Shown here one piece after another: positions 1 to 64,000 of a stretch of DNA of 64,000 bases. Both the position numbers and the translations under genes were made by a program. The notes under the pieces are model-generated. The model was not told where the DNA came from, did not search any database, and was given only the letters and a program-made list of their open reading frames with translations. Source of the stretch: Prevotella sp. (lineage in GTDB: Bacteria; Bacteroidota; Bacteroidia; Bacteroidales; Dysgonomonadaceae); the NCBI GenBank assembly GCA_031285625.1, contig JAITVV010000092.1:157679-221678 (forward strand). The letters are read 5' to 3'. Within the stretch, counting starts at the first letter, position 1; every line of letters begins with the position of its first letter.

Positions 1-302
1 GTTATGAATGCAGGCTTGCGGATATCGGTTGATATCCATTCGGGAGTGATATGTGTATCTAAGAATAGTTCACAAAAACGTTGTATCCATTGGTTCCGGA
101 TGGTTAAAGACGGGGCTAGTATTAAAGTCGCTTTATTGATGCGTATTGCTACTTCTAGTCCTAATACTGTTTTACCTGATCCTGGAGGTGCGATAACATG
201 CAAATGCCTGTCTTCCATATGGAAGTCTAATTCATCCAATACTTTTTGTTGGTATTTTCTCCAGGGATATTTAAATTTTGTATTGGATGGAAAGGTTTTC
301 AT
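1..302 (-). CDS. SF2 (DEAD/DEAH, ResIII-like) helicase, N-terminal part; runs off the window edge
   Basis: Not in the ORF track. Manual translation from ATG 302 gives MKTFPSNTKFKYPWRKYQQKVLDEL...HVIAPPGSGKTVLGLEVAIRINKATLILAPSLTIRNQW, with Q-motif, Walker A and motif Ia. TATCTTTG box on minus at 327-334. Confidence 0.8.
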   Translation of the reverse strand, partial: MKTFPSNTKFKYPWRKYQQKVLDELDFHMEDRHLHVIAPPGSGKTVLGLEVAIRINKATLILAPSLTIRNQWIQRFCELFLDTHITPEWISTDIRKPAFI

Positions 303-720
303 TTGTATTGTTTGAGTAATAAATCACAAAGATAATTGAAAAAAGGAATAACTCCTTGTTATCCCTTTAGTCTCTATCTTTTAAAATTCTCCATCCTGGT
401 TGGGAATACATTACTTCCATTATGAAAAGCAAAGGGGATTCTATACTCAGCAACTGGGTTATCAACGTAAAGGGATGAATAAACGTTTCCGGGAACGTTT
501 TAATCATGAAGAAACCTTTATATTTACCAGGAAGGATAATTTTGATTATGCCTATAAGTGTGTCAATTATTATTGGCATGATGACACAAAAGAAGATGTT
601 GATTTACGTAAAAATTCAAACATGATTTTATAGATAAATATATTGAAGGTGCAAGTTTTATGATGCCGGACTATTAAGTGTCTGATAAATTATTGTACTT
701 TTAAAAGAAATTATAATCAT

Positions 721-1473
721 ATGAGAGAAAAGAGGGATTTAAATCTGGCAGTACTGATTGATGCAGATAATGTACCGTATTCTAATATAAAAGGTATGCT
801 GGATGAAATAGCCAAAATAGGTGTACCAACAATAAAACGTATTTATGGAGATTGGACAAAGCCAACAGTTTCGGGATGGAAGCAGCCGTTACTGGAGCAT
901 GCAATCACTCCGATACAACAATATAGCTACACTACGGGAAAAAATGCGACCGATTCTGCAATGATTATTGATGCCATGGATATTCTGCATAGTGACAAAG
1001 TAGATGGATTCTGTCTGGTTTCCAGTGATAGTGACTTTACCCGACTGGCAGTAAGACTCAGGGAATCTGGTATGCAGGTGATCGGTATAGGAGAGAAAAA
1101 GACGCCGAATCCATTCATTGTAGCCTGTGATAAGTTCATCTATATTGAAATTATCGGTGATTCTGAGGATCAGCAGGATACAACAACTTCTGCAACAAAG
1201 AAAGATAAAGAAAAGAATATAGAGCCTGTAAATAAAAAACTTATCAATCTGTTAAAGAGCACAGTGCGTGATCTTGCCGACGATGACGGCTGGGCCTATC
1301 TGGGAGATATAGGTAATCTCATTATTAAAAAGCGCCCCGATTTTGATTCCCGTAACTATGGTTTCTCCAAGCTTGCAGCTTTAGTAAAGGCGCAAAAGAA
1401 GGTATTTGAGATAGATGAACGAAAGACTGAAAAAGGACACTCGCAATTGGTATATGTGAAAATTAAGGAGTAG
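721..1473 (+). CDS. NYN-domain (PIN-like) predicted RNase with C-terminal OST-HTH/LOTUS RNA-binding domain
   Basis: LIDADN, GKNATD, VSSDSDF, LRESG motifs; C-terminal DDDGWAYLGDIG...PDFDSRNYGFSKL is typical of OST-HTH. Confidence 0.88.
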   Translation: MREKRDLNLAVLIDADNVPYSNIKGMLDEIAKIGVPTIKRIYGDWTKPTVSGWKQPLLEHAITPIQQYSYTTGKNATDSAMIIDAMDILHSDKVDGFCLVSSDSDFTRLAVRLRESGMQVIGIGEKKTPNPFIVACDKFIYIEIIGDSEDQQDTTTSATKKDKEKNIEPVNKKLINLLKSTVRDLADDDGWAYLGDIGNLIIKKRPDFDSRNYGFSKLAALVKAQKKVFEIDERKTEKGHSQLVYVKIKE

Positions 1474-1474
1474 C

Positions 1475-2170
1475 TCAACCTGCTCCATTTATACAATAAA
1501 GCAGGATTTTTCCCTCTTTATTCTTTCGTATATAATATATTTCAGAAAATTCGGTGATACTTTCTTTTGGGTCTCCACTGTTATAGCTCAAATGATAATT
1601 TGAAATATACTCTCCTTGGTATTCCTCTCCGGTAAAGAGATGGATAGAGTGTATATAGCCATCGGATGTTTTTAGGGTCGGATTATATGCCTTGTCTTTT
1701 ATTGCTTTATCAAAATCATATTTAACTAATAATTGTATAAACTCCTTATCAAAGATTTTACTTGCATTCTCAATAAAGTCCTCTCTATAGAATTTACCAT
1801 CTTTGCTATTAGCTAGTGCCACCTGTTCATCAGTATAATCCGGCGCATAAACTTTAAATCGAAAAACATCCCCAAATAAGGGATATTGTACCATGTCGGC
1901 CAGTTTATGATAATCTTTTTTTAAGAGGTTCTTTTTGAACTCTTTCCAAAAACTGATTTGTTCTTCAGCACTCATTATTTCTGTGGAAGTCATCTCCTTA
2001 TAAGGATCGTCCTGAATATCTTTCCGTATAGTAGTTTCGGATATTATAGAATCAGTCAATGATACCACTGAGTCAATTTTTTCAACGGGAGCTGCTTTAC
2101 TTGTATTGCTCGTACATGAAAAACAAATCGCTGAAAATAGTATGAAAGAGAAATAAATCAGTTTGTTCAT
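1475..2170 (-). CDS. hypothetical lipoprotein
   Basis: 231-aa ORF, signal peptide with lipobox-like FSC. Confidence 0.65.
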   Translation of the reverse strand: MNKLIYFSFILFSAICFSCTSNTSKAAPVEKIDSVVSLTDSIISETTIRKDIQDDPYKEMTSTEIMSAEEQISFWKEFKKNLLKKDYHKLADMVQYPLFGDVFRFKVYAPDYTDEQVALANSKDGKFYREDFIENASKIFDKEFIQLLVKYDFDKAIKDKAYNPTLKTSDGYIHSIHLFTGEEYQGEYISNYHLSYNSGDPKESITEFSEIYYIRKNKEGKILLYCINGAG

Positions 2171-2205
2171 ATGTTTGTAAAGTATGTCTGTATAAAGATA
2201 GATAA

Positions 2206-2240
2206 AATCAGAGCTGAAATATTACATTTCAACTCTGATT
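2206..2240 (-). terminator. intrinsic terminator after Ro60 and its cognate Y-like RNA
   Basis: AATCAGAGCTGAAAT-attac-ATTTCAACTCTGATT inverted repeat with short U tail on minus. Confidence 0.6.
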
Positions 2241-2247
2241 ATTAAAA

Positions 2248-2329
2248 AAATCTTGTGAAGTAACTATCACAAAGAGGCTAGCAAATTTTAAGTCCGAAGG
2301 AACTCTATGCTACGACACTCACAAGATTT
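2248..2329 (-). ncRNA. minimal Y-RNA-like cassette (frame only, about 18-nt insert)
   Basis: Starts 5 nt after the TROVE stop; terminal stem AAAUCUUGUGA/UCACAAGAUUU; carries the GUGUCGUAG-CAU-AGAGUUCCUUCG...CUCUUU...GUUAC frame of the other six units. Confidence 0.75.
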
Positions 2330-2334
2330 CTCAT

Positions 2335-3849
2335 TTATAGTTCTATTTTTCTTACTTCGTCCAAAGCGTTCCCACCATTATCTATAGCCGATATGATGTC
2401 AAATATTTTATCGGACCAACCAGCTATCAAATACACATCGTTCTGAGTGATATCCAATGGAGTGTTTCCATAACCGGACAAGTCGAACAGATATAGCTTA
2501 CTGCTTGGTGATATCTTTTTATATTCATTCCATAGATCAGCTATTTTCTTGTCATTTTTGTTGTTCCACAATTGCAAATCAGTAAACATCATGACTTTAT
2601 CCATCTGTTGTTTTCTCTTTATCAGGTCTTCTATTACCAGATAACCGTTGGTTGCATAGCCTACTTCTCCTTCGCGGCGATAGAAAGCATCCACATTAGA
2701 CAATATACCTTGTGTAGGTACATTTATCACCTTCCACTTATCACCGAACATCCCGGTTATGGCATTTTCGCAGCGTGACTTCAATAGCATAGCCAGCATC
2801 AAACCTATATCATAACACAGTATTTTACTTTTAGCAGATACCGGACGTTGCATAGAGCCTGATACGTCACATGCTATCAGTACACTGGTGTCAGCATCAA
2901 AACCTTTTATATTTTCAGCAGATACAGCTACGGCTTTTTCCAATGCATCCAGTACACGGCTTGCATATGCAGACTTCACTTTAGATATTTCACGATACGC
3001 AGCCAGAAAACGGAATGGCAATTGTTTTGAACGACGTACAGCTTCCGGTGAAGCCAACGCACTGCATACTTTTATGATATGCTCTTTCGAAACATTCGAT
3101 TCCAGTATATTACGCAAGTTACGCATCAATGCCATATAGCCTATTTTACCACTATCTATCAGTTCTTCCCATTTGATGCGGAATGCAGTTCCCTTTTCAG
3201 CTTCGGAATCAAATTTTATTTGACCCAATGCAGAAAGTTCTGTTTCCCAAGTATATGGTGTTTCCAATGTATCATTTACTATCTTGTTGAACAAAGCCTG
3301 TTGGTCTTCATCCTTTGCCTTAGGGTGTACAAGAAATAGTGCATCACGAAGTTTTATTTCCGCATCACGATTATATTTTGCAAACTGATATTCATCAAAC
3401 CGGTTGAATGCATTCTGCAATCCGGCTTGTAGCTGTTTCGACAGACGATTTAGTTTCTTTGTGTCTTGTCTTTCATTAGCAAGCTGGTAGTAGGCCAACA
3501 GTTCTGTTATCTCATCTGCACGCTGCACCACTTGCAATACCATTTTGCTTACAGTAGAGTCTCCTCTGTGTATTTTAGCCAACTCTACAGCCAATACCAA
3601 TGGAATTGAACGCAGATTCATCTTCTGGCGTGTATATACAGCCAGCTGTGCTACAAATATCGGGTCACATCGTTTTATCAAACCACGCATTGTTTCAACT
3701 CGGGCTTGCGCGCTTTCGTAAAACTTGTCACTCAATGCAGAGGTAACGGCAGCAGTATACAATTGCCACTCTGGTGATAGACGGTATGCTTGTGCTCCTT
3801 CATAATTTACCACCTTGTTTTTTCCTTTGTTTCTGAAATTGAATTTCAT
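2335..3849 (-). CDS. rsr: Ro60/Rsr orthologue (TROVE + vWA domains)
   Basis: N-terminal NYEGAQAY, TPYTWETELS, GYMALMRNLRN, SKQLPFRFLAAY; vWA MIDAS DVSGSM and MFTD motifs. Confidence 0.92.
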   Translation of the reverse strand: MKFNFRNKGKNKVVNYEGAQAYRLSPEWQLYTAAVTSALSDKFYESAQARVETMRGLIKRCDPIFVAQLAVYTRQKMNLRSIPLVLAVELAKIHRGDSTVSKMVLQVVQRADEITELLAYYQLANERQDTKKLNRLSKQLQAGLQNAFNRFDEYQFAKYNRDAEIKLRDALFLVHPKAKDEDQQALFNKIVNDTLETPYTWETELSALGQIKFDSEAEKGTAFRIKWEELIDSGKIGYMALMRNLRNILESNVSKEHIIKVCSALASPEAVRRSKQLPFRFLAAYREISKVKSAYASRVLDALEKAVAVSAENIKGFDADTSVLIACDVSGSMQRPVSAKSKILCYDIGLMLAMLLKSRCENAITGMFGDKWKVINVPTQGILSNVDAFYRREGEVGYATNGYLVIEDLIKRKQQMDKVMMFTDLQLWNNKNDKKIADLWNEYKKISPSSKLYLFDLSGYGNTPLDITQNDVYLIAGWSDKIFDIISAIDNGGNALDEVRKIEL

Positions 3850-3903
3850 CTCTTTTAATTTTTAATGTTAAGGTCTTAACGACACTCTAATTGTTTGACA
3901 TTA

Positions 3904-3940
3904 CAAAGATTCAAAAACAAGTACGCAGCTTTTTTGCGTA
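3904..3940 (-). promoter_or_regulatory. Ro60 promoter (-7-like AATCTTTG) with palindromic operator TACGCA-N7-TGCGTA (3922-3940)
   Basis: Perfect 6-bp palindrome; recurs at 7402-7420 and 28990-29008 at the same spacing. Confidence 0.7.
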
Positions 3941-4064
3941 ACAAAAACTTTCTTTTAAAACTTCTCATTTTTAACAATTATCATAAAAAAGTAACAAGTT
4001 ACATCGATCTCCAATATTCAATTAATTATTTGATTATTAAATATATGATTCTAACATCAAGCAT

Positions 4065-4112
4065 AAAAAGTGACAAAAGTAACAGGTTTTGCCCATTTTT
4101 TATTGTAACCTT
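4065..4112. repeat. dispersed intergenic element AAAAGTGACAAAAGTRACA-N19-21-TGTWACYTT, copy 1
   Basis: Near-identical copies at 8730, 28487 and 31997. Confidence 0.7.
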
Positions 4113-4226
4113 ATTCTTTTATCGATATGCTGACCTAATAAGATAAAGTTTTTAAACAATCTCAAATCTGGTAATTTCATACTGATTATAAAAATAATAA
4201 GTGTATTTTTGGCTAAAATTTAACAA

Positions 4227-5138
4227 ATGTTTGAAAAGAAAATCAGTACGGCAATAGGCCGGTATTTCCCATTATTTATAGGATGGAGCCGATATATATT
4301 ATATAAACATCCCGACTGGCTGCTTCGAAAGGATATTCTTAAATATTATGATTCCGTATCTCCATCAGAAATAAATGAAGAACAAGCGGAAGCAGTTTCT
4401 TACATTCGTAAAAAAGGGGCGCATTATTTTCCCTATTCGTTTATTGAAAAGTATAATCCGGAAAAAATAAAAGTATATACAAATGAAAAATGTGGATTAA
4501 AGTATGTATTACATAATGAGAAACGGCTCTATTTTGCAAGAGAAACATCAGCTTTTAATATTCAGAGGATATATACCAACCTTTTGTACGAGCAGGATCG
4601 TAAATCTGCACATTGCTACCAGACTGAGACTTTTAGGATAGAAGAAGGAGACATCCTGTTTGATGTAGGTGCTGCAGAAGGTATATTTTCGTTAACAGTG
4701 ATTGAGAAGGTAAAGAAAGTCTATCTCTTCGAAGTAGAGGAGCGCTGGCTGGAAGCATTACGCGAAACTTTCAAGCCATGGCAGGATAAAGTGGAGATTA
4801 TCTGCAAATATGTATCTGATACGGATAGTGAGCAAACTGCCAAACTGGATACTGTTATAAAAAAGCTTAGTAATGAATCTTTATTTCTTAAACTGGATGT
4901 GGAAGGAGCCGAAAAATTAGTTATCAAAGGAGCAAACGAGATATTAACTTCAGGAAATAATAAAATTAAAGCTGCCGTATGTACCTACCACAATCAAGAT
5001 GATCATGAAGAACTATCGGCTATCATGAAGGATTTAGGATATAGGGTAAGTACATCTCCCGGCTACATGCTTTTTAAGCAACAAAATCTGGCTCCGCCTT
5101 ATCTGAGAAGGGGTTTAATTTATTGTAGTAAAGAATAA
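4227..5138 (+). CDS. FkbM-family SAM-dependent methyltransferase
   Basis: FDVGAAEG (motif I), LFEVE, LKLDVEGAE, CTYH. Confidence 0.85.
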   Translation: MFEKKISTAIGRYFPLFIGWSRYILYKHPDWLLRKDILKYYDSVSPSEINEEQAEAVSYIRKKGAHYFPYSFIEKYNPEKIKVYTNEKCGLKYVLHNEKRLYFARETSAFNIQRIYTNLLYEQDRKSAHCYQTETFRIEEGDILFDVGAAEGIFSLTVIEKVKKVYLFEVEERWLEALRETFKPWQDKVEIICKYVSDTDSEQTAKLDTVIKKLSNESLFLKLDVEGAEKLVIKGANEILTSGNNKIKAAVCTYHNQDDHEELSAIMKDLGYRVSTSPGYMLFKQQNLAPPYLRRGLIYCSKE

Positions 5139-5167
5139 TCTTTACATTATCAGAGAAATAATAGAAG

Positions 5168-6226
5168 ATGACAATACAAGAAATAAAGGACAAAGGGCTA
5201 TTACTATTTGAATGCATAAGTGGCAGTAAGGCATATGGTCTGGATACACCAACTTCTGATACAGACCTGAAAGGAGTATTTTATCTACCGAAAGACCAAT
5301 TCTTCGGACTGGACTATATTACTCAGATAAATAATGAGACCAACGATGAAGTATATTATGAGTTGGGGCGGTTTGTAGAATTGCTTTGTAAAAACAATCC
5401 TAACATACTCGAAATACTAGCTTCCCCTGAAGACCGTATATTATACAAGCATCCTATTATGGATAGCTTAAATATCGAACTGTTCTTATCCAAACTCTGT
5501 AAGGAAACTTTTGCGGGTTATGCTCATTCACAAATCAAAAAGGCCAGAGGCTACAAAAAGAAGATCGTAAACCCGATGGAAAAAGAGCGGAAGGATGTGC
5601 CCGACTTCTGTTATATTCTCGAAGGATATTCTTCTGTTCCGGTAAAAGAGTGGCTACAGGCGAAAGATTACCTTCAGGAAAGATGCGGACTGAGTTCTAT
5701 ACCTCATACTAAAGGAATGTACGCCTTGTTTTATGACGAAGATGATAAATTCAGATATAAAGGAATAGTACATAATCCCGACGCCAATGAAGTTGCTTTA
5801 TCTTCTATACAAAAAGGAGAGAAAGAAGTCGCCTATCTGTATTTTAATGTTGAAGCTTATTCTTTGTATTGTAAAGAGTACAAAGAATACTGGGATTGGG
5901 TTGCCAATCGCAATGAAATACGCTATCAGGGTAATCAGCAACATGGAAAAAATTATGATGCAAAGAACATCATGCACACTATCCGGCTGTTGCAGGTTGC
6001 CGAAGAAATATTGCGTGATGGGAAGCTAAATGTAAAGAGGCCTAATCGAGAACAATTGCTGAATATAAAAGCTGGAATGATGGAATATGATGAACTCTTG
6101 GTAATGGCGGACGACCTGATGCACAGGATAGAGCAATATGTCGGTAAAAGCCACCTGCAAGATATTCCTGATAAGAATAAAATAGAGGAAATATTGATCG
6201 GGATGAGAGTGAAATTATATAAATAG
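5168..6226 (+). CDS. RlaP/YcgL-like DNA polymerase-beta superfamily nucleotidyltransferase
   Basis: SGSKAYGLDTPTSDTDLKGVF (GS...DxD), YELGRF...NNPNILE, YDAKNIMHTIRLL. Confidence 0.85.
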   Translation: MTIQEIKDKGLLLFECISGSKAYGLDTPTSDTDLKGVFYLPKDQFFGLDYITQINNETNDEVYYELGRFVELLCKNNPNILEILASPEDRILYKHPIMDSLNIELFLSKLCKETFAGYAHSQIKKARGYKKKIVNPMEKERKDVPDFCYILEGYSSVPVKEWLQAKDYLQERCGLSSIPHTKGMYALFYDEDDKFRYKGIVHNPDANEVALSSIQKGEKEVAYLYFNVEAYSLYCKEYKEYWDWVANRNEIRYQGNQQHGKNYDAKNIMHTIRLLQVAEEILRDGKLNVKRPNREQLLNIKAGMMEYDELLVMADDLMHRIEQYVGKSHLQDIPDKNKIEEILIGMRVKLYK

Positions 6227-6228
6227 CT

Positions 6229-6657
6229 ATAGATCAGAATAATATATCAGAATTCCTATCTAAAGTTGAAAATATTATTAAGTCTCTTGATGAACTTTCA
6301 GGTTTATCAGACAATTGCATTAAAGAATTCGACGGTACTGAATTTGATGGACAAAGCCAGTTAGCTGGTAAGTTGGATGACCTGTTCCTTATAGCTAGCC
6401 ACGAAATGGCAACACAACTTGCTTTCGTAAAAGAAGATATTCTTATCCTTATAAAGTTCATAAAATTCAGAAAAGGATATCCCCAACTATCGGAAACAGA
6501 GCTCGAACAAATATTAGACACTGAGAATCTGGAACTTAAATTTAAAATGGAGATAAAACCTAAATTGAGAGACCATAGTATTCTTGAAATAAAGGAATTA
6601 TGGAACAATACATTCAACAATAAATCATTCAAGAAGATAATAAACCGGTTCAAATAA
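6229..6657 (+). pseudogene. hypothetical ORF, possibly 5'-truncated
   Basis: Frame is open from about 6223 to the stop at 6657 but has no ATG near its 5' end (track uses TTG 6373); no recognisable motif. Confidence 0.3.
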
Positions 6658-6661
6658 AAAA

Positions 6662-6785
6662 TCAGGGTAATAAGGCGAAAAGGCTGATATAAACCGGCGC
6701 TTTACTTTAAGCTACGAAATCGATAGGTCTTGCACCTATATAATCCGGATCCCAAATCGAAGAAATCCTCTTCTACGACACCTGA
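6662..6785 (-). ncRNA. Y-RNA-like cassette, array unit 5 (3'-most), permuted tRNA-like module
   Basis: Ends UCAGG/CCUGA; module CCGG-AUUAU-[AUAGG UGCAAGA CCUAU]-CGAUUUCG-UA-[GCUU AAAGUA AAGC]-G-CCGG. Confidence 0.78.
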
Positions 6786-6795
6786 AATTATAAAA

Positions 6796-6933
6796 AACAG
6801 AAGTAACAAGCGAAAAGAGCGAGCGGGGCATGGCTTGCCGGAGTCGAACCGGATAGTCTCGCCGGATTTACGACCTCACTATTCCTCCCCTAAAATTGGT
6901 AGCCGAAGTATCTCTCTTCTACGACATTCTGTT
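6796..6933 (-). ncRNA. Y-RNA-like cassette, array unit 4, with T-arm
   Basis: Ends AACAGAA/UUCUGUU; conserved frame; CCGG-UUCGACU-CCGG T-arm and an AUAGU/ACUAU stem. Confidence 0.75.
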
Positions 6934-6943
6934 ATATTTAATC

Positions 6944-7067
6944 AACAAGGCAACAAACGAACAGAGACTATAATAGCTTGCTCTACCCACTGAGCTACAC
7001 CCGAAGATGACAGGAATCGAACCCGTGACCCAGTTAACCGAAGTAACTCTATTCTACGGCACTTGTT
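6944..7067 (-). ncRNA. YrlA-like cassette, array unit 3, permuted tRNA module
   Basis: Ends AACAAG/CUUGUU; GGUC-[ACGGG UUCGAUU CCUGU]-[CAUC UUCG GGUG]-UA-[GCUC AGUGGGUA GAGC]-A. Confidence 0.85.
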
Positions 7068-7085
7068 TGTACTAATTCACAAATA

Positions 7086-7202
7086 AACAAGGTAACAAGC
7101 ATAAAGAGCAAACTTTGTCCAACCTCGGACGTTGCGGGAGTCGAACCCTTTTCATTAATTGGCGTTTAGCAAACGAAGTAACTCTTTACTACGACACTTG
7201 TT
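7086..7202 (-). ncRNA. Y-RNA-like cassette, array unit 2, with T-loop
   Basis: Ends AACAAG/CUUGUU; GGG-UUCGACU-CCC plus a GUCC..GGAC hairpin. Confidence 0.75.
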
Positions 7203-7210
7203 ATATTATT

Positions 7211-7352
7211 TAAACAAGGCAACAAACGAGAAAAGCCTTTTTGATCTGGTGTCCTATTTTACTAGACGACTACAACTTACATTGCTGGCTGTTTTTTCAA
7301 CAGCGTTTCCAGAGTGGATTACGAAGTATCTCTTCCCTACGGCACTTGTTTA
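7211..7352 (-). ncRNA. Y-RNA-like cassette, array unit 1 (promoter-proximal), degenerate permuted cloverleaf
   Basis: Ends UAAACAAG/CUUGUUUA; UCUGG-AAAC-[GCUGU UGAAAAA ACAGC]-acceptor-like hairpin-UC-[GUCU..GGAC]-A-CCAGA. Confidence 0.75.
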
Positions 7353-7384
7353 TTTATTTCAATGATCTTTTCTTATTTATACTG

Positions 7385-7420
7385 CAAAGTAATAACCTTG
7401 ATGTGCAATCTTTTTGCGCA
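7385..7420 (-). promoter_or_regulatory. array promoter (-7-like TTACTTTG) with operator TGTGCA-N7-TGCGCA (7402-7420)
   Basis: Same architecture as the sites upstream of Ro60 and of the 28.9-kb RNA locus. Confidence 0.7.
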
Positions 7421-7482
7421 ATGAAATATTTCTTGAAAAAAAGCTATTCTAACATATTGAAGATACTTACATCAAAACATTA

Positions 7483-8625
7483 TTATTTCCTATTGGGGTC
7501 ATATACAGCAACAGCCACACGTGAATCAGCACAGCCATAATACAGATACCATTTTTCATTATGTAATACCAGACCTTCAATGAACACTGTTCCTGCAGGA
7601 TATTGTCCACTCTTCTCAAAATCAGCTTCCGGAATATAGAAAGGCTTATCAAGCTGCCCGATCACTTTTGTCGGATCTTGCAGGTCGAACAATACCTGTC
7701 CTGCACAATAGGAGTTCGCAGTATATGCAGTATCACCTTCTGCTCCATCTGCATTTTTGCCATTATAAAGCAAAAGGATACCCTTGTCTGTCATTACAGC
7801 AGGTGGGCCACACTCTGTAAGAGAGCTATCAAACTTGCCCGGACGAGGCACTATCACTTTAAGGAAATCTCCGCTTTCTGTCAGTATTGGAGTCCAGTTG
7901 ATCAAATCATCGGAAGTTGCAACATTCACGAATTTTTCACCCCAATACATCCAGTATTTTCCATCAATTTTAGCAATTACCTGTTTTCCATCTACAATTT
8001 TAGTTATAATCGATGCCGACTTCGAAAAATCATCTTTAAAACGTCCGTCATAAGCTTTTGCAAATGCAGGCCCATGTTTTTCCCACTTTTGCAAGTCACG
8101 GGTAGTTGCTACAGCCAGGCGTGCCTGCTTTCTGTTCCATTGTGTATACAGCATCACATACATACCATCTTCAGTCATTGTAAGACGGGGATCTTCACAA
8201 CCTCCCGGCCATTCCAGCTCTTTCTGACTATCATTGTCAGGATAAAATGCCGGAGTAGATTTTCGTTGAAAATGCAACCCATCTTCCGACCATGCATATC
8301 CAAGGCGGGAAGTACGGCCACCTATACCCTCTCCCGATTTATCCTCTGCACGATAAAGAACTACTACCTTTCCATCATAAATAGTTGCTGCAGGATTGAA
8401 GGTATCATTCGATTCCCAGTCGACAGAATCTTTTCTCAACGGACAATAGAAACGGGTGGTAGCATCCGGTGAAATAATTGGATTTATCCCTTCCGGACGT
8501 TGAAAATCAGCCCATGCCCAATCCGGAAATTCCGAACCTTTTTCAGTTGGTTTCTTTTCATTACAAGAAACGAGCATAGCAGCTGTTGCTAAAAACAAGC
8601 TTACTTTAAAAATACTTTTTTTCAT
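7483..8625 (-). CDS. GH130-family mannoside-active glycosidase/phosphorylase, lipoprotein
   Basis: TFNPAA, LYRAED, GGCEDPR, ECGPP, YYGCADS; lipobox VSC. Confidence 0.88.
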   Translation of the reverse strand: MKKSIFKVSLFLATAAMLVSCNEKKPTEKGSEFPDWAWADFQRPEGINPIISPDATTRFYCPLRKDSVDWESNDTFNPAATIYDGKVVVLYRAEDKSGEGIGGRTSRLGYAWSEDGLHFQRKSTPAFYPDNDSQKELEWPGGCEDPRLTMTEDGMYVMLYTQWNRKQARLAVATTRDLQKWEKHGPAFAKAYDGRFKDDFSKSASIITKIVDGKQVIAKIDGKYWMYWGEKFVNVATSDDLINWTPILTESGDFLKVIVPRPGKFDSSLTECGPPAVMTDKGILLLYNGKNADGAEGDTAYTANSYCAGQVLFDLQDPTKVIGQLDKPFYIPEADFEKSGQYPAGTVFIEGLVLHNEKWYLYYGCADSRVAVAVYDPNRK

Positions 8626-8729
8626 TGGTTATATATTAATTATTTATTTGCAATGTATTTTACTTGTCTATCAAAAAGTAACATTAACACAAAACATCTA
8701 CTCATCTAATAATCAGGCAATATACTATT

Positions 8730-8778
8730 AAAAGTGACAAAAGTAACACTTTTTTGTATGTTTTTATATTGTTACTTT
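8730..8778. repeat. dispersed intergenic element, copy 2
   Basis: AAAAGTGACAAAAGTAACA-N21-TGTTACTTT. Confidence 0.7.
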
Positions 8779-8893
8779 ATTGCTAGATAACACGCTTGTT
8801 ATCTGTATTATATAGACAATATTGAAAATATAAAGTAACAGCTTTATTGGTAAAGAGATCCTTCGTTCCTCTGGATGACAAAATCTTCATTAC

Positions 8894-11044
8894 TTATGGA
8901 AATGAAGGCGGATCTACCTTAGTGCCCCATTGTAAATCAGGCTTGGAGGAAGTATTATATTCCAGTGTTGCTCCATTTGAGATATCCTTCCAGTCTATCC
9001 ATGTACTATCATATGGTTTGCCATCTATCTTTAAAGACCGTATATAAATATCTTTTTCCGACCCCCCTTTTATTACCAGGTCGCCATTCTTAAGCCGCAT
9101 CTTTATAGAAGGGAAGATGGGAGTGTTTATTGAGAAGCCTCCAACACCCGGAATCTCCGGATATAGACCCACACATGCAAAAACATACCATGCACCCATT
9201 GTTCCCAGGTCATCATTTCCAGGAAGCCCATCAATCTTATTAAAGTACTGCTCATTCAGCACACGATTTATTATTTTCTGTGTTTTATCCGGACGTCCTA
9301 CCCAGTTATATATCCATGGAATATGAAAACTAGGCTCATTTCCCGAAGCATACCAATCATCGTTATAACTTGCATCTAACCGTCTGAACAGATCATCAAG
9401 CCGCGCTTCCGCCTTGGCTTTACCACCTACGATATCTATCAGTCCGCCTATATCATAAGGAACCATCCAGAAATAATTTTTGTATGTGGATTCACGGAAA
9501 TCATCGCTTAATGGCTTCCATGAGCCATCCGCATTCCGGGATTGTAACCATCCTGTTTCAGGATTATACAGATTTTTCCACGATCGTGCAAAGTGAGTGT
9601 AGCGCCAGGTTGTAAATTCGTCACCACAGGCATATAATGAAAATCTGGCAATAGCAAAATCGGCAGAGGTATATTCCAGTTGTTCAGATGCATTGTAATA
9701 GCCTTTTTCCAGATATTGTTTCAATCCCGGACGCACTTCTATTTTTTGTGACATTGAACCGGGAATTTCGGCTCCATGTTGCATTATCTTGAGGATAGGC
9801 TTAGGATTATAATTTCTGGCACCAAATGCCCATGCATTTGAAATAAGTATCGGAGTAGGATCTCCCTGCATAATTCCGGTCTCTATATTTGCCATCGCCC
9901 AACGTGGAAATCCCTGTCCACCCGTTTCCTCTGCAAACAACTGATGAGAAATCACTATATCGGAAGCAATATCAGGATCGAGCATAGAAAGAAGCTGTAT
10001 CTGTGTGTGATAGGTATCCCAGTTACTGAAAGAAGTATAATGTTTAGATTTAGTTTTATGGATCTTAAAATCCGCGCCCATATATTCCCCATTCACATCA
10101 CTACAAACATTCGGATGAATAAGTACTCGATAAAGATGTGTATAAAACTGGATAGTGCGGTCAGGATTGGTTCCTTCCACTTCTATTCTGCCTAAATATT
10201 CATTCCATTTAGCTTCAGCCTGACTTTTCGTAATATTAAAATTCCATCCTGTATTCTCAGCTCTCAGATTTTCTCTGGCATTTTCAATAGATACATACGA
10301 AACCCCTACTTTATATTGTACTACTTTATTACTACTAACATCGAAAGTAAAATATACACCGGAGTTACTCCCTTCGGCAAAGGTTGATTTTTCTCTTATC
10401 TTATCGTCTTTCCATGTTCCTGTATCAACAGCTTTAGTATCAAATTCGGCAACAAAATATACCTTATACGGTGTAGGAGTTCCACAAAAATTACCTCCTT
10501 CGGCATACCCCTCACAAGTATTTGGACTTGTAATAATTACCGTGGCATTTTCTGTATGCGTTGCAGCTACACCTGCCCCGATTATAACAGTGCCTAAATT
10601 CTCACCCTGAGGATATTCATAGCGGGCCATACCTGTTCTTTCCGTAACAGTAAGTTCAGCTTTGATATCTTCCTGCACCATCGTTTCATAATAGCCGGCA
10701 TGTCCTTTTTCTTCAGATAAATTTATGCGATAGCTGATAATATCATCAGGGGACATTTGCAACCTTCCCTTTACCGGAAAAGTAGGAAAATTCCCCATAT
10801 GCTCGCAGCCTCCACCGCTTAACTGATTGATAACAAAACCCGACTGTTTGGAAAAATAAGACGGTGTAAACTGCACCATCCCGAAAGGATAAGTAGCTCC
10901 GGGATATACATATCCGGATGCCCAGCCTACCCCTTTATTACCGATGAGCGTATTTACCTTACTTGCATAGTCTGATAGTGCCGTTTGCGCATTCATTACT
11001 AAAAAAGGAATGATAAAAAGTAGACATATCAATCTGATTTTCAT
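8894..11044 (-). CDS. GH92 alpha-mannosidase
   Basis: PGATYPFGMVQ, SNWDTY, LEYTSAD, GNEPSFH, PGNDDLGTMGAWY. Confidence 0.92.
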   Translation of the reverse strand: MKIRLICLLFIIPFLVMNAQTALSDYASKVNTLIGNKGVGWASGYVYPGATYPFGMVQFTPSYFSKQSGFVINQLSGGGCEHMGNFPTFPVKGRLQMSPDDIISYRINLSEEKGHAGYYETMVQEDIKAELTVTERTGMARYEYPQGENLGTVIIGAGVAATHTENATVIITSPNTCEGYAEGGNFCGTPTPYKVYFVAEFDTKAVDTGTWKDDKIREKSTFAEGSNSGVYFTFDVSSNKVVQYKVGVSYVSIENARENLRAENTGWNFNITKSQAEAKWNEYLGRIEVEGTNPDRTIQFYTHLYRVLIHPNVCSDVNGEYMGADFKIHKTKSKHYTSFSNWDTYHTQIQLLSMLDPDIASDIVISHQLFAEETGGQGFPRWAMANIETGIMQGDPTPILISNAWAFGARNYNPKPILKIMQHGAEIPGSMSQKIEVRPGLKQYLEKGYYNASEQLEYTSADFAIARFSLYACGDEFTTWRYTHFARSWKNLYNPETGWLQSRNADGSWKPLSDDFRESTYKNYFWMVPYDIGGLIDIVGGKAKAEARLDDLFRRLDASYNDDWYASGNEPSFHIPWIYNWVGRPDKTQKIINRVLNEQYFNKIDGLPGNDDLGTMGAWYVFACVGLYPEIPGVGGFSINTPIFPSIKMRLKNGDLVIKGGSEKDIYIRSLKIDGKPYDSTWIDWKDISNGATLEYNTSSKPDLQWGTKVDPPSFP

Positions 11045-11196
11045 ATTGTTTTCTTATTATTATAGGAAACTATTCCTGTTCATACCTAACATTGTCGCTG
11101 TTCCGAAAAATTCAGGTATTCCGTGCGTTTACTGCATAAACCGCCAGAACAGCAAGCAGATGTTACTATTCATTTATTTAATTAACTTTATTCGCC

Positions 11197-13473
11197 TTAT
11201 TTCTTCGAAAGAGAGAATGGAGCAGCGTCTTTAGTTACACCTCTACTCCTATTTGGCTGCCCGCTCATTTCATATTTTATAGTTCCGCCGTTTACTATGT
11301 CTTTGTATGTGATATAATTTTTATTCAATGCATTACCATTCAGTGTAACCGATTGTACATACACATTGTCCTTGCTATTATTATTTGCTTCCACAACAAA
11401 TTTCTTTCCGTCTTCCATTGTAATGGTTGCTTTCTTAAATAATGGGCTACCCAATACATATTGGTCAGTACCCGGACAAACAGCATAAATGCCCAATGCA
11501 CTCAGAATATACCAGGATGACATACCTCCCTGATCTTCATCTCCCGGATAACCTTTTTCTGAGGAATTGTACAACCTGTCCATAATCTGGCGTGCCCAAT
11601 ATTGAGTCTTCCATGGTTGCCCTGCATATGAATACATATATATCATATGCTGAATAGGTTGATTACCTTGTGCATACTGTCCCATACCGGAAAGTTCCAT
11701 TTCTTTCATTTCATGGATTACACTTCCGTATGTACCCGGTTTGATAACATTAGGAACAGTAAATACCGAATCCATTTTTGTTGTCATCTTATCAGGTCCG
11801 CCAAACAGGTCGATCAAGCCCTGTACGTCATGAAATACAGACCATGTATAATGCCACGCGTTACCTTCACAATACGGTCCACCCCATACGAATGGGTCGA
11901 AAGGCTCCTGCCATTTACCATCATTGCCCCTACCCCTCATAAATCCTGTAGAAGCATCGAATACATTCCGGTAGTTATACATCTGTCTTTCAAAAACATC
12001 CATATAAAACTGATTTCCAGTCATTCTGGCCAGCTCATAACCACACCAGTCATCATAGGCATATTCCAGTGTCTGAGCACTAGATCCCGACGACTCAGGA
12101 TATGGTACATAGCCTAACTGGAAATATTCTTTCCAGAAGATGCGACCATTAGCCCCACCCCACGGGCCTTTATTCATAGCTTCATGTGCATAAGCTTTGA
12201 GAGCGCGTTGCGGATCGAATGTACGGATACCCTTTGCCCATGCATCGGCAAGAAGTGAGATTGCATGGTTTCCGATCATACCACCCGTTTCTCCGGGTTG
12301 CGACCATGAAGGCAACCAGCCGCACTGATCATGAGCATCAAGCAAAGCATTCATATATTGTCCCTGCATAGTAGGATGAAGAATATTTGTCAACGGAAAC
12401 TGTGTGCGGAATGTATCCCAGAATCCATTATCGGTGTACATATAGCCATTATAGATTTTACCATCATAAGGGCTGTAGTAATATGGTTCATTATTCGCAT
12501 TACGCTCGTAGAATTTGCGTGAAAAAAGATTGGCACGGAAAAGGCATGAATAAAATGTCCTCATCTGTTCATCTGTTCCACCTTCAACGACTACCCTGTT
12601 CAGCAATTTATTCCATGTCTCTGCACCACGGGCTTTTGTTTGTTCCAGATTCTTATCACTACCCAATTCCCTGTTTAACGTTAATAAAGCCTGTTCAGGA
12701 CTTATATAAGACGAGGCTGCTTTTGCCTGCACCTTTGTCCCTTTTTTGAACTTGATATATGCTCCAGCTCCCTTTCCTTTACGGTGGGCTTCACCAGAGA
12801 ATATCTCATCTTTCTGATTCTCCCATGTACCATAAGCTTCAAACGGTTTATCGAACTGAACAACAAAGTAGTTGCGAAAATTTTCCGCATGATTTACGAA
12901 GCGTTGATTGTTTACCCAACCTGTAATTTGTCTTTTCTGTGGGTCTATCGTAACCTCACTCATATCAGTATAGCCATCTAGTACCAGATAGGCATCGCCT
13001 TTAGGGGGAAATGAAAAACGAAGATGTGCTCCACGTGTAGTGGGAGCCATTTCGGTAGTAATTCCATTGTCAAGAGTAACCTTGTAGTAATTTGGTTTAG
13101 CTATTTCATTATTGTGGCTGAATTTAGAAGCTCGCTTTTCCTGATTTACAACTAATTCTCCCACCATCGGCATAAAAGAATATACAGCATAGTCGCTCAC
13201 CCACGGACTGCACTGATGTGCCTGCTGGAATCCGCGTATTTTGTCTTCAGCATATTGATATTTCCATCCTTCACCATTAGGCCCGGTCTGTGCCGACCAT
13301 GTATGCATAGCATAAGGCATAGCCGTAGTGGCATATGTATTCCCATAACTTAATCCGAAATTAGAATCTGTTCCCTGTAAGGTATTTACATATTGCACCA
13401 GGTCTTTTTGCTGTGAATGCACAGCAATAACTGATAATAAATAAATGAAAACGAATATTGCGATTTTTTTCAT
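11197..13473 (-). CDS. GH92 alpha-mannosidase
   Basis: GFWDTFR, TLEYAYDD, EGNAW, GNQPIQH, GDEDQGGMSSWY. Confidence 0.93.
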   Translation of the reverse strand: MKKIAIFVFIYLLSVIAVHSQQKDLVQYVNTLQGTDSNFGLSYGNTYATTAMPYAMHTWSAQTGPNGEGWKYQYAEDKIRGFQQAHQCSPWVSDYAVYSFMPMVGELVVNQEKRASKFSHNNEIAKPNYYKVTLDNGITTEMAPTTRGAHLRFSFPPKGDAYLVLDGYTDMSEVTIDPQKRQITGWVNNQRFVNHAENFRNYFVVQFDKPFEAYGTWENQKDEIFSGEAHRKGKGAGAYIKFKKGTKVQAKAASSYISPEQALLTLNRELGSDKNLEQTKARGAETWNKLLNRVVVEGGTDEQMRTFYSCLFRANLFSRKFYERNANNEPYYYSPYDGKIYNGYMYTDNGFWDTFRTQFPLTNILHPTMQGQYMNALLDAHDQCGWLPSWSQPGETGGMIGNHAISLLADAWAKGIRTFDPQRALKAYAHEAMNKGPWGGANGRIFWKEYFQLGYVPYPESSGSSAQTLEYAYDDWCGYELARMTGNQFYMDVFERQMYNYRNVFDASTGFMRGRGNDGKWQEPFDPFVWGGPYCEGNAWHYTWSVFHDVQGLIDLFGGPDKMTTKMDSVFTVPNVIKPGTYGSVIHEMKEMELSGMGQYAQGNQPIQHMIYMYSYAGQPWKTQYWARQIMDRLYNSSEKGYPGDEDQGGMSSWYILSALGIYAVCPGTDQYVLGSPLFKKATITMEDGKKFVVEANNNSKDNVYVQSVTLNGNALNKNYITYKDIVNGGTIKYEMSGQPNRSRGVTKDAAPFSLSKK

Positions 13474-13508
13474 TTGAATTTAATGTTATGTTTTTATGTT
13501 ATCGTAAT

Positions 13509-13650
13509 TTTGTCATCCTGACCATCAGAAAGGGTCTCGACCTTATAAGTAAGAACCAGAGAGAAAAGAGATTCTTCACTTCGTTCAGAAACAACTGTTA
13601 GCTCTGCTGATTCTTCGAATTCGGCAGAGCGAAGCATAGCCAATGACAAA
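13509..13650. repeat. REP-like palindromic element (TGTCAT...ATGACA ended)
   Basis: 8-bp terminal IR TTTGTCAT/ATGACAAA, internal AGATTCTTCACTTCGTTCAGAA and GCTCTGCTGA/TCGGCAGAGC hairpin. Confidence 0.55.
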
Positions 13651-13679
13651 GAGAAATAACTCTTATTAAAAATACCTTA

Positions 13680-16010
13680 TTATATTCCCCACTCTTTATT
13701 CGGTTGGTCTCCCATATACAACTCAAGTACCCCGCCTTTAGAAATCTCTGAAAAATCGATAAAACAATCTTTATATTCCTTACCATTTAGCAAAGCTTTC
13801 TGGATATAGATATTCTTAGAAGAGTTATTATGAGCTTTTATTGTAAATGTATCTCCTGTATAATATTTAGGATCAAGCTTAAATTCCACTTTATTAAAAA
13901 CAGGGCTGGTAATTTCTAAACGTGTATCTCCCGGGCATACAGGATGTAATCCTGATGCTGCTAATACATACCAAGCGGACATCTGCCCCACATCTTCATT
14001 TCCTACAAGTCCTTCCACCTTATTGGTATAAGCTTTGTCGCAAATATGTCGTGTCCATTTTTGTGTAAGCCATGGTGTACCCAAACGGTTGAAAAGGAAA
14101 GGAACATGATGGACCGGCTCATTGGCATGATTGTAATAATCATTCCATAAAAGGCTTTCAGGTGTTTTCTCAAACATATTTGTAAGGTCGGCAACAGTTT
14201 TCTCCTGTCCTCCCATCAGTTCGACCATACCCGGAATATCATGCGGAACAAACCAGCCTTGCTGATATGCATTGGATTCTATACATCCGTACCATTCTTT
14301 GATACGTGCATTTTCAGGCCATTCTTCCCAAGTACCATCTTCTTTTTTAGGGCGGAACCAGCCTTTTTCTTTGTCGAAAATATTCTTATATGCCTGCCCT
14401 TTCTCTGCGAATAATTTCTCATCATCTGATTTTCCTAATTCTTTAGCCAGGCGTGAAATACACCAATCGGTATAGGCATATTCCAAAGTATGGGAAATAC
14501 TCAAAGAACCTGCCGTATAACCAAGTTTATCATTACCAAATATCTTTGAAGTGTTTAAGGCATATTTATAAGCTTTCTCAACATCATAATTGCGAATACC
14601 TTTGGTATATGCATCAGCTAAAACAGATAACGCCGGATTACCGATCATGCAACCGGAATATGCGTTTACTATTTCCCAACGCTCATAATATTCGCGACTA
14701 CTTTCGTCAGCCAAAGTTATCAAAGAGTTTAACTGATCATTTACCAATTCAGGATTGATAATTGTCTGAAGTGGAAACTGACTGCGGAATACATCCCAGC
14801 CACTGAAAATAGTTCGTTTTGTAAAATCTGTTGTACCATGAACCTTTTGATCTCCCCCTATATATCGTCCGTCTACATCAGCATAGGCACGCGGGTCTAT
14901 CATTGTATGGTAAAGGGATGTGTAAAAAATCGTTTTCTCATCTTTTGTACCGCCTTCTATCTTAATACGTCCGAGTTCTTTATCCCAGAGGCTTTTTGCT
15001 TCTTTTTGAATCTGGTCGAAATCCTTATTCACCATTTCCGCTTTGAAATTTTTCTCTGCACCATCCATATCTACAAAAGATATTCCTACTCTCAGTATAA
15101 CTTCTTCGTCTTTCTGAGTTTCAAATTCAGTGAAGAAACCAAGATGTTTTCCTTCAAGTTCTTCTTTCCCTTTAATTACAGGTGCTTCGGAAACTCTTTG
15201 CAGATAAGGGATACCTGTTGCTTCATCTATTTTACGTTTCCAGTCGTCAGGTATATTAGCACTCCAAAATCCATAATTATTAAGCGGCTTACTAAACTGT
15301 GCATAAAAATGAACGGTGTAATCGGTCTTACCTTCGCCATTTCCCCAGCCTCCGCCATCAGGAGTACATTTCATCCATCCTTGGATAGTACTATCGTTCA
15401 CTACCTTAATATATTGGTAAACAGAAGTCCCACCTACCCTACGGGCCAAATCTATTTGAATGCGCGACTGTTTGTTTTCGGGGAATGTAAACTTTAATAT
15501 CCCACTATGTGGTGCTGCAGTAGCCTCTACTTTGATATTATAATCGGTAAGTTCAGCCGAATAATAGCCGGCTTTGGCAATTTCTGTATTCTTATTGTAT
15601 GATGAACGATAACCTTTTATGCTTCCATCCTCTTTACCTGCAATTGTTTTCAGAGATCCGGTGGTAGGCATTACAAGGAAATTACCTAAATCGCCATACC
15701 ATCCCACTCCACTCATTTGAGTAAATGCAAAGCCCTCAATAGTCTGATGCTCATAGCTATAACCGGGACTATTGTCTCCCCCAGTGATAGTATTAGGACT
15801 TACCTGAACCATACCATAGGGAGTAGTTACACCGGGGAAAGTTTTCCCCAAGCCATGATAAGTTCCGGCAGCACCAACACTGGTACTGGCTCCAATAAAA
15901 GGATTAACATAATCAGAAGGGCTAAAATCTTCTACAGGCTTCGTAGCTGGAGTGCAGCTTGCTGCTATCAGACATAATCCTACTATAGAAGTTATTATCG
16001 CTTTATACAT
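13680..16010 (-). CDS. GH92 alpha-mannosidase, lipoprotein
   Basis: PYGMVQVSP, SGWDVFR, TLEYAY, HANEPVH, GNEDVGQMSAWY; lipobox ASC. Confidence 0.93.
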   Translation of the reverse strand: MYKAIITSIVGLCLIAASCTPATKPVEDFSPSDYVNPFIGASTSVGAAGTYHGLGKTFPGVTTPYGMVQVSPNTITGGDNSPGYSYEHQTIEGFAFTQMSGVGWYGDLGNFLVMPTTGSLKTIAGKEDGSIKGYRSSYNKNTEIAKAGYYSAELTDYNIKVEATAAPHSGILKFTFPENKQSRIQIDLARRVGGTSVYQYIKVVNDSTIQGWMKCTPDGGGWGNGEGKTDYTVHFYAQFSKPLNNYGFWSANIPDDWKRKIDEATGIPYLQRVSEAPVIKGKEELEGKHLGFFTEFETQKDEEVILRVGISFVDMDGAEKNFKAEMVNKDFDQIQKEAKSLWDKELGRIKIEGGTKDEKTIFYTSLYHTMIDPRAYADVDGRYIGGDQKVHGTTDFTKRTIFSGWDVFRSQFPLQTIINPELVNDQLNSLITLADESSREYYERWEIVNAYSGCMIGNPALSVLADAYTKGIRNYDVEKAYKYALNTSKIFGNDKLGYTAGSLSISHTLEYAYTDWCISRLAKELGKSDDEKLFAEKGQAYKNIFDKEKGWFRPKKEDGTWEEWPENARIKEWYGCIESNAYQQGWFVPHDIPGMVELMGGQEKTVADLTNMFEKTPESLLWNDYYNHANEPVHHVPFLFNRLGTPWLTQKWTRHICDKAYTNKVEGLVGNEDVGQMSAWYVLAASGLHPVCPGDTRLEITSPVFNKVEFKLDPKYYTGDTFTIKAHNNSSKNIYIQKALLNGKEYKDCFIDFSEISKGGVLELYMGDQPNKEWGI

Positions 16011-16037
16011 AATAATTTGGCTAGGTTAATATATTAG

Positions 16038-18566
16038 TCAATTAGTTTTTAATAATAGTGTTTTTATCCCGAAACGAGGCATAGACATTGAAATATTTCT
16101 CTGATCTTCAACTTTTTTTGTAATGATATTTCCATTCAGATCAACTTCTTCTATACTGGAAACAGGGAATTCAAATTTAATTTTTTTTATTGAATCATCA
16201 CTCTCTGCATTAAAAAACCTGATGAGAATATTATTACCCTCAATTTTGAATGCAGTGACTTCATACCCCGGTTTATCTATACTCAGAAAAGATTTATCTG
16301 TCAGAGATATTTCTTTATGGAAAGAAGCTACTAATGGTTCATTCCATTTATTACTTTCTGTAGATATTGCAGCCTTATCCCACTTCCCACTATGAGTAAT
16401 AATAGCATATTTCATTTTTAGGGGACGTGTAATCTTATAATCCGGCCCCCATAGGCCAACACCTGAATACTGAACGGTGAGGCCAAGAGGGGAATCCTCT
16501 GCATAAGAGTAAGAAGTTGTGTGGTCGGAAAGTACTGCTAGTCCATGTTTCTGATCTTTCTGTACTAGATCTACCCAATTCAGGATAATATTGTGCTTTA
16601 TGCTATCCCATGTTCCGAAAAAAGTATTATCCAACTTACTTTCGCATACATCAAACGGGGCATTCTTATATAAAGTAGAAGATGATAAAGCTACAGGAAA
16701 CAATACGTTTAATTTAAACTCATCATTCGTATATGCTCTCCTGTTGTCGCGCCAGTTATCACCCTGTTTGTATTCGCCTATACCTACATTATTTTTCCAA
16801 TTTACAGTCAGGTCAAAATCAATACGCTTCTGGCCTTTGGTCAAAGTTATCATCTGACTGAAAGGATGTGAAGCAATTTCTCCTTCCACTTTTACTTTTG
16901 TACTGAAAGAATTATTTTCCAGTATAGTTATTTTAGCAGGGGAATCTGTTGTGGAATAGAATTTACCTTCATCATAGAAGTGTCCTCTGAGTTCTCCCAT
17001 ACTATATTTATTAGTTTTATCTACGTATTCCTTATTTCCTTCCGCCTTTGCAATGAGGCTTTTGATTATACCACCTTTTGCAGGATCGAGTACGATCCTG
17101 TACATATCATTCTCAAGGATATAATCCCCATTGGTACTGGTATGTACAGGAATACTCTTATTTACCGTAGCCTCTTTTCCTAAAACCTTAAATGTTGCAT
17201 ACCCTAAAGCAGGAACTTCTGCCTGAAAGGATACACAAATAGAATCTCCAACCTGCTCTGAATGAGAAGGTAGCAATTTATTACTTGAATTATATATAGC
17301 TACATCCCGCTGAACACCAGATATTGGTAAAACAAAATGAACCGGTTCGGTACGTTTTATGCCCAAAGTATTATATACCCTGATATAACCGTAACTATCT
17401 ACGCCTGAGAGATTATAAGAACCAACTGCTGCCTCAACCACATTATCAGCTATTTCATTTGTATTATTAGTCCATAATGTAATTTCCTGAGCCCATGTGC
17501 GACCCTTATATAAGCCGTTGTAAGGTACTATCCATGAGTCGTGATGCTGGGCCATCAATAAAGTACGCCACGCATCGTCAATTTTCTCCTGAGACGGATA
17601 ATATTTATTATCGATATTTGCCATAGCAGCTATCTTTTCAGCCATAACTATTTTATTCTCAGATACCCGAACTTCCTGTGCTATCTTTTGCAGTACCTGA
17701 CTTCCCCACATTAAATTTACCCGGACATCTTCCTGCGAAAAATGATAATTATCATCTGTTCTGCCATCAGAAATATTTTCGATATAATTCTTCCATGTAG
17801 TGTATATGGATTTATTTTTTATACTGTCACCAAAGCCTATCCACGGCCCATTATTCCATCCGGCATCCTGATAACACATCCCCACAGGGTTCTTTATTCC
17901 ATAGTCAAAGCTTGCCTTAAGATATAAATCTGAATTACCCCATGCCTCTGTCTGCCATGTAGAATTATCTTCCAGTCTTTCGCTGGCGTACCGCGGAACT
18001 GTAAGTATAGATGTACCATCAGGTCCTATCCAGTTAACCAACTGTCTGCCATACGGCGCAGTATAGCCACCCCAACATGTATTGGGGCACTTTAATACTG
18101 CATATTTGAAACCAAACAATCTCAATATTTGAGGTAGACTACTTGTAAAACAAGGTTCCTCTACCGAATAAGTTATAAAATTGACATCAGGGAAATGTTG
18201 ATGTATTTTCTTTATACCATATTCAAATTGACGTATAATACTTTCACCTGAAATATTGTAGCAATAAGGCTGTGCATAAGTAGGATTTGTAAATTCTATC
18301 CTTTTGTCCGCCGCCATTTTTTTGAAATTATTATAGGCAACCCATTCCTTTACTTTTACAGTATCCCACGTTTCAGGTTCTATCTCCAATCCTATCTGCC
18401 ATTCAGGATGCTTAGTAAGCCCATCTACCATAAATTGTGTGACCCACATGGGATAATGTCCATAAATACCTCCATGATAACCATCAACAAAATAAGCCTG
18501 CTTCTGGGAGAAAATATTACCGCAAAAAGAAAGAAAAAGTATCGCAATAGCAGCTGTTTTTCCCAT
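16038..18566 (-). CDS. GH38-like alpha-mannosidase
   Basis: WIGPDGTSIL, AWRTLLMAQHHDSW, VYNTLG, LENDMYRIVLD, C-terminal EVDLNG; PUL context. Confidence 0.75.
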   Translation of the reverse strand: MGKTAAIAILFLSFCGNIFSQKQAYFVDGYHGGIYGHYPMWVTQFMVDGLTKHPEWQIGLEIEPETWDTVKVKEWVAYNNFKKMAADKRIEFTNPTYAQPYCYNISGESIIRQFEYGIKKIHQHFPDVNFITYSVEEPCFTSSLPQILRLFGFKYAVLKCPNTCWGGYTAPYGRQLVNWIGPDGTSILTVPRYASERLEDNSTWQTEAWGNSDLYLKASFDYGIKNPVGMCYQDAGWNNGPWIGFGDSIKNKSIYTTWKNYIENISDGRTDDNYHFSQEDVRVNLMWGSQVLQKIAQEVRVSENKIVMAEKIAAMANIDNKYYPSQEKIDDAWRTLLMAQHHDSWIVPYNGLYKGRTWAQEITLWTNNTNEIADNVVEAAVGSYNLSGVDSYGYIRVYNTLGIKRTEPVHFVLPISGVQRDVAIYNSSNKLLPSHSEQVGDSICVSFQAEVPALGYATFKVLGKEATVNKSIPVHTSTNGDYILENDMYRIVLDPAKGGIIKSLIAKAEGNKEYVDKTNKYSMGELRGHFYDEGKFYSTTDSPAKITILENNSFSTKVKVEGEIASHPFSQMITLTKGQKRIDFDLTVNWKNNVGIGEYKQGDNWRDNRRAYTNDEFKLNVLFPVALSSSTLYKNAPFDVCESKLDNTFFGTWDSIKHNIILNWVDLVQKDQKHGLAVLSDHTTSYSYAEDSPLGLTVQYSGVGLWGPDYKITRPLKMKYAIITHSGKWDKAAISTESNKWNEPLVASFHKEISLTDKSFLSIDKPGYEVTAFKIEGNNILIRFFNAESDDSIKKIKFEFPVSSIEEVDLNGNIITKKVEDQRNISMSMPRFGIKTLLLKTN

Positions 18567-18579
18567 AATTATTAATCCT

Positions 18580-19968
18580 TTATTTAGCTTTTACCAAAGT
18601 TATTTTTCTCTTAACAGGAGAATTAATATCATAAATAGCCGAAAGGAGCATGTCCATTTCATCCTGCCATGCTTTTCTAATCTCAGGATACATTACTTTA
18701 CTATAATGATCACGCTTAGAATTCAACCAGAAGTTTTTTTCCTTATTTTCATCCACTACTTTAATAGCGTCTCTTGTACTAATATCGCCTGTTATACCTT
18801 TCGATAAAAAGAAATTAAACTTTATCCATGCATACTCCCTGAAACGACGCTCTATTTCCCAACGCTCTTCATTCAGAAACATTATTTTCAGTGCCTGCTG
18901 ATATTGTGGTGTATTTGTAAGGGTTGCCAGGTTGATTCCTTTAGCAAAATCACTGGCAGACCATGTACCGATTTCTTCTTCATCTATCAAAAGTCTGTAA
19001 TTCCCTTTAAGACCTTTTACTGTCAGCATTTCCTTATTCATTTCATCAATGAAAGGTACAATTTTTACAGCTTCTGCCTGGCTTTTCTTTTGCTCCCATC
19101 CACGGGCAATAGTATCCATCGGATATGGTAATGCATTTGCCAGATAATCGAATTCTATTCCTCTGGCTGTCTTTCTGATATCTGTTATTTTACAATTTGA
19201 TGATGAAGTTACAGAAGCCTTGGAAGCATCTATATTTATATCTGCCACTTCTTTTCCTGCAAGGCCCTGTGCTTTAAGTATTAGGTAAGCCATAACCATA
19301 TGTCCGTCATTATCAGGATGAATCCGATCTCTACCACAAAGAGTAAATGTAGGATCCTTCTGTTGGAATTGTTGGTTAAGGGCTGTCATTGGTTGATTAA
19401 GATCGAAAAACTGCCACCCATTTGCCTTTGCCGATTCCCTCTGAAAATCAACAATACGAAGCATTGCTTTATTCTTATTCCTCAAAGGTGTATTCCCTTC
19501 TATAACTGCAGTTTCGTCGAAAGGCGAGCTGCCCATTAGTACTATATTGGTATTTACCAGACTTTTAAACCGAGCTTCCATCTGCTTATAAGCATCATAG
19601 GATGCTTTCACTTTCTCATCCGCGAATTTCTCAGGTTGGTCACCATTATATTCCAGATAACCGGAGTCGTTCATTCCGAAGGTTGTGATCAGAACAGTAG
19701 GTCTTTTGCTGAAAACATCCCCATCGAGCCGTTTTACCATATCACTGGCCTGATCACCTCCAATTCCAGCGTTGAGAACAGTCAATCTCATATCAGGAAA
19801 ACGAGTCATATAATAGAGCCATATGTATGAATGGTAATGACCGCCGTCAGTTATACTATTACCAAGAAATACAACCCTGTCACCATCTTTAAACGGTGGT
19901 ATTTGTTGAGCCTTAACAAGTGAATTTAAGGAGAATAGAAGAACAATGGTTAAAAGTATATTTTTCAT
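18580..19968 (-). CDS. SGNH/GDSL hydrolase (probable carbohydrate esterase)
   Basis: FLGNSITD, NAGIGGD, FGMND, DRIHP blocks. Confidence 0.88.
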   Translation of the reverse strand: MKNILLTIVLLFSLNSLVKAQQIPPFKDGDRVVFLGNSITDGGHYHSYIWLYYMTRFPDMRLTVLNAGIGGDQASDMVKRLDGDVFSKRPTVLITTFGMNDSGYLEYNGDQPEKFADEKVKASYDAYKQMEARFKSLVNTNIVLMGSSPFDETAVIEGNTPLRNKNKAMLRIVDFQRESAKANGWQFFDLNQPMTALNQQFQQKDPTFTLCGRDRIHPDNDGHMVMAYLILKAQGLAGKEVADINIDASKASVTSSSNCKITDIRKTARGIEFDYLANALPYPMDTIARGWEQKKSQAEAVKIVPFIDEMNKEMLTVKGLKGNYRLLIDEEEIGTWSASDFAKGINLATLTNTPQYQQALKIMFLNEERWEIERRFREYAWIKFNFFLSKGITGDISTRDAIKVVDENKEKNFWLNSKRDHYSKVMYPEIRKAWQDEMDMLLSAIYDINSPVKRKITLVKAK

Positions 19969-19974
19969 TTCTTA

Positions 19975-20202
19975 TTATTTTGATTTCTTTCCTTTCTGAG
20001 CATATTCTACAAATTTAGAAAGTTTTATTTTAGCTATTGGCATATCTTTTTTGCGAAGAAGTAATTCTGTTAATCCTATTAAGTTTTGAGTTTCAATAAA
20101 CTCCTCTGTCAAATCAGTATCTTGGCTGATATGAATAAGAATGTCCTGCTTTTCTTTTTCAGTAAGTTCCCCGCTAAAGTATTTACAAATAAGATCGTCC
20201 AT
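19975..20202 (-). CDS. short protein resembling only the cytoplasmic N-terminus of a FecR-type anti-sigma factor
   Basis: MDDLICKYFSGELTEKEK pattern directly downstream of the ECF sigma; 75 aa with no TM segment. Confidence 0.6.
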   Translation of the reverse strand: MDDLICKYFSGELTEKEKQDILIHISQDTDLTEEFIETQNLIGLTELLLRKKDMPIAKIKLSKFVEYAQKGKKSK

Positions 20203-20264
20203 TCAACTTCTTTTTTTATTATGAACGATTCTCTAGTAAGATACCCCCAAAAAAGATTCAATAT

Positions 20265-20882
20265 TTACAAAGATAAATGCCCTTTTAGCTTTATCCTCAA
20301 TTTCTTTAAAGCTATACTCATTTGATTTTCAACAGTATTGACGGAGATACCAAAGCGTTCGGAAATCTCTCGGTATTTTAATCCTTCAATCCGGCTTAAA
20401 AGGAATATTTCACGACATTTGGGCGGTAAATTGTTTATTGCTTCGTTAACTATGTCTTCCATGCTTTTTTCGGACACGAACGAATCGTCAAATCTATCTA
20501 ACGATTGTATTTTAAGATTCATTTCTGCTTCGAATGAATTCTGAACAGTCTTGTTATATTTTTCAGTAGACAATCTGTATCTCAAATAGTCTACACATTT
20601 ATTCTTCACCAACCGGAAAAGATATGCATTAATATTCTCAATCAAACATATTGTATCTTGTCGCTCCCACACCCTTAGAAAAATATCCTGAACTATATTT
20701 TCAGCGTCTTCATTTATTCCTACATACTCTTTAGCAAACCTAATAAGCTTAGGGTAATAATTGATATAAATATTTGAGAATTGGAGACTGACAGTATCAG
20801 GGATAATTTCTTCTTTTGTTCCTTCGTTTTGATTACAGGCACATAAAGATATATTTTTATAAAGAGGTTTATTATATAACAT
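20265..20882 (-). CDS. ECF sigma-70 factor (Bacteroides expansion type)
   Basis: DAENIVQDIFLRVW, LPPKCREIFLLSRIEGLKYREI, SVNTVENQMSIALKKLR. Confidence 0.92.
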   Translation of the reverse strand: MLYNKPLYKNISLCACNQNEGTKEEIIPDTVSLQFSNIYINYYPKLIRFAKEYVGINEDAENIVQDIFLRVWERQDTICLIENINAYLFRLVKNKCVDYLRYRLSTEKYNKTVQNSFEAEMNLKIQSLDRFDDSFVSEKSMEDIVNEAINNLPPKCREIFLLSRIEGLKYREISERFGISVNTVENQMSIALKKLRIKLKGHLSL

Positions 20883-20939
20883 GGTATAGTAGATTAGATG
20901 TGGTTACTCCTCAAAAATGTATGGACAAAGATATATACA

Positions 20940-20975
20940 CAAAATGCCTACTTCTTTTTCGAAGTAGGCATTTTG
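20940..20975 (-). terminator. intrinsic terminator after the SusR-like gene
   Basis: CAAAATGCCTACTTC/GAAGTAGGCATTTTG perfect IR. Confidence 0.65.
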
Positions 20976-21075
20976 GTAAACGTTTTTCAAAACACAACCT
21001 ACATAACACAATGATTACAAATAAATTACCAAAAACACATAATTAGATTTTGGTAAATGATATTGAATCATTTTT

Positions 21076-22680
21076 TCAAGAAAAAGTACCTATTTTTCTT
21101 ACTTCTTCTTCAAAATTTTCACTTTCAATAGCCTTCCCTTTTACCTTACTTTTATAATTGTAGATAGTCTGCATAGAGTACCGGAGAAATACTGCTATCT
21201 GGTTCACATCGGTAATACCTAAACGTATAAGGGCAAATATGCGAAGTTCTGTATTCAACTGCCCTTTTTCCAATTTATAACGTTCATCTTCTTTCAATAA
21301 AGCATTAAACTTTTCTACGAAATCGGGATAAATCTTAAAAAATGCCTTATCAAATGTTTCATATAGTTCCTCTACATTCTTTTCCAGTCCGCGTGTAGAT
21401 GATGTAAGTTTATACAGGTCATCAATCTGGCCTGCTTTTATTTTTCTGTTTACATTTTTTCTATAATCATCCAGCTGATCGATATAGACAGCACACTGAT
21501 TCATAAAGTATCCGATGTACTTCTCTTTTATAAGATTTGCTTCATCCAGACTTTTATTTACATCCGATAGCTGTTGATTCATAGTTTTCAGGCTCTTCCT
21601 TGCTCTGGATACAATCTTTATTTGCCTATAGATAAAATATAAGGCAATGATAAGGATAACAACAAACAAACTTGTAAGTACAGCATAAGTACGAAGGTTT
21701 TGTTTCTGTTGCTCTATTTTCTGAAGATATGTGTCTTCTATAATGGGCTGTACCCTGGCAATAATTGTATTACGAAACCTGGAATTATAAAAATTTGCAT
21801 CATCCAAAGCAGCTTTGATATATGTATATGCCCTGTCAACATCCCCTTTTTCATACAAATTGATAGCCAAAGCCAGTAATGCTTCATTTTCCTTAACGGC
21901 TAGCCTCGTATCTGTTATCGAGGCCAGAATAAGATATTTTTCTTCCTGTTCTGTATTTTTCAGATTTCCGTGAACTATAGCAAGACTCATGGCAGCCATG
22001 GCATAGCTATGCGTATAAGGCTCTTGTTGTGAAAATATATCTGCCAAAATCTTATAAGCTTCCTGATACCTTCGCTCATCCTGCAGTTTAAATGCTTCTT
22101 CTTTCAGATACATTTCAGAGCTCTTATCAAGGAAAGACATGATAGTATCCCTATAATGCCTCTCTTCTTCCAGATATTTAATTCTATATTTGGAATCGTC
22201 TGTATATTTTATAAGATTGCCATAATATCTGATATAAGTCCAACAGTACATAAACTTCATATCCAGAGATAATCCTTCAAGCTTTATTGTATTCAATACT
22301 TCCAATGCTTCAGTAAATAGTCCGGAAAGAGATAATACAAATGAATACCTCAGACGGCTCTGACTGATAAGTTCCGGATTGCTCAATTTTTCTGAAATGA
22401 TTATATTCTTGTTTATATATGTTATAGCCGAATCACATATAAACGATTCATATTCGGCAATAATACCTTCATTTATATGGTACTCTTCTTCCAGAGGAAG
22501 ATTGTCTATCAGTTTGGATTTTAGTGTATTTATTTTTGAAATTTTTTCGGAAGCATATTGCGGGCGGTTGGATATAGTCTTATCCAATACTTTCAATAAT
22601 GAATCTATTTCATTTCCAAAACATGTATTTATTGGGATGTATGTAAAACAAAATATAAGGAGTAGAACCTTTTTCATCAT
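21076..22680 (-). CDS. SusR-like/DUF6377 membrane-anchored transcriptional regulator
   Basis: TPR-like periplasmic part, one TM helix, EANLIKEKYIG, FDKAFFKIYPDFV, ELRIFALIRLGI...YSMQTIYNY. Confidence 0.85.
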   Translation of the reverse strand: MMKKVLLLIFCFTYIPINTCFGNEIDSLLKVLDKTISNRPQYASEKISKINTLKSKLIDNLPLEEEYHINEGIIAEYESFICDSAITYINKNIIISEKLSNPELISQSRLRYSFVLSLSGLFTEALEVLNTIKLEGLSLDMKFMYCWTYIRYYGNLIKYTDDSKYRIKYLEEERHYRDTIMSFLDKSSEMYLKEEAFKLQDERRYQEAYKILADIFSQQEPYTHSYAMAAMSLAIVHGNLKNTEQEEKYLILASITDTRLAVKENEALLALAINLYEKGDVDRAYTYIKAALDDANFYNSRFRNTIIARVQPIIEDTYLQKIEQQKQNLRTYAVLTSLFVVILIIALYFIYRQIKIVSRARKSLKTMNQQLSDVNKSLDEANLIKEKYIGYFMNQCAVYIDQLDDYRKNVNRKIKAGQIDDLYKLTSSTRGLEKNVEELYETFDKAFFKIYPDFVEKFNALLKEDERYKLEKGQLNTELRIFALIRLGITDVNQIAVFLRYSMQTIYNYKSKVKGKAIESENFEEEVRKIGTFS

Positions 22681-22706
22681 GCAAGTTTAGGATATTGTAA
22701 AAGATT

Positions 22707-22800
22707 TAGGTCTCAGACCTATTTATTACTTTAATAGGTAAGCAACTATCAATCGTTATGATTTGAAAATGTATCATTAAATACTTATTACTAACATAAG
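22707..22800. repeat. about 90-bp intergenic element AGGYCWCAGACCTATT..., copy 1
   Basis: Aligns along its length with 33367-33458 and partly with 22933-23000. Confidence 0.6.
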
Positions 22801-22895
22801 CTTCGTACAAACTTACATAATTAATAGGAGAAATAATATCTTATTATAAAAAAATGCACCACGCTTATCAGCATAAGTGAAGGTAAAAAATAGTA

Positions 22896-22932
22896 AATCC
22901 GGCAAAGAGATTAATGTCTTCTTTGCCGGATT
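22896..22932 (-). terminator. intrinsic terminator after susD
   Basis: AATCCGGCAAAGA/TCTTTGCCGGATT IR followed by a U-rich tail on minus. Confidence 0.7.
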
Positions 22933-23000
22933 AAGGTCACAGACCTATTTCATTACTTTAGTTAGTAGAACAATTATCAGTTATGATTCGTATATACCAG
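22933..23000. repeat. same intergenic element, copy 2 (shorter)
   Basis: AAGGTCACAGACCTATTTCATTACTTTAGTTAGTA...GTTATGATT. Confidence 0.5.
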
Positions 23001-23002
23001 TA

Positions 23003-24817
23003 TTACCAACCCGGATTCTGTGTAAGATTCGGATTTGACATCATTTCGATATAAGGGAATGGCCATAACAATAGTTTGTCATTCCAAGAGCCCTTATCTG
23101 CTACGTCATCATACATTACATCATAATTACTCAAATCCCATGGATCAGCAGGACGTGGAGCATTCGGATTTTTAAATCCTGCAAGCCATGCAAAAGCTGT
23201 TCCCCAATAATCTCCAACTCCATTGTCTGTGGTATCAAGAATAAAATTCTTATAGTCTCCCCAACGGATTAAATCTACATAACGGTCACAATCTTCCATA
23301 CACAGTTCGAAACGACGTTCCGCCTTAATCCCGTAGGTAGCATTATTCATATCCAGAGAAGGAGCATTTGTAAGACCGGCACGATTACGTACTTTATTTA
23401 AAGCCTGTAGGCCCGTAATATTAGCAGTTCCTTCAGAACCTGATGAACATACTGCTTCTGCATATAAAAGTAATACATTGGCATAACGCATAAGAGGGAA
23501 ATTGGTACGGTTACCACTTGCCTGACCCGAAGCATAGCGGCCTTCGTCAAGATCGTCAAGATGGTTATAATATTTCATCCGGAAATATCCCTGATTACTA
23601 AATAACCTGCCACTTGTCATAACACCACGGGCAGCACTGTTTGCATAAGAAAAATCATTATATACTTCATAGTAGGTAGCCAAAGACATGCGACGGCGTA
23701 CACTATTTCCATCATGCTTGCAAAAAGCAGTACCAAAGGCACGGGTAGGATTAATGAATCCCCAACCATCAGCTTGAGAGTTAGTACAATCACCCGGAGT
23801 AAATAGCTGGTCGTTACGCCAGCCTGTATATGCCCAAAACCAGTAAGGTTCGGTATTGGTAATAGTATTGTTATCACCATCAGTGTCTATCTCCAGTAGA
23901 TATTCGTCGCAAAAGTCAGCCTCTGTACGGAAAAGTGTCAGATACTCATAACTTTCACTTCCATCAACCCATGTAGCAGACTTACTTTCTTTATACAGTG
24001 TAGTATTTGCTCCATAAGAGCTTGGGCCCATTGTTTTGGTTTTTGTCCAAAGGTCATATTTATTCGAATTAATAACTTTTGCCAGCCATACTTTAGCATT
24101 CTCATAATCATTCTGCCACATATAGCCTTGCCCCTTAAAGGCATAACAAGCCTCAGCTGTCCAACGTCCACCGATTTGCCTTTGTCCGCCTAATCCGCTT
24201 TTGGATGGAAGATCAGCAGCAGCTTCATCAAATTGTTGCATTATCCATATCCAACTTTCTGCCGGAGTAGAGTTTCCTGGTGTAAACGAATGGTTAATTC
24301 CATCCAGAACATGATCAACTAAAGGCGCTGATCCCCATAGCTGAGTAAGACGCATCATAGCCCATGCCCGCCATGCTTTAGCCTCAGCAATCACTCGTTT
24401 TCTTTCCGGTGAGCCATCATTCAACTTATCTACGATCATATTACTTTTGTAAATGATATTATAAAAACGTTGATACATATCCTTATATGCATTGTTCTCC
24501 GAATCATCTACCATCTTCGCCATCTTCTGATAGTCGCCACCATCACCCGAGCTAGAACCTCCAGGCCAGAAGTCTGCTGTTTTTACAGTAGTAGAAGCGA
24601 TATAGTGAATCCCCCAATCTCCGGTAACAAGATTCTTAGCAGTAGCATATATTTCACCTACCAATTGAGTAGCAGTTGCATCATCAGCATTTGCATATGT
24701 TTCATCTACCGGAATCACCCCCAATTGTGGAATGTCAAGTTCATTATCATTACAGGAAACCAACATGATACCTGTAAACAAGCTGATTATGACTAGTGTT
24801 ATAATATATTTTCTCAT
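23003..24817 (-). CDS. susD: SusD/RagB-family glycan-binding lipoprotein
   Basis: lipobox VSC; AEAKAWRA, MRYANVLLLYAEA, LNKVRNRAGL, ERRFELCME..RYVDLIRWG, C-terminal QNPGW. Confidence 0.93.
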   Translation of the reverse strand: MRKYIITLVIISLFTGIMLVSCNDNELDIPQLGVIPVDETYANADDATATQLVGEIYATAKNLVTGDWGIHYIASTTVKTADFWPGGSSSGDGGDYQKMAKMVDDSENNAYKDMYQRFYNIIYKSNMIVDKLNDGSPERKRVIAEAKAWRAWAMMRLTQLWGSAPLVDHVLDGINHSFTPGNSTPAESWIWIMQQFDEAAADLPSKSGLGGQRQIGGRWTAEACYAFKGQGYMWQNDYENAKVWLAKVINSNKYDLWTKTKTMGPSSYGANTTLYKESKSATWVDGSESYEYLTLFRTEADFCDEYLLEIDTDGDNNTITNTEPYWFWAYTGWRNDQLFTPGDCTNSQADGWGFINPTRAFGTAFCKHDGNSVRRRMSLATYYEVYNDFSYANSAARGVMTSGRLFSNQGYFRMKYYNHLDDLDEGRYASGQASGNRTNFPLMRYANVLLLYAEAVCSSGSEGTANITGLQALNKVRNRAGLTNAPSLDMNNATYGIKAERRFELCMEDCDRYVDLIRWGDYKNFILDTTDNGVGDYWGTAFAWLAGFKNPNAPRPADPWDLSNYDVMYDDVADKGSWNDKLLLWPFPYIEMMSNPNLTQNPGW

Positions 24818-24834
24818 AATGTTATTGTTTTAGA

Positions 24835-27800
24835 TTAGAATGAAAGATTGAGCCCAAATGTTACAGTTTTCGGACTTGGATAATCTCCGTAATCCATACC
24901 CATTGCTCCGGTTTCACTTAGAGTGCCTTTCGTATTCGGAGGAGTCACACTTACAGACTCAGGATCCATACCCGGATATTTTGTAAAAGTGAAGAAGTTA
25001 TCCAAAGAAGCAAAAACACGCAGTCTGGATATTTCAATCTTCCTTGTAAGTGAAGCCGGTATAGTATAGCCAAGTTGTAATTGTTTGATCTTGAAATATG
25101 AACCGCTCATAAGCTGTGCCGATGATTTGGCAAACTTATCGTCAGTTGGATTCGGATGCGGATATTTTGCTCCCGGACCTTTCACATCCCACGAATCTGT
25201 CCAGAATTCTGCCAATTGATTAGCAGTTGCCGATCCACGCATACTAACCACCATTTTTCCACCTGAGCTACCGCTACCAAAAGCTGTAAAGTCAAATCCT
25301 TTGTAAGCTGCGGATATTGTTAGCCCATAATAAAACTTAGGTATAGCAGAACCTAAGAATACTTTATCAGATTCATTTATTTCACCTTCTCCTGTTTGAT
25401 CTTTATATAGAGCTTTGCCAGTATCAGGATCCGGACCCAGATATTCATAGCCATAATAGCTCCACACCGGTTGTCCTTTGTAGAAATAAACGAATCCATT
25501 AGAATATCCATCCTCAATAGGTTTCTGAACTTCATCCAGTTTTGTAACCTTATTATGCAAAGTTGCCAGATTAGCACTCACACTGTAAGAAAAATCATCT
25601 ATTTTATCTTGCCAGCCCAGATCAAATTCAAATCCTGCGTTATTTACTTTACCCACATTCTTCCACATCTCTGTAGTTCCTGTAGAAAGAGGAGGTGTTA
25701 TTTTTACTAGCTGCCCAGTTGTATTCTTATTATAATAATCGACAGTAAGAGTAAGACGATCATTCAGGAATCTGGCATCAATACCCGCATCTATTTGTTT
25801 AGATTCTTCCCAGTTCAACATAGGGTTTGTCAATGTATTAGACGGAGAGATTGTGTTTACAAGGCTTCCTCCGATAGGATAATAACCCGGAAGGTTCAAA
25901 GATGAACTCCACCGATACCCGCTAAGAACATTTACGTTACCATTTACCCCATATGAAGCACGTACTTTCAGGAAAGATAAAGTTTTAGGACTTATATTCT
26001 CCATAAATTTTTCATTACTAACAGTCCATCCGGCAGATACAGAAGGGAAATATCCCCAGCGATTATCTTTTGATAGTTTAGAATTGTCAAAAGCATCTGC
26101 ACGGAAATTAGCTTGTATCATATAACGATTATCATATGCATAGCCTATACGTCCGAAGTAACTCATTTTCTTACTTTTACCTACTGATCCGCCTACACCA
26201 TCATTAGCGCCGCTTGAAGAATAGTCCAAATAATGGAAGTTTGGTGCACCATTTATAAATTCGTCTGTGGTACCTCTGGTATAGTTTCTCCAATTAGATG
26301 AATATGACATCCCAGCCATCGCATATACATTATGCTTGTTGAAAGTCTTATTATAGTTTGCAAAGTTTTCCCATTCATAAAATCTTTCAGTAGCTGTTTC
26401 TGCTTCGTAGCTTAGCTTCGAGCGTGGAGAAATAGAGAAATACACAGGAACTCCATAATATTTATAATCTTCGGATCCTAAACGGTAGCCCAAACGGGTA
26501 GTAAATACAAAACCTTTGATCGGTTTGAAATTCAATGATGTTACCCCTCTGATATTAAAATCCTTATGTTTACTGTTCTGACTATAATACCATGTCATAG
26601 GATTTGTATTATCAGCATTGTATTTAGGAACAGCAGCATAATCTCCGTTCTCATTTTTCATAAGCATATCATCACCTTTAGACGTAATCAGGTCTTTCAT
26701 ATATTGTGGCAAATTATCCTTATCATAGAAAAGAGGAGTCAACGGATCATAGTAATAAGCAGAGTTAAATCCTTGTTTATTAATTCCATCCCCTACTCTT
26801 GAGTATTCTGAGTTTTCGATTGAATTATTCGAAGAGAATTCGAGCCACGGCTTAATATTATAAGTAGCGTTCAGTTGGAAAGAAAGACGATTTATATAAT
26901 CTTTATCTCCATAGTACATACCATCATTTTTCATATAAGATACTGATGAGTATAGAGTACCATTATCATTTCCTCCTTCAAAACCTACTGTATGACGCTG
27001 GAAAGAGCCATTATCTCCATAGAGAGCTTCGCTCCAATCTGTATCTGTAACGCCATCCCAGTCATTCACCAAAGAGTTACCGGCTGCCTTGTTATAGTCA
27101 ACATATTGTTGAGCATTCATCATTTTGGGCTTGCGGGCCAATGAAGTAATCCCGTAGTTAAAATCATAGAAGATTTTGCTTTCCCCTTTTGTTCCGCTTT
27201 TGGTTGTGATAAGTACCACTCCATTACCGGCTTCTACTCCATAGATAGCTGCAGATGCACCATCTTTAAGTATCTCCATCGATTTTATGTTATTTGGATC
27301 CAGATAGGCAATATCTTTTACTTTAAGACCATCGACCACATAAAGAGGTTCTGAATTTCCTGAAGAGTTGGAGCTTATACCGCGTATACGAACAGCAGGA
27401 CTGGTTCCCGGTGCGGATGAACCACCCATGACTTGTACACCGGCTGCTTTTCCCTGAAGGGCTTGTTGTACGTTTTCAACAGAACGTGATCCAAGAGCAT
27501 CTCCCTTTACCGAAGTTATGGCTCCTGTTACATCGCTTTTCTTTTGTACACCGTAACCAATCACGACTACATCATCTAGCATTTTTGTATCTTCTTCAAG
27601 AATAATGTGAAGAGATGTTTGATTCCCTACAGATATAAGTTGAGGGCTAAATCCCAAAAGCGAGACTTTAATTTTTTGACTAGACGATACATTTTCCAAT
27701 GTAAATGTACCATCATCTAAGGTTAGAGTTCCCTGGGTAGTTCCCTCGATCACCACAGTTGCTCCAATAATAGGTTCTCCCGTATTATCGACAACTGTTC

Positions 27801-27903
27801 CTGTCAGATTCCTCGTTTGCGCAACAGTCTGGCTGCCTGCAAACGGAATTGCAAGAATCATAATCAGTGTTATTAAAGTCAATTTCAATAAGCTTTGTTT
27901 CAT
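24835..27903 (-). CDS. susC: SusC/RagA TonB-dependent transporter
   Basis: GEPIIGATV, LDDVVVIGYG, PLYVVDG, LKDGASAAIYG..AGNGVVLITTK, WGYFPSVSAGW, terminal GLNLSF. Confidence 0.95.
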   Translation of the reverse strand: MKQSLLKLTLITLIMILAIPFAGSQTVAQTRNLTGTVVDNTGEPIIGATVVIEGTTQGTLTLDDGTFTLENVSSSQKIKVSLLGFSPQLISVGNQTSLHIILEEDTKMLDDVVVIGYGVQKKSDVTGAITSVKGDALGSRSVENVQQALQGKAAGVQVMGGSSAPGTSPAVRIRGISSNSSGNSEPLYVVDGLKVKDIAYLDPNNIKSMEILKDGASAAIYGVEAGNGVVLITTKSGTKGESKIFYDFNYGITSLARKPKMMNAQQYVDYNKAAGNSLVNDWDGVTDTDWSEALYGDNGSFQRHTVGFEGGNDNGTLYSSVSYMKNDGMYYGDKDYINRLSFQLNATYNIKPWLEFSSNNSIENSEYSRVGDGINKQGFNSAYYYDPLTPLFYDKDNLPQYMKDLITSKGDDMLMKNENGDYAAVPKYNADNTNPMTWYYSQNSKHKDFNIRGVTSLNFKPIKGFVFTTRLGYRLGSEDYKYYGVPVYFSISPRSKLSYEAETATERFYEWENFANYNKTFNKHNVYAMAGMSYSSNWRNYTRGTTDEFINGAPNFHYLDYSSSGANDGVGGSVGKSKKMSYFGRIGYAYDNRYMIQANFRADAFDNSKLSKDNRWGYFPSVSAGWTVSNEKFMENISPKTLSFLKVRASYGVNGNVNVLSGYRWSSSLNLPGYYPIGGSLVNTISPSNTLTNPMLNWEESKQIDAGIDARFLNDRLTLTVDYYNKNTTGQLVKITPPLSTGTTEMWKNVGKVNNAGFEFDLGWQDKIDDFSYSVSANLATLHNKVTKLDEVQKPIEDGYSNGFVYFYKGQPVWSYYGYEYLGPDPDTGKALYKDQTGEGEINESDKVFLGSAIPKFYYGLTISAAYKGFDFTAFGSGSSGGKMVVSMRGSATANQLAEFWTDSWDVKGPGAKYPHPNPTDDKFAKSSAQLMSGSYFKIKQLQLGYTIPASLTRKIEISRLRVFASLDNFFTFTKYPGMDPESVSVTPPNTKGTLSETGAMGMDYGDYPSPKTVTFGLNLSF

Positions 27904-28253
27904 AATCTTAAAAAAATTAATAATTTATTGTTTAGTAGTTCATTGTATCCGGCGTCTATCACTCTCTCGTCAACCGGATGAGGTCGTAGTATGGATTTCT
28001 TAGTTACATTCATAAAGATTTATTGGTTAGTATTAGGTGAATTATTTCATAGCATAAGATATTTTAGTGTTATCATCTTATGAACGACTTAGGATTAAAA
28101 TACCACTAAAACATTTTTCAATTTCGTGAAAATAAGGGCTTAAAGAATTAAAAGGCCGGCTGATTAAATAAATAATCAATCGACCTGTATTTTAGAAGTT
28201 AATCTTACAATAACTTATTCTATTTTAGCTTTTTGTAAAACTCTGTAAGTTTA

Positions 28254-28466
28254 TCAACTGAATGATGCATCTTTGGATATAAAAGAGATCAGCTTAACAG
28301 TAAGACCCTCAAGAGCAGCAGCCTCTATTTTATGATGACCATCCAACAAACAGTTGGCAAATCCCCAATGTGATACAATTCCATCTTTAGGAGTTGTAAA
28401 ACTTAGTCTCGATTGTGATTTTCTGACTTCGAGATGTTTGTGATCTATATTACTTTCCATATTCAA
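28254..28466 (-). pseudogene. small ORF or gene fragment with a ParB/Srx-like LLDGHHK motif
   Basis: 70 aa; LLDGHHKIEAA resembles the ParB-like nuclease motif but the domain is incomplete. Confidence 0.35.
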
Positions 28467-28486
28467 TCTTATTTACCATACATTAA

Positions 28487-28534
28487 AAAAGTGACAAAAG
28501 TAACAACTTATACATATATTTTATCTGTTACTTT
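28487..28534. repeat. dispersed intergenic element, copy 3
   Basis: AAAAGTGACAAAAGTAACA-N20-TGTTACTTT. Confidence 0.7.
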
Positions 28535-28581
28535 TTCTTTCTGTCCCATTTATATTAGACAATCTTAATTATATATTCTTG

Positions 28582-28777
28582 TACTCCTAATGAGATTCGA
28601 ACTCATATTCCCTTTCGGGCAGTACGGCTCTAAATACGCTTCCCTACTTTTCAGTTAAGAATTTCGGTGCATCTGTAAAATCTACCCATAACAACGCGCA
28701 GCTATTACGGGGCTATCCATACACTCTATGGTAAGTCTAAATTTTGCCACAGGCTTTTCCTTTTAAGCTATAGGAGC
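28582..28777 (-). ncRNA. tRNA-like RNA (Leu-type body) with a 119-nt structured segment in place of the anticodon loop
   Basis: Acceptor GCUCCUA/UAGGAGU + A73; D arm GCUU/AAGC; anticodon stem UGUGG/CCGUA; variable arm CCC-GAAA-GGG; T arm AUGAG-UUCGAAU-CUCAU. Confidence 0.75.
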
Positions 28778-28784
28778 AAATTAT

Positions 28785-28935
28785 AAACGAGGTAACAGGC
28801 GAAAAGAGACTGTTTATCCTGCTCTACCACTGAGCTACACTCCCGTTAATTTGTATTACTGAGAGAGTGAGGGGACTCGAACCCCCGACCCGGGCATTAA
28901 AAGTGCGAAGTAACTCTAATCTACGACACTCGTTT
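28785..28935 (-). ncRNA. YrlA-like Y RNA with a complete circularly permuted tRNA module
   Basis: Ends AAACGAG/CUCGUUU; frame; GGGUC-[GGGGG UUCGAGU CCCCU]-[CACUCUC..18 nt..GGGAGUG]-UA-[GCUC AGUGGUA GAGC]-A. Confidence 0.87.
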
Positions 28936-28972
28936 TATGCTTTGTATATGAATGATCGCTTGTTTGATGATA

Positions 28973-29008
28973 CAAAGTAAAAGCACCGGAGCGCAGTGTT
29001 TTTGCGTA
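28973..29008 (-). promoter_or_regulatory. promoter (-7-like TTACTTTG) with operator AGCGCA-N7-TGCGTA (28990-29008)
   Basis: Third copy of the Ro60/Y-RNA operator at the same spacing. Confidence 0.7.
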
Positions 29009-29199
29009 CAGATATTTATTTGATAAATAATTTTAGAAATAGTTATGATAAGACTAATAATCAACATTTTGTACAAAACATTATATAAATAGTGAGACAA
29101 CTACAATTATCATATTTATAAATTTCATATGAGTTGTTAATTAAAAATACAAAGATAATGTCTTACTTTGTGCCACATTAATAACACAACTAACTACAC

Positions 29200-29886
29200 A
29201 TGATAAGAATAACCATTTTATCGATCCTTCTCCTTGTAATATCCCAAAATATACAGGCACAATCTGAAACAATCACAGACAGTATCTACATAAAAGCAGA
29301 TGAAATGCCTCAGTTTCCCGGTGGTGAAGAGGCTTTAGTCAGACATATATCATCCAATTTAAGCTATCCTCGAATAGCGATCGAGGCAGGCGTACAAGGC
29401 CGTGTGGTTGCACGCTTTGTTGTCGGGGCAACAGGTCTGGTCAGAGATATAGAAATTATGAGAAGTCTACACCCTGAATGCGACAAAGAAGTAATAAGGG
29501 TAATAAACCTGATACCACAATGGATACCTGGGAAAATGGATGACGAAAATGTCTCAGTCTACTTTACCTTACCTGTAATCTTCCGGCTACCGCATGATTA
29601 TATAACAGATGATGAAAATGATTCAACAGAGGAGTATGATTCAACTGAGGATATTATTTTGACCGAAAGTGAGTATGGACCAGCTGACTCAGCGGAAGAA
29701 TTCATTTCGAATTTCGAGCGCTTTATGAATGAGATTTATTTATTACCCGATCCCGATAATTATGTAAATGACTTTAATACAATAAGTAAAGACTATATAA
29801 AATTTCAGGATCAACTCAACGAAGAGCAGGTTATGCAATTAGTAAAAATACTGGAAGATGCACAGAAACAGGAAAAAGAAAAGTAA
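29200..29886 (+). CDS. TonB C-terminal domain protein with acidic tail
   Basis: MPQFPGGEEAL, YPRIAIEAGVQGRVVARFVV, WIPGK...VYFTLPVIF. Confidence 0.85.
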   Translation: MIRITILSILLLVISQNIQAQSETITDSIYIKADEMPQFPGGEEALVRHISSNLSYPRIAIEAGVQGRVVARFVVGATGLVRDIEIMRSLHPECDKEVIRVINLIPQWIPGKMDDENVSVYFTLPVIFRLPHDYITDDENDSTEEYDSTEDIILTESEYGPADSAEEFISNFERFMNEIYLLPDPDNYVNDFNTISKDYIKFQDQLNEEQVMQLVKILEDAQKQEKEK

Positions 29887-29894
29887 ATAGTTAT

Positions 29895-31742
29895 CTATTG
29901 TTTTTCTGTGGCTGCCTGAACAGCAGACATTACTCTTAAGAAATTGCCACCCCATATTTTTGCGATATCTTCATCCGAGTATCCTCTTTCCAGAAGCTTT
30001 ACTGTTATATTAATCATATCATTACTCCCATTGCAGCCAATGAGTCCGCCGCCGCCATCAAAATCGGAAGCGATACCTACATGGTCTATTCCTGCCACTC
30101 TGACTGCATAATCTATATGGTCGACAGCATCCTCTAATGAGGCTTTCTTCCTGTCCTTATTGATGAATAAGTCTACCAGACAAATCTGTACTACTCCACC
30201 ATTCTTGGCTATCGCCTGCATCTGCTTATCAGTCAGGTTACGGTCATTAAAACACAACGCTTTTACGGATGAATGAGAAGCAATAATAGGTTGGGTAGAC
30301 AGATTGATGACATCCCAGAAAGTCTTTTCCCCGGCATGTGATACATCTATCATTACACCCAGACGGTTCATTTCCCTGATAACTTCTTTACCAAAGGGAC
30401 TCAGGCCGTTCCATTCATGATTCGATTTACTTGAAGTATCGCATATATCGTTATCCCTCGTATGGCAGAGTGTAATGTAATTTACACCCATTTCTTTAAA
30501 CCGGGCTATATTTGATATATCCTTTCCTATTCCATAGCCATTCTCTATCCCGATAAATATAGCTTTCTTACCGAACTTCTTTATACGCATTAAATCTTCG
30601 GCAGTATAGGCTATCTCACAGATATCCTTATTATTCTCTACCTGAGTATGTATACCTTTTATCAGTCCTTCTATCTTATCAACAGCCTTTTGTGACGATA
30701 CCTTATCGCGCGGGCCCTGGCCTGTATAGGCAGCAAAGAAAATAGCATCAAGCATCCCCTCCTCCATCTTCGGGATATTCACCTGGTTAGCTTCACGTTT
30801 ACCGATATCAAAGCCTGCTTTCTTAAACTCTAATGGAGTGTCACAGTGTGTATCAATAGTGAAAATACGCTTATGCAGTTCTTTTGCCTTACGGAAAGTC
30901 TCTGCTTCATTTACAATAAAGCTGAACAGCTTCAGCATGGTTGTATCACCTCCCCAGACATGCCCTTCGGGGTGCCATTGCACGCCCATAATCTTCCGGT
31001 TGGGATAGGCCTCTATCGCCTCAACAATTCCATCAGAGGTCTTTCCTACAACGTTGAAACCAGGAGCAACATCTTTAACACCCTGATGATGGTATGTATT
31101 TGTGGAAACTTCCGTTAACCCTAGTATTTTAGCCAGTTGAGAATCTTTTGTAATGGAAACAATATGTGTACCGACATCTCTTGGTTCACTCTGACTGTGT
31201 TTTATACTTTTATCCTTGTGCTGGGTGGGTATATCCTGATAGAGTGTACCACCAAAAGCTACATTCATAGCCTGCTCTCCCCTGCAAATACCCAACAAAG
31301 GAATGTTACGGTCTGTAGCCATCTTTAACAGCACCAAATCGTAGATGTCACGTATAGAGTCTATATCATTCATATCGGGTATAGCCCGCTCTTTGTAATA
31401 ACGCGGGTCGAAATCCCCTCCTCCAATCATTACCAGTCCATCTAAATCCTTTATAATATCCCTTAATATAAGCCCATCTGACATCACCGGAATAATAACA
31501 GGTCTGCCACCTGCTTTAAGTACAGCATGAATATATGTACCAGCAACACTGGAGCCGCCACTTTGAGTATGGCTTGCAGATACACCAATAAGTGGTTGCT
31601 TCTTAGCCCTTAAATCTACAAAACGTGAATCGGTATACTCATATAGTTTCTGAAGGTCAGGTGTTAAAACGTCCTGCCCTCTTAGCGGTAAGAAACTTAT
31701 TAATAATACTATAACAGATATATAGAATATGACTTTTTTCAT
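29895..31742 (-). CDS. fusion of C26 gamma-glutamyl hydrolase (class I GATase) and M19 membrane dipeptidase
   Basis: LGICRGEQ, HHQGV, GVQWHPE; then IDTHCD, IENG, DVSH, ASHS, GIASDFDGGG, IWGGNFLRV. Confidence 0.9.
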   Translation of the reverse strand: MKKVIFYISVIVLLISFLPLRGQDVLTPDLQKLYEYTDSRFVDLRAKKQPLIGVSASHTQSGGSSVAGTYIHAVLKAGGRPVIIPVMSDGLILRDIIKDLDGLVMIGGGDFDPRYYKERAIPDMNDIDSIRDIYDLVLLKMATDRNIPLLGICRGEQAMNVAFGGTLYQDIPTQHKDKSIKHSQSEPRDVGTHIVSITKDSQLAKILGLTEVSTNTYHHQGVKDVAPGFNVVGKTSDGIVEAIEAYPNRKIMGVQWHPEGHVWGGDTTMLKLFSFIVNEAETFRKAKELHKRIFTIDTHCDTPLEFKKAGFDIGKREANQVNIPKMEEGMLDAIFFAAYTGQGPRDKVSSQKAVDKIEGLIKGIHTQVENNKDICEIAYTAEDLMRIKKFGKKAIFIGIENGYGIGKDISNIARFKEMGVNYITLCHTRDNDICDTSSKSNHEWNGLSPFGKEVIREMNRLGVMIDVSHAGEKTFWDVINLSTQPIIASHSSVKALCFNDRNLTDKQMQAIAKNGGVVQICLVDLFINKDRKKASLEDAVDHIDYAVRVAGIDHVGIASDFDGGGGLIGCNGSNDMINITVKLLERGYSDEDIAKIWGGNFLRVMSAVQAATEKQ

Positions 31743-31745
31743 TGT

Positions 31746-31976
31746 TTATTTTATCTCATTATTTATCAACGTTCCCAGTAAAGCAGCTAAAGTATTATCA
31801 TTTATACATTTATTAGCTATATTCCATTCCTCTCCATCAAATTTGGAAATTACAATCCAATTGCCTGCATCAAATCTGAATGTATAATACATAAAGTCTG
31901 TACATTTATCAACATTACCTTCAATAGTAACATTATATACTTTATTGTCAATCGTAATATTCGTTGTTTTCCGCAT
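31746..31976 (-). CDS. small hypothetical protein
   Basis: ORF abutting the C26-M19 gene; start probably at MRKTT. Confidence 0.5.
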   Translation of the reverse strand: MRKTTNITIDNKVYNVTIEGNVDKCTDFMYYTFRFDAGNWIVISKFDGEEWNIANKCINDNTLAALLGTLINNEIK

Positions 31977-31996
31977 TATCAAATACTTTATATACA

Positions 31997-32044
31997 AAAA
32001 GTGACAAAAGTGACAGTTTTTATATGTTTCTTTATTGTTACTTT
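31997..32044. repeat. dispersed intergenic element, copy 4
   Basis: AAAAGTGACAAAAGTGACA-N20-TGTTACTTT, extra TGTTAC half-sites to about 32068. Confidence 0.7.
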
Positions 32045-32107
32045 TTCTTCTTTTGTTACTTGTTAACTTGTATCTCGTACCTTGTCAACTTTCTCATTTA
32101 TAATAAT

Positions 32108-33352
32108 TTATTCCACTTTCATTACTTCTTTCCTTACCCAATCCTTTCCTTCTGCCAAACGTGTCACCATCATAGCACAAACAACATTCCCGGTAGAATT
32201 AAGCAAAGTAGCAGGCACATCTATTATCGTACTAATAATCATCAGGGTAGCCGCAAACTCAGGCGAAAAGCCAAAAATAGAACAGATGAGTAGTTCCCCG
32301 GTCATGCCTCCACTTGGGATAGCTCCGACAACAGCTGCCGCTAAAACCGCAACACCTATAATCATAAATATATTGGACGATGTGGTTATTTCCTGCCCGA
32401 ATATAGTAAACAGGAAGATAATCTTCAACACGCCACCTATGATAGAACCATCCTTGTGCATATTCGTACCCAATGGTATTACGGTTTCGGCAATACCTGC
32501 AGGAACTCCTATACGTTTCGAGGCCTCTATATTTACAGGAATACATGCTGCACTGGAAGATGTGGCAATTGCAGTAAGAGACGGGGTTATTATATTTTTC
32601 CAAAATTCAACAAAACCTTTCTTTCCCCCTGCCCAGAATACATAGAGGGAATTCAACCCGAAAAAGCTGATTCCGGTAAGAATAAGGAAAAGGATAAAAA
32701 CATGCATATATCCGTTCAATATCTGTCCGCCAAGTTTCCCGACCGTATCGGCAAAATAACAGCCAAGACCAATAGGCGCAGCCTTCATAATAATATCCAT
32801 CATCTTCATGATAACATGGGTTGACGCATTCAGGAAGTCGGCTACCAACTTCCCTTTATCCCCAGAAAAGGCTGTTGCCAGACCAAAAAAGATAGAAAAT
32901 ATAATCAGGGGTAACAGATTTGATTTGGTAAACAGTTGCTGAAAATCGGATACAGTAAAAATATTAACAAATATTTCGGCTGATGTCATTTGCTTTACAG
33001 TCTGTTCCGGTAAACCCAATAATAGTTCCGACTGATTAATCCCGTCAAGAGGATTGTATAATAATGTAAACAGATAAGATACGGCTGCTGCCACAATACC
33101 TGTAAACAGGAAGACAAAGACAATACTCCCGATAACTTTCCCTACCATATTGGAATCCCGCATATTGTATATAGAGGACACCACACTGAAAAACACAAGC
33201 GGCACAATAAGCACAAACATCAGGTTAAGGAATATATCCCCTACAGGCTTAACAACGGAAGTTGCTTCTCCGAAAATTATTCCGCAAATACCTCCTATCA
33301 GTATTCCACAAAGCAGAAGGATAGTAAATGCATAGTTTTTCAAAATATTCAT
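32108..33352 (-). CDS. dicarboxylate/amino acid:cation symporter (DAACS)
   Basis: PVGDIFLNLMFVLIVPLVF, TSSSAACIP, PLGTNMHKDG, LLNSTGN. Confidence 0.92.
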   Translation of the reverse strand: MNILKNYAFTILLLCGILIGGICGIIFGEATSVVKPVGDIFLNLMFVLIVPLVFFSVVSSIYNMRDSNMVGKVIGSIVFVFLFTGIVAAAVSYLFTLLYNPLDGINQSELLLGLPEQTVKQMTSAEIFVNIFTVSDFQQLFTKSNLLPLIIFSIFFGLATAFSGDKGKLVADFLNASTHVIMKMMDIIMKAAPIGLGCYFADTVGKLGGQILNGYMHVFILFLILTGISFFGLNSLYVFWAGGKKGFVEFWKNIITPSLTAIATSSSAACIPVNIEASKRIGVPAGIAETVIPLGTNMHKDGSIIGGVLKIIFLFTIFGQEITTSSNIFMIIGVAVLAAAVVGAIPSGGMTGELLICSIFGFSPEFAATLMIISTIIDVPATLLNSTGNVVCAMMVTRLAEGKDWVRKEVMKVE

Positions 33353-33366
33353 TCGTCAATTCTTAT

Positions 33367-33458
33367 TAGGCCTCAGACCTATTAATTATTTTGGTAAGTA
33401 AGACAATAAATCATTACAATTTAAATTATATCATCAAATACTTACTGGTACTTATAAG
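33367..33458. repeat. same about 90-bp intergenic element, copy 3
   Basis: TAGGCCTCAGACCTATT...TATCATCAAATACTTA...ATAAG matches 22707-22800. Confidence 0.6.
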
Positions 33459-33562
33459 TCAACAAAAATACTGTTTCATTCCGAAATAATTGTAGTAAAA
33501 GGAGATAGATTTAAGATAGGGTAATAACCTTTAAAAATAAAGAAGTTTTTTTCTCATAAGCC

Positions 33563-33592
33563 TTGCTATTATAAGAAAAATGCATATATTTG
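33563..33592 (+). promoter_or_regulatory. Bacteroidetes sigmaA promoter for tRNA-His
   Basis: TTG (-33) and TATATTTG (-7). Confidence 0.7.
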
Positions 33593-33610
33593 CACCGCAA
33601 TTGCAAAAAT

Positions 33611-33685
<75 letters not shown>

Positions 33686-33689
33686 CTGT

Positions 33690-33721
33690 AAAAGAAACTG
33701 TTAAAACAAACAGTTTCTTTT
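33690..33721 (+). terminator. terminator after tRNA-His
   Basis: AAAGAAACTGTT/AACAGTTTCTTT IR plus T run. Confidence 0.75.
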
Positions 33722-34208
33722 CTTTTTATAAGAAAAAACTGCATCTACAGCCATATTCCGCAAAAAAGAGTACAAGTAAAAGACTCTGATTTACTGACAA
33801 TTACAAAACTTAACTTTTTTTTCAAAAAAATAATTTACTTTTTATTCCCTTTGAATATTGTATTTGTAAAAATAATAACTACATTTGCAAAGATGATTTT
33901 AACACTAAATCATGTAAGACAACAAACTTTATAAAACTTAATTTAAAAACCATTCAAGAAATAGAGGAAACCCAGAATTAATATTTTAACACTAGAGGAA
34001 ATCAAATTGTAATTAACAATTATAATTTTTATATAAACAGATAATAGAAATCTATTATCACATATGATGATTTGTTTGTAAAAACAGTTGTCGGTGTACT
34101 TTGTGTACACAATAAATAAGGAAATCAGAGGAAATCAAATTTAAAACAACAAGACTAAAGTAGTAGGAAATCAAGACTTAAATACACAAACAATTAACTT
34201 TTACATTT

Positions 34209-35435
34209 ATGACAACAAGCAATTTTTTTAATTGGTCATCAGTCCGTTCTGCCGGATTAACAATGAAAACTAAAACAATGAAAACTAAGACATTAGCCTA
34301 CCTATGTATTGCTTTTGCCTGCTTTATGTTTATAGGTAATGCTAAAGCACAGGTAACAATAGGTTCAGGATTAGCACCTGAAGGAGGATCACTGTTAGAT
34401 ATGAAAGAAGACCCAACAGTTCCATTTGCAAATAATGCAACATCTACGAAAGGGATGCTTTATCCTCGCGTAGAACTTAATGATGCTTATAGAACAGATT
34501 TACATCCCATGTATGATGTAAGCAGTGCAGACTATAACACAAATAAAGCAAATTTAAAGAAAAGCCACACAGGACTTATTGTATTTAACGTAACCACAAG
34601 TTCATACTTCTCTCCTGGATTGTATTTTTGGAGTGGTATAGAATGGAGAAGAATGGATGATAGTCCTGCAGTGGAAGCTTCTGTAACAGATTTACTTTGT
34701 ACGAATGCCATAATGTCGCCTAGTAGTTATTCTACTGGAGTTCCATTTGATGGGATTGTAAAGATTCCATATATTGGAGGAACTGGTGGAGCATATGATG
34801 GAACAGTTCCTATTGGAGGTACAGCGGCGACAAACAATTTATATATTGAAAGAATAGGTGGTAAATTAAACTATGGAGGTGGGGAGGTTATGTACCGTAT
34901 ATCTGGTACACCATCTGTTTCATCCCCTACAACCACCACATTTCCAATTAACTTTTTAGGTAAAACTTGTAATGTAACTGTTGGTAGTGGAGTATCGTCT
35001 GTAAATATAAAGAATCTAACAAGTGATGCAGTAATTTCGAGACCTTTTGATCCAAATACTGATGATTCTGCAAATGCAAACACTCTCACTTTTGGAGAGA
35101 TAACTATTACAGAAGCTGGAAGTTATGCCTTTTCATTAAGACTCTACGGTCGCTTAAGTCAAGATGGAGCTGGTCGTTGGCCTTTCTATATATATCTACA
35201 AAAAAATAATAAATCTACAGTAATAGACGCTGCTGAGATTGATTTGGTAACAGTTCAGTTAGGTCATATCTACCGAGATTATAGTTATAGTGTAACATTA
35301 GGTGGGATTTATGAGGTAGGTGATAAAGTTATAATAAGTATGCATAAACCAGAAACTGGACCAAGTTGGACATTAAGCCAAGGACCAAATTCTACTTCCC
35401 CTGTGCGTACCAGTCTTATTTACTGGAAACTGTAA
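34209..35435 (+). CDS. secreted hypothetical protein; true start probably at one of the MKTKT codons (34263 or 34278)
   Basis: Signal peptide ending AKA-QVTIGS; GSLLDMK, KGMLYPRV, HTGLIVFN, PGLYFWSGIEW pattern seen in Bacteroidetes surface proteins. Confidence 0.75.
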   Translation: MTTSNFFNWSSVRSAGLTMKTKTMKTKTLAYLCIAFACFMFIGNAKAQVTIGSGLAPEGGSLLDMKEDPTVPFANNATSTKGMLYPRVELNDAYRTDLHPMYDVSSADYNTNKANLKKSHTGLIVFNVTTSSYFSPGLYFWSGIEWRRMDDSPAVEASVTDLLCTNAIMSPSSYSTGVPFDGIVKIPYIGGTGGAYDGTVPIGGTAATNNLYIERIGGKLNYGGGEVMYRISGTPSVSSPTTTTFPINFLGKTCNVTVGSGVSSVNIKNLTSDAVISRPFDPNTDDSANANTLTFGEITITEAGSYAFSLRLYGRLSQDGAGRWPFYIYLQKNNKSTVIDAAEIDLVTVQLGHIYRDYSYSVTLGGIYEVGDKVIISMHKPETGPSWTLSQGPNSTSPVRTSLIYWKL

Positions 35436-35858
35436 GAAATCAGAAACATACAGTTAACACACAAAGTTAACAGTTGGCAAAATAATAAAAAGAAACTACT
35501 TGATTTTAAGAAACCTCAGATAGTTTGTAATACTTTAGGTCGTTAAATGGAGTTGTTCTCGAAAGAGGCAATTCCATTTTTCTTTATTAGCTTTTATCAT
35601 ACAAACAAAGGAATATAAGTTGTAAGGAGGTAAAATATAAAAATAAATATTTGCAAAAAGTCATAGCAGCCACCAACTATATCACTATATATAAGCAAAA
35701 TGAGTAATTATTCTTTATAGAAAAGTCATATTTAAATTCTCTTTATTTTAACAATTAGAGTTTAAACTATCTTTGTATTTACATATATGAACTAGATATT
35801 GGATCCAACTTCTTATCAGAAAGTCAATACAAGAAAATTAATTAACCAGTAAAAATTT

Positions 35859-37826
35859 ATGAAGAATTTAACATTGGGCTTGATTAGCCTGTTTTTATTG
35901 ATGGTCTCATGTAGCCAAGACGACCAGTATGAATCTAACCTATCTGAAAATGCCCAATTACACACAATTACCAATCACTACTACGGAGTAAAACGATCGG
36001 AACAAAAAAACACAAAAGGTGTGGCCTTACGATCAAACCTATGGAGCAATAATACTGTAATAACAGTTAAGTTTCTGAATGAACCTGCAACACAAAAAGA
36101 CAAAGATATAGTTGTCACATATGCCAAAGAATGGGAAAAGTATGCAGGTATCAGTTTCAAATTTGTCGAAAGTGGTGATGCTATGATACGAATTGGCTTC
36201 GATTGGAACGAAGATCGTTATGTCACATGGTCCTATATAGGTACTGATGCAAAGATAGTAACTAACCAAAATGAGGCCACAGCCAGTTTTGCAGACTTCG
36301 ACTATCTGACGGATGCTGAAAAAAAAGGTGAAGTTCTTCGTTTATTTGGCCAGGTATTGGGATTAGAACTGGAACATAGACATCTATCGTTCGACGCAGG
36401 CTGGAGAGATCGTGTGCAAAGCCAATGGGAAGGAGATATTTCGGACATTCCATGGGAAACATTAAAGAAATATGTTTTCGATCCACTGGAAACAACCAAT
36501 GCAGTAATGACAGAAGATTACGATCCGCTATCTATTATGATATGGCCTTTTCCACGTACGGTTGCCACAAATACCGAACGTGACTTCAATCTGGAACTTT
36601 CGGAAAGTGATAAAGCTTTTATTGCAAAATTGTACCCGAAGGTAGAAGACGGTTGCATTTTTGAAGGGAAAATTACAGAAAATAGCCTTATGTATAATAC
36701 ATACTATTACAAACCTGGCTTCAAAATAGTATATCATTCACAAAACACTCCACTTATTATACAGTGGGATAATGAAACGAAAGAAAATCTGGGAACTGAC
36801 TTCAATGGTTTCGTTACATACAATGGTACTACACCTCGCAATGGATTAACTTCAATCAGAATATACGGAGATGCTATAGGAATAACAGAGTTTCATTCAA
36901 ATCTAATAGAAATGAATGATGACTATACAACTCCAAGAGGAATTCCTCTTACAGGAGATTATGATTTCTCGAAATTTATAAACTTAAAAAAATTAGGTTT
37001 TACTTGCATAAATTCCGAAGATATCAATCTTTTAAATAATCCCAATTTAGAGGAATTAACATTGATATCAGAGGATTATGTATGGATTGGTTCAGAATAT
37101 TTTACTTGGAATGGAGTAGAAGCATATTATGATTTTACAAAATTAACTAAATTAAAAAAACTCAATTTAGAAGGAATAACCAATACTGATTTTTCTGTAA
37201 ATACAGAATTAGTAGAATTAAATCTTTCTTATCATAATTCAGAAAAATCCGGTTATATTTTTGATTTTTCCCAAAATAAAAAATTGGAAAGTTTAACTAT
37301 ATCAGGAGAAACTAAATGTACAAGATTTGATATATCACAAAATACTAAATTAAAAAACCTAGAACTATATCTTAATAACGAATTTGATAATCTAGATGTA
37401 TCAAAAAATATTTTATTAACAAGATTGCGTGTATACTTGGATAATCCTTACCAATTAGATCTGTCTACCAATCGAACCTTAGAAGTGGTCGAATCTTTTG
37501 GACCCCTCAATAAACTAGTGCTCTCTACAGATAAAGAACAAAAATTAAAAACTCTAGGATTCTGGGGACCAAGTATCACTGAACTGAATGTATCCAATTC
37601 TACATATCTGGAGGAACTTAGTTTATGGTATTGTGCAAATCTGAAAGAAGTAGATGTGTCAAACAATAAATTCCTAAAAGTGATAAGTTCGTCGCCTTAT
37701 GACGGTCATATTAATATAATCGGGTGGAATAAACCTACAACTAAATCGATGCCTGCTTTATCAGCAGAAAAATACTCAATACTCGAAGAGTATGCAACTA
37801 AGCATAATTTGAAAATAGCAAATTAA
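35859..37826 (+). CDS. lipoprotein with a degenerate astacin/M12A-like ZnMc domain and C-terminal leucine-rich repeats
   Basis: lipobox VSC; WEKYAGISFKFV, IRIGF, WSYIGTD, DYDPLSIM; repeated LxxLxL..D(F/V)SxN units. Confidence 0.8.
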   Translation: MKNLTLGLISLFLLMVSCSQDDQYESNLSENAQLHTITNHYYGVKRSEQKNTKGVALRSNLWSNNTVITVKFLNEPATQKDKDIVVTYAKEWEKYAGISFKFVESGDAMIRIGFDWNEDRYVTWSYIGTDAKIVTNQNEATASFADFDYLTDAEKKGEVLRLFGQVLGLELEHRHLSFDAGWRDRVQSQWEGDISDIPWETLKKYVFDPLETTNAVMTEDYDPLSIMIWPFPRTVATNTERDFNLELSESDKAFIAKLYPKVEDGCIFEGKITENSLMYNTYYYKPGFKIVYHSQNTPLIIQWDNETKENLGTDFNGFVTYNGTTPRNGLTSIRIYGDAIGITEFHSNLIEMNDDYTTPRGIPLTGDYDFSKFINLKKLGFTCINSEDINLLNNPNLEELTLISEDYVWIGSEYFTWNGVEAYYDFTKLTKLKKLNLEGITNTDFSVNTELVELNLSYHNSEKSGYIFDFSQNKKLESLTISGETKCTRFDISQNTKLKNLELYLNNEFDNLDVSKNILLTRLRVYLDNPYQLDLSTNRTLEVVESFGPLNKLVLSTDKEQKLKTLGFWGPSITELNVSNSTYLEELSLWYCANLKEVDVSNNKFLKVISSSPYDGHINIIGWNKPTTKSMPALSAEKYSILEEYATKHNLKIAN

Positions 37827-37969
37827 AAACAGATAATATTATAAATGAAGGGTTGGATCTTTAAAATTCAACCCTTTATTTTTCCTATATTTAAACAATT
37901 CGCTTTGCCTATTGTTCTAAGTAAAGAAGAATACTATTATCACTTTACTAATTACTTAAATCTTTATTT

Positions 37970-39472
37970 ATGGAAGAGAATAAGAAAAGAATGACCACAA
38001 ATCAAGGGATTCCAGTTGATAATGATCAGGCTTCGATAACTACTCAAAATCCCAATTTGACACTATTATCGGATACACACTTAGTTGAAAAGCTGGCACA
38101 TTTTGACAGAGAGAGAATACCGGAACGTGTAGTGCATGCCAAAGGTTCAGGAGCACATGGTTATTTTGAAGTTACAAATGATCTGACAAAGTACACGTGT
38201 GCATCCTTTATGTCGCAGGTAGGCAAAAAGACAGAAATATTTGCACGTTTCTCCACTGTAGGCGGAGGTCGTGGATCTGCAGACACAGCAAGAGACCCGC
38301 GTGGATTTGCTGTTAAGTTTTATACAGAAGACGGCAACTATGATATGGTAGGAAACAACACTCCTGTATTCTTTATCCGTGATGCTATTAAATTCCCCGA
38401 TTTTATTCATACACAAAAGAAAAATCCAACCTCAAATCTGGATGATGCAGATGCATTCTGGGATTTTATGTCATTAACACCCGAAAGTGTACATCAGGCT
38501 ACAATATTATTTTCAGACAGGGGAACACCGTATTCATTCCGCCATATGCACGGATTTACCAGCCACACATATATGTGGTATAACGAAAAAGGTGAACATT
38601 ACTGGATCAAGTTACACTTCAAAACAGACCAGGGTATAAAGAACCTGACAAAAGAAGAAGCAACAATGTTGGCAGGTACTGATCCAGATCATGCAACCCG
38701 GGATCTTTTTAATAGTATAAAAAGAGGTGAATTCCCATCATGGAGTGTATATGTACAGATCATGAAACCGGAGGAAGCACCAAATTATAAATTTGATGTC
38801 TTTGATGTTACAAAAGTATGGTCGCAGAAAGACTATCCATTAATCCCTATGGGCAAAATGGTACTGAACCGTAATCCTGAAAACTATTTTACAGAGGTAG
38901 AGCAGGCAGCTTTCTCCCCGGGTAATCTGGTTCCGGGTATTGCTGTCTCTCCCGATAAGATGCTTCAAGGACGTGTATTTAGTTATCCTGACACACATCG
39001 TCACCGTTTAGGTACAAACTTCGATATGATTCCTGTAAATGCCCCAAAAGCACAAATAAATACATATCAGCGTGATGGAGCAATGCATATGCATAGTTAC
39101 ACTGGCCCTAATTACTACCCTAATAGTTTTAATGGAGCAAAACCGGATAAAAAGTATGCAGTTCCGCCGATTGATGTTGCCGGAATGGCTGCCCGCCACG
39201 AATATGTACTCTCTGATATGGATTATGTTCAGGCAGGTGATTTGTATGGCAGGGTATTATCTGAGTATGACAAAACGAATCTGGTAGGTAATATAGTAGC
39301 GCATATAAAAAATGCAGCCAAGCGTATTCAGTTACGCCAGACTGCTATATTCTACAAAGCACACGAAGAGTATGGAACACGTGTAGCCCAGGGGTTAGGA
39401 CTTGATATAAATGAAGTAAAAAGACTTGCAAACATGTCTAATGAAGAAAGAGTAAAAGCAACAGCTCAGTAA
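37970..39472 (+). CDS. katA: monofunctional heme catalase (small subunit)
   Basis: [50 protein letters not shown]. Confidence 0.95.
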
Positions 39473-39480
39473 TATGATTG

Positions 39481-39509
39481 AAAAAGAGGTGCTCTTGGCA
39501 CCTCTTTTT
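39481..39509. terminator. bidirectional terminator between catalase and the UvrA-like gene
   Basis: AAAAAGAGGTGC/GCACCTCTTTTT. Confidence 0.8.
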
Positions 39510-41793
39510 ATTTTAAGCTTTTCAATAAATATTTTGCAGTCAAAGAATTCTTCACTTTTATCAGTTCTTTAGGTGTACCTTCAAATAGTATCTCCCCTCC
39601 TCTTTTTCCACCATCTGGCCCCATATCGATTATCCAATCTGCCTGTTTGATAACATCGAGGTTATGTTCAATTACGATAACCGTATTACCATTACTTACC
39701 AAATGGTTCAGTAGATGCATAAGCACCGTTATATCTGCCATATGTAAGCCAGTTGTAGGTTCATCCATCACATAAATATTGCCTGTCTTTTTTAGTTCAT
39801 TAGCCAGTTTTACCCGCTGAAGCTCCCCTCCCGAAAGTGTATCGAGCGATTGTCCCAGAGTCAGGTATCCAAGACCGACATTATCGAGTGATTTAAGTTT
39901 CGGTAAAAATCTCTCTTTAGAGAAGAAATCTAACGATTGTGTAATGGTCAGGGAGAGGACATCTGTAATGGACTTCCCTCTTAATTTATATTTTAAGACT
40001 TCCTGTTTATATTTTTTGCCCTGGCAGGTTTCACAAATAGTAGTTACAGTTTCCATAAATGCCATATCTGAAGTAATTACCCCTCTCCCATTACAAGATG
40101 GGCAAGCTCCTTCCGAATTAAAACTAAACATACCGGAAGTAACATTGTTTTTGGCAGCAAACATTTTACGGATATCATCCATTATACCAAGATAAGTGGC
40201 CGAATTGGAACGTGTACTTCCCCTTATAGCTTTTTGGCTTACCTCTATAGCTTCCGGATATTGTTCAACAAAGACATTCGAGATAAGGCTACTCTTACCC
40301 GAACCCGCAACACCCGTAATACAGGTCAATACCCCTTTAGGTATCTTTACAGATATATTTTTCAGATTATGTAAAGTCGCATTTTGTATTTCCAACCAGC
40401 TGTCCGGATGATTCACCGAGTCTTTGAGTGGTATTTCACGATTCATCATTTCGGCAGTTAACGTATCCGCTTTGTATAAGCCCTGAACATCACCCTGATA
40501 AACTACTTCTCCGCCATGCTCTCCGGCCATTGGTCCCATATCGATCAGAGTATCCGCATGGCTGATTATATCCTTATCATGCTCCACAATGAGTACACTA
40601 TTGCCCTTATCCCGCAATGCAACAAACATATCCTTCAATAAGCCAATATCCCGGGGATGTAGACCTACACTGGGTTCATCGAATATATAGGTCATACCGG
40701 TAAGGCTACTTCCCAGATGTTTTACCATCTTTAAGCGTTGAGACTCACCACCCGACAATGTTGACGTCTCCCTACTCAGACTAAGATAGCCCAACCCTAC
40801 TCCTTTTATGCGTTTCAGATTTTCAGTAATAGAGAGTGCGACCGGCGTACCTAATTTATCATCTATCTGGGTCAGGATAGGAATGAGATCAGAAATTTCC
40901 ATATTTGAATAATCAGAAATGTTATATCCGTTTATTCTACTGCTTAACGCAGCCTTATTGAGACGTTCACCATGACAAACAGGACAGATCCCTTCTGAAA
41001 CAAATTTACTCACCATACTTATTGTCCTATCCGAAATCTCACCTGCCGGACGATTCAGATAAATACGATTAAAACGATCAATGATTCCTTCATAATCCAT
41101 CCGCTGAAATGTGGGAATACCTTTGCCCAAAGTAATAGGTACCTTTACATCTTTAATACCTTTTGCATACAAGAAAATATTCATTTCCTCTTCAGTATAA
41201 TCTTTCAGAGGCTTATCGTTATCAAAAAATCCAGAATTGGCATACTTCTGCCAATGCCATGTTCCCGTACGGAAAGGAGGAAATAGTATCGCCCCATTAT
41301 TAAGAGACTTATCCATATCAAATAATCTATCCATATCAAGTGCTATAGCCTTACCTAATCCCTGACAATGCGGACACATACCTGCCGGGTCATTGAATGA
41401 ATACCGGTTAGATGTACCAGCACTGGGTATGCCAGCTCTGGAAAACAATAACCTCACCAGAGGCTGAATATCTGTTATTGTACCTACTGTGGAACGGATA
41501 TTGCCGCCCATCTGTTTCTGGTCAATAACAATGGCCGGAGAAAGGTTACTGATGGACTTTACATCAGGCCTTTCATACTTGGGTAATCTATTACGGATAA
41601 AAGAAGAAAATGTATCATTTAATTGTCGTTGTGATTCTACGGCAACTGTATCGAATACAATCGAAGATTTACCTGATCCGGAAACTCCCGAAAAAACAAC
41701 TACTTCATTTTTGGGTATCTTAAGCGATACATTTTTAAGATTATTCAGCCTTGCAGATTCTATAATAATATATTCTTTATCTCTGTTTTCCAT
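39508..41793 (-). CDS. short UvrA-like ABC ATPase (UvrA2/DrrC class)
   Basis: Two ABC domains (GVSGSGKSS, LSGGESQR, GVAGSGKSS, LSGGELQR) and CxxC pairs; 761 aa, consistent with lack of the UvrB-binding insertion. Confidence 0.88.
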   Translation of the reverse strand: MENRDKEYIIIESARLNNLKNVSLKIPKNEVVVFSGVSGSGKSSIVFDTVAVESQRQLNDTFSSFIRNRLPKYERPDVKSISNLSPAIVIDQKQMGGNIRSTVGTITDIQPLVRLLFSRAGIPSAGTSNRYSFNDPAGMCPHCQGLGKAIALDMDRLFDMDKSLNNGAILFPPFRTGTWHWQKYANSGFFDNDKPLKDYTEEEMNIFLYAKGIKDVKVPITLGKGIPTFQRMDYEGIIDRFNRIYLNRPAGEISDRTISMVSKFVSEGICPVCHGERLNKAALSSRINGYNISDYSNMEISDLIPILTQIDDKLGTPVALSITENLKRIKGVGLGYLSLSRETSTLSGGESQRLKMVKHLGSSLTGMTYIFDEPSVGLHPRDIGLLKDMFVALRDKGNSVLIVEHDKDIISHADTLIDMGPMAGEHGGEVVYQGDVQGLYKADTLTAEMMNREIPLKDSVNHPDSWLEIQNATLHNLKNISVKIPKGVLTCITGVAGSGKSSLISNVFVEQYPEAIEVSQKAIRGSTRSNSATYLGIMDDIRKMFAAKNNVTSGMFSFNSEGACPSCNGRGVITSDMAFMETVTTICETCQGKKYKQEVLKYKLRGKSITDVLSLTITQSLDFFSKERFLPKLKSLDNVGLGYLTLGQSLDTLSGGELQRVKLANELKKTGNIYVMDEPTTGLHMADITVLMHLLNHLVSNGNTVIVIEHNLDVIKQADWIIDMGPDGGKRGGEILFEGTPKELIKVKNSLTAKYLLKSLK

Positions 41794-41813
41794 CTATGAT
41801 AAACTGTTTTTTG

Positions 41814-41848
41814 CAAAAGTAAATATGACGAATGACAACAGTATGTCA
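41814..41848 (-). promoter_or_regulatory. promoter (TACTTTTG) with operator TGACA-N6-TGTCA (41833-41848)
   Basis: 15/16-nt identical site at the same spacing at 45049-45064. Confidence 0.72.
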
Positions 41849-41914
41849 GCATTCATAAATAAAAAACACAGGCACTAATAATTACCTGTGTTTAAAATCA
41901 TTAACTATAATCTT

Positions 41915-42862
41915 TTATAGAGGCTTAACCGGAATACAAATATCAACAATATGTTTCTTCTCAGGATGAAGCTCATAATAATTATGATATAGCTCATAAG
42001 TATTACCCTCTCCCTGCTGATAGCCGCTCTCAGTAAACCATAGGCACATGGTATTCCATGCCTGCTGAAATTCATGATTATTTAATTCGAAATGACCCAC
42101 AGCATATTTACCACCGGGGATAATCATTTTACCTATTTCTCCCTCTACTTTAACATCCCCTTCAATCAGGATACAGGCACTTTGCCTGACCTTACCAAGA
42201 TCGGTAATAGACGGATCGTCATGTGTAACAGAAATTGTTTTGGTCTTTTCTGGATCATACAAATTACGTGGGATAGCCCATTTAATAACTTTCTCATAGG
42301 CTTTGTAAATCTGATCGAATGCACCGATATGACGGCAATAAATTACATTCATGTCAGGCATTTCTTTAACTTCGATTCTTGTTTTCATAATGATTAATTT
42401 ATTAATTTCTACATTACAAAATTCGGAATCTAATTCGAGCCGGGATTTCACATTCTTGCTGAGTAGTTGCCCGTTCTTGCTAAAAAGCAATCCATCTTTA
42501 GAAAATACTGCCTTTTCGGTTCTACTAAATTCACGGGCTGTTATTCCAAAATATTTTCTGAATGTCCTACTAAATAGGGATACACTACTAAAACCACAGA
42601 TATATGCTATCTCGGTAACAGACAAACTCTGGTCATTCCATATAAGCATAGCCGCTTTTTCGATCCGTATACGCTGAATAAAATCAATAGGAGTCTCTCC
42701 TATGAGAAATGTAAATATACGATGAAAATGAAAGGGTGAAAAGTTTGCAATTTGTGCTATTGTATTAAGGTCTAATTGTTGGTCTATATTAGTCTCAATG
42801 TAATCCATTACCCTGTTGATTCTCGAAATGTATTCCTGCTGGCTCTTTTCTTTTGCAATCAT
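41915..42862 (-). CDS. AraC-family regulator with GyrI-like effector domain
   Basis: FSPFHFHRIF, IAYICGFSSVSLFSRTFRKYFG; C-terminal HDDPSIT, IPGGKYAV, DICIPVK. Confidence 0.9.
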   Translation of the reverse strand: MIAKEKSQQEYISRINRVMDYIETNIDQQLDLNTIAQIANFSPFHFHRIFTFLIGETPIDFIQRIRIEKAAMLIWNDQSLSVTEIAYICGFSSVSLFSRTFRKYFGITAREFSRTEKAVFSKDGLLFSKNGQLLSKNVKSRLELDSEFCNVEINKLIIMKTRIEVKEMPDMNVIYCRHIGAFDQIYKAYEKVIKWAIPRNLYDPEKTKTISVTHDDPSITDLGKVRQSACILIEGDVKVEGEIGKMIIPGGKYAVGHFELNNHEFQQAWNTMCLWFTESGYQQGEGNTYELYHNYYELHPEKKHIVDICIPVKPL

Positions 42863-42926
42863 GATTTAGTTATTTTCACAAATATAGAAACAAGAGTGGA
42901 GTATACATTTTACTATTCTTGCTAAA

Positions 42927-43862
42927 TTATGTTTTTATACTATGCACCAGATTTTTCACTATATTTTTAAACTCCAACGGCTCTATAACCGTAGCCTGGT
43001 CTGCAAAGGATAGATACCATCGGGCAAGCCCTTCCAGTGAATGAGTTACATAATGCTGAATTACATAGTCATCAAAGTCTTCTTCATTCACCAATCCGAA
43101 TATATATTTTGTCATTCCCATAAAACGTAGTGCCGGTTTTTCCACCCTTACTTTTACATTATATACGATATCACTAGCATATATTTTATCAAGAAGAGCT
43201 TTCAATGTTGGATGCTTATTTTCAAAACCATTTTCTAGAGAAATCAGGTTCTGAATACGGCTCAGGTTAAAAGTCCGATAATCTTTTCTCAGTTTACACC
43301 AGGCCATTACATACCAGTTGTTCACCATGAAATAAAATCCGAGTGGTTCGATATCGCGAGTGGTTATTTCCCTGTTGTAGTTTGCATTATAATCTATCCG
43401 GGCTACTTTTTTATCTATAATACAATGTAAAAGCGGCTGAAAAACATTTACAGGCTCGCTTAATGGCAGGGTATGGTTCTCTAAGGCTTGTATATGACTA
43501 TCAAAATCTTCAAGAATATTTTTCTCAGCACTTCGTAACACTGCCCTTATCTTACCCATCCCGCTACGGTAAAACTTATAAGTATCCTTTTCGGTCTGAC
43601 GGCTTATCAGTTTTTCGGCCATAAGGAACGCAATAGCCTCTTCCGTGGAAAACATGAGTGGAGGCAATTTATATCCGTCTACCAGAGAATACCCCAATCC
43701 GGCCTCTCCCGTGATGGGAATACCCGATTCTTCCAAAACACGTATATCCCGATAAACAGTACGCAAACTAACACCAAATTCATCCGCAATCTGACGGGCT
43801 GTAACCACAGAACGTGATTGCAGCCTGACAAGTATTGCTGATATTCGATCGAGTTTATTCAA
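42927..43862 (-). CDS. YafY-family wHTH-WYL transcriptional regulator
   Basis: VSLRTVYRDI, GEAGLGYSL, LPPLMFS.EEA, RDIEPLG, WYVMAWCKLRKDYRTFNLSRI. Confidence 0.92.
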   Translation of the reverse strand: MNKLDRISAILVRLQSRSVVTARQIADEFGVSLRTVYRDIRVLEESGIPITGEAGLGYSLVDGYKLPPLMFSTEEAIAFLMAEKLISRQTEKDTYKFYRSGMGKIRAVLRSAEKNILEDFDSHIQALENHTLPLSEPVNVFQPLLHCIIDKKVARIDYNANYNREITTRDIEPLGFYFMVNNWYVMAWCKLRKDYRTFNLSRIQNLISLENGFENKHPTLKALLDKIYASDIVYNVKVRVEKPALRFMGMTKYIFGLVNEEDFDDYVIQHYVTHSLEGLARWYLSFADQATVIEPLEFKNIVKNLVHSIKT

Positions 43863-43902
43863 AATGTGAATTTGATATGAAATGTAAAGTTAATCATAAT
43901 AC

Positions 43903-44559
43903 TCATTGAAAGAATTCTTTCAGGTCGGGATATAAGATATCCTGATCTATTATGTAACTACCATGATCATGTTCACGCATAATCTTTAGTCTGGCATCCG
44001 ACAGTGTCTTTACTATATTCTGAAAAGTTTTTCTGTAATAAATATCATTCTGCGCAGCCACAACCAATGCCGGAACATGTATATTTGCTAATTCTTTTAA
44101 TTCTATATCAGGCTGCTCCAACATCATTTTCACTAAAGGATCTTTATTCTTTTCATATTCGAATAGCAAATAGTCATAAACACTTTTCTTAAAATCAGAG
44201 GGTTTTAGGTTTACACCAAGCAGAGCCATCTTACTAAAGGTATTCTTATACTTAAGCTCTAACAGTATGCTGATAATAGCTCCATCACTAAATCCTATCA
44301 CAGATACATTTTCCAAACTGAGTTTCCTGATGAACTGATAAATATCTTCAGCCATTGTTTCATAAGAATAGTCTTCAGTTTTTTGGCTTTCACCATGATT
44401 CCTGCTATCTATAGCATAGATAGTAAAATTCTGTTTTAGCTTAAAAATCAATTTATCAAATATATGATGATCTTCACCATTACCATGCAACAGAATTACG
44501 GGATTTCCCGTACCTTCCTTTATATAGTTAAGAACAGTGTTATTTATTTCTATTTTCAT
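43903..44559 (-). CDS. alpha/beta hydrolase
   Basis: LLHGNGE, DSRNHGES, GFSDGA nucleophile elbow. Confidence 0.88.
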   Translation of the reverse strand: MKIEINNTVLNYIKEGTGNPVILLHGNGEDHHIFDKLIFKLKQNFTIYAIDSRNHGESQKTEDYSYETMAEDIYQFIRKLSLENVSVIGFSDGAIISILLELKYKNTFSKMALLGVNLKPSDFKKSVYDYLLFEYEKNKDPLVKMMLEQPDIELKELANIHVPALVVAAQNDIYYRKTFQNIVKTLSDARLKIMREHDHGSYIIDQDILYPDLKEFFQ

Positions 44560-44566
44560 CTTAAAA

Positions 44567-44998
44567 TTACATTAACATTGCTCTGATACCAACAGGTTTA
44601 AATCTGACAATACAAAATAAATCTCCTTCAGGTCCTTCCGGAAAATGGTGAATCATATGGTCCATCCACTTAGACTTTTTTGTTCCTGCGTCGGTTAGTA
44701 CTTCTGCATTTCCTGTCAATATTACTTGTCCGTTCCCATCTGTATACATCAATTCACACAAAGGATTTTCACTGATATTCTTAACCTTCTGAGAATTTGA
44801 TTCTGTTGCAAAATAAAATTCTTGCAGACTTTGTCCCGGCAAGTGGCTAAATCCTGAAACCCGTGCTCCTTTCTCTTTACAGCTTGTTCCAATAACAGCA
44901 TGGTCACGGGCGGCAATAAACTCTTCTGCTATTTTTCTTTCCTCTGCTGACATACCTTCAGCCTCTCCTACATAAAACAATTTGAAATTCATAATCAA
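44567..44998 (-). CDS. pyridoxamine 5'-phosphate oxidase-like / general stress protein 26 family
   Basis: YFATESNSQKVKNISENP, LTGNAEVL, HFPEGPE. Confidence 0.75.
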   Translation of the reverse strand: MIMNFKLFYVGEAEGMSAEERKIAEEFIAARDHAVIGTSCKEKGARVSGFSHLPGQSLQEFYFATESNSQKVKNISENPLCELMYTDGNGQVILTGNAEVLTDAGTKKSKWMDHMIHHFPEGPEGDLFCIVRFKPVGIRAMLM

Positions 44999-45029
44999 TA
45001 ATTTAGTGTTAATACTTAATTGCTTATCA

Positions 45030-45064
45030 CAAAAGTAAGAGAGCAGAATGACAACTGTATGTCA
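45030..45064 (-). promoter_or_regulatory. promoter (TACTTTTG) with operator TGACA-N6-TGTCA (45049-45064)
   Basis: Heads the gene run containing the WYL regulator; twin site at 41833. Confidence 0.72.
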
Positions 45065-45134
45065 GTAGGACGAAGTATTTTTAAATAAAAAAGCCATCAA
45101 TAAATTGACGGCTTTTCTTTCTATTTATATAAGT

Positions 45135-47252
45135 TTATTTCTTCACTCCATTTCTTTCCAACAGTGCATTAACCGAAGGTTCCTGTCCCCTGAATTTGAT
45201 ATACAGGCTCATTGGTTCTTCTGTATTACCTTTCTCAAGTATATTTTCGCGGAACGAGCGCGCCGTTTCTTTATTAAAGATTCCTGTTTGTTTGAATAAA
45301 GCAAAGGCATCGGCATCAAGAACTTCTGCCCATTTGTAACCATAATATCCGGCAGCATATCCACCCGAAAATATATGACTGAATGAGGTAGACATGTTGG
45401 TACCATCCACAACCGGCAACAATGCTGTTTTGTCCATTGCCTTACGTTCAAAAGCAATTACATCCCCCGTATATGGCTGTTGTAATGTATGCCATGCCAT
45501 ATCCAGATATCCGAAAGATAGTTGACGATAGCATAGATAACCTGCATTATAGTTAGCAGCATCTACCAACTTCTTCACCAAGTCGGCAGGTATTTTTTCT
45601 CCTGTCTTATAGTGAACTGCAAACTTATCCAGATATTCTTTTTCAGTCAGCCAGTTTTCCATTATTTGCGAAGGAAGCTCCACAAAGTCATGCAAAACAT
45701 TTGTCCCTGATAAGGTTTCATAAGTACATTTGGTAAGGATACCATGCAGAGCATGCCCAAATTCATGCAGGAATGTTTCTACTTCGTCGAATGTAAGTAA
45801 AGCCGGCTCTGTAGCTGTCGGACGTGTAAAATTCATCACGATAGATACAAACGGACGTGAATCTTTTCCTTTTTCTATATACTGACCTTTAAACTCTGTC
45901 ATCCATGCTCCCTGGCGTTTCCCTTCACGTGGATGGAAGTCAGTATAAAGTACCGCAAGGAATTTTCCATTTTCGTCTAATACATCGAATGCTTCCACCT
46001 CCGAATGATATACAGGAATCTGGGTATTTTTTTTAAATGTAATACCGTATAGATCAGTAGCTAGTCCGAAAACTCCTTTCTTCACATTTTCCAATTCAAA
46101 ATAAGGGCGAACAAGTTCATCACTTACACTATATTTCGCATCTTTTAGTTTTTCAGAATAGAAAGCCCAGTCCCAAGGTTGCAGGTCAATCGCTTTTCCT
46201 TCCATACCCACTGCAAAACCTTCTACCATCTTCACATCTTCACGGGCAGCCTGTGCATATGCACTGAACAAATCGTCAAGCAAACCATAAACATGTTCTT
46301 TATCCTTTGCCATCTTGTTACGTAAAACATACGTAGCATAGTCAGGATAACCTAACAAATTTGCTATTTGCATACGTGTTTTTGCAATCTGTTTTACATT
46401 TTCCTGATTATCAAATTCTCCGCCTGCAACACATTTGGTATTATATGCCATATAAAGTTTCTGACGAAGGTCGCGACGGGTAGAATACTTCATAAATGCA
46501 ATATAGCTTGGCGCCGAAAGATCGAACATATAGCCATCTTTACCCTTACTTTTTGCTTTAGCTGCTGCCGCATCCTTCACCATCTGAGGCAGTCCTGCAA
46601 GATCACCTTCATCTGTTAAAATCATTTCAAATTTATTACCTTCCTTTAGTGCATTTTGACCAAAGGTCAGGGTAAGTTGACTTAGCTTCGTTGATAACTC
46701 CTTATATGTATTTCTGTCATTGCCAGTCAGGGTTGCACCACTATTTTCAAAACCTTGATAGGTTTTCTCTACCAGACGAATTTGCTCAGGTGTAAGATTA
46801 GACTCAAAACGTTTATCATAAACAGCTTTTACTTTCTGAAACAATCCTTCATTCAACATGATGGAATTCGAGTGTTCAGACAACTTAGGTTGTATACGCT
46901 GAGCAATCTCTAACATTTCGTCGTTACTTTCGGCACTCAGCATATTGAAAAATACTGATGTAACCTGGCTCAACAACTTGCCTGATTCTTCCAAGGGTAA
47001 TATTGTATTCTCGAAAACCGGTACAGACCGCACCATTACAATCCGGTTTATCTCGGTTTGATGATCTATTATACCTTTTTCTATAGCAGGTTCGTAATGT
47101 TCGTTCCTTATCTTATTGAACGGTGGTGTATTGTAAGGCGTTTTATACGCCGAAAAAAACGGATTTTGTGCTTGAATTGTAGTCATAACTAACATTAAAA
47201 GTGAAACTAAAAAAAAGTTCTTCTTCATATAGTATATTATTAAAGTTATCAA
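45135..47252 (-). CDS. dcp: M3-family peptidyl-dipeptidase
   Basis: KRQGAWM, HEFGHALH, DFVELPSQIME, FSHIFSGGYAAGYYGYKWAEVLD. Confidence 0.92.
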   Translation of the reverse strand: MITLIIYYMKKNFFLVSLLMLVMTTIQAQNPFFSAYKTPYNTPPFNKIRNEHYEPAIEKGIIDHQTEINRIVMVRSVPVFENTILPLEESGKLLSQVTSVFFNMLSAESNDEMLEIAQRIQPKLSEHSNSIMLNEGLFQKVKAVYDKRFESNLTPEQIRLVEKTYQGFENSGATLTGNDRNTYKELSTKLSQLTLTFGQNALKEGNKFEMILTDEGDLAGLPQMVKDAAAAKAKSKGKDGYMFDLSAPSYIAFMKYSTRRDLRQKLYMAYNTKCVAGGEFDNQENVKQIAKTRMQIANLLGYPDYATYVLRNKMAKDKEHVYGLLDDLFSAYAQAAREDVKMVEGFAVGMEGKAIDLQPWDWAFYSEKLKDAKYSVSDELVRPYFELENVKKGVFGLATDLYGITFKKNTQIPVYHSEVEAFDVLDENGKFLAVLYTDFHPREGKRQGAWMTEFKGQYIEKGKDSRPFVSIVMNFTRPTATEPALLTFDEVETFLHEFGHALHGILTKCTYETLSGTNVLHDFVELPSQIMENWLTEKEYLDKFAVHYKTGEKIPADLVKKLVDAANYNAGYLCYRQLSFGYLDMAWHTLQQPYTGDVIAFERKAMDKTALLPVVDGTNMSTSFSHIFSGGYAAGYYGYKWAEVLDADAFALFKQTGIFNKETARSFRENILEKGNTEEPMSLYIKFRGQEPSVNALLERNGVKK

Positions 47253-47267
47253 TTTCTTTCCTATTGA

Positions 47268-47906
47268 TTATTTCCATTGTGTAATCTCATCCACAGAGAA
47301 ACGAATAGAATCATTACGTGCTTCTGCTGCTTTACCAATCGATATAAGTATTATCGGAATATAGCGTTTGGCATCAAGATCCAATGCCTCAGTCAGTTCC
47401 TTACGCATAAATCCTCCTATCGGATTAGTGTCATATCCATATGCTTTGGCAGACAACATGAGCTGCATTGTAACAAATCCACAATCGATCAATACGGAAT
47501 TCCTCAATCTTTCTTCTGTAAAACTGGTATGAAAGCCAGCTATCATTTCAGACATTTTGTCTTTATATTCAGGAGTTATCAGATTGTTTTCCACTCCTGC
47601 AGATAATATTGGGTCTGTGTATGAAGCACATTCCATATCACCATATACAGCAATTATAGCCGACGAAGTCTCCCACTGCTGTTGGTTAAACATCATAAAG
47701 GGTTTAATTGTTTCCTTACCTTCAGGTGTATCAAAAACAAAGAATCTCCACGGTTGCAAATTCAGGGAAGAAGGAGCTGTCATTGCATCTTGGAGTATGT
47801 TGGACATTTCATCCCGGCTTATTTTAACAGATGTATCATAATTTCGGATGGATGCACGTTCAAGCAAAGCCCGATTGGCCTTATTTGCAATATTTTTTAT
47901 TTGCAT
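47268..47906 (-). CDS. nitroreductase family protein
   Basis: RASIRNY, APSSLNLQPWRF, YDTNPIGGF. Confidence 0.9.
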   Translation of the reverse strand: MQIKNIANKANRALLERASIRNYDTSVKISRDEMSNILQDAMTAPSSLNLQPWRFFVFDTPEGKETIKPFMMFNQQQWETSSAIIAVYGDMECASYTDPILSAGVENNLITPEYKDKMSEMIAGFHTSFTEERLRNSVLIDCGFVTMQLMLSAKAYGYDTNPIGGFMRKELTEALDLDAKRYIPIILISIGKAAEARNDSIRFSVDEITQWK

Positions 47907-48084
47907 AGCTTTTATATTTAAAGAGTAATGAGCAAAGGTATAAAAAAGTAATCCAAAATGTCTTATCTTTGCCGATTAAATAAAGAACTCAGAAAGATAC
48001 AATACTTACAAAAAGTTCATATACAAAATATACTTTTTTTAATGTTTTTTCGTTATAAATTAACTAGTAAAATTACAAATCATT

Positions 48085-48666
48085 ATGATTGACTATATAA
48101 GAGGGGAAGTTGCTGAATTGACTCCGGCTTCCGCTACGATCGAAACCGCAGGAATAGGTTATTTTATCAATATATCTTTAAATACATATGCAAGTCTTTC
48201 GGGACAAAAAAATGCTAAATTATTTATATATGAGGCTATAAGGGAAGACGCATATCAGTTATTCGGCTTTTTTGACAAGCAGGAACGTGAATTATTTATA
48301 TTACTGATAAGCGTTTCGGGTATCGGAGCCAGTACAGCACGAATGATGCTTTCGTCTATGACAGTGCAAGAGTTAACTAATGTTATAGCTTCCGGAAATT
48401 CCGACATACTAAAAACAGTAAAAGGTATCGGGCTGAAAACAGCGCAGCGTGTTATTGTAGACCTGAAAGATAAAATAAAGATCAGTGGTGTAGAACAAGT
48501 TGAAATGTTTGCGGCAAACAACCCTGCAGGCGAAGAAGCTATCGCTGCTCTGGTCATGTTGGGATTTCCACAACAAGCATCACAAAAAGTAGTCGCTAAG
48601 ATATTAAAAGATAAACCCGACAATACAGTAGAACAAGTTATAAAGACTGCATTAAAAATGCTCTAA
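48085..48666 (+). CDS. ruvA: Holliday junction branch migration protein RuvA
   Basis: [43 protein letters not shown]. Confidence 0.96.
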
Positions 48667-48696
48667 GATTAAATTCTTTTATTTAACATCATCAGG

Positions 48697-51600
48697 TTGA
48701 AAAAACGTATAAAATATTTATTCTTTGTAACGCTTTTTATAAGCTCAATCAGTTTGTTTTCTGGTATATCCGGTAAAACAGATGTTGATCTTGTTACAAC
48801 CGATGAGCCCTCATTCCAGCCGGAGGACACAATACCACGCTTTCCTGTAAAGAAAACCCAGATAGAAACATACAAAGACCTGAAAGACAATCCGCCACTA
48901 GACTTACAAGATCCTTCAAATATAAAAAAAACAATAGAATATGATCCGGTAAGTGGTCTTTATGTGTTTCGCACCAAAATAGGAGACCAGGAAGTAGCCA
49001 CACCATTCTCGTTGAGCCCCGACGAGTATATGCAATATACCTTAAAGCAATCTATGGCTGATTACTTCCGGGATAAAAATACTGAAGCCTACAATAATAA
49101 GGATGAAAAAGATGAGTTCTCTCTGAAAGATATTAAGCTGGATATTGGTGCTGCTGAAAAATTATTTGGCCCCGGTGGTGTAAAGGTTAGAACCCAGGGA
49201 TATGTGGAAGCTACAATGGGTATCAAACGGAATTCTACTGACAATCCTATCTTATCTGAGCAGACCAGAAGCCGTACTGCTTTTGAATTCAAAGAAGATA
49301 TTCAGATGAATGTGACTGCCTCGGTAGGTGATAAGATAAATTTCGGGATGAACTATGATACCAAAGCATTGTTTGATTTCGATTCTAAAAAATTAAAGCT
49401 GGGATATGAAGGTAAAGAAGATGAAATAATAAAACGTATTGAGGCCGGAAATGTAAGTATGAGTACCACCAACTCCCTGATCAACGGGGGAACAGCCCTT
49501 TTTGGTATCAATACAGAACTGCAATTCGGAAAGCTACGTGTGAATGCTATTGTTTCGCAACAAGAGACTCAATCACAAACGTTGAACTCAAAAGGAGGAG
49601 TACAAACCAGCGAGTTTGAACTAAAGGCCGACCAATACGACGAAAACCGGCACTTTTTCCTGAGTCAGTATTTCAGGGATAATTATGACAGGTTTATGAG
49701 TCGGATTCCTTACTCGATGTCATCTATCAAAATTACAGATATAGAAGTATGGATAACAAATAAAAGAGGTGATTATACCCAATCACGAAACATTGTCGCA
49801 TTTGCCGATATAGCAGAACACGACAAAATAAAGAACCCTAAATGGTTGCCGACAGGTACAGAGAAAGCCCCTCTCAACAATGGGAACAATTTACATTCGA
49901 CTGTTATAAATACTCTTCCCGCAGCAAGAGATATTAACCAGGTAACAGGCTTGTTTAATGGGAATGGACTGGAAAGTGGCCTTGATTACGAGAAGGTTGA
50001 GAATGCCCGTTTACTTAATTCGTCAGAATATACATTCAATGCGGAGATAGGCTATATATCACTAAATTCTGCATTACAGGCTGATGAAGTATTAGCCGTA
50101 GCATATAAGTATACAATGGGAGGCAGCACCCAGCAAAAAAACTATCAGGTAGGTGAAATGTCTACTGATATTGTTGATAAATACGACTCATCAAATCCTA
50201 AATCAGGAGCATTGTTTGTAAAGCTATTAAAACCCGTATCATTGTCTCCACGCTCATATACATGGGACCTGATGATGAAAAATGTATATTATATCGGGGC
50301 AAACGGAATACAACAAGACCGATTCAGGCTGAATATTTCTTACCAGTCGGACACACTGGGAACTTATATAAACTACCTTCCCGAAGGTAATATCAAGAAT
50401 CAGCTTTTGATAAAAGTAATGAATCTAGACCGGTTGGATTCAAGAAATAAAGAATTGCCAAACGGCGATGGTATTTTCGACTTTGTAGAAGGCTTTACAA
50501 TTAATGCTCAGAACGGGCGTATATTTTTTCCTGTAGTTGAACCTTTCGGCTCTCACCTTAAAGCGAAGATAGGTAGTCCAACTATTGCTGAAAAATATGT
50601 ATATCAGCAACTATATGATTCGACATTAACCGTTGCGAGACAAATTGCTGAAAAGAATAAATTTAAAATATACGGATCTTACCGGGGATCGATGACTGGA
50701 AATAACGCCGAAATAAACCTGAATGCAACAAATGTACCCCAGGGTTCGGTAAAGATCACCGCCAACGGTATGTTGCTAACCGAAGGAACGGATTATATTG
50801 TAGACTATACATCCGGTATTGCAACCATAATAAATCAAAGTATTCTGGATTCTGACGCCAATATACAAACCACACTCGAAGAAAGAGCGTTGGGCATGCA
50901 GCGAAAAACCTTATTAGGGTTGAATCTAAGCTATGATATAACCAAGAATTTCAATATAGGAGGTACAATCATGCATATGTATGAAAAGCCCCTGACCACG
51001 AAAACAATGATTGGCGATGAGTCTGTAAAGAATACACTCTGGGGATTGAATACAGCTTATAAGACCGAATCGATGTGGCTGACCAATCTTATTGATAAGA
51101 TACCTTTCGTGAATGCATCACAACCATCTCAAATCAGTTTTTCGGCTGAATTTGCTCAGATGATAGCCGGACATTATACTAATGGAAATACCGGAGGCTA
51201 CTCTTACCTTGACGATTTTGAATCGTCTCAGTCGAGCATAGACCTAAAGAGTCCGTATGCTTGGTCATTGGCAGCTACTCCATTAAGATCAGATATAAAA
51301 ATGGCCCATCCGTTTACAATAGCCATGACAACAAAAGAAGATAGCATTACGTATGCAAAAAACAGGGCTATGCTATCGTGGTTTATTATCGACCCTATAT
51401 TTACACGACAAGGGTCTTCTCTAAAGCCTAACCATATAAATAAGGACGACTTATCAGACCATCGTGTAAGAGAAATTGGGGTTGCAGAGATATATCCAAA
51501 CAGGGATACAAAACAAATGGATGCACCTACAATACCTGTTTTAAATCTCTCATATTACCCAAACGAAAGAGGACCATATAACCTGGATGTAACGCAAATA

Positions 51601-54600
51601 GATTCGGATGGAAAGCTGCTTAGACCAGAAGAAAGGTGGGCAGGGATAACCCGTAAAATGGATGTCAGGGATTTTGAAGCTTCTAACATTGAGTATATAG
51701 AATTTTGGTTGATGGATCCGTTTATTAAATATCCGGATACTGATCCTAATGAAGGAGGTAGCTTGTATTTTAATTTAGGTGAAATATCAGAAGATATATT
51801 AAGAGACGGAAAAAAATTCTATGAGAACGGACTTCCCGTAAATGATGATCCAACAGCATACATAAACACCGTATGGGGTAAAGTCCCAACACGACAATCT
51901 ACTGTATACGCCTTTGATGATAATCAGGGAGCTATTGCCCGTGAAAAACAGGATGTTGGGTATAATGGTTTAAGTTGGAGAGAAGAACAGGAGTACGATA
52001 CATATATAAATTTCCTAAATCAATTAAGTTTAAAAGTTTCCCAAAATGTTCTGGATCAGATGGTAAATGATCCACATTCTCCAATAAATTCACCCGCAGG
52101 AGATTTATATCATTTTTATCGTGGATCCGATTATGACAGAGAAGAGAAAAACATTCTCGATCGTTATAAATATTACAACAATACTGAAGGAAACTCAAAA
52201 GCTACGGATCAGAGTACCGAAAGCTATTCTACTGCTGCCCGTACTGTCCCGGATGTAGAAGATATAGACCAAGATAATACATTAAATGAAAATGAATCTT
52301 ATTTTGAATATAAGGTTGATCTCGATCCTAAAAAGATGGAGGTTGGAGAAAACTATATTGTAGAAAAACGGGAAGTACCGGTAACACTTAGAAATGGAAC
52401 TAAAGAAACTGTCATATGGTATCAATTTAAAGTACCGATTCGTAGTGGTAAGAAAGACACTAAAGGAACTATACAAGATTTTAAAAGTATTCGCTTTATG
52501 CGTATGTTTCTTCACGGTTTCAAGCAGCCCACTTTCCTTCGGTTTGGCACACTTCAGCTAGTGCGTGGCGACTGGCGTGTGTATGAACAATCATTAGCCG
52601 AAGATAGCTCTATAGGCAAAGGAACCATTGATGTATCTACTGTAAATATTGAAGAAAACTCAGAACGTGAACCCGTAACTTATGTATTACCTCCGGGACT
52701 TACCCGCACATTAGACCCCGAACAGACACAATTAACGAAGGAAAATGAACAATCATTATCAATGCGTGTACTCGATCTGGAACCGGGACAGGCACGAGCT
52801 ATCTATAAAAACACAACATACGACCTAAGGAGATATAAGCGTATTCAGCTATTTACTCATGCCGAGGACCTTATTAATGAAACTGACCTTAAAAAAGGAG
52901 ACATAACAGTATTCATGCGCTTAGGTTCCGACTACAAGAATAACTACTATGAATATGAAATACCGTTAACAATAACTCCGGCGGGTAGCTATAGCACAAA
53001 TAATCCGAACCATCAGTATGCAGTATGGCCTCAGGATAACATGTTCGATTTCCCTTTAGAACTACTTAAAAACGTGAAACTGAACCGTAACAGGGAAAAA
53101 AGGAAATCCGGGTCAACAATCTCTTACAATACTTTATATTCCGAGTACGATCCTGACAAGAAAGCAAACAGAGTAAGTGTTATCGGTAACCCGTCACTAT
53201 CAGACGTATATGTGATCATGGTAGGAGTCCGTAACAACTCGAGATATGCAAAATCGGGAGAAGTATGGATAAATGAATTGCGACTAACCGACTTTGATGA
53301 AGAAGGGGGATGGGCTGCACAGGGGAACTTAAATGTCGCCCTTTCCGATTTAGGTACAGTGAGTATCTCCGGGAGAAAAGAAACTGTTGGTTTCGGTGCC
53401 ATCGATCAGAGCCTGATGGAAAGACGCTCAGACGACTACTCTACATATAGTATTGCCGCCAATATAGAGTTGGGACGTTTCTTACCCGAAAAAGCGAAAG
53501 TAAGCCTACCACTATATTATTCATATTCTAATCAGACTTCCACACCTAAATATGATCCATTCGATCAAGATGTTACACTAAAAGAGTCACTTAGTTTGGT
53601 AGAGACCAAGTCTGAAAAAGATTCGATAAAAAGCCTGGCTCAGGAAAAGTCTACAACTAAAAGTATTAGTTTTAATAATGTAAAAGTAAATATTCAGAGT
53701 AAAACACCTATGCCATACGACCCGGCAAACTTTAGTTTCGGATACTCGTATAGCCAAACTGAGATAAAGAATCCGAGTACGGTATATGATCTGACTAAGA
53801 ACTATAATGCTACCTTTAGTTATAATTATACACCATTGGCCAAAACATGGGAACCATTCAAAAAGATAAAGAGTAATTCCGGTGCCACCAAATATGCAAA
53901 ATCATTAGGATTTAATTATTTACCAAGCAATATATCGTTCAATTCCAGAATCACACGTTATTATACAGAAACATTGCTACGCGATATCGAAAGTTATTCA
54001 CTCGGAGGTGCTAATAATAATGAATTCCTATCATGGAGCCAGTCTTTCTTATGGGATAGGGATTTTAGCATCAACTGGGATTTTACAAAAAATCTGAGAT
54101 TTTCATTCCAGTCCGGAACTCGTGCCGAAATTGAAGAACCATATCTTCAGGTTAATAAAAAATTGAACCGTGATGATTACGAAATATGGAAAGACTCTGT
54201 AATGCGCAGTCTGCGCAGTCTGGGGGATCCTCTCTCATACCGGCAAATTGCCAGAGTAACCTACCAGCTACCTTTCAAAAATATTCCTGTAATGGACTGG
54301 GTGACTTCCAATGCCAGCTATACCAGCGGATATCAATGGGACAGAGGAGCCTCTATTGAGGGAATAGAGATAGGGAATACTATAAGCAATAATATGACCC
54401 TTGATTTTACGAACAGATTGGATATGACCTCTTTGTATAATAAATGGGGATTCCTGAAAAAAGTGAATGACCGTTTCGATCCAAGGAGAAGACAATCACC
54501 AAGCCAGCGTCAACAGGAAAGGGAGAAACCTGAGAGAAGAAGATTCAGCCAGGAAATTACATTAAGAAAAGATACAACTTTCACATTAAAACATGGACTG

Positions 54601-56178
54601 AATACAAAAAAAATAGATGTTATTGCCAAAAAGGACGGAAAATCATATTCCATTAAGTTCAAAAAGAAAGACGATAACACTATACTGATAACAAATAAGG
54701 ATAGTGCAAACGTACAAGTGAGTATAATAAGTAAGGAAGGCGAGTCCGGCACTTCCCAGATCCTGACTGATATAGCTGAATACTCAGCACGTGGATTAAT
54801 GTCTTTGCGAACCATAAACTTCAATTATTCCAGACGCAACGAGACCCATCTTTCAGGATTCAGACCTGGTATAGGTGATATGTTCGGACAGAAAAATACA
54901 AATGAATATGGACTGGTTCCCGGACTTGGTTTTGCTTTTGGTTTGGAAGGCGGGGAAGATTTTATTCAAAAGTCTGTAGACAGGGACTGGATGGTTATAA
55001 ATGACAGTATGAGCATAAGCCCGGCTGTATACAGCACAGCAGAAACATTTGATATGCGGGCTCAAATTGAACCATTCAAAAATTTCAGAATAGAACTGAA
55101 TGCAAAATACCAGAACAACAAGAGGACGGAAATTAATTATATGTTCGAGGGTATGCCGCGCACACTCGGTGGAAGTTTCTCTATGACAACAATAGCCCTG
55201 AAAACAGCATTAAAGGGTAGTAATGCAAAGAATAATTACCAGTCTGACGCATTCGATAAATTCCTACAAAATAGAGAAGTAATAAGGAACAGATTACAAA
55301 ATCAATATGCTAATGTGAGTTATCCGGGAATGTCAACCTCCACCGAAGCCGTTAACCCAAATTCCGGGGATGTCCTTATACCAGCCTTCCTGGCTGCTTA
55401 TACAGGCCGTGATGCAGGTAAGATATCGTTAACTGCATTTCCGTCTTTACTATCTATACTGCCTAACTGGACTATTTCATATGACGGATTTATAAATATA
55501 CCATTCATAAAAGAAAAATTCAGGTCTTTACGTCTGGATCATTCTTACAACTGTTTCTATCAGGTAGGTAGTTATACCTCTTTCCCCGACTGGGTACAGG
55601 CTAGCGGTGGAGGCGATGACCTTGGCTACATCCGTGATGCCTTGAATGAGAATAGTATAATTCCTTCTTCACCTTACAATATTTCTTCAGTAGGTATCAC
55701 CGAACTATTTAAACCGTTGATAGGTGCCGAAGGTATACTAAATAATAATATGAGTATCAATGCTCAATATAATAATGCACGTACTCTCACATTAAATATG
55801 TCATCCTACCAGATAATAGAATACCTCGAAAGAGAATTTGTATTAGGATTCGGATACCGTATCAATGAGTTTAACCGTGTAGTAGGATTAACATCCAGAA
55901 CCCCAAAGAATTTCAACAACGACTTAAATATAAAAGCGGACATATCTCACAAGACAACTGAAGCTTTACTCCGCAAGATCGAAGAAAACTTCACACAGGC
56001 CACAAATGGCGTAACTATTTTCACATTAAAGTTCTCTGCGGACTATACATTAAGCCGTGCATTAACTTTGAGATTATTCTATGACCGGATACTTAACAAG
56101 CCGTTAATATCATCTTCATCATATCCAACAACGAATAGTAACTTCGGATTAAGCTTAAAATTTACTCTCGTACAATAA
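48697..56178 (+). CDS. sprA: type IX secretion translocon SprA/Sov
   Basis: 2493 aa; KLGYEGKEDEII, IEAGNVS, YDENRHFFL, WDLMMKNVY, IEFWLMDPF, LVRGDWR, VWINELR; follows ruvA. Confidence 0.93.
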   Translation: MKKRIKYLFFVTLFISSISLFSGISGKTDVDLVTTDEPSFQPEDTIPRFPVKKTQIETYKDLKDNPPLDLQDPSNIKKTIEYDPVSGLYVFRTKIGDQEVATPFSLSPDEYMQYTLKQSMADYFRDKNTEAYNNKDEKDEFSLKDIKLDIGAAEKLFGPGGVKVRTQGYVEATMGIKRNSTDNPILSEQTRSRTAFEFKEDIQMNVTASVGDKINFGMNYDTKALFDFDSKKLKLGYEGKEDEIIKRIEAGNVSMSTTNSLINGGTALFGINTELQFGKLRVNAIVSQQETQSQTLNSKGGVQTSEFELKADQYDENRHFFLSQYFRDNYDRFMSRIPYSMSSIKITDIEVWITNKRGDYTQSRNIVAFADIAEHDKIKNPKWLPTGTEKAPLNNGNNLHSTVINTLPAARDINQVTGLFNGNGLESGLDYEKVENARLLNSSEYTFNAEIGYISLNSALQADEVLAVAYKYTMGGSTQQKNYQVGEMSTDIVDKYDSSNPKSGALFVKLLKPVSLSPRSYTWDLMMKNVYYIGANGIQQDRFRLNISYQSDTLGTYINYLPEGNIKNQLLIKVMNLDRLDSRNKELPNGDGIFDFVEGFTINAQNGRIFFPVVEPFGSHLKAKIGSPTIAEKYVYQQLYDSTLTVARQIAEKNKFKIYGSYRGSMTGNNAEINLNATNVPQGSVKITANGMLLTEGTDYIVDYTSGIATIINQSILDSDANIQTTLEERALGMQRKTLLGLNLSYDITKNFNIGGTIMHMYEKPLTTKTMIGDESVKNTLWGLNTAYKTESMWLTNLIDKIPFVNASQPSQISFSAEFAQMIAGHYTNGNTGGYSYLDDFESSQSSIDLKSPYAWSLAATPLRSDIKMAHPFTIAMTTKEDSITYAKNRAMLSWFIIDPIFTRQGSSLKPNHINKDDLSDHRVREIGVAEIYPNRDTKQMDAPTIPVLNLSYYPNERGPYNLDVTQIDSDGKLLRPEERWAGITRKMDVRDFEASNIEYIEFWLMDPFIKYPDTDPNEGGSLYFNLGEISEDILRDGKKFYENGLPVNDDPTAYINTVWGKVPTRQSTVYAFDDNQGAIAREKQDVGYNGLSWREEQEYDTYINFLNQLSLKVSQNVLDQMVNDPHSPINSPAGDLYHFYRGSDYDREEKNILDRYKYYNNTEGNSKATDQSTESYSTAARTVPDVEDIDQDNTLNENESYFEYKVDLDPKKMEVGENYIVEKREVPVTLRNGTKETVIWYQFKVPIRSGKKDTKGTIQDFKSIRFMRMFLHGFKQPTFLRFGTLQLVRGDWRVYEQSLAEDSSIGKGTIDVSTVNIEENSEREPVTYVLPPGLTRTLDPEQTQLTKENEQSLSMRVLDLEPGQARAIYKNTTYDLRRYKRIQLFTHAEDLINETDLKKGDITVFMRLGSDYKNNYYEYEIPLTITPAGSYSTNNPNHQYAVWPQDNMFDFPLELLKNVKLNRNREKRKSGSTISYNTLYSEYDPDKKANRVSVIGNPSLSDVYVIMVGVRNNSRYAKSGEVWINELRLTDFDEEGGWAAQGNLNVALSDLGTVSISGRKETVGFGAIDQSLMERRSDDYSTYSIAANIELGRFLPEKAKVSLPLYYSYSNQTSTPKYDPFDQDVTLKESLSLVETKSEKDSIKSLAQEKSTTKSISFNNVKVNIQSKTPMPYDPANFSFGYSYSQTEIKNPSTVYDLTKNYNATFSYNYTPLAKTWEPFKKIKSNSGATKYAKSLGFNYLPSNISFNSRITRYYTETLLRDIESYSLGGANNNEFLSWSQSFLWDRDFSINWDFTKNLRFSFQSGTRAEIEEPYLQVNKKLNRDDYEIWKDSVMRSLRSLGDPLSYRQIARVTYQLPFKNIPVMDWVTSNASYTSGYQWDRGASIEGIEIGNTISNNMTLDFTNRLDMTSLYNKWGFLKKVNDRFDPRRRQSPSQRQQEREKPERRRFSQEITLRKDTTFTLKHGLNTKKIDVIAKKDGKSYSIKFKKKDDNTILITNKDSANVQVSIISKEGESGTSQILTDIAEYSARGLMSLRTINFNYSRRNETHLSGFRPGIGDMFGQKNTNEYGLVPGLGFAFGLEGGEDFIQKSVDRDWMVINDSMSISPAVYSTAETFDMRAQIEPFKNFRIELNAKYQNNKRTEINYMFEGMPRTLGGSFSMTTIALKTALKGSNAKNNYQSDAFDKFLQNREVIRNRLQNQYANVSYPGMSTSTEAVNPNSGDVLIPAFLAAYTGRDAGKISLTAFPSLLSILPNWTISYDGFINIPFIKEKFRSLRLDHSYNCFYQVGSYTSFPDWVQASGGGDDLGYIRDALNENSIIPSSPYNISSVGITELFKPLIGAEGILNNNMSINAQYNNARTLTLNMSSYQIIEYLEREFVLGFGYRINEFNRVVGLTSRTPKNFNNDLNIKADISHKTTEALLRKIEENFTQATNGVTIFTLKFSADYTLSRALTLRLFYDRILNKPLISSSSYPTTNSNFGLSLKFTLVQ

Positions 56179-56350
56179 AAAACATTTATAAGTTTGCATA
56201 AGAGAAAAATTTCTTTTAAGTTTATTTTTTCAAATGTTAAACAATATCTTATTCTCATTTGTTAAATATGTATTCGGAACCGAATTAGTTAATGTTTGGT
56301 AATTTATGGCATATTTAATTCGACTAAAGAAGACTGGGTTAAAATAAAAA

Positions 56351-57922
56351 ATGAAAAAGTCAACAATTTGGATACTAGCAGCAATAATGGCTGTCGCATT
56401 CTTTGGTCTATTGTATTTACAAATAACCTATCTCCGAGATTCAATAAAATTAAGGAGTGATCAATTTAATGAAGCGGTAAACCGAAGTTTATCCCAAATT
56501 TCCAGAAATTTGGAACTCGACCAAACAAAAAAATATCTGGATGAAGCGTTCATTGAAACTCAAAAAAAAGATGCAGCAGCTTACAATCGTTCTCTGGCAC
56601 TAAGAAATCAACCTCAGGAAGAAACGGTTACACATCAACAAAGAACTAAAATGACGGCACCGGATGGTACCGAAATTTATATGGAAAGTAATGTAACCAC
56701 AGTGCAATCAAAATTGCCGAAACAAGTTTTCCAATCGCCTAAGGAGGGAACAAATGCCATTTCTAAAACGTTCTTTGATTTACAGGAAGAGCAGTTGAAG
56801 AGATACCTCTACGAAAAGGATATAATGAATGATGTACTCAACAGGATATTCAAATCGGCGAGCGATGTACCCCTGGAAGAAAGAATAAACTTCAAGGACT
56901 TAGAGACAAAGATCAAGAATGAGCTAAAGAATAATAATATTGAATTACCTTTTCAGTATGAAGTTGTAAACAAGAATGATAAGCCTGTATACAGACAGGT
57001 ACGTTTCTCTGATCAGGATAAGAAGAATGTATACCAACAAGTATTGTTTCCTAACGATCCACCGAATAAAGTAACGTATCTGAAAGTTTATTTCCCGGAT
57101 AAAGGTAACTATCTGTCTAGTGAAGTGTCATTTCTGTATCCGGCCATCATATTTACATTTATACTACTGGTTACATTTATTATAATGATTTATATCACAT
57201 TCAGACAGAAGCGTCTATCAGAAATGAAGAGTGACTTTATGAATAATATGACTCATGAGCTAAAAACACCTGTATCAACTATATCTTTAGCTGCTCAGAT
57301 GTTAAAAGACGGATCTATAACAAAATCACCGGAAGTATTCAAACATATATCAGGAGTGATAAATGATGAAACCGAACGATTAAGTTTTCAGGTAGAAAAA
57401 GTGCTTCAAATGTCACTGTTTGAAAAACAGAAAGCAACTTTAAAACTGAAAGAATTAGATGCTAATGACATAGTCGTAAGTGTAGCAAATACATTCCAGA
57501 TCAAAGTAGAAAAATTCGGAGGAAATCTTGACATAGATTTAGAAGCTACGGATTCTTCTATAGAAGCCGATAAAATGCATTTTACAAATGTATTATTCAA
57601 TCTGTTGGATAACGCTGTAAAGTACAGGAAGGAAGATGTACCATTGGAACTGATGATCCGTACATGGAATAACAATAATAAATTGTACATCTCGGTAGAA
57701 GACAATGGTATAGGTATCAAGAAAGAATATGTGAAGAAAATTTTTGAAAGATTTTATCGCGTATCTACCGGTAACAGACATGATGTTAAAGGCTTTGGAC
57801 TAGGACTGGCATATGTGAGGAAGATCATAGAAGACCATAAGGGAACAATAAAAGCAGAAAGCGATTTAGGTAAAGGTACCAAATTTATTATTTGCCTGCC
57901 TATAATGAAGCCTAAAGACTAG
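56351..57922 (+). CDS. rprX: sensor histidine kinase
   Basis: Two TM segments, NMTHELKTP H-box, NLLDNA, DNGIG, GFGLGL; paired with RprY. Confidence 0.85.
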   Translation: MKKSTIWILAAIMAVAFFGLLYLQITYLRDSIKLRSDQFNEAVNRSLSQISRNLELDQTKKYLDEAFIETQKKDAAAYNRSLALRNQPQEETVTHQQRTKMTAPDGTEIYMESNVTTVQSKLPKQVFQSPKEGTNAISKTFFDLQEEQLKRYLYEKDIMNDVLNRIFKSASDVPLEERINFKDLETKIKNELKNNNIELPFQYEVVNKNDKPVYRQVRFSDQDKKNVYQQVLFPNDPPNKVTYLKVYFPDKGNYLSSEVSFLYPAIIFTFILLVTFIIMIYITFRQKRLSEMKSDFMNNMTHELKTPVSTISLAAQMLKDGSITKSPEVFKHISGVINDETERLSFQVEKVLQMSLFEKQKATLKLKELDANDIVVSVANTFQIKVEKFGGNLDIDLEATDSSIEADKMHFTNVLFNLLDNAVKYRKEDVPLELMIRTWNNNNKLYISVEDNGIGIKKEYVKKIFERFYRVSTGNRHDVKGFGLGLAYVRKIIEDHKGTIKAESDLGKGTKFIICLPIMKPKD

Positions 57923-57966
57923 ATATTAAACAAAACAAATAAAAATAGATTGTAAATAAGTAAGTT

Positions 57967-58683
57967 ATGGAAGAAAAATTGAAATTGTTTTTATGTGAAG
58001 ATGACGAAAACCTTGGTATGTTACTAAGAGAATATCTTCAAGCTAAGGGTTATGATACAGACCTCTATACCGACGGTGAAGTTGGCTACAAAGGGTTTGT
58101 GAAAGAAAAGTATGATTTGTGTATTCTGGATGTAATGATGCCTAAAAAAGACGGTATTACACTAGTGAAAGAAATCAGAGCTATTAATACAGAAATACCT
58201 ATTATATTTCTGACAGCTAAAAACATGAAAGATGACATTCTTGAAGGTTTTAAAGCCGGTGCTGATGATTATATCACTAAGCCATTCAGTATGGAAGAGT
58301 TGGTTCTTCGTATCGAAGCTATCTTCCGCCGTGTAAAAGGCAAGAGAAGCAAAGAACAGCAAATCTATCAGTTTGGTAATATGAACTTTGATACTCAAAA
58401 ACAAATATTGACTATCAATGGAGAAAGTACTAAACTCACTACCAAAGAAGCTGAACTACTAGCTCTGCTTTGTGCTCATGCAAATGACATCCTAGAAAGA
58501 AATCATGCTTTGAAACAAATCTGGGTGGATGATAACTACTTTAATGCACGTAGTATGGACGTTTATATCACTAAGTTGCGTAAGCTATTGAAACCTGATC
58601 CAAGTATTGAAATTATCAATATCCATGGAAAGGGTTACAAACTGATCGCACCTGTAAACGAAGAGGCTGAAGGAGCAGAATAA
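57967..58683 (+). CDS. rprY: OmpR-family response regulator
   Basis: EDDENLGMLLREYL, DVMMPKKDG, KPFSMEEL, DNYFNARSMDVYITKLRK. Confidence 0.92.
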   Translation: MEEKLKLFLCEDDENLGMLLREYLQAKGYDTDLYTDGEVGYKGFVKEKYDLCILDVMMPKKDGITLVKEIRAINTEIPIIFLTAKNMKDDILEGFKAGADDYITKPFSMEELVLRIEAIFRRVKGKRSKEQQIYQFGNMNFDTQKQILTINGESTKLTTKEAELLALLCAHANDILERNHALKQIWVDDNYFNARSMDVYITKLRKLLKPDPSIEIINIHGKGYKLIAPVNEEAEGAE

Positions 58684-58705
58684 TAAGTAAATTAATATAT
58701 TGAAT

Positions 58706-58738
58706 GAGCCGGTAGGATTTTTCCTATCGGCTTTTTTA
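58706..58738 (+). terminator. terminator after rprY
   Basis: AGCCGGTAGGA/TCCTATCGGCT plus T run. Confidence 0.75.
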
Positions 58739-59377
58739 TAATTTATTCAGCATATCAGTTGTTACTGATTTCACTTCTTTATTCTTAGTTTTAATATCTA
58801 TTTGCATCAAGACCTCTTTCAAACGCTCTGCTTGTTTCTCAGATATAAAATTATTACCATCATTATGATCATGAGCATAACGAAACCGTGCCAAGGTCAA
58901 ATAATCTTTTTCCTTTTGTAATACTATATGGAATGCATCCCAGGCTCTTGAATCCTGAAAAAAGGCTAATAAACCTGCAACTCCACTTAATATTAAAGGT
59001 GATTTACTATCAACAAATCCTTCAACAAAAGACTGCACCTCTTTCTTATAAACTTCTGCATCTGGCAGAGAGGAATATTTTTGCTCCCACCCTGCACGAA
59101 GGAAACAACTCCAATACAGTGTATGTAAAAGCTCTCCTACTAGCGATTCATCAGCCTCTCTTTTGATTATATCAAATATTTCTCTTCTATTTTCTTTTTC
59201 AAGAAACCAATTACTTACAACAATTGATCTATGATCACCAACACCAAACCGGCTCCGATCCGACAGGTGCTTTACACCTTTTTTTCTAAAAATAATATCA
59301 GTTGACCGCAAATTAAGCAAAGCTTCATTTAATTTATATTCCAATTCTTCTTTTATTTTTTGCTTTTTGTCTGCCAT
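58736..59377 (-). CDS. hypothetical alpha-helical protein (start MADKKQ)
   Basis: The longer track ORF overlaps thyA, so ATG 59377 is preferred; HEAT-like composition. Confidence 0.6.
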   Translation of the reverse strand: MADKKQKIKEELEYKLNEALLNLRSTDIIFRKKGVKHLSDRSRFGVGDHRSIVVSNWFLEKENRREIFDIIKREADESLVGELLHTLYWSCFLRAGWEQKYSSLPDAEVYKKEVQSFVEGFVDSKSPLILSGVAGLLAFFQDSRAWDAFHIVLQKEKDYLTLARFRYAHDHNDGNNFISEKQAERLKEVLMQIDIKTKNKEVKSVTTDMLNKL

Positions 59378-59485
59378 AAAGGTGCTTTTGTTTGTTAAAT
59401 CTGTGAATCTTGAATCAAACAAAGTTAAGTATTTTTTCACTATCTTATTTTTACCTATTTTTGTACTCAATAAATTATATTCATA

Positions 59486-60280
59486 ATGAAACAATATCAC
59501 GATCTGCTCAGACGCGTCCTTGATGAGGGCATACATAAAAGTGACCGTACCGGAACCGGTACTATCAGTATTTTCGGACATCAAAGCCGTTATAATCTGG
59601 CAGACGGATTCCCTGTACTTACAACAAAAAAATTACATCTAAAATCAATTATATACGAACTTCTTTGGTTTCTCGCAGGAGATACAAATGCCAAATACCT
59701 GCAGGATCATGGTGTACGTATCTGGAATGAATGGGCTGACGAAAATGGAGATTTAGGACATATCTATGGCTATCAATGGCGTTCATGGCCCGACTACAAT
59801 GGAGGATTCATAGATCAGATAACAAATGCAGTAGATACCATTAAGAATAATCCTGATTCTCGCCGGATTATAGTCAGTGCATGGAATGTGGCTGATCTTC
59901 CCAATATGAATCTCCCACCCTGTCATGCATTTTTTCAATTTTATGTGGCCGATGAAAAATTAAGTTTACAGTTGTACCAACGCAGTGCTGATATTTTTCT
60001 TGGAGTACCGTTTAATATAGCCTCATATGCTCTGTTATTAAAAATGATGGCCCAGGTTACAGGCCTGCAGGAAGGTGATTTTGTACATACTCTAGGGGAT
60101 GCCCACATATACACCAATCACCTGGATCAGGTAGAGTTGCAGCTTAGCCGCGACTTTCGCCCACTTCCCCAGATGGTAATAAATCCTGATGTAAAAAGTA
60201 TTTTTGATTTTAAATATGAGGATTTTCAATTGGAGGGATACGACCCTCATCCGCATATTAAAGGAGAAGTAGCTGTATAA
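59486..60280 (+). CDS. thyA: thymidylate synthase
   Basis: [48 protein letters not shown]. Confidence 0.98.
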
Positions 60281-60290
60281 CATCCAAATT

Positions 60291-60812
60291 ATGATAATCA
60301 GAAAAGGCACGATTTCTGACTTAGATAAATTAGAAGACCTATACAATGATTTGAACGATTATCTGAATGATAATACAAATTATCCGGGATGGATAAAACA
60401 CGTCTACCCTATAAGAAAAACTGCAGAAGAGGGAATTAATGAGGAAACCCTATTTGTATTAGAGGCAGACAATAACATTATGGGAAGCATTATTCTTAAT
60501 CATAAACCAGAGGATGCATATCATCAGGCCAAATGGAAAGTCGATACAGACTATGAAAACATCATAGTTGTTCATACACTTGTCACCAACCCCAATTTTA
60601 TGAAGCAAGGTATTGGATCCAGACTAATGGATTTTACCCGACAATATGCAATCAGCTTAAATATGAGATCGATACGATTAGATGTCTCTATAAATAACAC
60701 GGCTGCGATCGCCCTATATGAAAAACACAACTATGAATATATTGGAACAGTTGATCTCGGACTCGGATACGAACATCTGAAATGGTTTCGACTTTATGAA
60801 TATGTTTTATAA
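60291..60812 (+). CDS. GNAT acetyltransferase
   Basis: LVTNPNFMKQGIGSRLM, NTAAIALYEKHNY. Confidence 0.88.
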   Translation: MIIRKGTISDLDKLEDLYNDLNDYLNDNTNYPGWIKHVYPIRKTAEEGINEETLFVLEADNNIMGSIILNHKPEDAYHQAKWKVDTDYENIIVVHTLVTNPNFMKQGIGSRLMDFTRQYAISLNMRSIRLDVSINNTAAIALYEKHNYEYIGTVDLGLGYEHLKWFRLYEYVL

Positions 60813-61029
60813 AATATACCAATCCTTTAATGCACATAGTTTATACACAAAAATATCTTATTATTTTTTGCTAATTCGCTGAAAAAGTGTAATTTTGCGA
60901 GCCGATTATTACGAATAAAAACGTAAAAAATTGATTTACAAATCATTATCGCTTATTATATCTTAGCTCGATAAGCGGATAAACGTTATGTGAGTCAACA
61001 AGTCATTAACCAAATTAATTTTTAATTAA

Positions 61030-61485
61030 GTGGATACTTTAAGTTATAAGACCATTTCAGCGAATAAAGCAACTGCACAGAAAGAATGGGTTGTGATTGA
61101 CGCAACAGGCCAGACTCTAGGACGTATGGCTTCTAAAGTGGCAAAGCTTCTGAGAGGGAAGTACAAACCAAGTTATACTCCGCATGTAGACTGTGGCGAC
61201 AACGTAATCATTATCAATGCTGATAAAGTTGTTCTTACAGGAAACAAATGGAACGATCGTGTTTATCTAAGATACACAGGTTATCCTGGAGGTCAGAGAG
61301 AAGCAACTCCTGCCGTTTTATTGGAAAAAGGAGCTGATCGCTTGATGCATAAAGTAGTAAAAGGAATGTTACCTAAAAACCGTTTGGGTGCTGCTCTTTT
61401 AAAAAACCTTTATGTATATGCAGGAACTGAGCACAAACATGAGGCTCAACAACCAAAAACAATAGATATTAACGCTCTTAAATAA
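61030..61485 (+). CDS. rplM: 50S ribosomal protein L13
   Basis: LGRMAS..A..LRGKYKP.YTPHVDCGD, GMLPKN; GTG start. Confidence 0.98.
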   Translation: MDTLSYKTISANKATAQKEWVVIDATGQTLGRMASKVAKLLRGKYKPSYTPHVDCGDNVIIINADKVVLTGNKWNDRVYLRYTGYPGGQREATPAVLLEKGADRLMHKVVKGMLPKNRLGAALLKNLYVYAGTEHKHEAQQPKTIDINALK

Positions 61486-61491
61486 TAATTA

Positions 61492-61878
61492 ATGGAAGTA
61501 GTAAATGCAATAGGAAGACGTAAAGCTGCTGTAGCTCGCGTGTTCGTAAGCGAAGGAACCGGAAAAATAGTGATCAACAAACGTGAACTAGATAATTACT
61601 TCCCTTCAACTATTCTTCAGTATGTTGTAAAACAACCGCTAAACAAATTAGCTGTTGCTGAAAAATACGACATCAAGATTAACCTGAACGGTGGTGGATA
61701 TAAAGGACAAGCAGAAGCTGCACGTCTTGGTATCGCCCGTGCTTTGGTGAAAATGAACCCTGAAGATAAGGCTGCTCTTAGAGCTGAAGGATTTATGACT
61801 CGTGACCCACGCGTTGTAGAACGTAAAAAACCGGGACAACCAAAAGCAAGAAAAAGATTTCAATTCTCAAAACGTTAA
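61492..61878 (+). CDS. rpsI: 30S ribosomal protein S9
   Basis: GRRKAAVARV, TRDPRVVERKKPG, QFSKR. Confidence 0.98.
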   Translation: MEVVNAIGRRKAAVARVFVSEGTGKIVINKRELDNYFPSTILQYVVKQPLNKLAVAEKYDIKINLNGGGYKGQAEAARLGIARALVKMNPEDKAALRAEGFMTRDPRVVERKKPGQPKARKRFQFSKR

Positions 61879-62070
61879 TTTGGATATTATTTTACCCAAT
61901 TACGCTTTCACGGCTTATGCCGCTTAAAAGTTATAAGTTGGTTAATATATAATGATGAGTCGGCTCATCTCGAAATTACGTTTAGTATCTAAATTGCCGG
62001 GACTTCTAAAAATGAGCTACCCGACAATTCGCTAACAGAAAAAGAAAGTAAACGAAACAAAAAACTAAAA

Positions 62071-62922
62071 ATGGCAAAATTAGAATTCGACCAATTATTA
62101 GAAGCAGGTGCACACTTCGGTCACTTGAAAAGAAAATGGAATCCGGCTATGGCTCCTTACATTTTCATGGAGCGCAATGGTATCCATATCATTGACCTTT
62201 ATAAAACAATAGCTAAGACTGAGGAAGCTACTGCTGCATTGAAGCAAATAGCTAAATCAGGTAAAAAAATATTATTTGTAGCAACAAAGAAACAAGCAAA
62301 ACAAGTTGTAGCAGATCTAGCCCTATCAGTAAATATGCCATACGTGGTAGAACGCTGGCCGGGAGGTATGTTGACTAACTTCCCTACTATCCGTAAGGCT
62401 GTTAAGAAAATGTCAACTATCGATAAAATGATAAAAGACGGTACTTTTGAGACTTTGTCGAAAAGAGAAAGACTTCAGGTAACACGTCAACGTGCCAAAC
62501 TTGAAAAAACATTAGGTTCTATTCAGGATTTAACTCGTCTTCCATCTGCATTATTTGTAGTAGACGTAATGAAAGAACACATTGCGGTAAGAGAGGCTAA
62601 CCGTTTGGGGATACCTGTATTTGCTATGGTAGATACAAACTCTAACCCGGATGATATCGACTTTGTAATCCCAGCTAATGATGACGCTGCAAAATCTATT
62701 GAGTTAATACTTGGTACACTTTGCGAAGGAATTAAAGAAGGTCTGGAAGAAAGAAAGATCGAAAAAGCTGACAGCGCTGCTGCTGAAGCTCAACAGGACG
62801 AAGATGGCGCTCCTAGAAGAGAACGCAAAGCAAAAGCAGGTGCTAAAAAAGCAGTAACTAAAGAAGATCAGGAAGCAATCAATGCGGCTGTAGCCAGCAA
62901 GTTTGCTAAAGAGGAAGAGTAA
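62071..62922 (+). CDS. rpsB: 30S ribosomal protein S2
   Basis: LEAGAHFGH, WNPAM, RWPGGMLTN, DTNSNP, IPANDD. Confidence 0.98.
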   Translation: MAKLEFDQLLEAGAHFGHLKRKWNPAMAPYIFMERNGIHIIDLYKTIAKTEEATAALKQIAKSGKKILFVATKKQAKQVVADLALSVNMPYVVERWPGGMLTNFPTIRKAVKKMSTIDKMIKDGTFETLSKRERLQVTRQRAKLEKTLGSIQDLTRLPSALFVVDVMKEHIAVREANRLGIPVFAMVDTNSNPDDIDFVIPANDDAAKSIELILGTLCEGIKEGLEERKIEKADSAAAEAQQDEDGAPRRERKAKAGAKKAVTKEDQEAINAAVASKFAKEEE

Positions 62923-62928
62923 TAGTAC

Positions 62929-62986
62929 AAAGACTAAGAAAATAGCCTCTAAGACTCTTCTTAGGGACTATTTCTTAGTCTTTTTT
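62929..62986 (+). terminator. long hairpin or terminator between rpsB and tsf
   Basis: AAAGACTAAGAAAATAG...CTATTTCTTAGTCTTT plus T run. Confidence 0.6.
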
Positions 62987-63026
62987 CTTTGAAAATAATT
63001 ATAAACAAAAATAAAAGGAGAAAAAC

Positions 63027-63851
63027 ATGGCAATTTCTATGGCAGACATCCAACACCTTCGCAAAATGACAGGCGCAGGTATGATGGATTGTAAAAATGC
63101 TTTAACCGAAGCAGAAGGAGATTTTGATAAAGCAATCGAAATAATTCGTAAAAAAGGACAAGCTTTTGCTGCAAAACGTGAAGACCGCGATGCAACAGAA
63201 GGTTGTGTGTTGGCTGCAACAAACGGCGATTTCGCTGCAATAGTAGCAGTAAACTGCGAAACTGACTTTGTGGCAATGAACGGCGATTTCGTAGGTATGA
63301 CTAAGTCGATACTTGATGCTGCATTGTCTAACAAACCTGCTGATATAGATACACTGAAAGGTATTAAGGTAGGAGACCGTACAATCGCAGAACTTGTAAC
63401 TGACAGAATGGGTGTTACAGGTGAAAAAATGGAATTGAACGTGTATAAGCAAATCACTGCTCCTACAGTAGTGGCATATGTTCACCCGGGTAATAAGCTG
63501 GCAGCTGTCGTTGGCTTCAACAAACCGAATGTTGATGAGCAGGTAGCTAAAGATATAGCTATGCAAATCGCTGCTATGAGTCCTGTTGCTCTGGTACCGG
63601 AAGAAGTTTCGGAAGAAATAAAAGAAAGAGAAGTTAAGATTGCCAGAGAAAAAGCTGTTGAAGCAGGCAAACCTGAAAACTTAATTGACAGGATCGCTGA
63701 AGGCGCATTGCAGAAATTCTACAAAGAATTTACACTTCTTCAACAGGAATTTGTGAAAAACCCTAAGCAAACAATAGCTCAGTATCTTGCGCAACATGAT
63801 AAAGAGCTTGCTGTTACAGGTTTCCAACGTTTTACGTTGAATGCTGAGTAA
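63027..63851 (+). CDS. tsf: elongation factor Ts
   Basis: LRKMTGAGMMDCKNAL, NCETDFVA, IAMQIAA. Confidence 0.98.
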   Translation: MAISMADIQHLRKMTGAGMMDCKNALTEAEGDFDKAIEIIRKKGQAFAAKREDRDATEGCVLAATNGDFAAIVAVNCETDFVAMNGDFVGMTKSILDAALSNKPADIDTLKGIKVGDRTIAELVTDRMGVTGEKMELNVYKQITAPTVVAYVHPGNKLAAVVGFNKPNVDEQVAKDIAMQIAAMSPVALVPEEVSEEIKEREVKIAREKAVEAGKPENLIDRIAEGALQKFYKEFTLLQQEFVKNPKQTIAQYLAQHDKELAVTGFQRFTLNAE

Positions 63852-63876
63852 TAGGAGAAAATTCAGCTATATAAAA

Positions 63877-63910
63877 AATAAAAAAGGCTTCTTATGAAGC
63901 CTTTTTTATT
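63877..63910 (+). terminator. terminator after tsf
   Basis: AATAAAAAAGGCTTC/GAAGCCTTTTTTATT. Confidence 0.85.
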
Positions 63911-63955
63911 GAAAAAGGCTTATCCGTTAAATTTATTAATCAAGAGGGTCTAAAA

Positions 63956-64000
63956 ATGAAAACTATCCATTTATTGTTTTTACTATTGTTTTTATTGAAT
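63956..64000 (+). CDS. start of a probable secreted protein, truncated by the window edge
   Basis: MKTIHLLFLLLFLLN, signal-peptide-like. Confidence 0.45.
   Translation, partial: MKTIHLLFLLLFLLN

Follow-up and report, generated by a model that had tools for sequence, protein, structure and literature searches.

Salmonella enterica carries an rsr-yrlBA-rtcBA operon under the control of RtcR and sigma-54 (Chen et al. 2013/2014; Hughes et al. 2020, PMC7790460). The rsr locus of the gut Dysgonomonas genome described here (G000, of which a 64-kb stretch was analysed as the window) resembles that operon in the presence of a Ro60 gene with adjoining Y RNAs, one class of which is a permuted tRNA mimic, and in its link to RNA-repair enzymes; both appear to be stress regulons. 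The two differ in that searches of the 94% complete G000 found neither RtcR nor RtcA, and its rtcB lies on another contig without the operator. In G000, control works through a palindromic operator placed at an ordinary promoter, for which a WYL-type protein is the candidate regulator. Its Y RNAs number six to eight, in several module classes, rather than the two of Salmonella, and the regulon also contains a split Hen1/Pnkp system.

Like YrlA (Rfam RF02553), the Y RNAs termed Y3 and Y7 contain a T arm, an acceptor-like hairpin and a D arm in the same order, and their 5' motif G-Y-C-G-U-A-G is close to the published GNCGAAN0-1G of YrlA (Chen et al. 2014, PMC4201824). The supplement of PMC4201824 already lists one to three YrlA candidates beside rsr for Bacteroides, Chryseobacterium and Pedobacter; the 80 loci surveyed here differ in that they generally have arrays of 2-10 units. 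Y3 and Y7 reach 34-35 bits against the family gathering score of 69, and Y0, Y1, Y2, Y4 and Y5 lack the full tRNA-like module.

RlaP nucleotidyltransferases sit in Pseudomonas RtcB operons (bioRxiv 10.64898/2025.12.29.696909). The G000 protein belongs to the same Pfam family (PF10127), has their GS..DxD motif and likewise occurs in an RNA-repair neighbourhood. Its gene differs in that it follows an FkbM-type methyltransferase gene, points towards the end of the Y array and has no adjacent ligase. A sequence search for a solved RlaP relative found none. As in bacterial Pnkp/Hen1 systems, G000 encodes a Hen1 N-terminal domain with a methyltransferase, a Pnkp-type ligase, and a kinase with a HAD phosphatase; unlike in those systems, the Pnkp functions are split between two genes (ligase; kinase-phosphatase) and the operon is headed by the rsr operator.

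WYL-domain regulators include the types PafBC, BrxR, CapW and DriD. The G000 candidate resembles WYL regulators (Makarova et al. 2014, PMC4012209) in its WYL and WCX domains, in its putative control of genes for stress or damage and, in many loci, in a palindromic site lying next to the gene of the regulator itself; its predicted targets, RNA-repair genes and non-coding Y RNAs, set it apart. Similarity to solved WYL proteins is weak (E 0.0016-0.007), and our literature search found no paper that links WYL with rsr or with a Y RNA.

Coding genes of the locus

The elements of the preliminary description, namely an NYN-LOTUS protein, Ro60/Rsr, RlaP, six Y-like RNAs and, at the window edge, the first part of an SF2 helicase, were all found. 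The coding features are as follows.

721-1473, plus strand: NYN + OST-HTH/LOTUS protein (Pfam NYN, E 7.4e-39; OST-HTH/LOTUS, E 4.3e-20)
1475-2170, minus strand: lipoprotein-like ORF, absent from the preliminary description
2335-3849, minus strand: rsr, encoding a Ro60/TROVE protein of 504 aa (Pfam TROVE, E 6.5e-31)
4227-5138, plus strand: FkbM-type methyltransferase, likewise absent
5168-6226, plus strand: RlaP-family nucleotidyltransferase (Pfam PF10127, 92.2 bits; cut-off 23)
6223-6657, plus strand: small frame, likewise absent
Window edge, minus strand: SF2 helicase of 918 aa (Pfam ResIII/DEAD/Helicase_C)

The sole TROVE gene of the genome is rsr. Residues 15-494 of Rsr match the solved TROVE proteins 9l5y/9kop (E 3e-23), and the Pfam vWA_Ro60 match, at 27.4 bits, is marginally below the cut-off of 27.7. 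The active-site motif of RlaP is present as GS..DTD, read as ...SGSKAYG...SDTDLK.... The ORF at the window edge comprises the first 100 codons of the helicase, which is visible only when the sequence is extended leftward beyond the window.

The palindromic operator and its candidate regulator

We consider it likely that the rsr gene and the six Y-type RNAs belong to an operator-defined, probably WYL-controlled RNA-damage regulon without RtcR. The operator is a 19-bp palindrome, YRCGCA-N7-TGCGYR, situated ~10-14 nt upstream of a TTTG promoter box. It heads rsr, the five-unit Y array, a seventh Y RNA and a Hen1/ligase/kinase-phosphatase operon; its sites within the window are the following.

3917-3946, minus strand: operator 1 (TTACGCAAAAAAGCTGCGTA, core 3922-3941), then a TCTTTG promoter box, upstream of rsr
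7405-7418, minus strand: operator 2 core, then a TACTTTG promoter box, heading the five-unit Y array
28993-29006, minus strand: operator 3 core, then a TACTTTG box, heading the seventh Y RNA (Y7)

The window contains three copies of CGCAAAAANNNTGC with zero mismatches (3925-3938, 7405-7418 and 28993-29006), all on the minus strand. Since 9 of 100 shuffles give at least three copies at up to one mismatch, the count alone is weak and the argument for the operator is carried by position and conservation. In the genome-wide PWM scan, operator 1 is the best site of the whole genome (38.0 bits), followed by those of the Hen1 operon (30.8), the Y array (27.1), the C91 gene (24.9) and Y7 (24.3); the next-best site scores 19.1 bits. 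Sites at both rsr and the multi-Y array bear out the earlier proposal of a common operator for the two. An operator at rtcB, also raised there, is missing: the gene was located on contig C29, and the whole-genome scan gave no site for it. The Hen1 operon lies 4-8 kb to the left of the window (Hen1_N, 3.6e-61; PNKP_ligase, 9.8e-25; HAD_PNKP, 8.6e-52) and is headed by the same operator, which makes the locus part of an RNA-repair regulon.

The operator is found upstream of rsr in all six rsr-positive relatives, and it also fronts the Y arrays of the relatives G022, G007 and G012. The wider survey covered 80 Bacteroidota rsr loci, with gene neighbours counted within 10 kb of rsr; these loci are kin, and the counts therefore overstate independence. 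A relaxed form of the palindrome precedes rsr in 67 of the 80, against a chance rate of 0.0086 per 100 nt. The first gene after operator and promoter box is Rsr in 69 instances, WYL in 16, RtcB in 10 and a Y RNA in 12. The layout wyl <-> operator-rsr-Y array-(rtcB) is kept across Bacteroidota, and relatives show the single-strand order operator-Y array-RtcB-RtcB-PrfH-KptA-RNA ligase-HD/kinase.

An HTH-WYL-WCX protein is encoded 18 kb to the left, behind three unrelated genes. It is 79.5% identical to its orthologue, and we infer that it corresponds to the gene divergent from rsr in relatives. Judged solely by co-location, this protein probably binds the palindrome and would release or activate the promoters upon a build-up of damaged RNA. 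The alternative, that the palindrome is bound by a non-WYL regulator or belongs to a special class of promoters, with WYL being just a frequent neighbour, seems to us unlikely. The operator does occur in 14 of the 24 loci with no WYL gene inside 10 kb, the G000 orthologue is distant and is one of three WYL paralogues in the genome, and the palindrome overlaps the position that we take to be that of a -33 promoter element. Against this, a WYL gene is near rsr in 56 of the 80 loci and the operator is present in 53 of these 56, the palindrome sits between the divergent wyl and rsr genes and has wyl downstream in 16 cases, and no other regulator gene recurs among the chosen set of neighbour families queried.

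Neighbouring genes

The preliminary description had combined the NYN-LOTUS nuclease, Ro60, RlaP, the helicase and the Y RNAs into one co-regulated surveillance and repair machine. All these components lie inside 7.5 kb, NYN-LOTUS adjoins rsr in two relatives (G004 and G024) as well, RlaP is near rsr in 12 of the 80 loci, and the surrounding 45 kb are rich in RNA-repair genes. The genes nevertheless occupy mixed strands with separate promoters, and the PWM scan found no site above 16 bits before the NYN-LOTUS, FkbM/RlaP or helicase genes. A comparison of 24 same-genus genomes (6 rsr-positive, 18 rsr-negative) places NYN-LOTUS orthologues in 3 of the 6 and 9 of the 18, respectively, and the gene is near rsr in 1 of the 80 wider loci; helicase and FkbM genes are near rsr in none of them. 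RlaP orthologues were found in four of the 24, one of which is rsr-positive and has RlaP on a separate contig, and RlaP adjoins rtcB in two rsr-negative genomes; within the genus it thus tracks rtcB rather than rsr. RtcB itself is near rsr in 46 of the 80 loci.

A single machine of this composition is consequently quite improbable. What survives of it is the operator-linked part, extended by the Hen1/ligase/kinase-phosphatase operon, whereas the membership of NYN-LOTUS and of the helicase is not supported. These two, the lipoprotein ORF and the FkbM methyltransferase look like bystanders. RlaP is of a bona fide RNA-repair family, as had been suggested, yet without an operator or a link to rsr within the genus it is plausibly an accessory. 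Its probable role is to trim or extend repaired RNAs at their 3' ends, and the gene in G000 is probably a remnant of an rlaP-rtcB linkage outside the regulon.

Y RNAs and their modules

The regulon favoured here includes Y RNAs that share a 16-nt 5' motif, GTGYCGTAGNANAGAG. At up to two mismatches, it has seven matches in the window, all on the minus strand, against 0.30 expected by chance (seven reached in 0 of 100 shuffles). Six (2303, 6766, 6912, 7047, 7182 and 7330) fall within the interval of the preliminary description, one after rsr and five in tandem; the seventh, at 28914, is 21 kb away. The units, all on the minus strand, are listed below.

2247-2328, minus strand: Y0, short, class F, immediately 3' of the rsr stop codon (motif with 0 mismatches; T run at the end)
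7212-7351, minus strand: Y1, no T or D arm in the module (motif match)
7082-7204, minus strand: Y2, only a T-arm-like hairpin, GGGTTCGACTCCC (motif match and fold)
6943-7069, minus strand: Y3, YrlA-type with T arm, acceptor-like hairpin and D arm (Rfam YrlA 35.2 bits, E 8.3e-05)
6796-6933, minus strand: Y4, class C with invariant GGGGAGGAATA, T arm and no D arm (alignment A1)
6662-6785, minus strand: Y5, class E, last unit of the array (motif with 2 mismatches; fold)
28785-28935, minus strand: Y7, class A, YrlA-type, outside the interval of the preliminary description (motif match; Rfam YrlA 34.3 bits, E 2.6e-05)
28580-28778, minus strand: structured RNA of ~200 nt with tRNA-like ends, downstream of Y7 within its operator-headed unit

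Y0 has a long terminal stem in its MFE and centroid structures, and the MFE structure of Y1 shows a terminal stem with a bulge architecture. Orthologues of Y0 follow rsr in G004, G024 and G012. In G022, G007 and G012, Y5 orthologues end a few bases 5' of the RtcB start codon and Y7 orthologues are the first units of the arrays. Across the genome, 8 of 142 loose motif matches are followed by a TTACTTCG-type arm, and all eight are on the minus strand of contig C37. In the wider survey, 78 of the 80 loci have 2-10 Y units, and the motif gives 318 same-strand matches near rsr versus 19 on the opposite strand in 1.5 Mb.

The Rfam YrlA scores are sub-threshold, at about half the gathering score, and single-sequence folding energies of the Y units are not better than those of shuffles (z -1.8 to +0.9). 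That the RNAs are structured is therefore argued from comparative covariation. In every Y RNA, a 5' GUGYCGUAG...AGAG UUACUUCG arm pairs with a 3' CUCU..CG..UGUURCC arm. The Y/R pair of this long closing stem covaries, and the inner modules vary between Y RNAs. Closing stems form in 194 of 349 motif matches (164 distinct 7-mers), against 36.4 +/- 3.7 with the 7-mers swapped (maximum 43 in 20 permutations). Alignment A1 of class C (37 sequences) has compensatory changes at 21 of 34 pairs, with 98.4% of cells paired versus 89.8% when shuffled (observed level reached in 0 of 500 shuffles) and 42-54% when slid. Y3 can be aligned with 40 other units, with compensatory changes at 24 of 32 pairs of the consensus structure, and Y7 is the first row of alignment A2. 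The alignments were built from units chosen beforehand for having a paired lower stem; this choice inflates helix 1, and the inner helices were free of it. Twelve distinct copies of the ~200-nt RNA are located at rsr or RlaP/RtcB loci; compensatory changes affect 26 of 40 predicted pairs, and an Rfam search at E <= 1 gave no match. The contigs of the RNA library extend evenly across all 9 kb, over genes of both strands, and are thus uninformative on transcription.

A reading of the repeats as degenerate tRNA genes or as members of a mobile family, with no Y RNA function, is very improbable, for although their T- and D-arm sequences are tRNA-like (23-29 bits with the tRNA model) and neither Rfam score nor folding energy stands out, ARAGORN calls none of the units, compensatory changes occur in closing stem and inner helices alike, the eight copies of the genome all lie on one strand of the rsr island, and the same classes extend from Dysgonomonas as far as Flavobacterium, Chryseobacterium and Pedobacter, invariably at rsr.

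We also note that one Y RNA class includes a 23S rRNA segment.

The Y RNAs of the proposed regulon are several conserved module classes. The arrays are probably made as precursor transcripts that would then be cut into single Y RNAs. The common stem probably loads each of these onto the Rsr ring, and the module probably directs Rsr towards a specific partner or class of substrates. The putative recruitment or decoying of different enzymes by different tRNA mimics is compatible with these conserved classes.

The Ro60 locus and its gene content

The interval holds a Ro60/multi-Y-RNA locus. It forms part of an RNA-repair regulon that is defined by its operator and probably controlled by a WYL-type regulator. 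All the elements named in the preliminary description are present, namely NYN-LOTUS, Ro60, RlaP with its GS..DTD signature, six Y-like RNAs and the helicase edge. At the window's left edge lie the first 100 codons of a ResIII/DEAD/Helicase_C protein (918 aa, minus strand); the other protein-coding features are listed below.

Protein-coding features of the interval
721-1473, plus strand, NYN + OST-HTH/LOTUS protein (ORF listing, Pfam)
1475-2170, minus strand, 231-aa ORF with a lipoprotein-type signal peptide (ORF listing)
2335-3849, minus strand, TROVE/Ro60 protein, rsr (ORF listing, Pfam)
4227-5138, plus strand, FkbM-type methyltransferase (ORF listing, Pfam)
5168-6226, plus strand, RlaP with the pol-beta GS..DTD signature (ORF listing, Pfam)
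7483 onward, glycoside hydrolases (ORF listing, Pfam)

The TROVE domain of Rsr (PF05731) scores 108.4 bits, above the Pfam cut-off of 23, and residues 15-494 align with the solved TROVE proteins 9l5y and 9kop, a full-length match. The C-terminal Ro60-type vWA domain (PF25045) reaches 27.4 bits against a cut-off of 27.7, and the NCBIfam Rsr equivalog NF041674 gives 48.2 bits, below its cut-off of 900. Judged by its sequence, the Rsr of the genome under study (G000) belongs to a divergent Bacteroidota branch outside the curated NCBIfam equivalog. RlaP matches its family HMM (PF10127) with 92.2 bits and contains the pol-beta motif SGSKAYG...SDTD, and a PDB sequence search with RlaP returned spurious matches only. 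No RNA ligase gene lies beside RlaP in the window interval; rtcB adjoins RlaP only in the same-genus relatives G014 and G015. The NCBIfam search added nothing decisive. A known defence system was dropped as an explanation, PADLOC returning only weak helicase (PbeA-like, E 1.5e-11) and methyltransferase matches, with the NYN, Rsr and RlaP proteins left without any.

We also note a protein-like, 144-codon stop-to-stop frame at 6223-6657 (plus strand), which starts at the RlaP stop codon and lacks any ATG, GTG or TTG upstream of 6373; none of the sequence sets compared contains a homologue. ORF139 (6234-6653, minus strand) looks low in complexity and was treated as non-coding. The motif AAAAAGTGACAAAAGTAACA is repeated at the intergenic sites 4063-4103, 8727-8767 and about 28500; many unrelated metagenome contigs match this ~35-nt stretch and nothing else, and the repeat is probably a common promoter-type element outside the Ro60/Y-RNA system.

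Y RNAs and their modules

A 32-nt repeat family occurs in six copies, between 6660 and 7352 and directly after the rsr stop codon. Its core GTGYCGTAGNANAGAG has 7 matches in the 64-kb window, the seventh copy being at 28914, all on the minus strand; 0.30 matches are expected, and 0 of 100 shuffles reach 7. Rfam at the gathering threshold gives no Y RNA in the window, while a permissive search matches two units to YrlA (RF02553) with 35.2 and 34.3 bits against a gathering score of 69. ARAGORN calls none of the Y units, and single-sequence folding of the units is no better than that of shuffles (z -1.8 to +0.9). The support for the putative Y-RNA identity is comparative.

The comparison set consists of 80 Bacteroidota rsr loci with 10-kb flanks, in which the Y 5' motif near rsr has 318 matches on the rsr strand versus 19 on the opposite strand in 1.5 Mb. 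Two or more matches are present in 78 of the 80 loci (mode 3-4, maximum 10), and false matches contribute little, because the background of the motif in G000 is only about 0.014 per kb (142 loose matches in 9.7 Mb). Of the 349 motif matches, 194 have a closing stem, taken here as 7 bp of lower helix and a further 4 bp of upper helix; swapping the lower-stem 7-mers, of which 164 are different, among the matches lowers the figure to 36.4 +/- 3.7 (maximum 43). The aligned units were pre-selected for a paired lower stem, which biases helix 1 and leaves the inner helices unselected. In the class C alignment (37 sequences including Y4, 6796-6933), 21 of 34 pairs are compensatory, and 98.4% of cells are paired versus 89.8% when shuffled (0 of 500 reach it) and 42-54% with slid partners. 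The YrlA-type alignment (41 sequences including Y3 and Y7) has 24 compensatory pairs out of 32; its consensus structure runs closing stem, T arm, acceptor-like hairpin and D arm, an order that, according to the Rfam alignments, occurs in Y3 and Y7 only. The Y of GUGYCGUAG pairs and covaries with the R of UGUURCC, the counts being UA 26 and CG 11 in class C, and CG 20, UA 15 and UG 6 in the YrlA class.

All Y units carry G-Y-C-G-U-A-G, which is one base off the published GNCGAAN0-1G, proposed as the Rsr contact (Chen et al., 2014, PMC4201824). Y RNAs of this phylum are already known, because the supplementary table of the same paper has 1-3 YrlA candidates next to rsr for Bacteroides, Chryseobacterium and Pedobacter (Chen et al., 2014, PMC4201824); the array size and diversity described here exceed what that table shows. 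Of the 195 units whose closing stem is strict, the YrlA-like ones, with the T arm preceding the D arm, number 68 and those of class C 38; a further 27 possess only a T arm, 52 lack both arms and 7 belong to class G. The modules of classes A and B resemble a permuted tRNA, and that of class C (Y4 in the window) is tRNA-like and lacks the D arm.

Two further RNAs, one of them outside the window, were recognized in the same contig (C37).

Additional RNAs of contig C37
C37:154755-154975 (L005:13756-13976 in the fetched stretch), minus strand, eighth Y-like RNA, class G, 220 nt, 2.7 kb left of the window
28580-28778, minus strand, ~200-nt RNA with tRNA-like ends, after Y7 and within Y7's operator-headed unit

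The class G RNA has no Rfam match. The class is found in 9 distinct loci, 6 of which contain a 19-27-nt perfect or near-perfect match to 23S rRNA; the best matches are 27/27 nt in two loci (E 4e-11 against a 3-kb rRNA locus), and shuffled class G queries, with match lengths left aside, gave 8 matches at E <= 0.05 in 180 trials. The matched segment, which we take to be the loop and 3' strand of helix 69 running into the start of helix 70, is universally conserved. A congener's 23S rRNA served as reference, and in the G000 assembly itself the class G pattern matches no 23S rRNA. The 19-27-nt copies are carried by genera other than Dysgonomonas, and the three Dysgonomonas copies retain only 11 nt of the segment. 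A literature search found no report of an rRNA-like Y RNA.

In the ~200-nt RNA, a central domain of some 130 nt is accompanied by an acceptor-like stem of 7 bp, a GTAGCTTAAAAGG D-like region and a T arm. Rfam gives no match to it at E <= 1. Its 12 distinct copies, which range from Bacteroidales to Flavobacterium, lie in rsr or RlaP/RtcB loci; compensatory changes are seen in 26 of the 40 predicted pairs, including all 7 acceptor pairs.

Of 20 listed sequencing runs, four were compared, all of them in the form of contigs: two from RNA libraries, one guessed to be RNA and one of DNA. In the RNA-library runs, contigs from a 95-99% identical relative span 795-9000 evenly, across genes on both strands, so that they are no measure of transcription. 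Contigs of a 95-99% identical relative from two runs break at 7081 and 7202, both Y2 ends, and continue with a class A unit, which suggests that the order of the Y array differs between close strains. The rsr leader itself contains AGAGTGTCGT (3878-3890, minus strand), similar to the Y-RNA 5' motif. TGYCGT lies <=60 nt from the rsr start in 11 of 80 loci versus about 2.8 expected, the 11 being all close kin; Rsr might, on this weak backing, bind its own mRNA through the leader motif.

Operator, regulon and candidate regulator

In line with the shared operator of the preliminary description, Ro60 and the multi-Y array share an operator, which both the position weight matrix (PWM) and the palindrome place before rsr and before the five-unit array (Y1-Y5). 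Three mismatch-free copies of CGCAAAAANNNTGC occur in the window, preceding rsr, the five-unit array and Y7. The count is weak alone, 9 of 100 shuffles reaching three matches at one mismatch. Each copy forms the core of a TACGCA-N7-TGCGTA-type palindrome, with a TTTG promoter box 10-14 nt further downstream; TAnnTTTG is the Bacteroidetes -7 promoter consensus. A PWM derived from 42 distinct sites that lie upstream of rsr in other genomes was scanned over the 4.8-Mb G000 assembly and ranks five sites far above the rest, the next site scoring 19.1 bits.

Five highest-ranking operator sites of G000
Site 1, before rsr, 38.0 bits
Site 2, C37:150031, before the Hen1 operon, 30.8 bits
Site 3, before the Y array, 27.1 bits
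Site 4, C91:50597, 24.9 bits
Site 5, before Y7, 24.3 bits

Gene features outside the window
C37:150102-153698 (L005:9103-12699 in the fetched stretch), plus strand, split Pnkp/Hen1 operon, 4-8 kb left of the window, rsr-type operator at its head
C37:141073-142083, HTH-WYL-WCX regulator, left of the window

The Pnkp/Hen1 operon has three genes, encoding Hen1_N (E 3.6e-61), the Pnkp ligase (9.8e-25), and the kinase with HAD_PNKP phosphatase (8.6e-52). Left of the window are also genes for an RNA ligase, an HD + P-loop kinase protein, a radical-SAM protein and KptA. On contig C91, the operator heads a 443-aa protein, with a DUF2262 protein downstream (C91:50597-53217, L007:6598-9218 in the fetched stretch). 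Pfam, PADLOC and NCBIfam give no match to the 443-aa protein, and none of the 80 loci encodes a homologue; the protein is a candidate member of the regulon.

RtcR and RtcA are not found in G000 (no PF06956 or PF01137 match; the assembly is 94% complete). The rtcB gene was located together with PrfH on contig C29, in a long operon in which the PWM scan finds no operator. In G000, rtcB does not share a transcription unit with rsr or Y RNAs, as it does in the relatives G022, G007 and G012, where an operator, 4-5 Y RNAs, RtcB, a second RtcB, PrfH, a 196-aa protein, KptA, RNA ligase and HD-kinase follow one another on one strand.

The HTH-WYL-WCX regulator (WYL 44.9 bits, WCX 47.3 bits) is 79.5% identical to the gene divergent from rsr in the same three relatives. 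Across the 80 loci, the relaxed palindrome RCGCA-N7-YGCGYA lies 40-140 nt before rsr in 67 cases, compared with a chance of 0.0086 per 100 nt; of the 56 loci that have a WYL homologue at most 10 kb away, 53 carry it, and so do 14 of the 24 without one nearby. The genes directly after operator and promoter box are Rsr in 69 cases, Y RNAs in 12, RtcB in 10 and WYL in 16, the last counted on the other strand of the palindrome. This co-location points to a WYL-type regulator that would control itself, rsr, the Y arrays and the repair enzymes. G000 encodes two other WYL proteins. One of them, the HTH-WYL-WCX regulator at 42927-43862 (minus strand) inside the window, lies in an unrelated context beside AraC/GyrI-like, hydrolase and UvrA-like genes, and is a candidate alternative binder of the operator. 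A literature search found no link of WYL regulators to rsr or Y RNA. Because the operator overlaps what is presumably the place of the -33 promoter element, a repressor is slightly favoured over an activator, and is at best barely the likelier of the two.

Neighbouring genes and biological meaning

The NYN-LOTUS and helicase neighbours had made the locus resemble a larger machine. An integrated assembly of Ro60, RlaP, NYN and helicase, as first envisaged, is not supported, and none of the NYN, helicase, FkbM and RlaP genes carries the operator. NYN-LOTUS orthologues (at least 70% identity) occur in 12 of 24 congeners, that is, in 3 of 6 with rsr and 9 of 18 without it; a copy lies near rsr in 1 of the 80 wider loci, and in G022 the gene and rsr are on separate contigs. 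Neither the helicase nor the FkbM methyltransferase is near rsr in any of the 80 loci. RlaP is found no more than 10 kb from rsr in 12 of 80 loci, in most cases with the Y array on one side and rtcB on the other; this is far above chance for a single-copy gene and fits the published RNA-ligase link. The likely source of the RlaP/Ro neighbourhood analysis is the work of Burroughs and Aravind in 2016. Within the genus RlaP is not linked to rsr; orthologues occur in 4 of 24 genomes, only one of which has rsr, on another contig, and two of which have an adjacent rtcB. On account of these neighbourhood counts and the absence of the operator, RlaP is retained as a plausible accessory and NYN-LOTUS, helicase and FkbM are set aside, the NYN-LOTUS and helicase genes probably being bystanders.

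Bacterial Ro60/Y RNA biology has so far come from three species, with two Y RNAs each and RtcR as the switch. Compared with rsr-Y-rtcBA under RtcR, multi-Y arrays are the norm across the 80 Bacteroidota loci, which have a conserved palindromic operator; a WYL-type candidate regulator stands in for RtcR, and G000 has a Hen1/Pnkp system inside the same operator regulon. The locus is a variation of the known rsr-Y-rtc theme that is widespread among the Bacteroidota loci examined. At the level of sequence comparison, a common stem with variable modules, a shared operator and phylum-wide synteny with WYL and RtcB are established. In the mechanism proposed, WYL would sense an RNA-damage signal and open the five promoters, and the Y arrays would be processed into single Y RNAs, as precursors are in Mycobacterium smegmatis and Deinococcus, as described by Chen et al. 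(2014, PMC4201824). Each Y RNA would bind Rsr by the common stem, its module selecting a partner or substrate, and Hen1/Pnkp, RtcB and RlaP would mend RNA ends.

It is a speculative and rather doubtful extension that the Bacteroidota Y arrays are sets of mimics of different translation-machinery RNAs on one Ro60-binding stem, with a WYL RNA-damage sensor as the switch. If true, each mimic would direct Rsr together with the repair enzymes towards a single class of damaged RNA, or would instead act as a decoy for, or a sensor of, the ribotoxins by which that RNA is cut. The comparison yields an inventory of conserved Y-RNA modules, one of which contains rRNA sequence, and one 19-bp site with one regulator would offer a simple handle on the RNA-repair signal in bacteria without RtcR.

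Follow-up and report, generated by a model that had tools for sequence, protein, structure and literature searches.

The three palindromes found at the Ro60 gene and at two distant non-coding RNA loci of the window (the whole 64,000-nt stretch of DNA analysed here) appear to be copies of one putative operator, most likely that of a WYL-domain factor encoded 16 kb to the left of the window. We put the probability of this reading at roughly 0.8. Comparisons of sequence suggest that the factor is likely to bind the dyad, and it seems somewhat better described as an activator than as a repressor. No published description of such a system was found in the literature. With a candidate regulator and its operator at hand, control of RNA repair in Bacteroidota becomes directly testable. 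The features concerned are listed below, with start sites placed from the boxes.

2335..3849, minus strand: Ro60 (Rsr) gene encoding 504 aa; domains TROVE and Ro60 vWA (TROVE E 6.5e-31; NF041674 below cut-off)
3904..3911, minus strand: -7 box AATCTTTG for Ro60, separated from O1 by 13 nt; probable start site ~3899
3922..3940, minus strand: putative operator O1 in the Ro60 promoter, minus strand TACGCAAAAAAGCTGCGTA; weight matrix 30.5 bits
6640..7379, minus strand: RNA locus 1, non-coding, with internal repeats; ends approximate
6715-6782: tRNA-like module of RNA locus 1 (tRNA 23.2 bits)
6955-7055: YrlA-like module of RNA locus 1 (YrlA 35.2 bits, gathering score 69, E 8.3e-6)
7385..7392, minus strand: -7 box TTACTTTG of RNA locus 1, 12 nt from O2; probable start site ~7379
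7402..7420, minus strand: putative operator O2 of RNA locus 1, minus strand TGCGCAAAAAGATTGCACA; weight matrix 29.0 bits
28576..28967, minus strand: RNA locus 2, YrlA-like RNA (YrlA 34.3 bits, E 1.2e-5); ends approximate
28685-28711: terminator-like hairpin of RNA locus 2
28818-28893: T-arm/D-arm mimicry of RNA locus 2 (tRNA 28.7 bits, gathering score 29)
28973..28980, minus strand: -7 box TTACTTTG of RNA locus 2, 12 nt from O3; probable start site ~28967
28990..29008, minus strand: putative operator O3 of RNA locus 2, minus strand TACGCAAAAACACTGCGCT; weight matrix 29.7 bits
7.6 kb left of the window: fourth site of the genome, followed after 28 nt by a Hen1 / PNKP-ligase / PNKP kinase-phosphatase operon
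On another contig: fifth site of the genome, preceding an unknown 443-aa ORF
C37:141064-142083, 16 kb left of the window: candidate regulator, ~340 aa, with wHTH, three-helix bundle, WYL and WCX

The dyads read back as TACGCAgctttttTGCGTA (3922-3940), TGTGCAatcttttTGCGCA (7402-7420) and AGCGCAgtgttttTGCGTA (28990-29008), exactly where an earlier note on this DNA had placed them, and its figures for the distance to the promoter also hold: the minus-strand G of the ..CTTTG box, at 3904, 7385 and 28973, is separated from the start of the dyad by 18, 17 and 17 nt. So does the shared GATCATT that it described, which follows the box of each RNA locus on the minus strand (plus-strand AATGATC at 7361-7367 and 28951-28957). 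Every box differs by one base from TAnnTTTG (AATCTTTG, TTACTTTG and TTACTTTG), again as claimed, and both TTACTTTG(Y) boxes are perfect matches to TAnnTTGY, a variant known from Flavobacterium psychrophilum (PMC9723704). The start sites were placed from a box position of -12 to -5, taken from the same paper; reads of the RNA library give only flat cover along the contigs. By this placement the dyad would be centred at about -32, where a -33 element would otherwise sit. All three sites, read along the transcribed (minus) strand, have the form TRCGCAAAAA-N3-TGCRYN followed by the CTTTG box 12-13 nt further on, and an A/T-rich tract (3941-3962) lies upstream of O1 on this strand. The consensus YRCGCA-N7-TGCGYR given in the note had to be relaxed, as on the plus strand it misses two of the note's own sites, the second (TGTGCA) and the third (AGCGCA); the better consensus on the transcribed strand is TRCGCAAAAANNNTGCRYA.

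The bare palindrome YGCA-N7-TGCR is not rare (four found, 1.94 expected, with 11 of 100 shuffles reaching four). The 16-mer common to the three sites, GCANNNTTTTTGCGYA, occurs three times in the window against 0.00 expected from 100 shuffles, for a pattern derived post hoc, and has five copies in the entire 4.84-Mb genome. Orientation and spacing to an xTTTG box (12-13 nt) are identical at all five. A weight-matrix scan of the genome scored these five at 29.0-32.0 bits, with the next best at 18.6, using a matrix trained on pattern-selected sites, whose invariant columns are thus partly there by construction. The proposal of one palindromic operator common to the Ro60 gene and both RNA loci is supported by the shared 16-mer, orientation and box spacing together with the genome total of five. 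A genome scan had been predicted to give matches before RNA-repair genes, and the fourth site indeed fronts the Hen1-Rnl-Pnkp1 operon, to which relatives add RtcB, SPFH-RtcB and RlaP. The genome's own RtcB gene (C29:8157-9551) is without a site in the ~1.6 kb upstream, and the weight-matrix scan found no separate site for the Methyltransf_21-RlaP operon at 4227-6226.

Across the genus, the full module was matched 43 times in 18 of 35 genomes (reversed control: 2 matches), with a linker of 12-13 nt in all 43 pattern matches listed. Most genus sites with a 12-nt linker carry the box TTTTACTTTG, and direct reading of the genus sites puts the TA of the box at an equal distance in both linker classes. 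Ro60 orthologues are present in 8 of the 35 genomes with protein identities of 81-94%, and upstream of all eight both half-sites are kept and the TCTTTG box is unchanged, the 3-nt centre and the linker of 13 nt being variable. Of the module sites in genus genomes that have the WYL gene, 44 were inspected (41 exact matches and 3 carrying a single core mismatch). They come from related and hence not independent genomes, and the inspection placed 23 directly in front of RNA-repair genes (Ro60 8, Hen1 operon 4, RtcB 4, SPFH-RtcB 3, RlaP 4), 18 in front of at least 200 nt of non-coding DNA and 3 in front of ORFs of no known family.

One protein cluster with WYL and WCX domains recurs beside the sites, in the loci of 9 of 13 genomes. 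Among the 35 genus genomes, again related and not independent, candidate WYL gene and module occur together in 16 and are both absent from 15, with two genomes possessing only the WYL gene and two only the pattern. The former two, which lack an exact site, are G046 (99% complete) and G021 (82% complete); in the latter two the match has a poor second half-site (G008) or precedes unrelated genes (G048). The regulator gene stands divergently beside a site in most relatives. In the genome studied here it adjoins none, the nearest being 8 kb off and none lying upstream of the gene. Elsewhere in the order, beyond the genus, 17 genomes are WYL-positive and 8 of them have no exact-pattern site beside the gene, and for five apparently WYL-negative genomes with a full dyad a profile search found no family member in three.

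Relatives of the candidate (51-82% identity) were collected from 80 Bacteroidota loci, and the best site within 1200 nt upstream was recorded. It had no mismatch in 25 loci, one in 32 and two in 6, so that 57 of the 80 have a site with at most one mismatch, and none of 77 control regions has one even at up to two mismatches. As a rule, 34-60 nt separate the site from the start codon of the regulator, and the site is oriented away from the regulator. The regulator loci total 1.03 Mb and contain 96 sites with at most one mismatch, compared with 0 matches to the reversed consensus. A TTTG box accompanies 89 of the 96, and a core RNA-repair homologue is encoded in 53 of the 80 loci. Dyad positions 3 and 17 pair as C/G 82 times, T/A 5 times, C/A twice and T/G never, a symmetrical pattern of evolution. 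Moreover, the predicted recognition helix has R at residue 54 in all five loci with a TGTGCA..TGCACA operator and Q there in all 58 remaining operator-bearing loci, a co-variation that is confined to a single clade and hence represents one event.

The AlphaFold2 model of the candidate (pLDDT 91.7) consists of wHTH, three-helix bundle, WYL and WCX. Pfam did not match any HTH model to residues 1-150, but the predicted structure shows helices at 3-19, 27-42 and 50-61 and a beta wing at 71-81 with pLDDT above 90. The three-helix-bundle linker (helices 95-113, 120-136 and 153-164) was modelled at a pLDDT of 70-80, below the rest, and sequence profiles place WYL (PF13280, E 1.1e-11) at residues 155-222 and WCX (PF25583, E 2.7e-12) at 256-323. 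Foldseek ranked DriD first (E 1e-14, full length), then PafBC (2e-11), then BrxR and CapW (1e-7). The guess of a WYL-type regulator made in the earlier note fits the comparative data: a wHTH-3HB-WYL-WCX protein co-occurs with the module in the genus, adjoins the motif across Bacteroidota and has DriD as its nearest structure. The factor is most likely this candidate, a distant relative of Caulobacter DriD.

DriD of Caulobacter crescentus (PDB 8tp8, 9pfq) is a homodimeric class A WYL activator with the same domain order, and also the best PDB sequence match. Its box, ATACGAC-N7-GTCGTAT, overlaps the -35 position where promoters lack a good -35 of their own, and its spacing to the -10 is fixed; one DriD site lies in a bidirectional promoter shared with DriD's own gene (PMC13004042). 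The promoters described here share the dyad, the 7-nt spacer, the TACG/CGTA core, the -35/-33 overlap and the fixed box distance, with start-site positions inferred. They differ in the half-site (TRCGCA versus ATACGAC), in their Bacteroidota -7 boxes and in a regulon of RNA repair and non-coding Y-like RNAs instead of DNA-damage genes, and the proteins are only 16-18% identical. The ligand of DriD is ssDNA. PafBC of Actinobacteria, also a WYL-WCX activator of promoters without a -35 element, is a heterodimer that uses a short non-palindromic site at -26 and does not bind DNA without RNA polymerase, in contrast to the symmetric dyad and the single-gene protein found here.

Each putative operator is a dyad of 19 bp, with the transcribed strand reading TRCGCA-AAAAnnn-TGCRYA and often having C and G as flanks, and is embedded in a fixed promoter module. 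An A/T-rich tract comes first, then the dyad and a linker of 12-13 nt, and finally the -7 box and the predicted start site. This module would drive five units, namely Ro60, the two Y-RNA-like loci, the Hen1-Rnl-Pnkp1 operon and the 443-aa ORF. The mechanism that we consider most likely is the following. The factor would act on the module as a homodimer through both wHTH domains, with the two winged helices reading the two half-sites; indirect support for this comes from the dyad itself, from the paired changes of its half-sites and from the recognition-helix change that accompanies the operator change. Its WYL domains might bind single-stranded nucleic acid made by RNA (or DNA) damage, and this would switch its activity, as extrapolated from DriD, PafBC and CapW; the chance that RNA fragments are the ligand seems about even. 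In the ligand-bound state the factor would recruit the housekeeping RNA polymerase and turn on the RNA-repair regulon.

A repressor of the BrxR/CapW style would use the same site and the same WYL protein, but would occlude the -33 region and leave the DNA once the damage signal has occupied its WYL domain. We regard this as unlikely, although it deserves consideration. The dyad overlaps the core promoter just where a repressor would sit, over the -33 region, and its distance from the regulator's own start codon in most relatives is the classic layout of self-repression. BrxR and CapW are themselves HTH-WYL-WCX repressors of BREX and CBASS defence operons that bind inverted repeats situated beside their own genes (PMC13004042). 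The weakness of the promoters, from which the earlier note had argued for activation, is a soft argument, since promoters of the phylum do not generally have a -33 element; its absence is common there (PMC7366714), and a missing box is thus compatible with repression as well. However, the activators DriD and PafBC are the closer structures, the modelled three-helix bundle is the part used by DriD to contact RNA polymerase, and the layout is that of DriD promoters. Simple occlusion would require neither the asymmetric A-rich spacer nor a 12-13-nt linker in one orientation to the box, as seen in 89 of 96 sites. Compared with BrxR and CapW, the system described here serves RNA-repair genes and RNAs instead of defence operons, through a promoter-embedded site at fixed phase.

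That the dyad is bound by some other factor is quite improbable, even though the genome encodes three WYL proteins. The statement that the regulator is not in the window is right for the candidate; the window does encode an unrelated HTH_11-WYL-WCX paralogue (42927-43862), but this first contender is 20% identical to the candidate and has a different gene context, where its neighbours are hydrolase, oxidase and AraC genes and no site is close by. The second contender is an NrtR-like Nudix regulator beside the candidate gene, and a winged-helix protein of this type (L001:101-802) recurs in the loci of 3 of 13 genomes. Nevertheless, only the ~340-aa family adjoins sites across the 80 phylum loci, and it is the recognition helix of this family whose change accompanies the operator change. 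Least probable of all is that the block serves an alternative sigma factor as an upstream promoter element and no dimeric regulator is involved, or that it is a promoter cassette that was duplicated and has persisted only through common descent. Conservation of the entire module and not of the dyad alone would suit either version, and the boxes with a 12-nt linker fit TAnnTTGY, which PMC9723704 sets apart from the main sigma-A motif in F. psychrophilum. Yet both half-sites are conserved and change together, a symmetry that a sigma element does not need, and orthologous promoters differ freely in centre and linker but not in the half-sites. Likewise, the module is tied to the presence of the WYL gene and fronts unrelated genes and RNAs over the whole phylum.

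In its cargo, the regulon proposed for the WYL factor resembles the rsr-yrlBA-rtcBA system of Salmonella, controlled by the CARF / AAA+ / sigma-54 activator RtcR: Ro60, YrlA-type Y RNAs and, in relatives, RtcB. The task is presumably the same, with RNA repair switched on upon RNA damage. In contrast to one operon, the genes here are under at least five separate promoters, and the sensor would be WYL instead of CARF. RtcR (PF06956) has no match in this genome (94% complete), and direct reading of the three promoters gave no common GG-N10-GC element and no consistent promoter of the sigma-54 type.

Both RNA loci remain below the gathering threshold of 69 for the YrlA family (Rfam RF02553), and their alignment to it is good in the T-arm and D-arm mimic, while the Ro-binding stem does not align; for both reasons we term them YrlA-like and not family members. 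Sub-threshold YrlA matches were obtained in all six non-coding targets scanned in relatives, as in both loci of the window. RNA locus 1 is 70-83% identical over 170-460 nt to stretches behind relatives' operator sites, and RNA locus 2 is 81-90% identical over 360-409 nt to the operator-driven loci of four relatives.

Three palindromes had been described in the window by the earlier note, and both their sequences and their coordinates were verified. As the genes and RNAs behind them are all encoded on the minus strand, the sites are best read on that strand.

Predicted operators in the window
O1, Ro60 gene: 3940-3922, minus strand, TACGCAAAAAAGCTGCGTA, CTTTG after 13 nt with its G at 3904
O2, RNA locus 1: 7420-7402, minus strand, TGCGCAAAAAGATTGCACA, CTTTG after 12 nt with its G at 7385
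O3, RNA locus 2: 29008-28990, minus strand, TACGCAAAAACACTGCGCT, CTTTG after 12 nt with its G at 28973

Bare 4-N7-4 palindromes are not out of the ordinary in this DNA (four in the window vs 1.94 expected). The 16-mer common to the three sites occurred three times vs 0.00 expected from 100 shuffles, and since this pattern came from the sites themselves, its proper test lies in its matches elsewhere. Terminators were rejected as an explanation of the dyads, given that no gene lies upstream on the strand of site 1 and that the stems measure 6 bp; a terminator scan gave none at sites 1 and 2 and only an overlapping, chance-like 5-bp stem at site 3. Sigma-70-type promoter scans are not applicable to Bacteroidota.

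O1 is located 54 nt upstream of the gene for a 504-aa TROVE/vWA protein, Ro60, while O2 and O3 are followed by ORF-free stretches, which have in common the GATCATT leader pointed out before. Both RNA loci gave sub-threshold YrlA matches (35.2 and 34.3 bits, E 8e-6 and 1e-5 for loci 1 and 2; gathering score 69) and contain tRNA-like modules as well. Because of these scores, and because the sole RNA in the window at Rfam's own thresholds is a tRNA-His, we term the RNAs YrlA-like rather than members of the family. Relatives carry both stretches after corresponding sites, with 70-90% identity over 170-460 nt. Locus 1 (6640-7379, minus strand) has internal repeats of about 57 nt at 84% and of 30-32 nt at 87% identity, and differs by indels of 68 and 276 nt in related strains from public runs, as would be expected of Y-like modules in a tandem array that grows and shrinks. 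The operator supports both loci as real, regulated transcription units. Neighbouring genes in the window (NYN + OST-HTH, FkbM-type methyltransferase, RlaP nucleotidyltransferase) fit an RNA-repair island.

Across the whole assembly (4.84 Mb, 96 contigs), in which the window is C37:157679-221678, the 16-mer was present in five copies and so was the looser RCGCAAAAANNNTGC, vs about one predicted from base composition. Both sites outside the window are built alike, with the dyad, 13 nt and xTTTG. One of them (C37:150037) lies 7.6 kb left of the window and 28 nt upstream of a Hen1_N gene (E 3.6e-61), which is followed by genes for a PNKP-ligase-domain protein and a PNKP kinase-phosphatase, an arrangement described as the split Pnkp1-Rnl-Hen1 type of RNA-repair system (PMC4411300). 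The proposal that a genome scan would reveal the motif before other RNA-repair genes was thus borne out by the Hen1 operon. The fifth site, on contig C91, precedes a 443-aa ORF. A weight matrix scored the five sites at 29.0-32.0 bits and no other genome position above 18.6, bearing in mind that it was built from pattern-selected sites and that its invariant columns are partly so by construction. Some repair genes fall outside the regulon: the organism's own RtcB gene on contig C29 and the methyltransferase-RlaP operon (window 4227-6226) lack an operator site.

The closest homologues are named Dysgonomonas in the sources. Among the 35 genomes of the genus, Ro60 was found in eight, and the dyad occupied the same place in all eight. 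Half-sites and TCTTTG are constant in these promoters and the 3-nt centre and the linker variable, which is what a protein footprint would look like. The full module (CGCAAAAANNNTGC, 15-18 nt, TTTG) occurred 43 times in 18/35 genomes vs two for a reversed control, and its alignment shows, in order, A/T-rich DNA (AAAATAATTT), the dyad, a linker of variable sequence with TTTTA at its end, CTTTG and often TATCATCAAA. Three further sites with one core mismatch each are located beside more copies of the regulator gene or before RlaP.

Targets of 44 sites, all in regulator-positive genomes of the genus
Ro60: 8
Hen1 operon: 4
RtcB directly: 4
SPFH-RtcB: 3
RlaP: 4
443-aa ORF: 2
137-aa ORF: 1
Non-coding DNA of at least 200 nt: 18

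When the non-coding targets in loci of three relatives were scanned with Rfam, YrlA-like matches appeared in 6/6 (36-42 bits).

A candidate for the regulator emerged when the ORFs surrounding the sites were all clustered. In addition to RtcB and Ro60, a single protein of about 340 aa with WYL and WCX domains was present in the loci of 9/13 genomes, mostly divergent from the site. Orthologues with at least 70% identity were found in 18/35 genus genomes; 16 genomes had both regulator and module, two the regulator only (G021, 82% complete, and G046), two the module only (G008 and G048) and 15 neither, and because the genomes are related and not independent, we give no probability for this co-occurrence. 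The pattern matches of the two module-only genomes look like chance or orphans, that of G008 having a poor second half-site and that of G048 preceding sulfatase-modifying and fimbrillin genes. In the organism studied here, an intact regulator gene is found at C37:141064-142083, which is 16 kb to the left of the window, and no operator site lies beside it. The 443-aa ORF was also considered as regulator and rejected, being rare in the genus (3/35 genomes, one copy broken) and lacking a Pfam, NCBIfam or usable Atlas match (pLDDT of the Atlas model 0.38). Two other WYL proteins are encoded in the genome. The one inside the window (42927-43862, minus strand; HTH_11-WYL-WCX, 311 aa) is 20% identical to the candidate and sits in an unrelated context of an AraC/GyrI-like regulator, an alpha/beta hydrolase and a PNPOx-like gene, with no operator of the studied type nearby.

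The AlphaFold2 model of the candidate (pLDDT 91.7, pTM 0.73) comprises a wHTH (residues 3-81), a three-helix linker (95-164), a WYL barrel (169-223) and WCX (256-337). Foldseek ranked the Caulobacter WYL activator DriD first (8tp8, E 1e-14, full length), followed by PafBC (2e-11) and then the repressors BrxR/CapW (1e-7); a sequence search of the PDB again placed DriD best, weakly (E 0.002-0.007). These results support the earlier suggestion of a regulon controlled through a WYL-type regulator.

A profile built from 113 relatives retrieved 80 loci with regulators 51-82% identical to the candidate, from Bacteroides, Prevotella, Muribaculaceae, Rikenellaceae, Flavobacterium, Pedobacter, Mucilaginibacter, Dyadobacter, Saprospiraceae, Balneola and an Ignavibacteria MAG, among others, and site conservation spans gut Bacteroides/Prevotella to soil Flavobacterium/Mucilaginibacter. 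Over the 1200 nt upstream of the regulator gene, the closest match to TRCGCAAAAANNNTGCRYA had no mismatch in 25 loci, one in 32, two in six and three or more in 17, while none of 77 control stretches beyond the 3' end of the regulator gene had fewer than three. Typically, the dyad lies 34-60 nt from the regulator start codon and faces away toward RtcB, Ro60 or SPFH. In all 1.03 Mb of the 80 loci there were 96 sites with at most one mismatch vs zero for the reversed consensus, and TTTG stood at the right distance in 89 of the 96. At least one site was found in 67/80 loci and two or more in 26/80; a core RNA-repair homologue was present in the available flanks of 53/80 (RtcB 39, Ro60 18, RlaP 9, PrfH 2, Pnkp1 1). 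At order level, 19/301 genomes had orthologues at E <= 1e-70, and of the 17 regulator-bearing genomes outside the genus, nine had an exact-pattern site within 150 nt of the gene start and eight did not. This table is only indicative, as the single-protein search behind it missed at least two members later found by the profile. The loose order-level pattern CGCAAAWWNNNTGC...TTTG matched 73/301 genomes, with many control matches and too much noise in raw form, and was filtered by eye for TGCRYA, a weak step.

Half-sites change together: at dyad positions 3/17, C/G was found 82 times, T/A five times, C/A twice and T/G never. In the five loci with TGTGCA..TGCACA operators, residues 54 and 58 of the predicted recognition helix are R (5/5) and N (5/5), and residue 54 is Q in 58/58 other operator-bearing loci. 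Since the five loci form one clade, this counts as a single event, and the change at residue 54 is the one that would be expected if the predicted helix reads that base pair.

The position of the dyad relative to the promoter can be estimated from the Bacteroidota main box TAnnTTTG, which spans -12 to -5, and its variant TAnnTTGY, in which TA and TTG lie one base closer (PMC9723704). Sites with a 13-nt linker carry the main form TAnCTTTG (Ro60's AATCTTTG has one mismatch), those with a 12-nt linker the variant TACTTTGY, and the distance from TA to the dyad is identical in both classes. All three dyads in the window would accordingly cover about -41 to -23 with a centre near -32, and transcription would start near 3899, 7379 and 28967. 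The invariant A-run of the dyad occupies the place of the -33 TTTG. This -33 box is described as not general in Bacteroidota (PMC7366714), so its absence alone is weak evidence for activator dependence.

This architecture resembles that of DriD, which is described as a homodimer binding ATACGAC-N7-GTCGTAT, at sites that overlap the -35 position of promoters without a good -35 and are spaced identically from the -10 at every target; one site lies within a bidirectional promoter shared with driD, and the three-helix bundles of DriD, once freed by ssDNA, contact the alpha-CTD and beta subunits (PMC13004042). Likewise, the sites described here have a 7-nt spacing, a related TACG..CGTA core, a fixed geometry and a divergent layout. 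The candidate is probably an activator, given that its nearest structures are activators, that the three-helix bundle is present, that the module keeps one orientation to the box in its asymmetric A-rich spacer, its A/T tract upstream and its linker length, and that the layout copies DriD promoters. Repression is less likely, yet has in its favour that the site overlies the core promoter and that some WYL proteins are repressors. As for the signal, broken RNA is the natural candidate for the ligand, given that the regulon comprises enzymes that heal and seal RNA ends together with Ro60 and Y RNAs. The alternative, ssDNA, gains some weight from the Salmonella rsr-yrlBA-rtcBA operon, which is also induced by DNA damage (PMC7790460). 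An RNA-damage signal is known for one system only, namely tRNA fragments binding RtcR (PMC7790460).

We tentatively propose a phylum-wide "RNA SOS" in Bacteroidota (probability roughly 0.35), where a DriD-like WYL factor would sense broken RNA and switch on a dispersed regulon. Its WYL domain might bind broken RNA directly, e.g. tRNA halves or fragments with repair-type ends, and one operator would serve Ro60, free-standing Y-RNA genes, RtcB, RlaP and Hen1-Rnl-Pnkp1, in a regulon that is dispersed and freely re-assorted. If true, the factor would play the part of RtcR/CARF with a separate evolutionary origin, and Y-RNA genes would for the first time be known to answer to a transcription factor dedicated to sensing damage. 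A search for RtcR in this genome found none.

The system can be regarded as a candidate DriD-type WYL regulator with an undescribed regulon, and as regulators of this kind are already known, the novelty lies in the regulon and not in the mechanism. Full-text literature searches yielded no report that connects RNA-repair genes with a WYL regulator (Burroughs and Aravind 2016, NAR 44:8525, may bear on this), and the supplements of the B. thetaiotaomicron transcriptome map contained no RtcB, TROVE, WYL, Ro-like or RNA ligase entries. The present case contributes a dispersed arrangement in which the regulator is distant from its sites, free-standing Y-like RNA loci and a Hen1-Rnl-Pnkp1 operon as targets, and the co-variation both between half-sites and between protein and DNA. 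The regulon bears on the timing of Ro60, Y RNA, RtcB, RlaP and Hen1-Pnkp production in bacteria other than the RtcR-bearing Proteobacteria, and with the 19-bp site, the candidate protein and the target promoters specified, this question of control can be addressed by experiment in tractable species. Bacterial Ro60 from commensals of the gut has been linked to autoimmunity in lupus, which lends some medical interest to the timing of its production. The site may further serve as a marker for new RNA-repair genes and non-coding RNAs, having picked out the 443-aa and a ~745-aa protein.

The ~745-aa protein has no Pfam family (only a weak Prok-RING_4 match) and adjoins RtcB or lies behind operator sites, in loci of 4/13 genus genomes and 10/80 phylum loci; it is a candidate RNA-repair partner.

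Genes for the ~745-aa protein in extracted genus loci
L062:3401-5635
L060:2784-5018
L049:1550-3793
L061:3069-5309

Two extra genes occur within an operator-driven RlaP-RlaP...Hen1 block of another genus genome (L051:8419-10490, G016:C23). They encode a TPR + HEPN_LA2681 protein (E 4e-69) and a CPCC + Barstar-like protein, a predicted pair of RNase and inhibitor inside the repair regulon. Between the regulator gene and the Hen1 operon of the organism studied here lie genes for an NrtR-type Nudix regulator (L001:101-802), an RNA ligase (PF09414, L001:4873-5604) and an HD + AAA_33 kinase (L001:5815-6933); none of them has an operator, hence the RNA-repair island is larger than the regulon. Relatives of the regulator with 520-580 aa and ~57% identity (e.g. 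P0121) carry a C-terminal extension of about 200 aa, which in P0121 is a PhyH-type dioxygenase domain (E 1.8e-14) and in the other six long forms scanned had no Pfam match.

In the window itself, the NYN + OST-HTH/LOTUS gene (721-1473), without an operator in front, is found near Ro60 here and in three genus genomes (G004, G024, G043). The 5' leader of Ro60 (3850-3903, minus strand; TAATGTCAAACAA...AGAGTGTCGT..AAGACCTTAAC) is near-invariant in 8/8 orthologous loci despite the variable promoter linker and may be structured or protein-bound. Two public runs recorded as RNA, from a related strain ~97% alike, gave long contigs and even depth across all genes of window 1-12000; this even cover could be DNA carry-over and is uninformative on start sites or expression. 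Joints 4090->8730 in these runs were rejected as a deletion, their sides being only 22-26 nt long and located on a repeated motif, AAAAAGTGACAAAAGTAACA, to which we attribute them. This intergenic motif is found at 4070-4086, 8734-8750, 28491-28507 and 32001-32017, usually with TGTTACTTT ~20 nt later, and has 187 copies in the genome at up to two mismatches vs three for the reversed control. A repeat element and a global site are both conceivable readings of it.

Follow-up and report, generated by a model that had tools for sequence, protein, structure and literature searches.

Arrays of predicted Y RNA genes with a common frame and dissimilar inner modules beside the Ro60 gene of Bacteroidota

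The locus and its surroundings

The window analysed here is a 64,000-nt stretch of a Prevotella sp. genome (Dysgonomonadaceae; assembly GCA_031285625.1, contig JAITVV010000092.1, positions 157,679-221,678 of the forward strand). It contains an array of five minus-strand units that share a constant frame and differ in the inner modules that the frame encloses (Table 1). We delineated the units by reading the sequence, and the unit ends were picked partly by pairing. The resulting coordinates and lengths were identical to those of an initial annotation made from the sequence alone, as were the AU-rich linkers, which measure 8, 18, 10 and 10 nt from unit 1 to unit 5. The terminal helices that this annotation had described as complementary within each unit were also found. 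The elements of the frame follow each other in the order terminal helix, U-G-Y-C-G-U-A, second helix of 8 bp and UACUUCG.

A search of both strands of the window with the pattern TGYCGTAG-N3-AG-N6-TTCG gave seven matches, every one of them on the minus strand (plus-strand starts 2295, 6758, 6904, 7039, 7174, 7322 and 28906). The chance expectation is 0.02, and none of 100 shuffled sequences reached seven matches. The search recovered all five 5' motif starts reported previously, and the two matches beyond the array (2295 and 28906) explain why that report spoke of seven units. An eighth unit is located 2.7 kb beyond the window on the contig and strand of the array. The family in this genome numbers eight units, three of which (units 6, 7 and 8) lie outside the array, on the minus strand of the same contig.

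The array is on the same strand as rsr, which is found 2.8 kb downstream of unit 5, and unit 6 starts 3-10 nt past the rsr stop codon, with a terminal helix that can be extended to 15 bp (2245-2332). Both the array and unit 6 are therefore minus-strand neighbors of rsr within about 4 kb, and the distance to rsr is about 25 kb for unit 7 and about 5 kb for unit 8. The companion RNA next to unit 7 does not have the Y frame, yet it is found at the same loci. The rsr product scores 27.4 bits with vWA_Ro60 (cut-off 27.7) and 48 bits with the NCBIfam Rsr equivalog (cut-off 900), and the latter value makes it a divergent type. Unlike in most loci, the array is split from rsr by two plus-strand genes, one of which encodes an FkbM-type methyltransferase that is without homologues at the other 90 loci. 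A 139-aa ORF immediately after unit 5 (6234-6653, minus strand) was considered as a protein co-transcribed with the array; it matches no Pfam family and has no tblastn match in 90 related loci, and it is probably not a gene. By eye, its translation looks of low complexity.

Table 1. Features of the locus in window coordinates. R1 gives the score with the covariance model of the frame.
Feature	Position	Strand	Description
Terminator-like hairpin and U run after unit 6	2206..2240	-	Terminator scan
Unit 6	2252..2325	-	Minimal Y RNA: frame and 18-nt loop; R1 56 bits
rsr, Ro60 orthologue (504 aa)	2335..3849	-	Pfam TROVE 6.5e-31
Operator upstream of rsr (TACGCAAAAAAGCTGCGTA)	3922..3940	-	Genome-wide motif scan
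FkbM-type methyltransferase	4227..5138	+	Pfam/NCBIfam scans
RlaP-family nucleotidyltransferase	5168..6226	+	Pfam RlaP 5.7e-26; between rsr and array
U-rich run after unit 5 terminal helix	6651..6661	-	Possible end of array transcript; not called by simple terminator scan
Unit 5	6662..6785	-	124 nt; T-like arm (loop UGCAAGA), degenerate D-like arm; 3' internal loop 1 nt longer
Unit 4	6796..6933	-	138 nt; GGGG...CCCC-closed module, covarying helix, small GYCG-UAAA hairpin, T arm
Unit 3	6944..7067	-	124 nt; YrlA-type: T arm, closed acceptor-like stem (UUCG loop), canonical D arm; R1 103.6 bits
Unit 2	7086..7202	-	117 nt; frame, T arm (GGGUUCGACUCCC) and second hairpin; R1 84.0 bits
Unit 1	7211..7352	-	142 nt; degenerate D-like arm and hairpin without T-loop signature; R1 86.4 bits
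-7-like promoter box (TTACTTTG)	7385..7392	-	TTTG box 3' of operator
Palindromic operator before array (TGCGCAAAAAGATTGCACA)	7402..7420	-	Among five best genome-wide matches
Companion RNA, about 197 nt	28581..28777	-	Directly 3' of unit 7; tRNA-shaped, large insertion
Unit 7	28785..28935	-	YrlA-type module, 7-bp acceptor-like stem, own operator-promoter; R1 109 bits
Operator upstream of unit 7	28991..29008	-	Genome-wide motif scan

Covariation and constant positions of the frame

Among 53 units from eight related genomes, 94.4% of the frame cells are paired, compared to 45-58% with the partners slid, and double-change cells number 171 versus 14-31 in the slid alignments; the observed values were reached in none of 500 shuffles. 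The 112 units of 22 other genera gave a very similar picture, with 92.9% pairing (42-53% slid), 576 double-change cells (32-84 slid) and compensatory changes in 17 of the 19 frame pairs. One of the alignments (A4) was fitted to the model. The covariation claimed in the initial annotation is thus strong both in close relatives and in other genera. RNAalifold independently gives the stem between the 5' and 3' ends in the orthologue sets of units 4 and 5, where compensatory changes are found in eight pairs among eight unit 4 orthologues and in 14 of 32 pairs for unit 5. Hence, a long stem made of the two ends and holding the putative Ro60 site emerges from covariation and from RNAalifold alike.

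The C-G-U of GYCGUA and the U, C and C of UACUUCG are constant in all 112 units. The full 5' motif reads GYCGUAG or GYCGUAA, and its fifth base is U without exception (112/112). In the excerpts of Chen et al. 2014 (PMC4201824) used here, the motif proposed for Rsr binding is GNCGAA(N)G, from which GYCGUA is one base off, and UACUUCG is not mentioned in them. Unfortunately, the folding energies of seven units turned out to be no better than those of shuffled sequences (z from -1.73 to +0.92), so energy alone gives the units no support.

tRNA-like arms of the inner modules

The initial annotation had ascribed a T-arm-like hairpin to every unit of the array and a D arm to three. The first of these holds for units 2, 3 and 4, whose T loop is UUCGA, and for unit 5 in a variant form; it fails for unit 1, where a hairpin occupies the homologous position with the T-loop signature lost. 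The signature is kept in the unit 1 orthologue of one sister genome. As to the D arm, that of unit 3 is canonical, and units 1 and 5 contain only degenerate, GUAG-initiated versions. The order T arm, acceptor-like stem-loop and D arm is found in units 3 and 7 and, in degenerate form, in units 5 and 1. Units 2 and 4 have the T arm only and do not follow this order.

The Rfam YrlA model (RF02553), which the initial annotation had named for comparison, matches unit 3 with 35.2 bits (E 2.2e-5), well below its gathering score of 69, and gives no match to units 1, 2, 4 and 5 at E up to 10. The units of the sister genomes score 31-42 bits, also below gathering, and seven other Bacteroidota loci have no match at the gathering score. 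These sub-threshold matches coincide exactly with the units that have both T and D arms. As the YrlA model stays below its threshold, current annotation misses these RNAs. At gathering thresholds, Rfam found only tRNA-His in the whole window, which was also the sole tRNA found by ARAGORN (at 33612); the best tRNA-model score within the array is 23.2 bits (unit 5) against a gathering score of 29. The 155-nt module of unit 8 has no Rfam match in E-value mode. We also considered the modules as copies of rRNA or other genomic RNA, and a blastn-short comparison with the whole genome returned only self-hits and matches of 14-21 nt, which fall on the modules of units 3, 4, 5, 6 and 7 and not on that of unit 8.

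Linkage of the frame to rsr

The covariance model of the frame (R1) was built from the eight related genomes. Among 61 relatives, it matches exactly the eight that carry TROVE, and in these the matches are there by construction. In a phylum sample of 151 genomes, R1 matches nine, all among the 12 TROVE-positive ones, and none of the 139 TROVE-negative ones; three of the 12 had no match under strict filters. The matches are on the contig and strand of TROVE, a few kb downstream. In both samples, R1 matches are thus confined to TROVE-carrying genomes, which is the co-occurrence envisaged in the initial annotation.

In 22 loci of other genera, the number of units per rsr locus varies from 2 to 9 (median 5), all on the rsr strand. 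Furthermore, in 80 rsr loci of other taxa that were outside model building, we found 281 units in 79 loci. The rsr strand carries 280 of these 281 units, and 269 lie downstream of rsr at a median of 411 nt from its end, 263 of the 269 within 3 kb. Multi-gene Y RNA arrays are the normal layout beside rsr across Bacteroidota. The suspected relation to Y RNAs and Ro60 is supported by the TROVE gene on the same strand, by unit 6 abutting the rsr stop, by the strict co-occurrence with TROVE, by the place of the frame just downstream of rsr in 79 of 80 other loci and by the sub-threshold YrlA match of unit 3. Given that the frame covaries, tracks TROVE and sits on the rsr strand, the units are most likely bacterial Y RNAs that make up a subfamily specific to Bacteroidota.

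A common operator and the transcription of the array

The same operator motif precedes the array, rsr, unit 7 and the Hen1-Pnkp RNA-repair operon. It is found upstream of rsr in many Bacteroidota loci, with at least one match in 65 of the 90 loci scanned, and a homologue of the WYL regulator is present in 61 of the 90. Nearly every site has a TTTG box behind the operator, and the distance between the two is constant at about 14 nt. The box before the array, TTACTTTG, we take to resemble the Bacteroidetes -7 consensus TAnnTTTG. The operator common to the array, rsr, unit 7 and Hen1-Pnkp suggests one RNA-damage regulon. RtcB was considered as a further member; it is encoded on another contig, where the operator scan found no site.

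We found no second operator copy within the array. One operator-promoter before unit 1, no inner operator and a U run after unit 5 make a polycistronic layout plausible as judged from the sequence. A sigma-70 promoter scan was uninformative, as it gave 27 sites versus 20.5 expected with a tool that does not cover Bacteroidetes promoters. The RNA-library data consist of assembled contigs from which transcript starts, ends and strand cannot be read. One such contig, from the metatranscriptome run X10 (206 nt, no differences), spans the junction of units 1 and 2, and stretches without cover in X10 were left out as evidence. Runs X3, X8 and X6 span all 8 kb at a flat depth, so RNA is not separable from DNA carry-over in them.

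Alternative readings of the array

The initial annotation had likened the array to a cassette array with interchangeable units. In a mobile or recombining array of this kind, payloads would be shuffled into constant frames. The constant ends and dissimilar middles within one genome (paralogue identity 0.18-0.64) fit this image, as does the variation of the unit number from 5 to 8 across sister genomes. However, each module has orthologues in sister species and keeps its own class-specific terminal helix, which leaves the cassette reading unsupported. Identities are 0.71 for unit 1 (one of seven sister genomes), 0.83 for unit 2 (two of seven), 0.79-0.89 for unit 4 (seven of seven, compared to at most 0.52 with its own paralogues) and 0.80-0.90 for unit 7 (seven of seven). 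Moreover, the class order is mostly kept between sister species, every one of the eight genomes has the classes of units 4 and 5 at the end of its array, unit 5 always being the last, and ORF and Pfam scans of the neighborhood showed no recombination site, integrase or recombinase. The array is a paralogous gene family rather than a set of recombining cassettes, and we regard shuffling as very improbable. That the units are decaying tRNA-derived repeats or functionless pseudogenes is scarcely credible at all. It would account for the tRNA-like arms, the weak tRNA-model score of 23.2 bits and the unremarkable folding energies, but neither for the invariant motif positions and the compensatory changes that 17 of the 19 frame pairs show in 22 genera nor for modules conserved between species and the strict linkage to rsr.

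A somewhat more serious, though still unlikely, possibility is that the units mimic tRNA as decoys or sensors independent of Rsr, with the frame bound by another protein. Such RNAs might titrate tRNA-targeting nucleases or signal their presence, or be substrates for RlaP or Hen1-Pnkp. Most modules do have tRNA-like T arms, RNA-repair genes are plentiful at the locus, and in our own comparison with excerpts of Chen et al. 2014, UACUUCG was without a counterpart in the published Ro60 sites. However, only TROVE tracks the frame; out of 90 rsr loci, 14 have a homologue of RlaP and 4 have the NYN protein. Furthermore, the frame model matches none of the 139 TROVE-negative genomes, and units 6 and 8 are devoid of any tRNA-like part.

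Comparison with known Y RNA systems

According to the excerpts of Chen et al. 2014 (PMC4201824), that survey collected 355 YrlA-like sequences in 276 genomes, and all the multiples near rsr were listed. Among the closest known systems, YrlA and YrlB of Salmonella Typhimurium (rsr-yrlBA-rtcBA operon; RF02553) are likewise small RNAs whose genes neighbor rsr and share its strand. They have a G-N-C-G type of 5' motif and a tie to RNA-repair genes. The YrlA class shows the same succession as units 3 and 7, from T arm through a closed acceptor-like stem to D arm, and YrlB is a plain hairpin like unit 6. However, Salmonella has two RNAs compared to eight here, its motif is GNCGAA(N)G and not GYCGUAG, and, per Chen et al. 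2014, only the 5' strand of its stem is recognizable, whereas here both strands are conserved and covary. The additional UACUUCG, modules that are not YrlA-like and Rfam YrlA scores below gathering also set the present units apart. Control probably differs as well, with the WYL regulator and the palindromic operator here in place of RtcR/sigma-54.

Polycistronic Y RNA precursors, which are predicted for the array, are documented in Deinococcus radiodurans and Mycobacterium smegmatis. Yrn1 and Yrn2 of D. radiodurans resemble the units in that several Y RNAs are near rsr, a T arm is present and both strands of the Ro60-binding helix are kept. Nevertheless, they have no sequence match to the units (Rfam gave YrlA only), and the number and diversity of units are far larger here. 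The tethering of PNPase is a feature of Yrn1, which makes PNPase a candidate partner here by analogy. In M. smegmatis, two Rsr-bound RNAs are cut from one precursor, and its YrlA has the seven-base-pair acceptor-like stem of unit 7. A difference is the additional, tRNA-shaped RNA of some 197 nt that comes after unit 7. The Y RNAs of vertebrates (two to four per species) are also a paralogue family with one Ro60-binding stem and variable loops, and they have in common with the units two pairs, an often-unpaired C and a G.U wobble. However, they are separate Pol III genes without tRNA-like modules and have no demonstrable sequence homology to the units. The layout of two pairs, C and G.U in the frame resembles the bulged helix around GGUCCGA that is contacted by Xenopus Ro60 in the excerpts of Chen et al. 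2014. In the full texts covered by our literature searches, we found no description of Y RNA arrays in Bacteroidota or of a WYL-Rsr link.

A model of the array

The most likely explanation is that the five units are different small Y RNA partners of Ro60/Rsr, a protein of RNA quality control, and that they are expressed from one promoter. Taken as a whole, we consider the array to be five paralogous Y RNA genes that combine an Rsr docking stem with class-specific modules and are made as one regulated precursor, with a probability of roughly 0.8. Each RNA would consist of a constant docking stem for Rsr and an inner module particular to its class. The putative docking stem would comprise the terminal helix, G-Y paired to R-C, an often-unpaired C, a G.U wobble, the 8-bp helix and a single-stranded UACUUCG. 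The inner module may be a permuted tRNA mimic of the YrlA type, a T arm with other helices, a minimal loop or the 155-nt module.

Units 1-5 would share a single precursor that starts from a promoter some 30 nt before unit 1, under the control of the palindromic operator, and the precursor would be cut at the AU-rich linkers into RNAs of unit length. Since the operator also occurs before rsr, unit 7 and Hen1-Pnkp, the RNAs of the array are probably induced together with Rsr and the repair enzymes, likely via the WYL-domain regulator. In analogy to Yrn1 of Deinococcus, a tether between Rsr and PNPase, the different modules might link Rsr to various partners or classes of RNA, or else gate the Rsr cavity.

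These elements can be joined in a broader and more tentative reading, to which we give somewhat less than even odds: Bacteroidota Rsr may draw on as many as nine Y RNAs in a genome, each joining the invariant docking stem to a different module, within one RNA-damage regulon switched by WYL. The modules would represent several tRNA-mimic topologies, one of them attached through the D loop, and the 155-nt module. By means of these RNAs, Rsr and its partner nucleases and repair enzymes could be steered to different classes of damaged RNA. The regulon would include rsr, the tRNA-shaped RNA of about 197 nt and the genes of Hen1-Pnkp or another ligase/kinase, and its 19-bp palindromic operator would be read by a WYL-domain sensor. 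If true, the regulon would play a part in Bacteroidota like that of the RtcR system in Proteobacteria.

To our knowledge, detailed insight into Y RNA function comes from essentially one bacterium, and each of the characterised bacterial species carries two Y RNAs. An rsr gene followed by two to nine Y RNAs across a phylum amounts to a natural experiment on the adaptor hypothesis, with one Ro60 handle and different business ends. The covariance model and the clear motifs supply the means of annotating these RNAs. Thanks to the common operator and the conservation of the WYL regulator, how Ro60 and RNA repair are regulated in Bacteroidota can be tested directly. Also of note is that this phylum includes the gut genera Bacteroides and Parabacteroides, whose Ro60 is discussed, in the excerpts of the literature used here, as a lupus-related antigen.

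Organization of the array

The array consists of five head-to-tail units whose enclosed variable parts (modules) are held in a constant stem, the frame, made up of a terminal helix, UGYCGUA, an 8-bp second helix and UACUUCG. The 5' side of each unit begins with 5-8 nt that lead into UGYCGUAG-N3-AGRG-NNACUUCG; the 3' side ends in CUCU-N3-YG-NYUGUURC and then a strand complementary to those 5-8 nt. The units are separated by linkers rich in A and U (8, 18, 10 and 10 nt), and a U run follows unit 5. The 5' pattern has seven matches in the 64-kb window, on the minus strand every time, where 0.02 would be expected. Five of them are the units listed in the initial annotation, and the other two are units 6 and 7. 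A whole-genome pattern search located unit 8 on the same contig and strand and a ninth match with one mismatch on a different contig, which the search with R1, a covariance model of the frame, did not call. The array is parted from rsr, the gene of the Ro60 orthologue Rsr, by two plus-strand genes (for an FkbM-type methyltransferase and RlaP), which is an unusual feature of the present locus.

Coordinates of the units, operator copies and associated genes (positions refer to the window unless a fetched locus, L, or the own-genome contig C37 is named)
Feature	Location	Strand	Remarks
Units 1-5	7352-6662	minus	lengths 142, 117, 124, 138, 124 nt
Unit 6	3-10 nt past rsr stop codon	minus	5' pattern match
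Unit 7	28785-28935	minus	5' pattern match
Unit 8	L049:9761-9973	minus	2.7 kb before the window
Companion RNA	28581-28777	minus	~197 nt, directly 3' of unit 7, tRNA-like fold
rsr	2335-3849	minus	504 aa, TROVE and Ro60-vWA domains
Operator at array	7402-7420	minus	TGCGCAAAAAGATTGCACA, ~30 nt before unit 1
Operator before rsr	3922-3940	minus
Operator before unit 7	28991-29008	minus
Operator before Hen1-Pnkp operon	L049:5039-5055	plus
Operator before 443-aa protein gene	L130:2605-2621	plus
Hen1 (N-terminal domain)/Pnkp-ligase/Pnkp-kinase-phosphatase operon	L049:5103-8699	plus	Pfam; 4-7.6 kb before the window
443-aa protein gene	L130:2658-3989	plus	other contig
WYL + WCX domain protein, 337 aa	L076:7092-8105	minus	divergent from rsr
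WYL regulator homologue, own genome	C37:141121-142083	minus	single copy, 16 kb before the window, 53% identity

The expression material consisted of assembled contigs of public runs. Three RNA-labelled runs showed even cover over the entire 8 kb, in which RNA and DNA are not separable. In the metatranscriptome run X10, one lone contig of 206 nt matches 7135-7340 without a difference and spans the boundary between units 1 and 2, which agrees with, but does not prove, a polycistronic transcript.

The frame as a conserved structure

Of 54 units delineated in the eight unit-bearing related genomes, 53 were aligned with MAFFT (alignment A1) and one, mis-delineated, was left out. Pairing was counted against a hand-written frame structure, with slid 3' partners and 500 shuffles as controls. 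In A1, 94.4% of cells were paired (45-58% with the 3' partners slid) and 171 cells carried changes on both sides (14-31 in the slid controls), values that none of the 500 shuffles attained. Two caveats bear on the pairing figures given in this section: the delineated unit ends were selected partly by pairing, and alignment A4 was fitted to R1. The GYCG pyrimidine changes jointly with the UURC purine (U-A in 30 units, C-G in 20, U-G in 2). In the second helix, covariation links the N3 to the 3' strand, and the first position shows G-to-A coupled to C-to-U. RNAalifold yields the same frame stem unaided. Single-sequence folding energies (z from -1.7 to +0.9) do not support the frame.

At E up to 1e-6, R1 gave 112 hits on 22 rsr loci that represent as many other genera and had no part in its construction. 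Their alignment was paired in 92.9% of cells as opposed to 42-53% when slid, with compensatory changes at 17 of 19 pairs. The covariation that had been noticed among the original units thus holds for the frame helices in both sets. All 112 units, drawn from across the phylum, share an unchanging C-G-U in GYCGUA, and in UACUUCG the same is true of the first U and the two Cs. As the C of GYCGUA is paired in just 60 of the 112 and the pair after it is a G.U wobble in 93, the frame reads as two pairs, an often unpaired C and then G.U.

Association with Rsr and distribution in the phylum

TROVE is present in 8 of 61 relatives and R1 matches the same 8, where its hits arise by construction; the informative part of the comparison is the absence of R1 hits from the remaining 53. 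In an evenly drawn phylum sample of 151 genomes, 12 were TROVE-positive and 9 R1-positive, all 9 being among the 12, and none of the 139 TROVE-negative genomes had an R1 hit; the 3 other TROVE-positive genomes lacked one under the strict filters. Frame hits were hence confined to TROVE genomes in both scans, in line with the co-occurrence anticipated in the initial annotation. In each positive genome they lie on the TROVE contig and strand, at most a few kb downstream. By Rsr protein, the nearest named matches are Dysgonomonas records (81-84% identity), so the window probably derives from Dysgonomonas or a near relative.

A motif-plus-pairing script found 281 units in 79 of 80 loci retrieved with the Rsr protein (78 of 80 with an earlier, looser version), 280 of them on the rsr strand and 269 downstream of rsr, the latter at a median of 411 nt from its end. 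The script counted a median of 3 and a maximum of 8 units per locus, with at least 5 in 17 of the 80. R1, which is more sensitive, found 2-9 in 22 loci with a median of 5, so an array of five is the usual case in this phylum and no exception. With the cut-off at E 0.01, R1 gave 398 hits across all 82 sources. Loci with units include Flavobacterium, Pedobacter, Chryseobacterium, Chitinophagaceae, Cytophagales, Parabacteroides and Tannerella.

Large tRNA gene clusters were also seen a few kb upstream of rsr (L119:2002-7289 and L091:4000-7971), with 15 Rfam tRNA model matches in the Chryseobacterium locus and 12 in the Chitinophagaceae locus. In the Rapidithrix array, two units (L088:12150-12217 and 13238-13305) narrowly exceed the Rfam tRNA gathering score (30.5 vs 29 bits), so Y RNA modules are liable to mis-annotation as tRNA genes.

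Modules and the companion RNA

Unit 3, with a T arm, an acceptor-like stem closed by UUCG and a D arm, is a classic example of the YrlA type, a permuted tRNA mimic, and gives the sole Rfam signal (YrlA, 35.2 bits; gathering score 69). The module of unit 7 is of the same type with an acceptor-like stem of 7 bp. That of unit 5 has a degenerate D-like arm and a 5-bp stem with a UGCAAGA loop; unit 1 is akin to this type but has lost the T-loop signature, which its orthologue in one sister genome retains. Units 2 and 4 combine a T arm with other helices, and unit 6 has nothing beyond its stem but a loop of 18 nt. The conserved 155-nt module of unit 8, enclosed in a standard frame, has no Rfam match and no paralogue or similarity elsewhere in the genome.

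The units had initially been taken for interchangeable cassettes. Within the genome their modules are indeed only 0.18-0.64 identical. Among seven sister genomes, however, orthologous modules were found for unit 4 (identity 0.79-0.89), unit 7 (0.80-0.90) and unit 5 (0.62-0.71) in all seven, for unit 8 (0.76-0.92) and unit 3 (0.70-0.76) in four, for unit 2 (0.83) in two and for unit 1 (0.71) in one. The terminal helix is specific to each unit class and kept within it, and the array always ends with the classes of units 4 and 5. We therefore rejected exchangeable cassettes in favor of a diverging gene family.

The unit 4 module contains a small covarying hairpin, GYCG-UAAAWY-CGRC (window 6861-6874, minus), which echoes the GYCGUAA of the frame and may be due to chance or be a second docking site. 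In one sister-genome class (L041:6739-6875, L043:7144-7280, L042:6600-6718, L046:8860-8971) the order read off A1 is GGUAGAGCAG, anticodon-like arm, T arm, closed acceptor stem and GUAGCUCAG. The frame seems here to be joined via the D loop of a near-complete tRNA shape, a permutation different from that of YrlA.

Besides a D arm, a T arm and a discriminator A, the companion RNA possesses an acceptor stem of 7 bp, each pair of which shows compensatory changes; ~130 nt of further helices take the place of the anticodon/variable region. Compensatory changes occur at 28 of its 43 predicted pairs (13 sequences). It had no Rfam match and no ARAGORN call; blastn found it in 19 of 90 rsr loci from several orders, and in Flavobacterium it has its own operator copy.

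A putative RNA-damage regulon

The palindromic operator, whose phylum-wide form is TGCGCAA-N5-TTGCGCA, lies ~14 nt upstream of a TTTG promoter box, and no second copy occurs inside the array of units 1-5. Ranked over the whole genome, the top five matches whose box has the right spacing lie in front of the array, rsr, unit 7, the Hen1-Pnkp operon and the gene of a 443-aa protein without a Pfam or NCBIfam family, which, starting 53 nt past its operator copy, may belong to the regulon. The Hen1-Pnkp operon, RlaP, an NYN/OST-HTH protein and rsr form a 20-kb RNA-repair island. At least one operator match is present in 65 of 90 loci, and in many loci the operator precedes rsr by 60-95 nt. Flavobacterium has another copy directly after rsr, ahead of the Y RNA array.

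Of the 90 rsr loci, 61 encode a homologue of an HTH-WYL-WCX-type regulator, in most cases divergently to rsr. We infer that this WYL regulator reads the operator, which would make it a candidate sensor, and that rsr, the Y RNAs and the repair genes under the operator would form an RNA-damage regulon, of which the RtcR-controlled rsr-yrlBA-rtcBA operon of Salmonella would be a functional parallel.

Comparison with known Y RNAs

In Xenopus, as described by Chen et al. 2014 (PMC4201824), Ro60 contacts a bulged helix around GGUCCGA, which the present frame resembles in its two pairs, often unpaired C and G.U; the bacterial motif of that paper, GNCGAA(N)G, is one base from the frame sequence. The 7-bp acceptor-like stem of unit 7 is as in M. 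smegmatis YrlA, where it is described as making YrlA an RNase P substrate, and the bare stem of unit 6 is like YrlB and Yrn2. According to Chen et al. 2014, D. radiodurans and M. smegmatis produce Y RNAs by way of polycistronic precursors, and 355 YrlA-like sequences, multiples among them, occur near rsr in 254 bacteria and 22 phages; the main text of that paper makes no mention of Bacteroidetes. A full-text literature search returned no account of Bacteroidota Y RNA arrays, the present frame or a WYL-Rsr link, and Rfam 15 has no family for these units apart from the sub-threshold YrlA hits. The array is a real feature and its original identification as Y RNA-like was correct; it fits best as part of a subfamily of modular Y RNAs in Bacteroidota, arranged in arrays.
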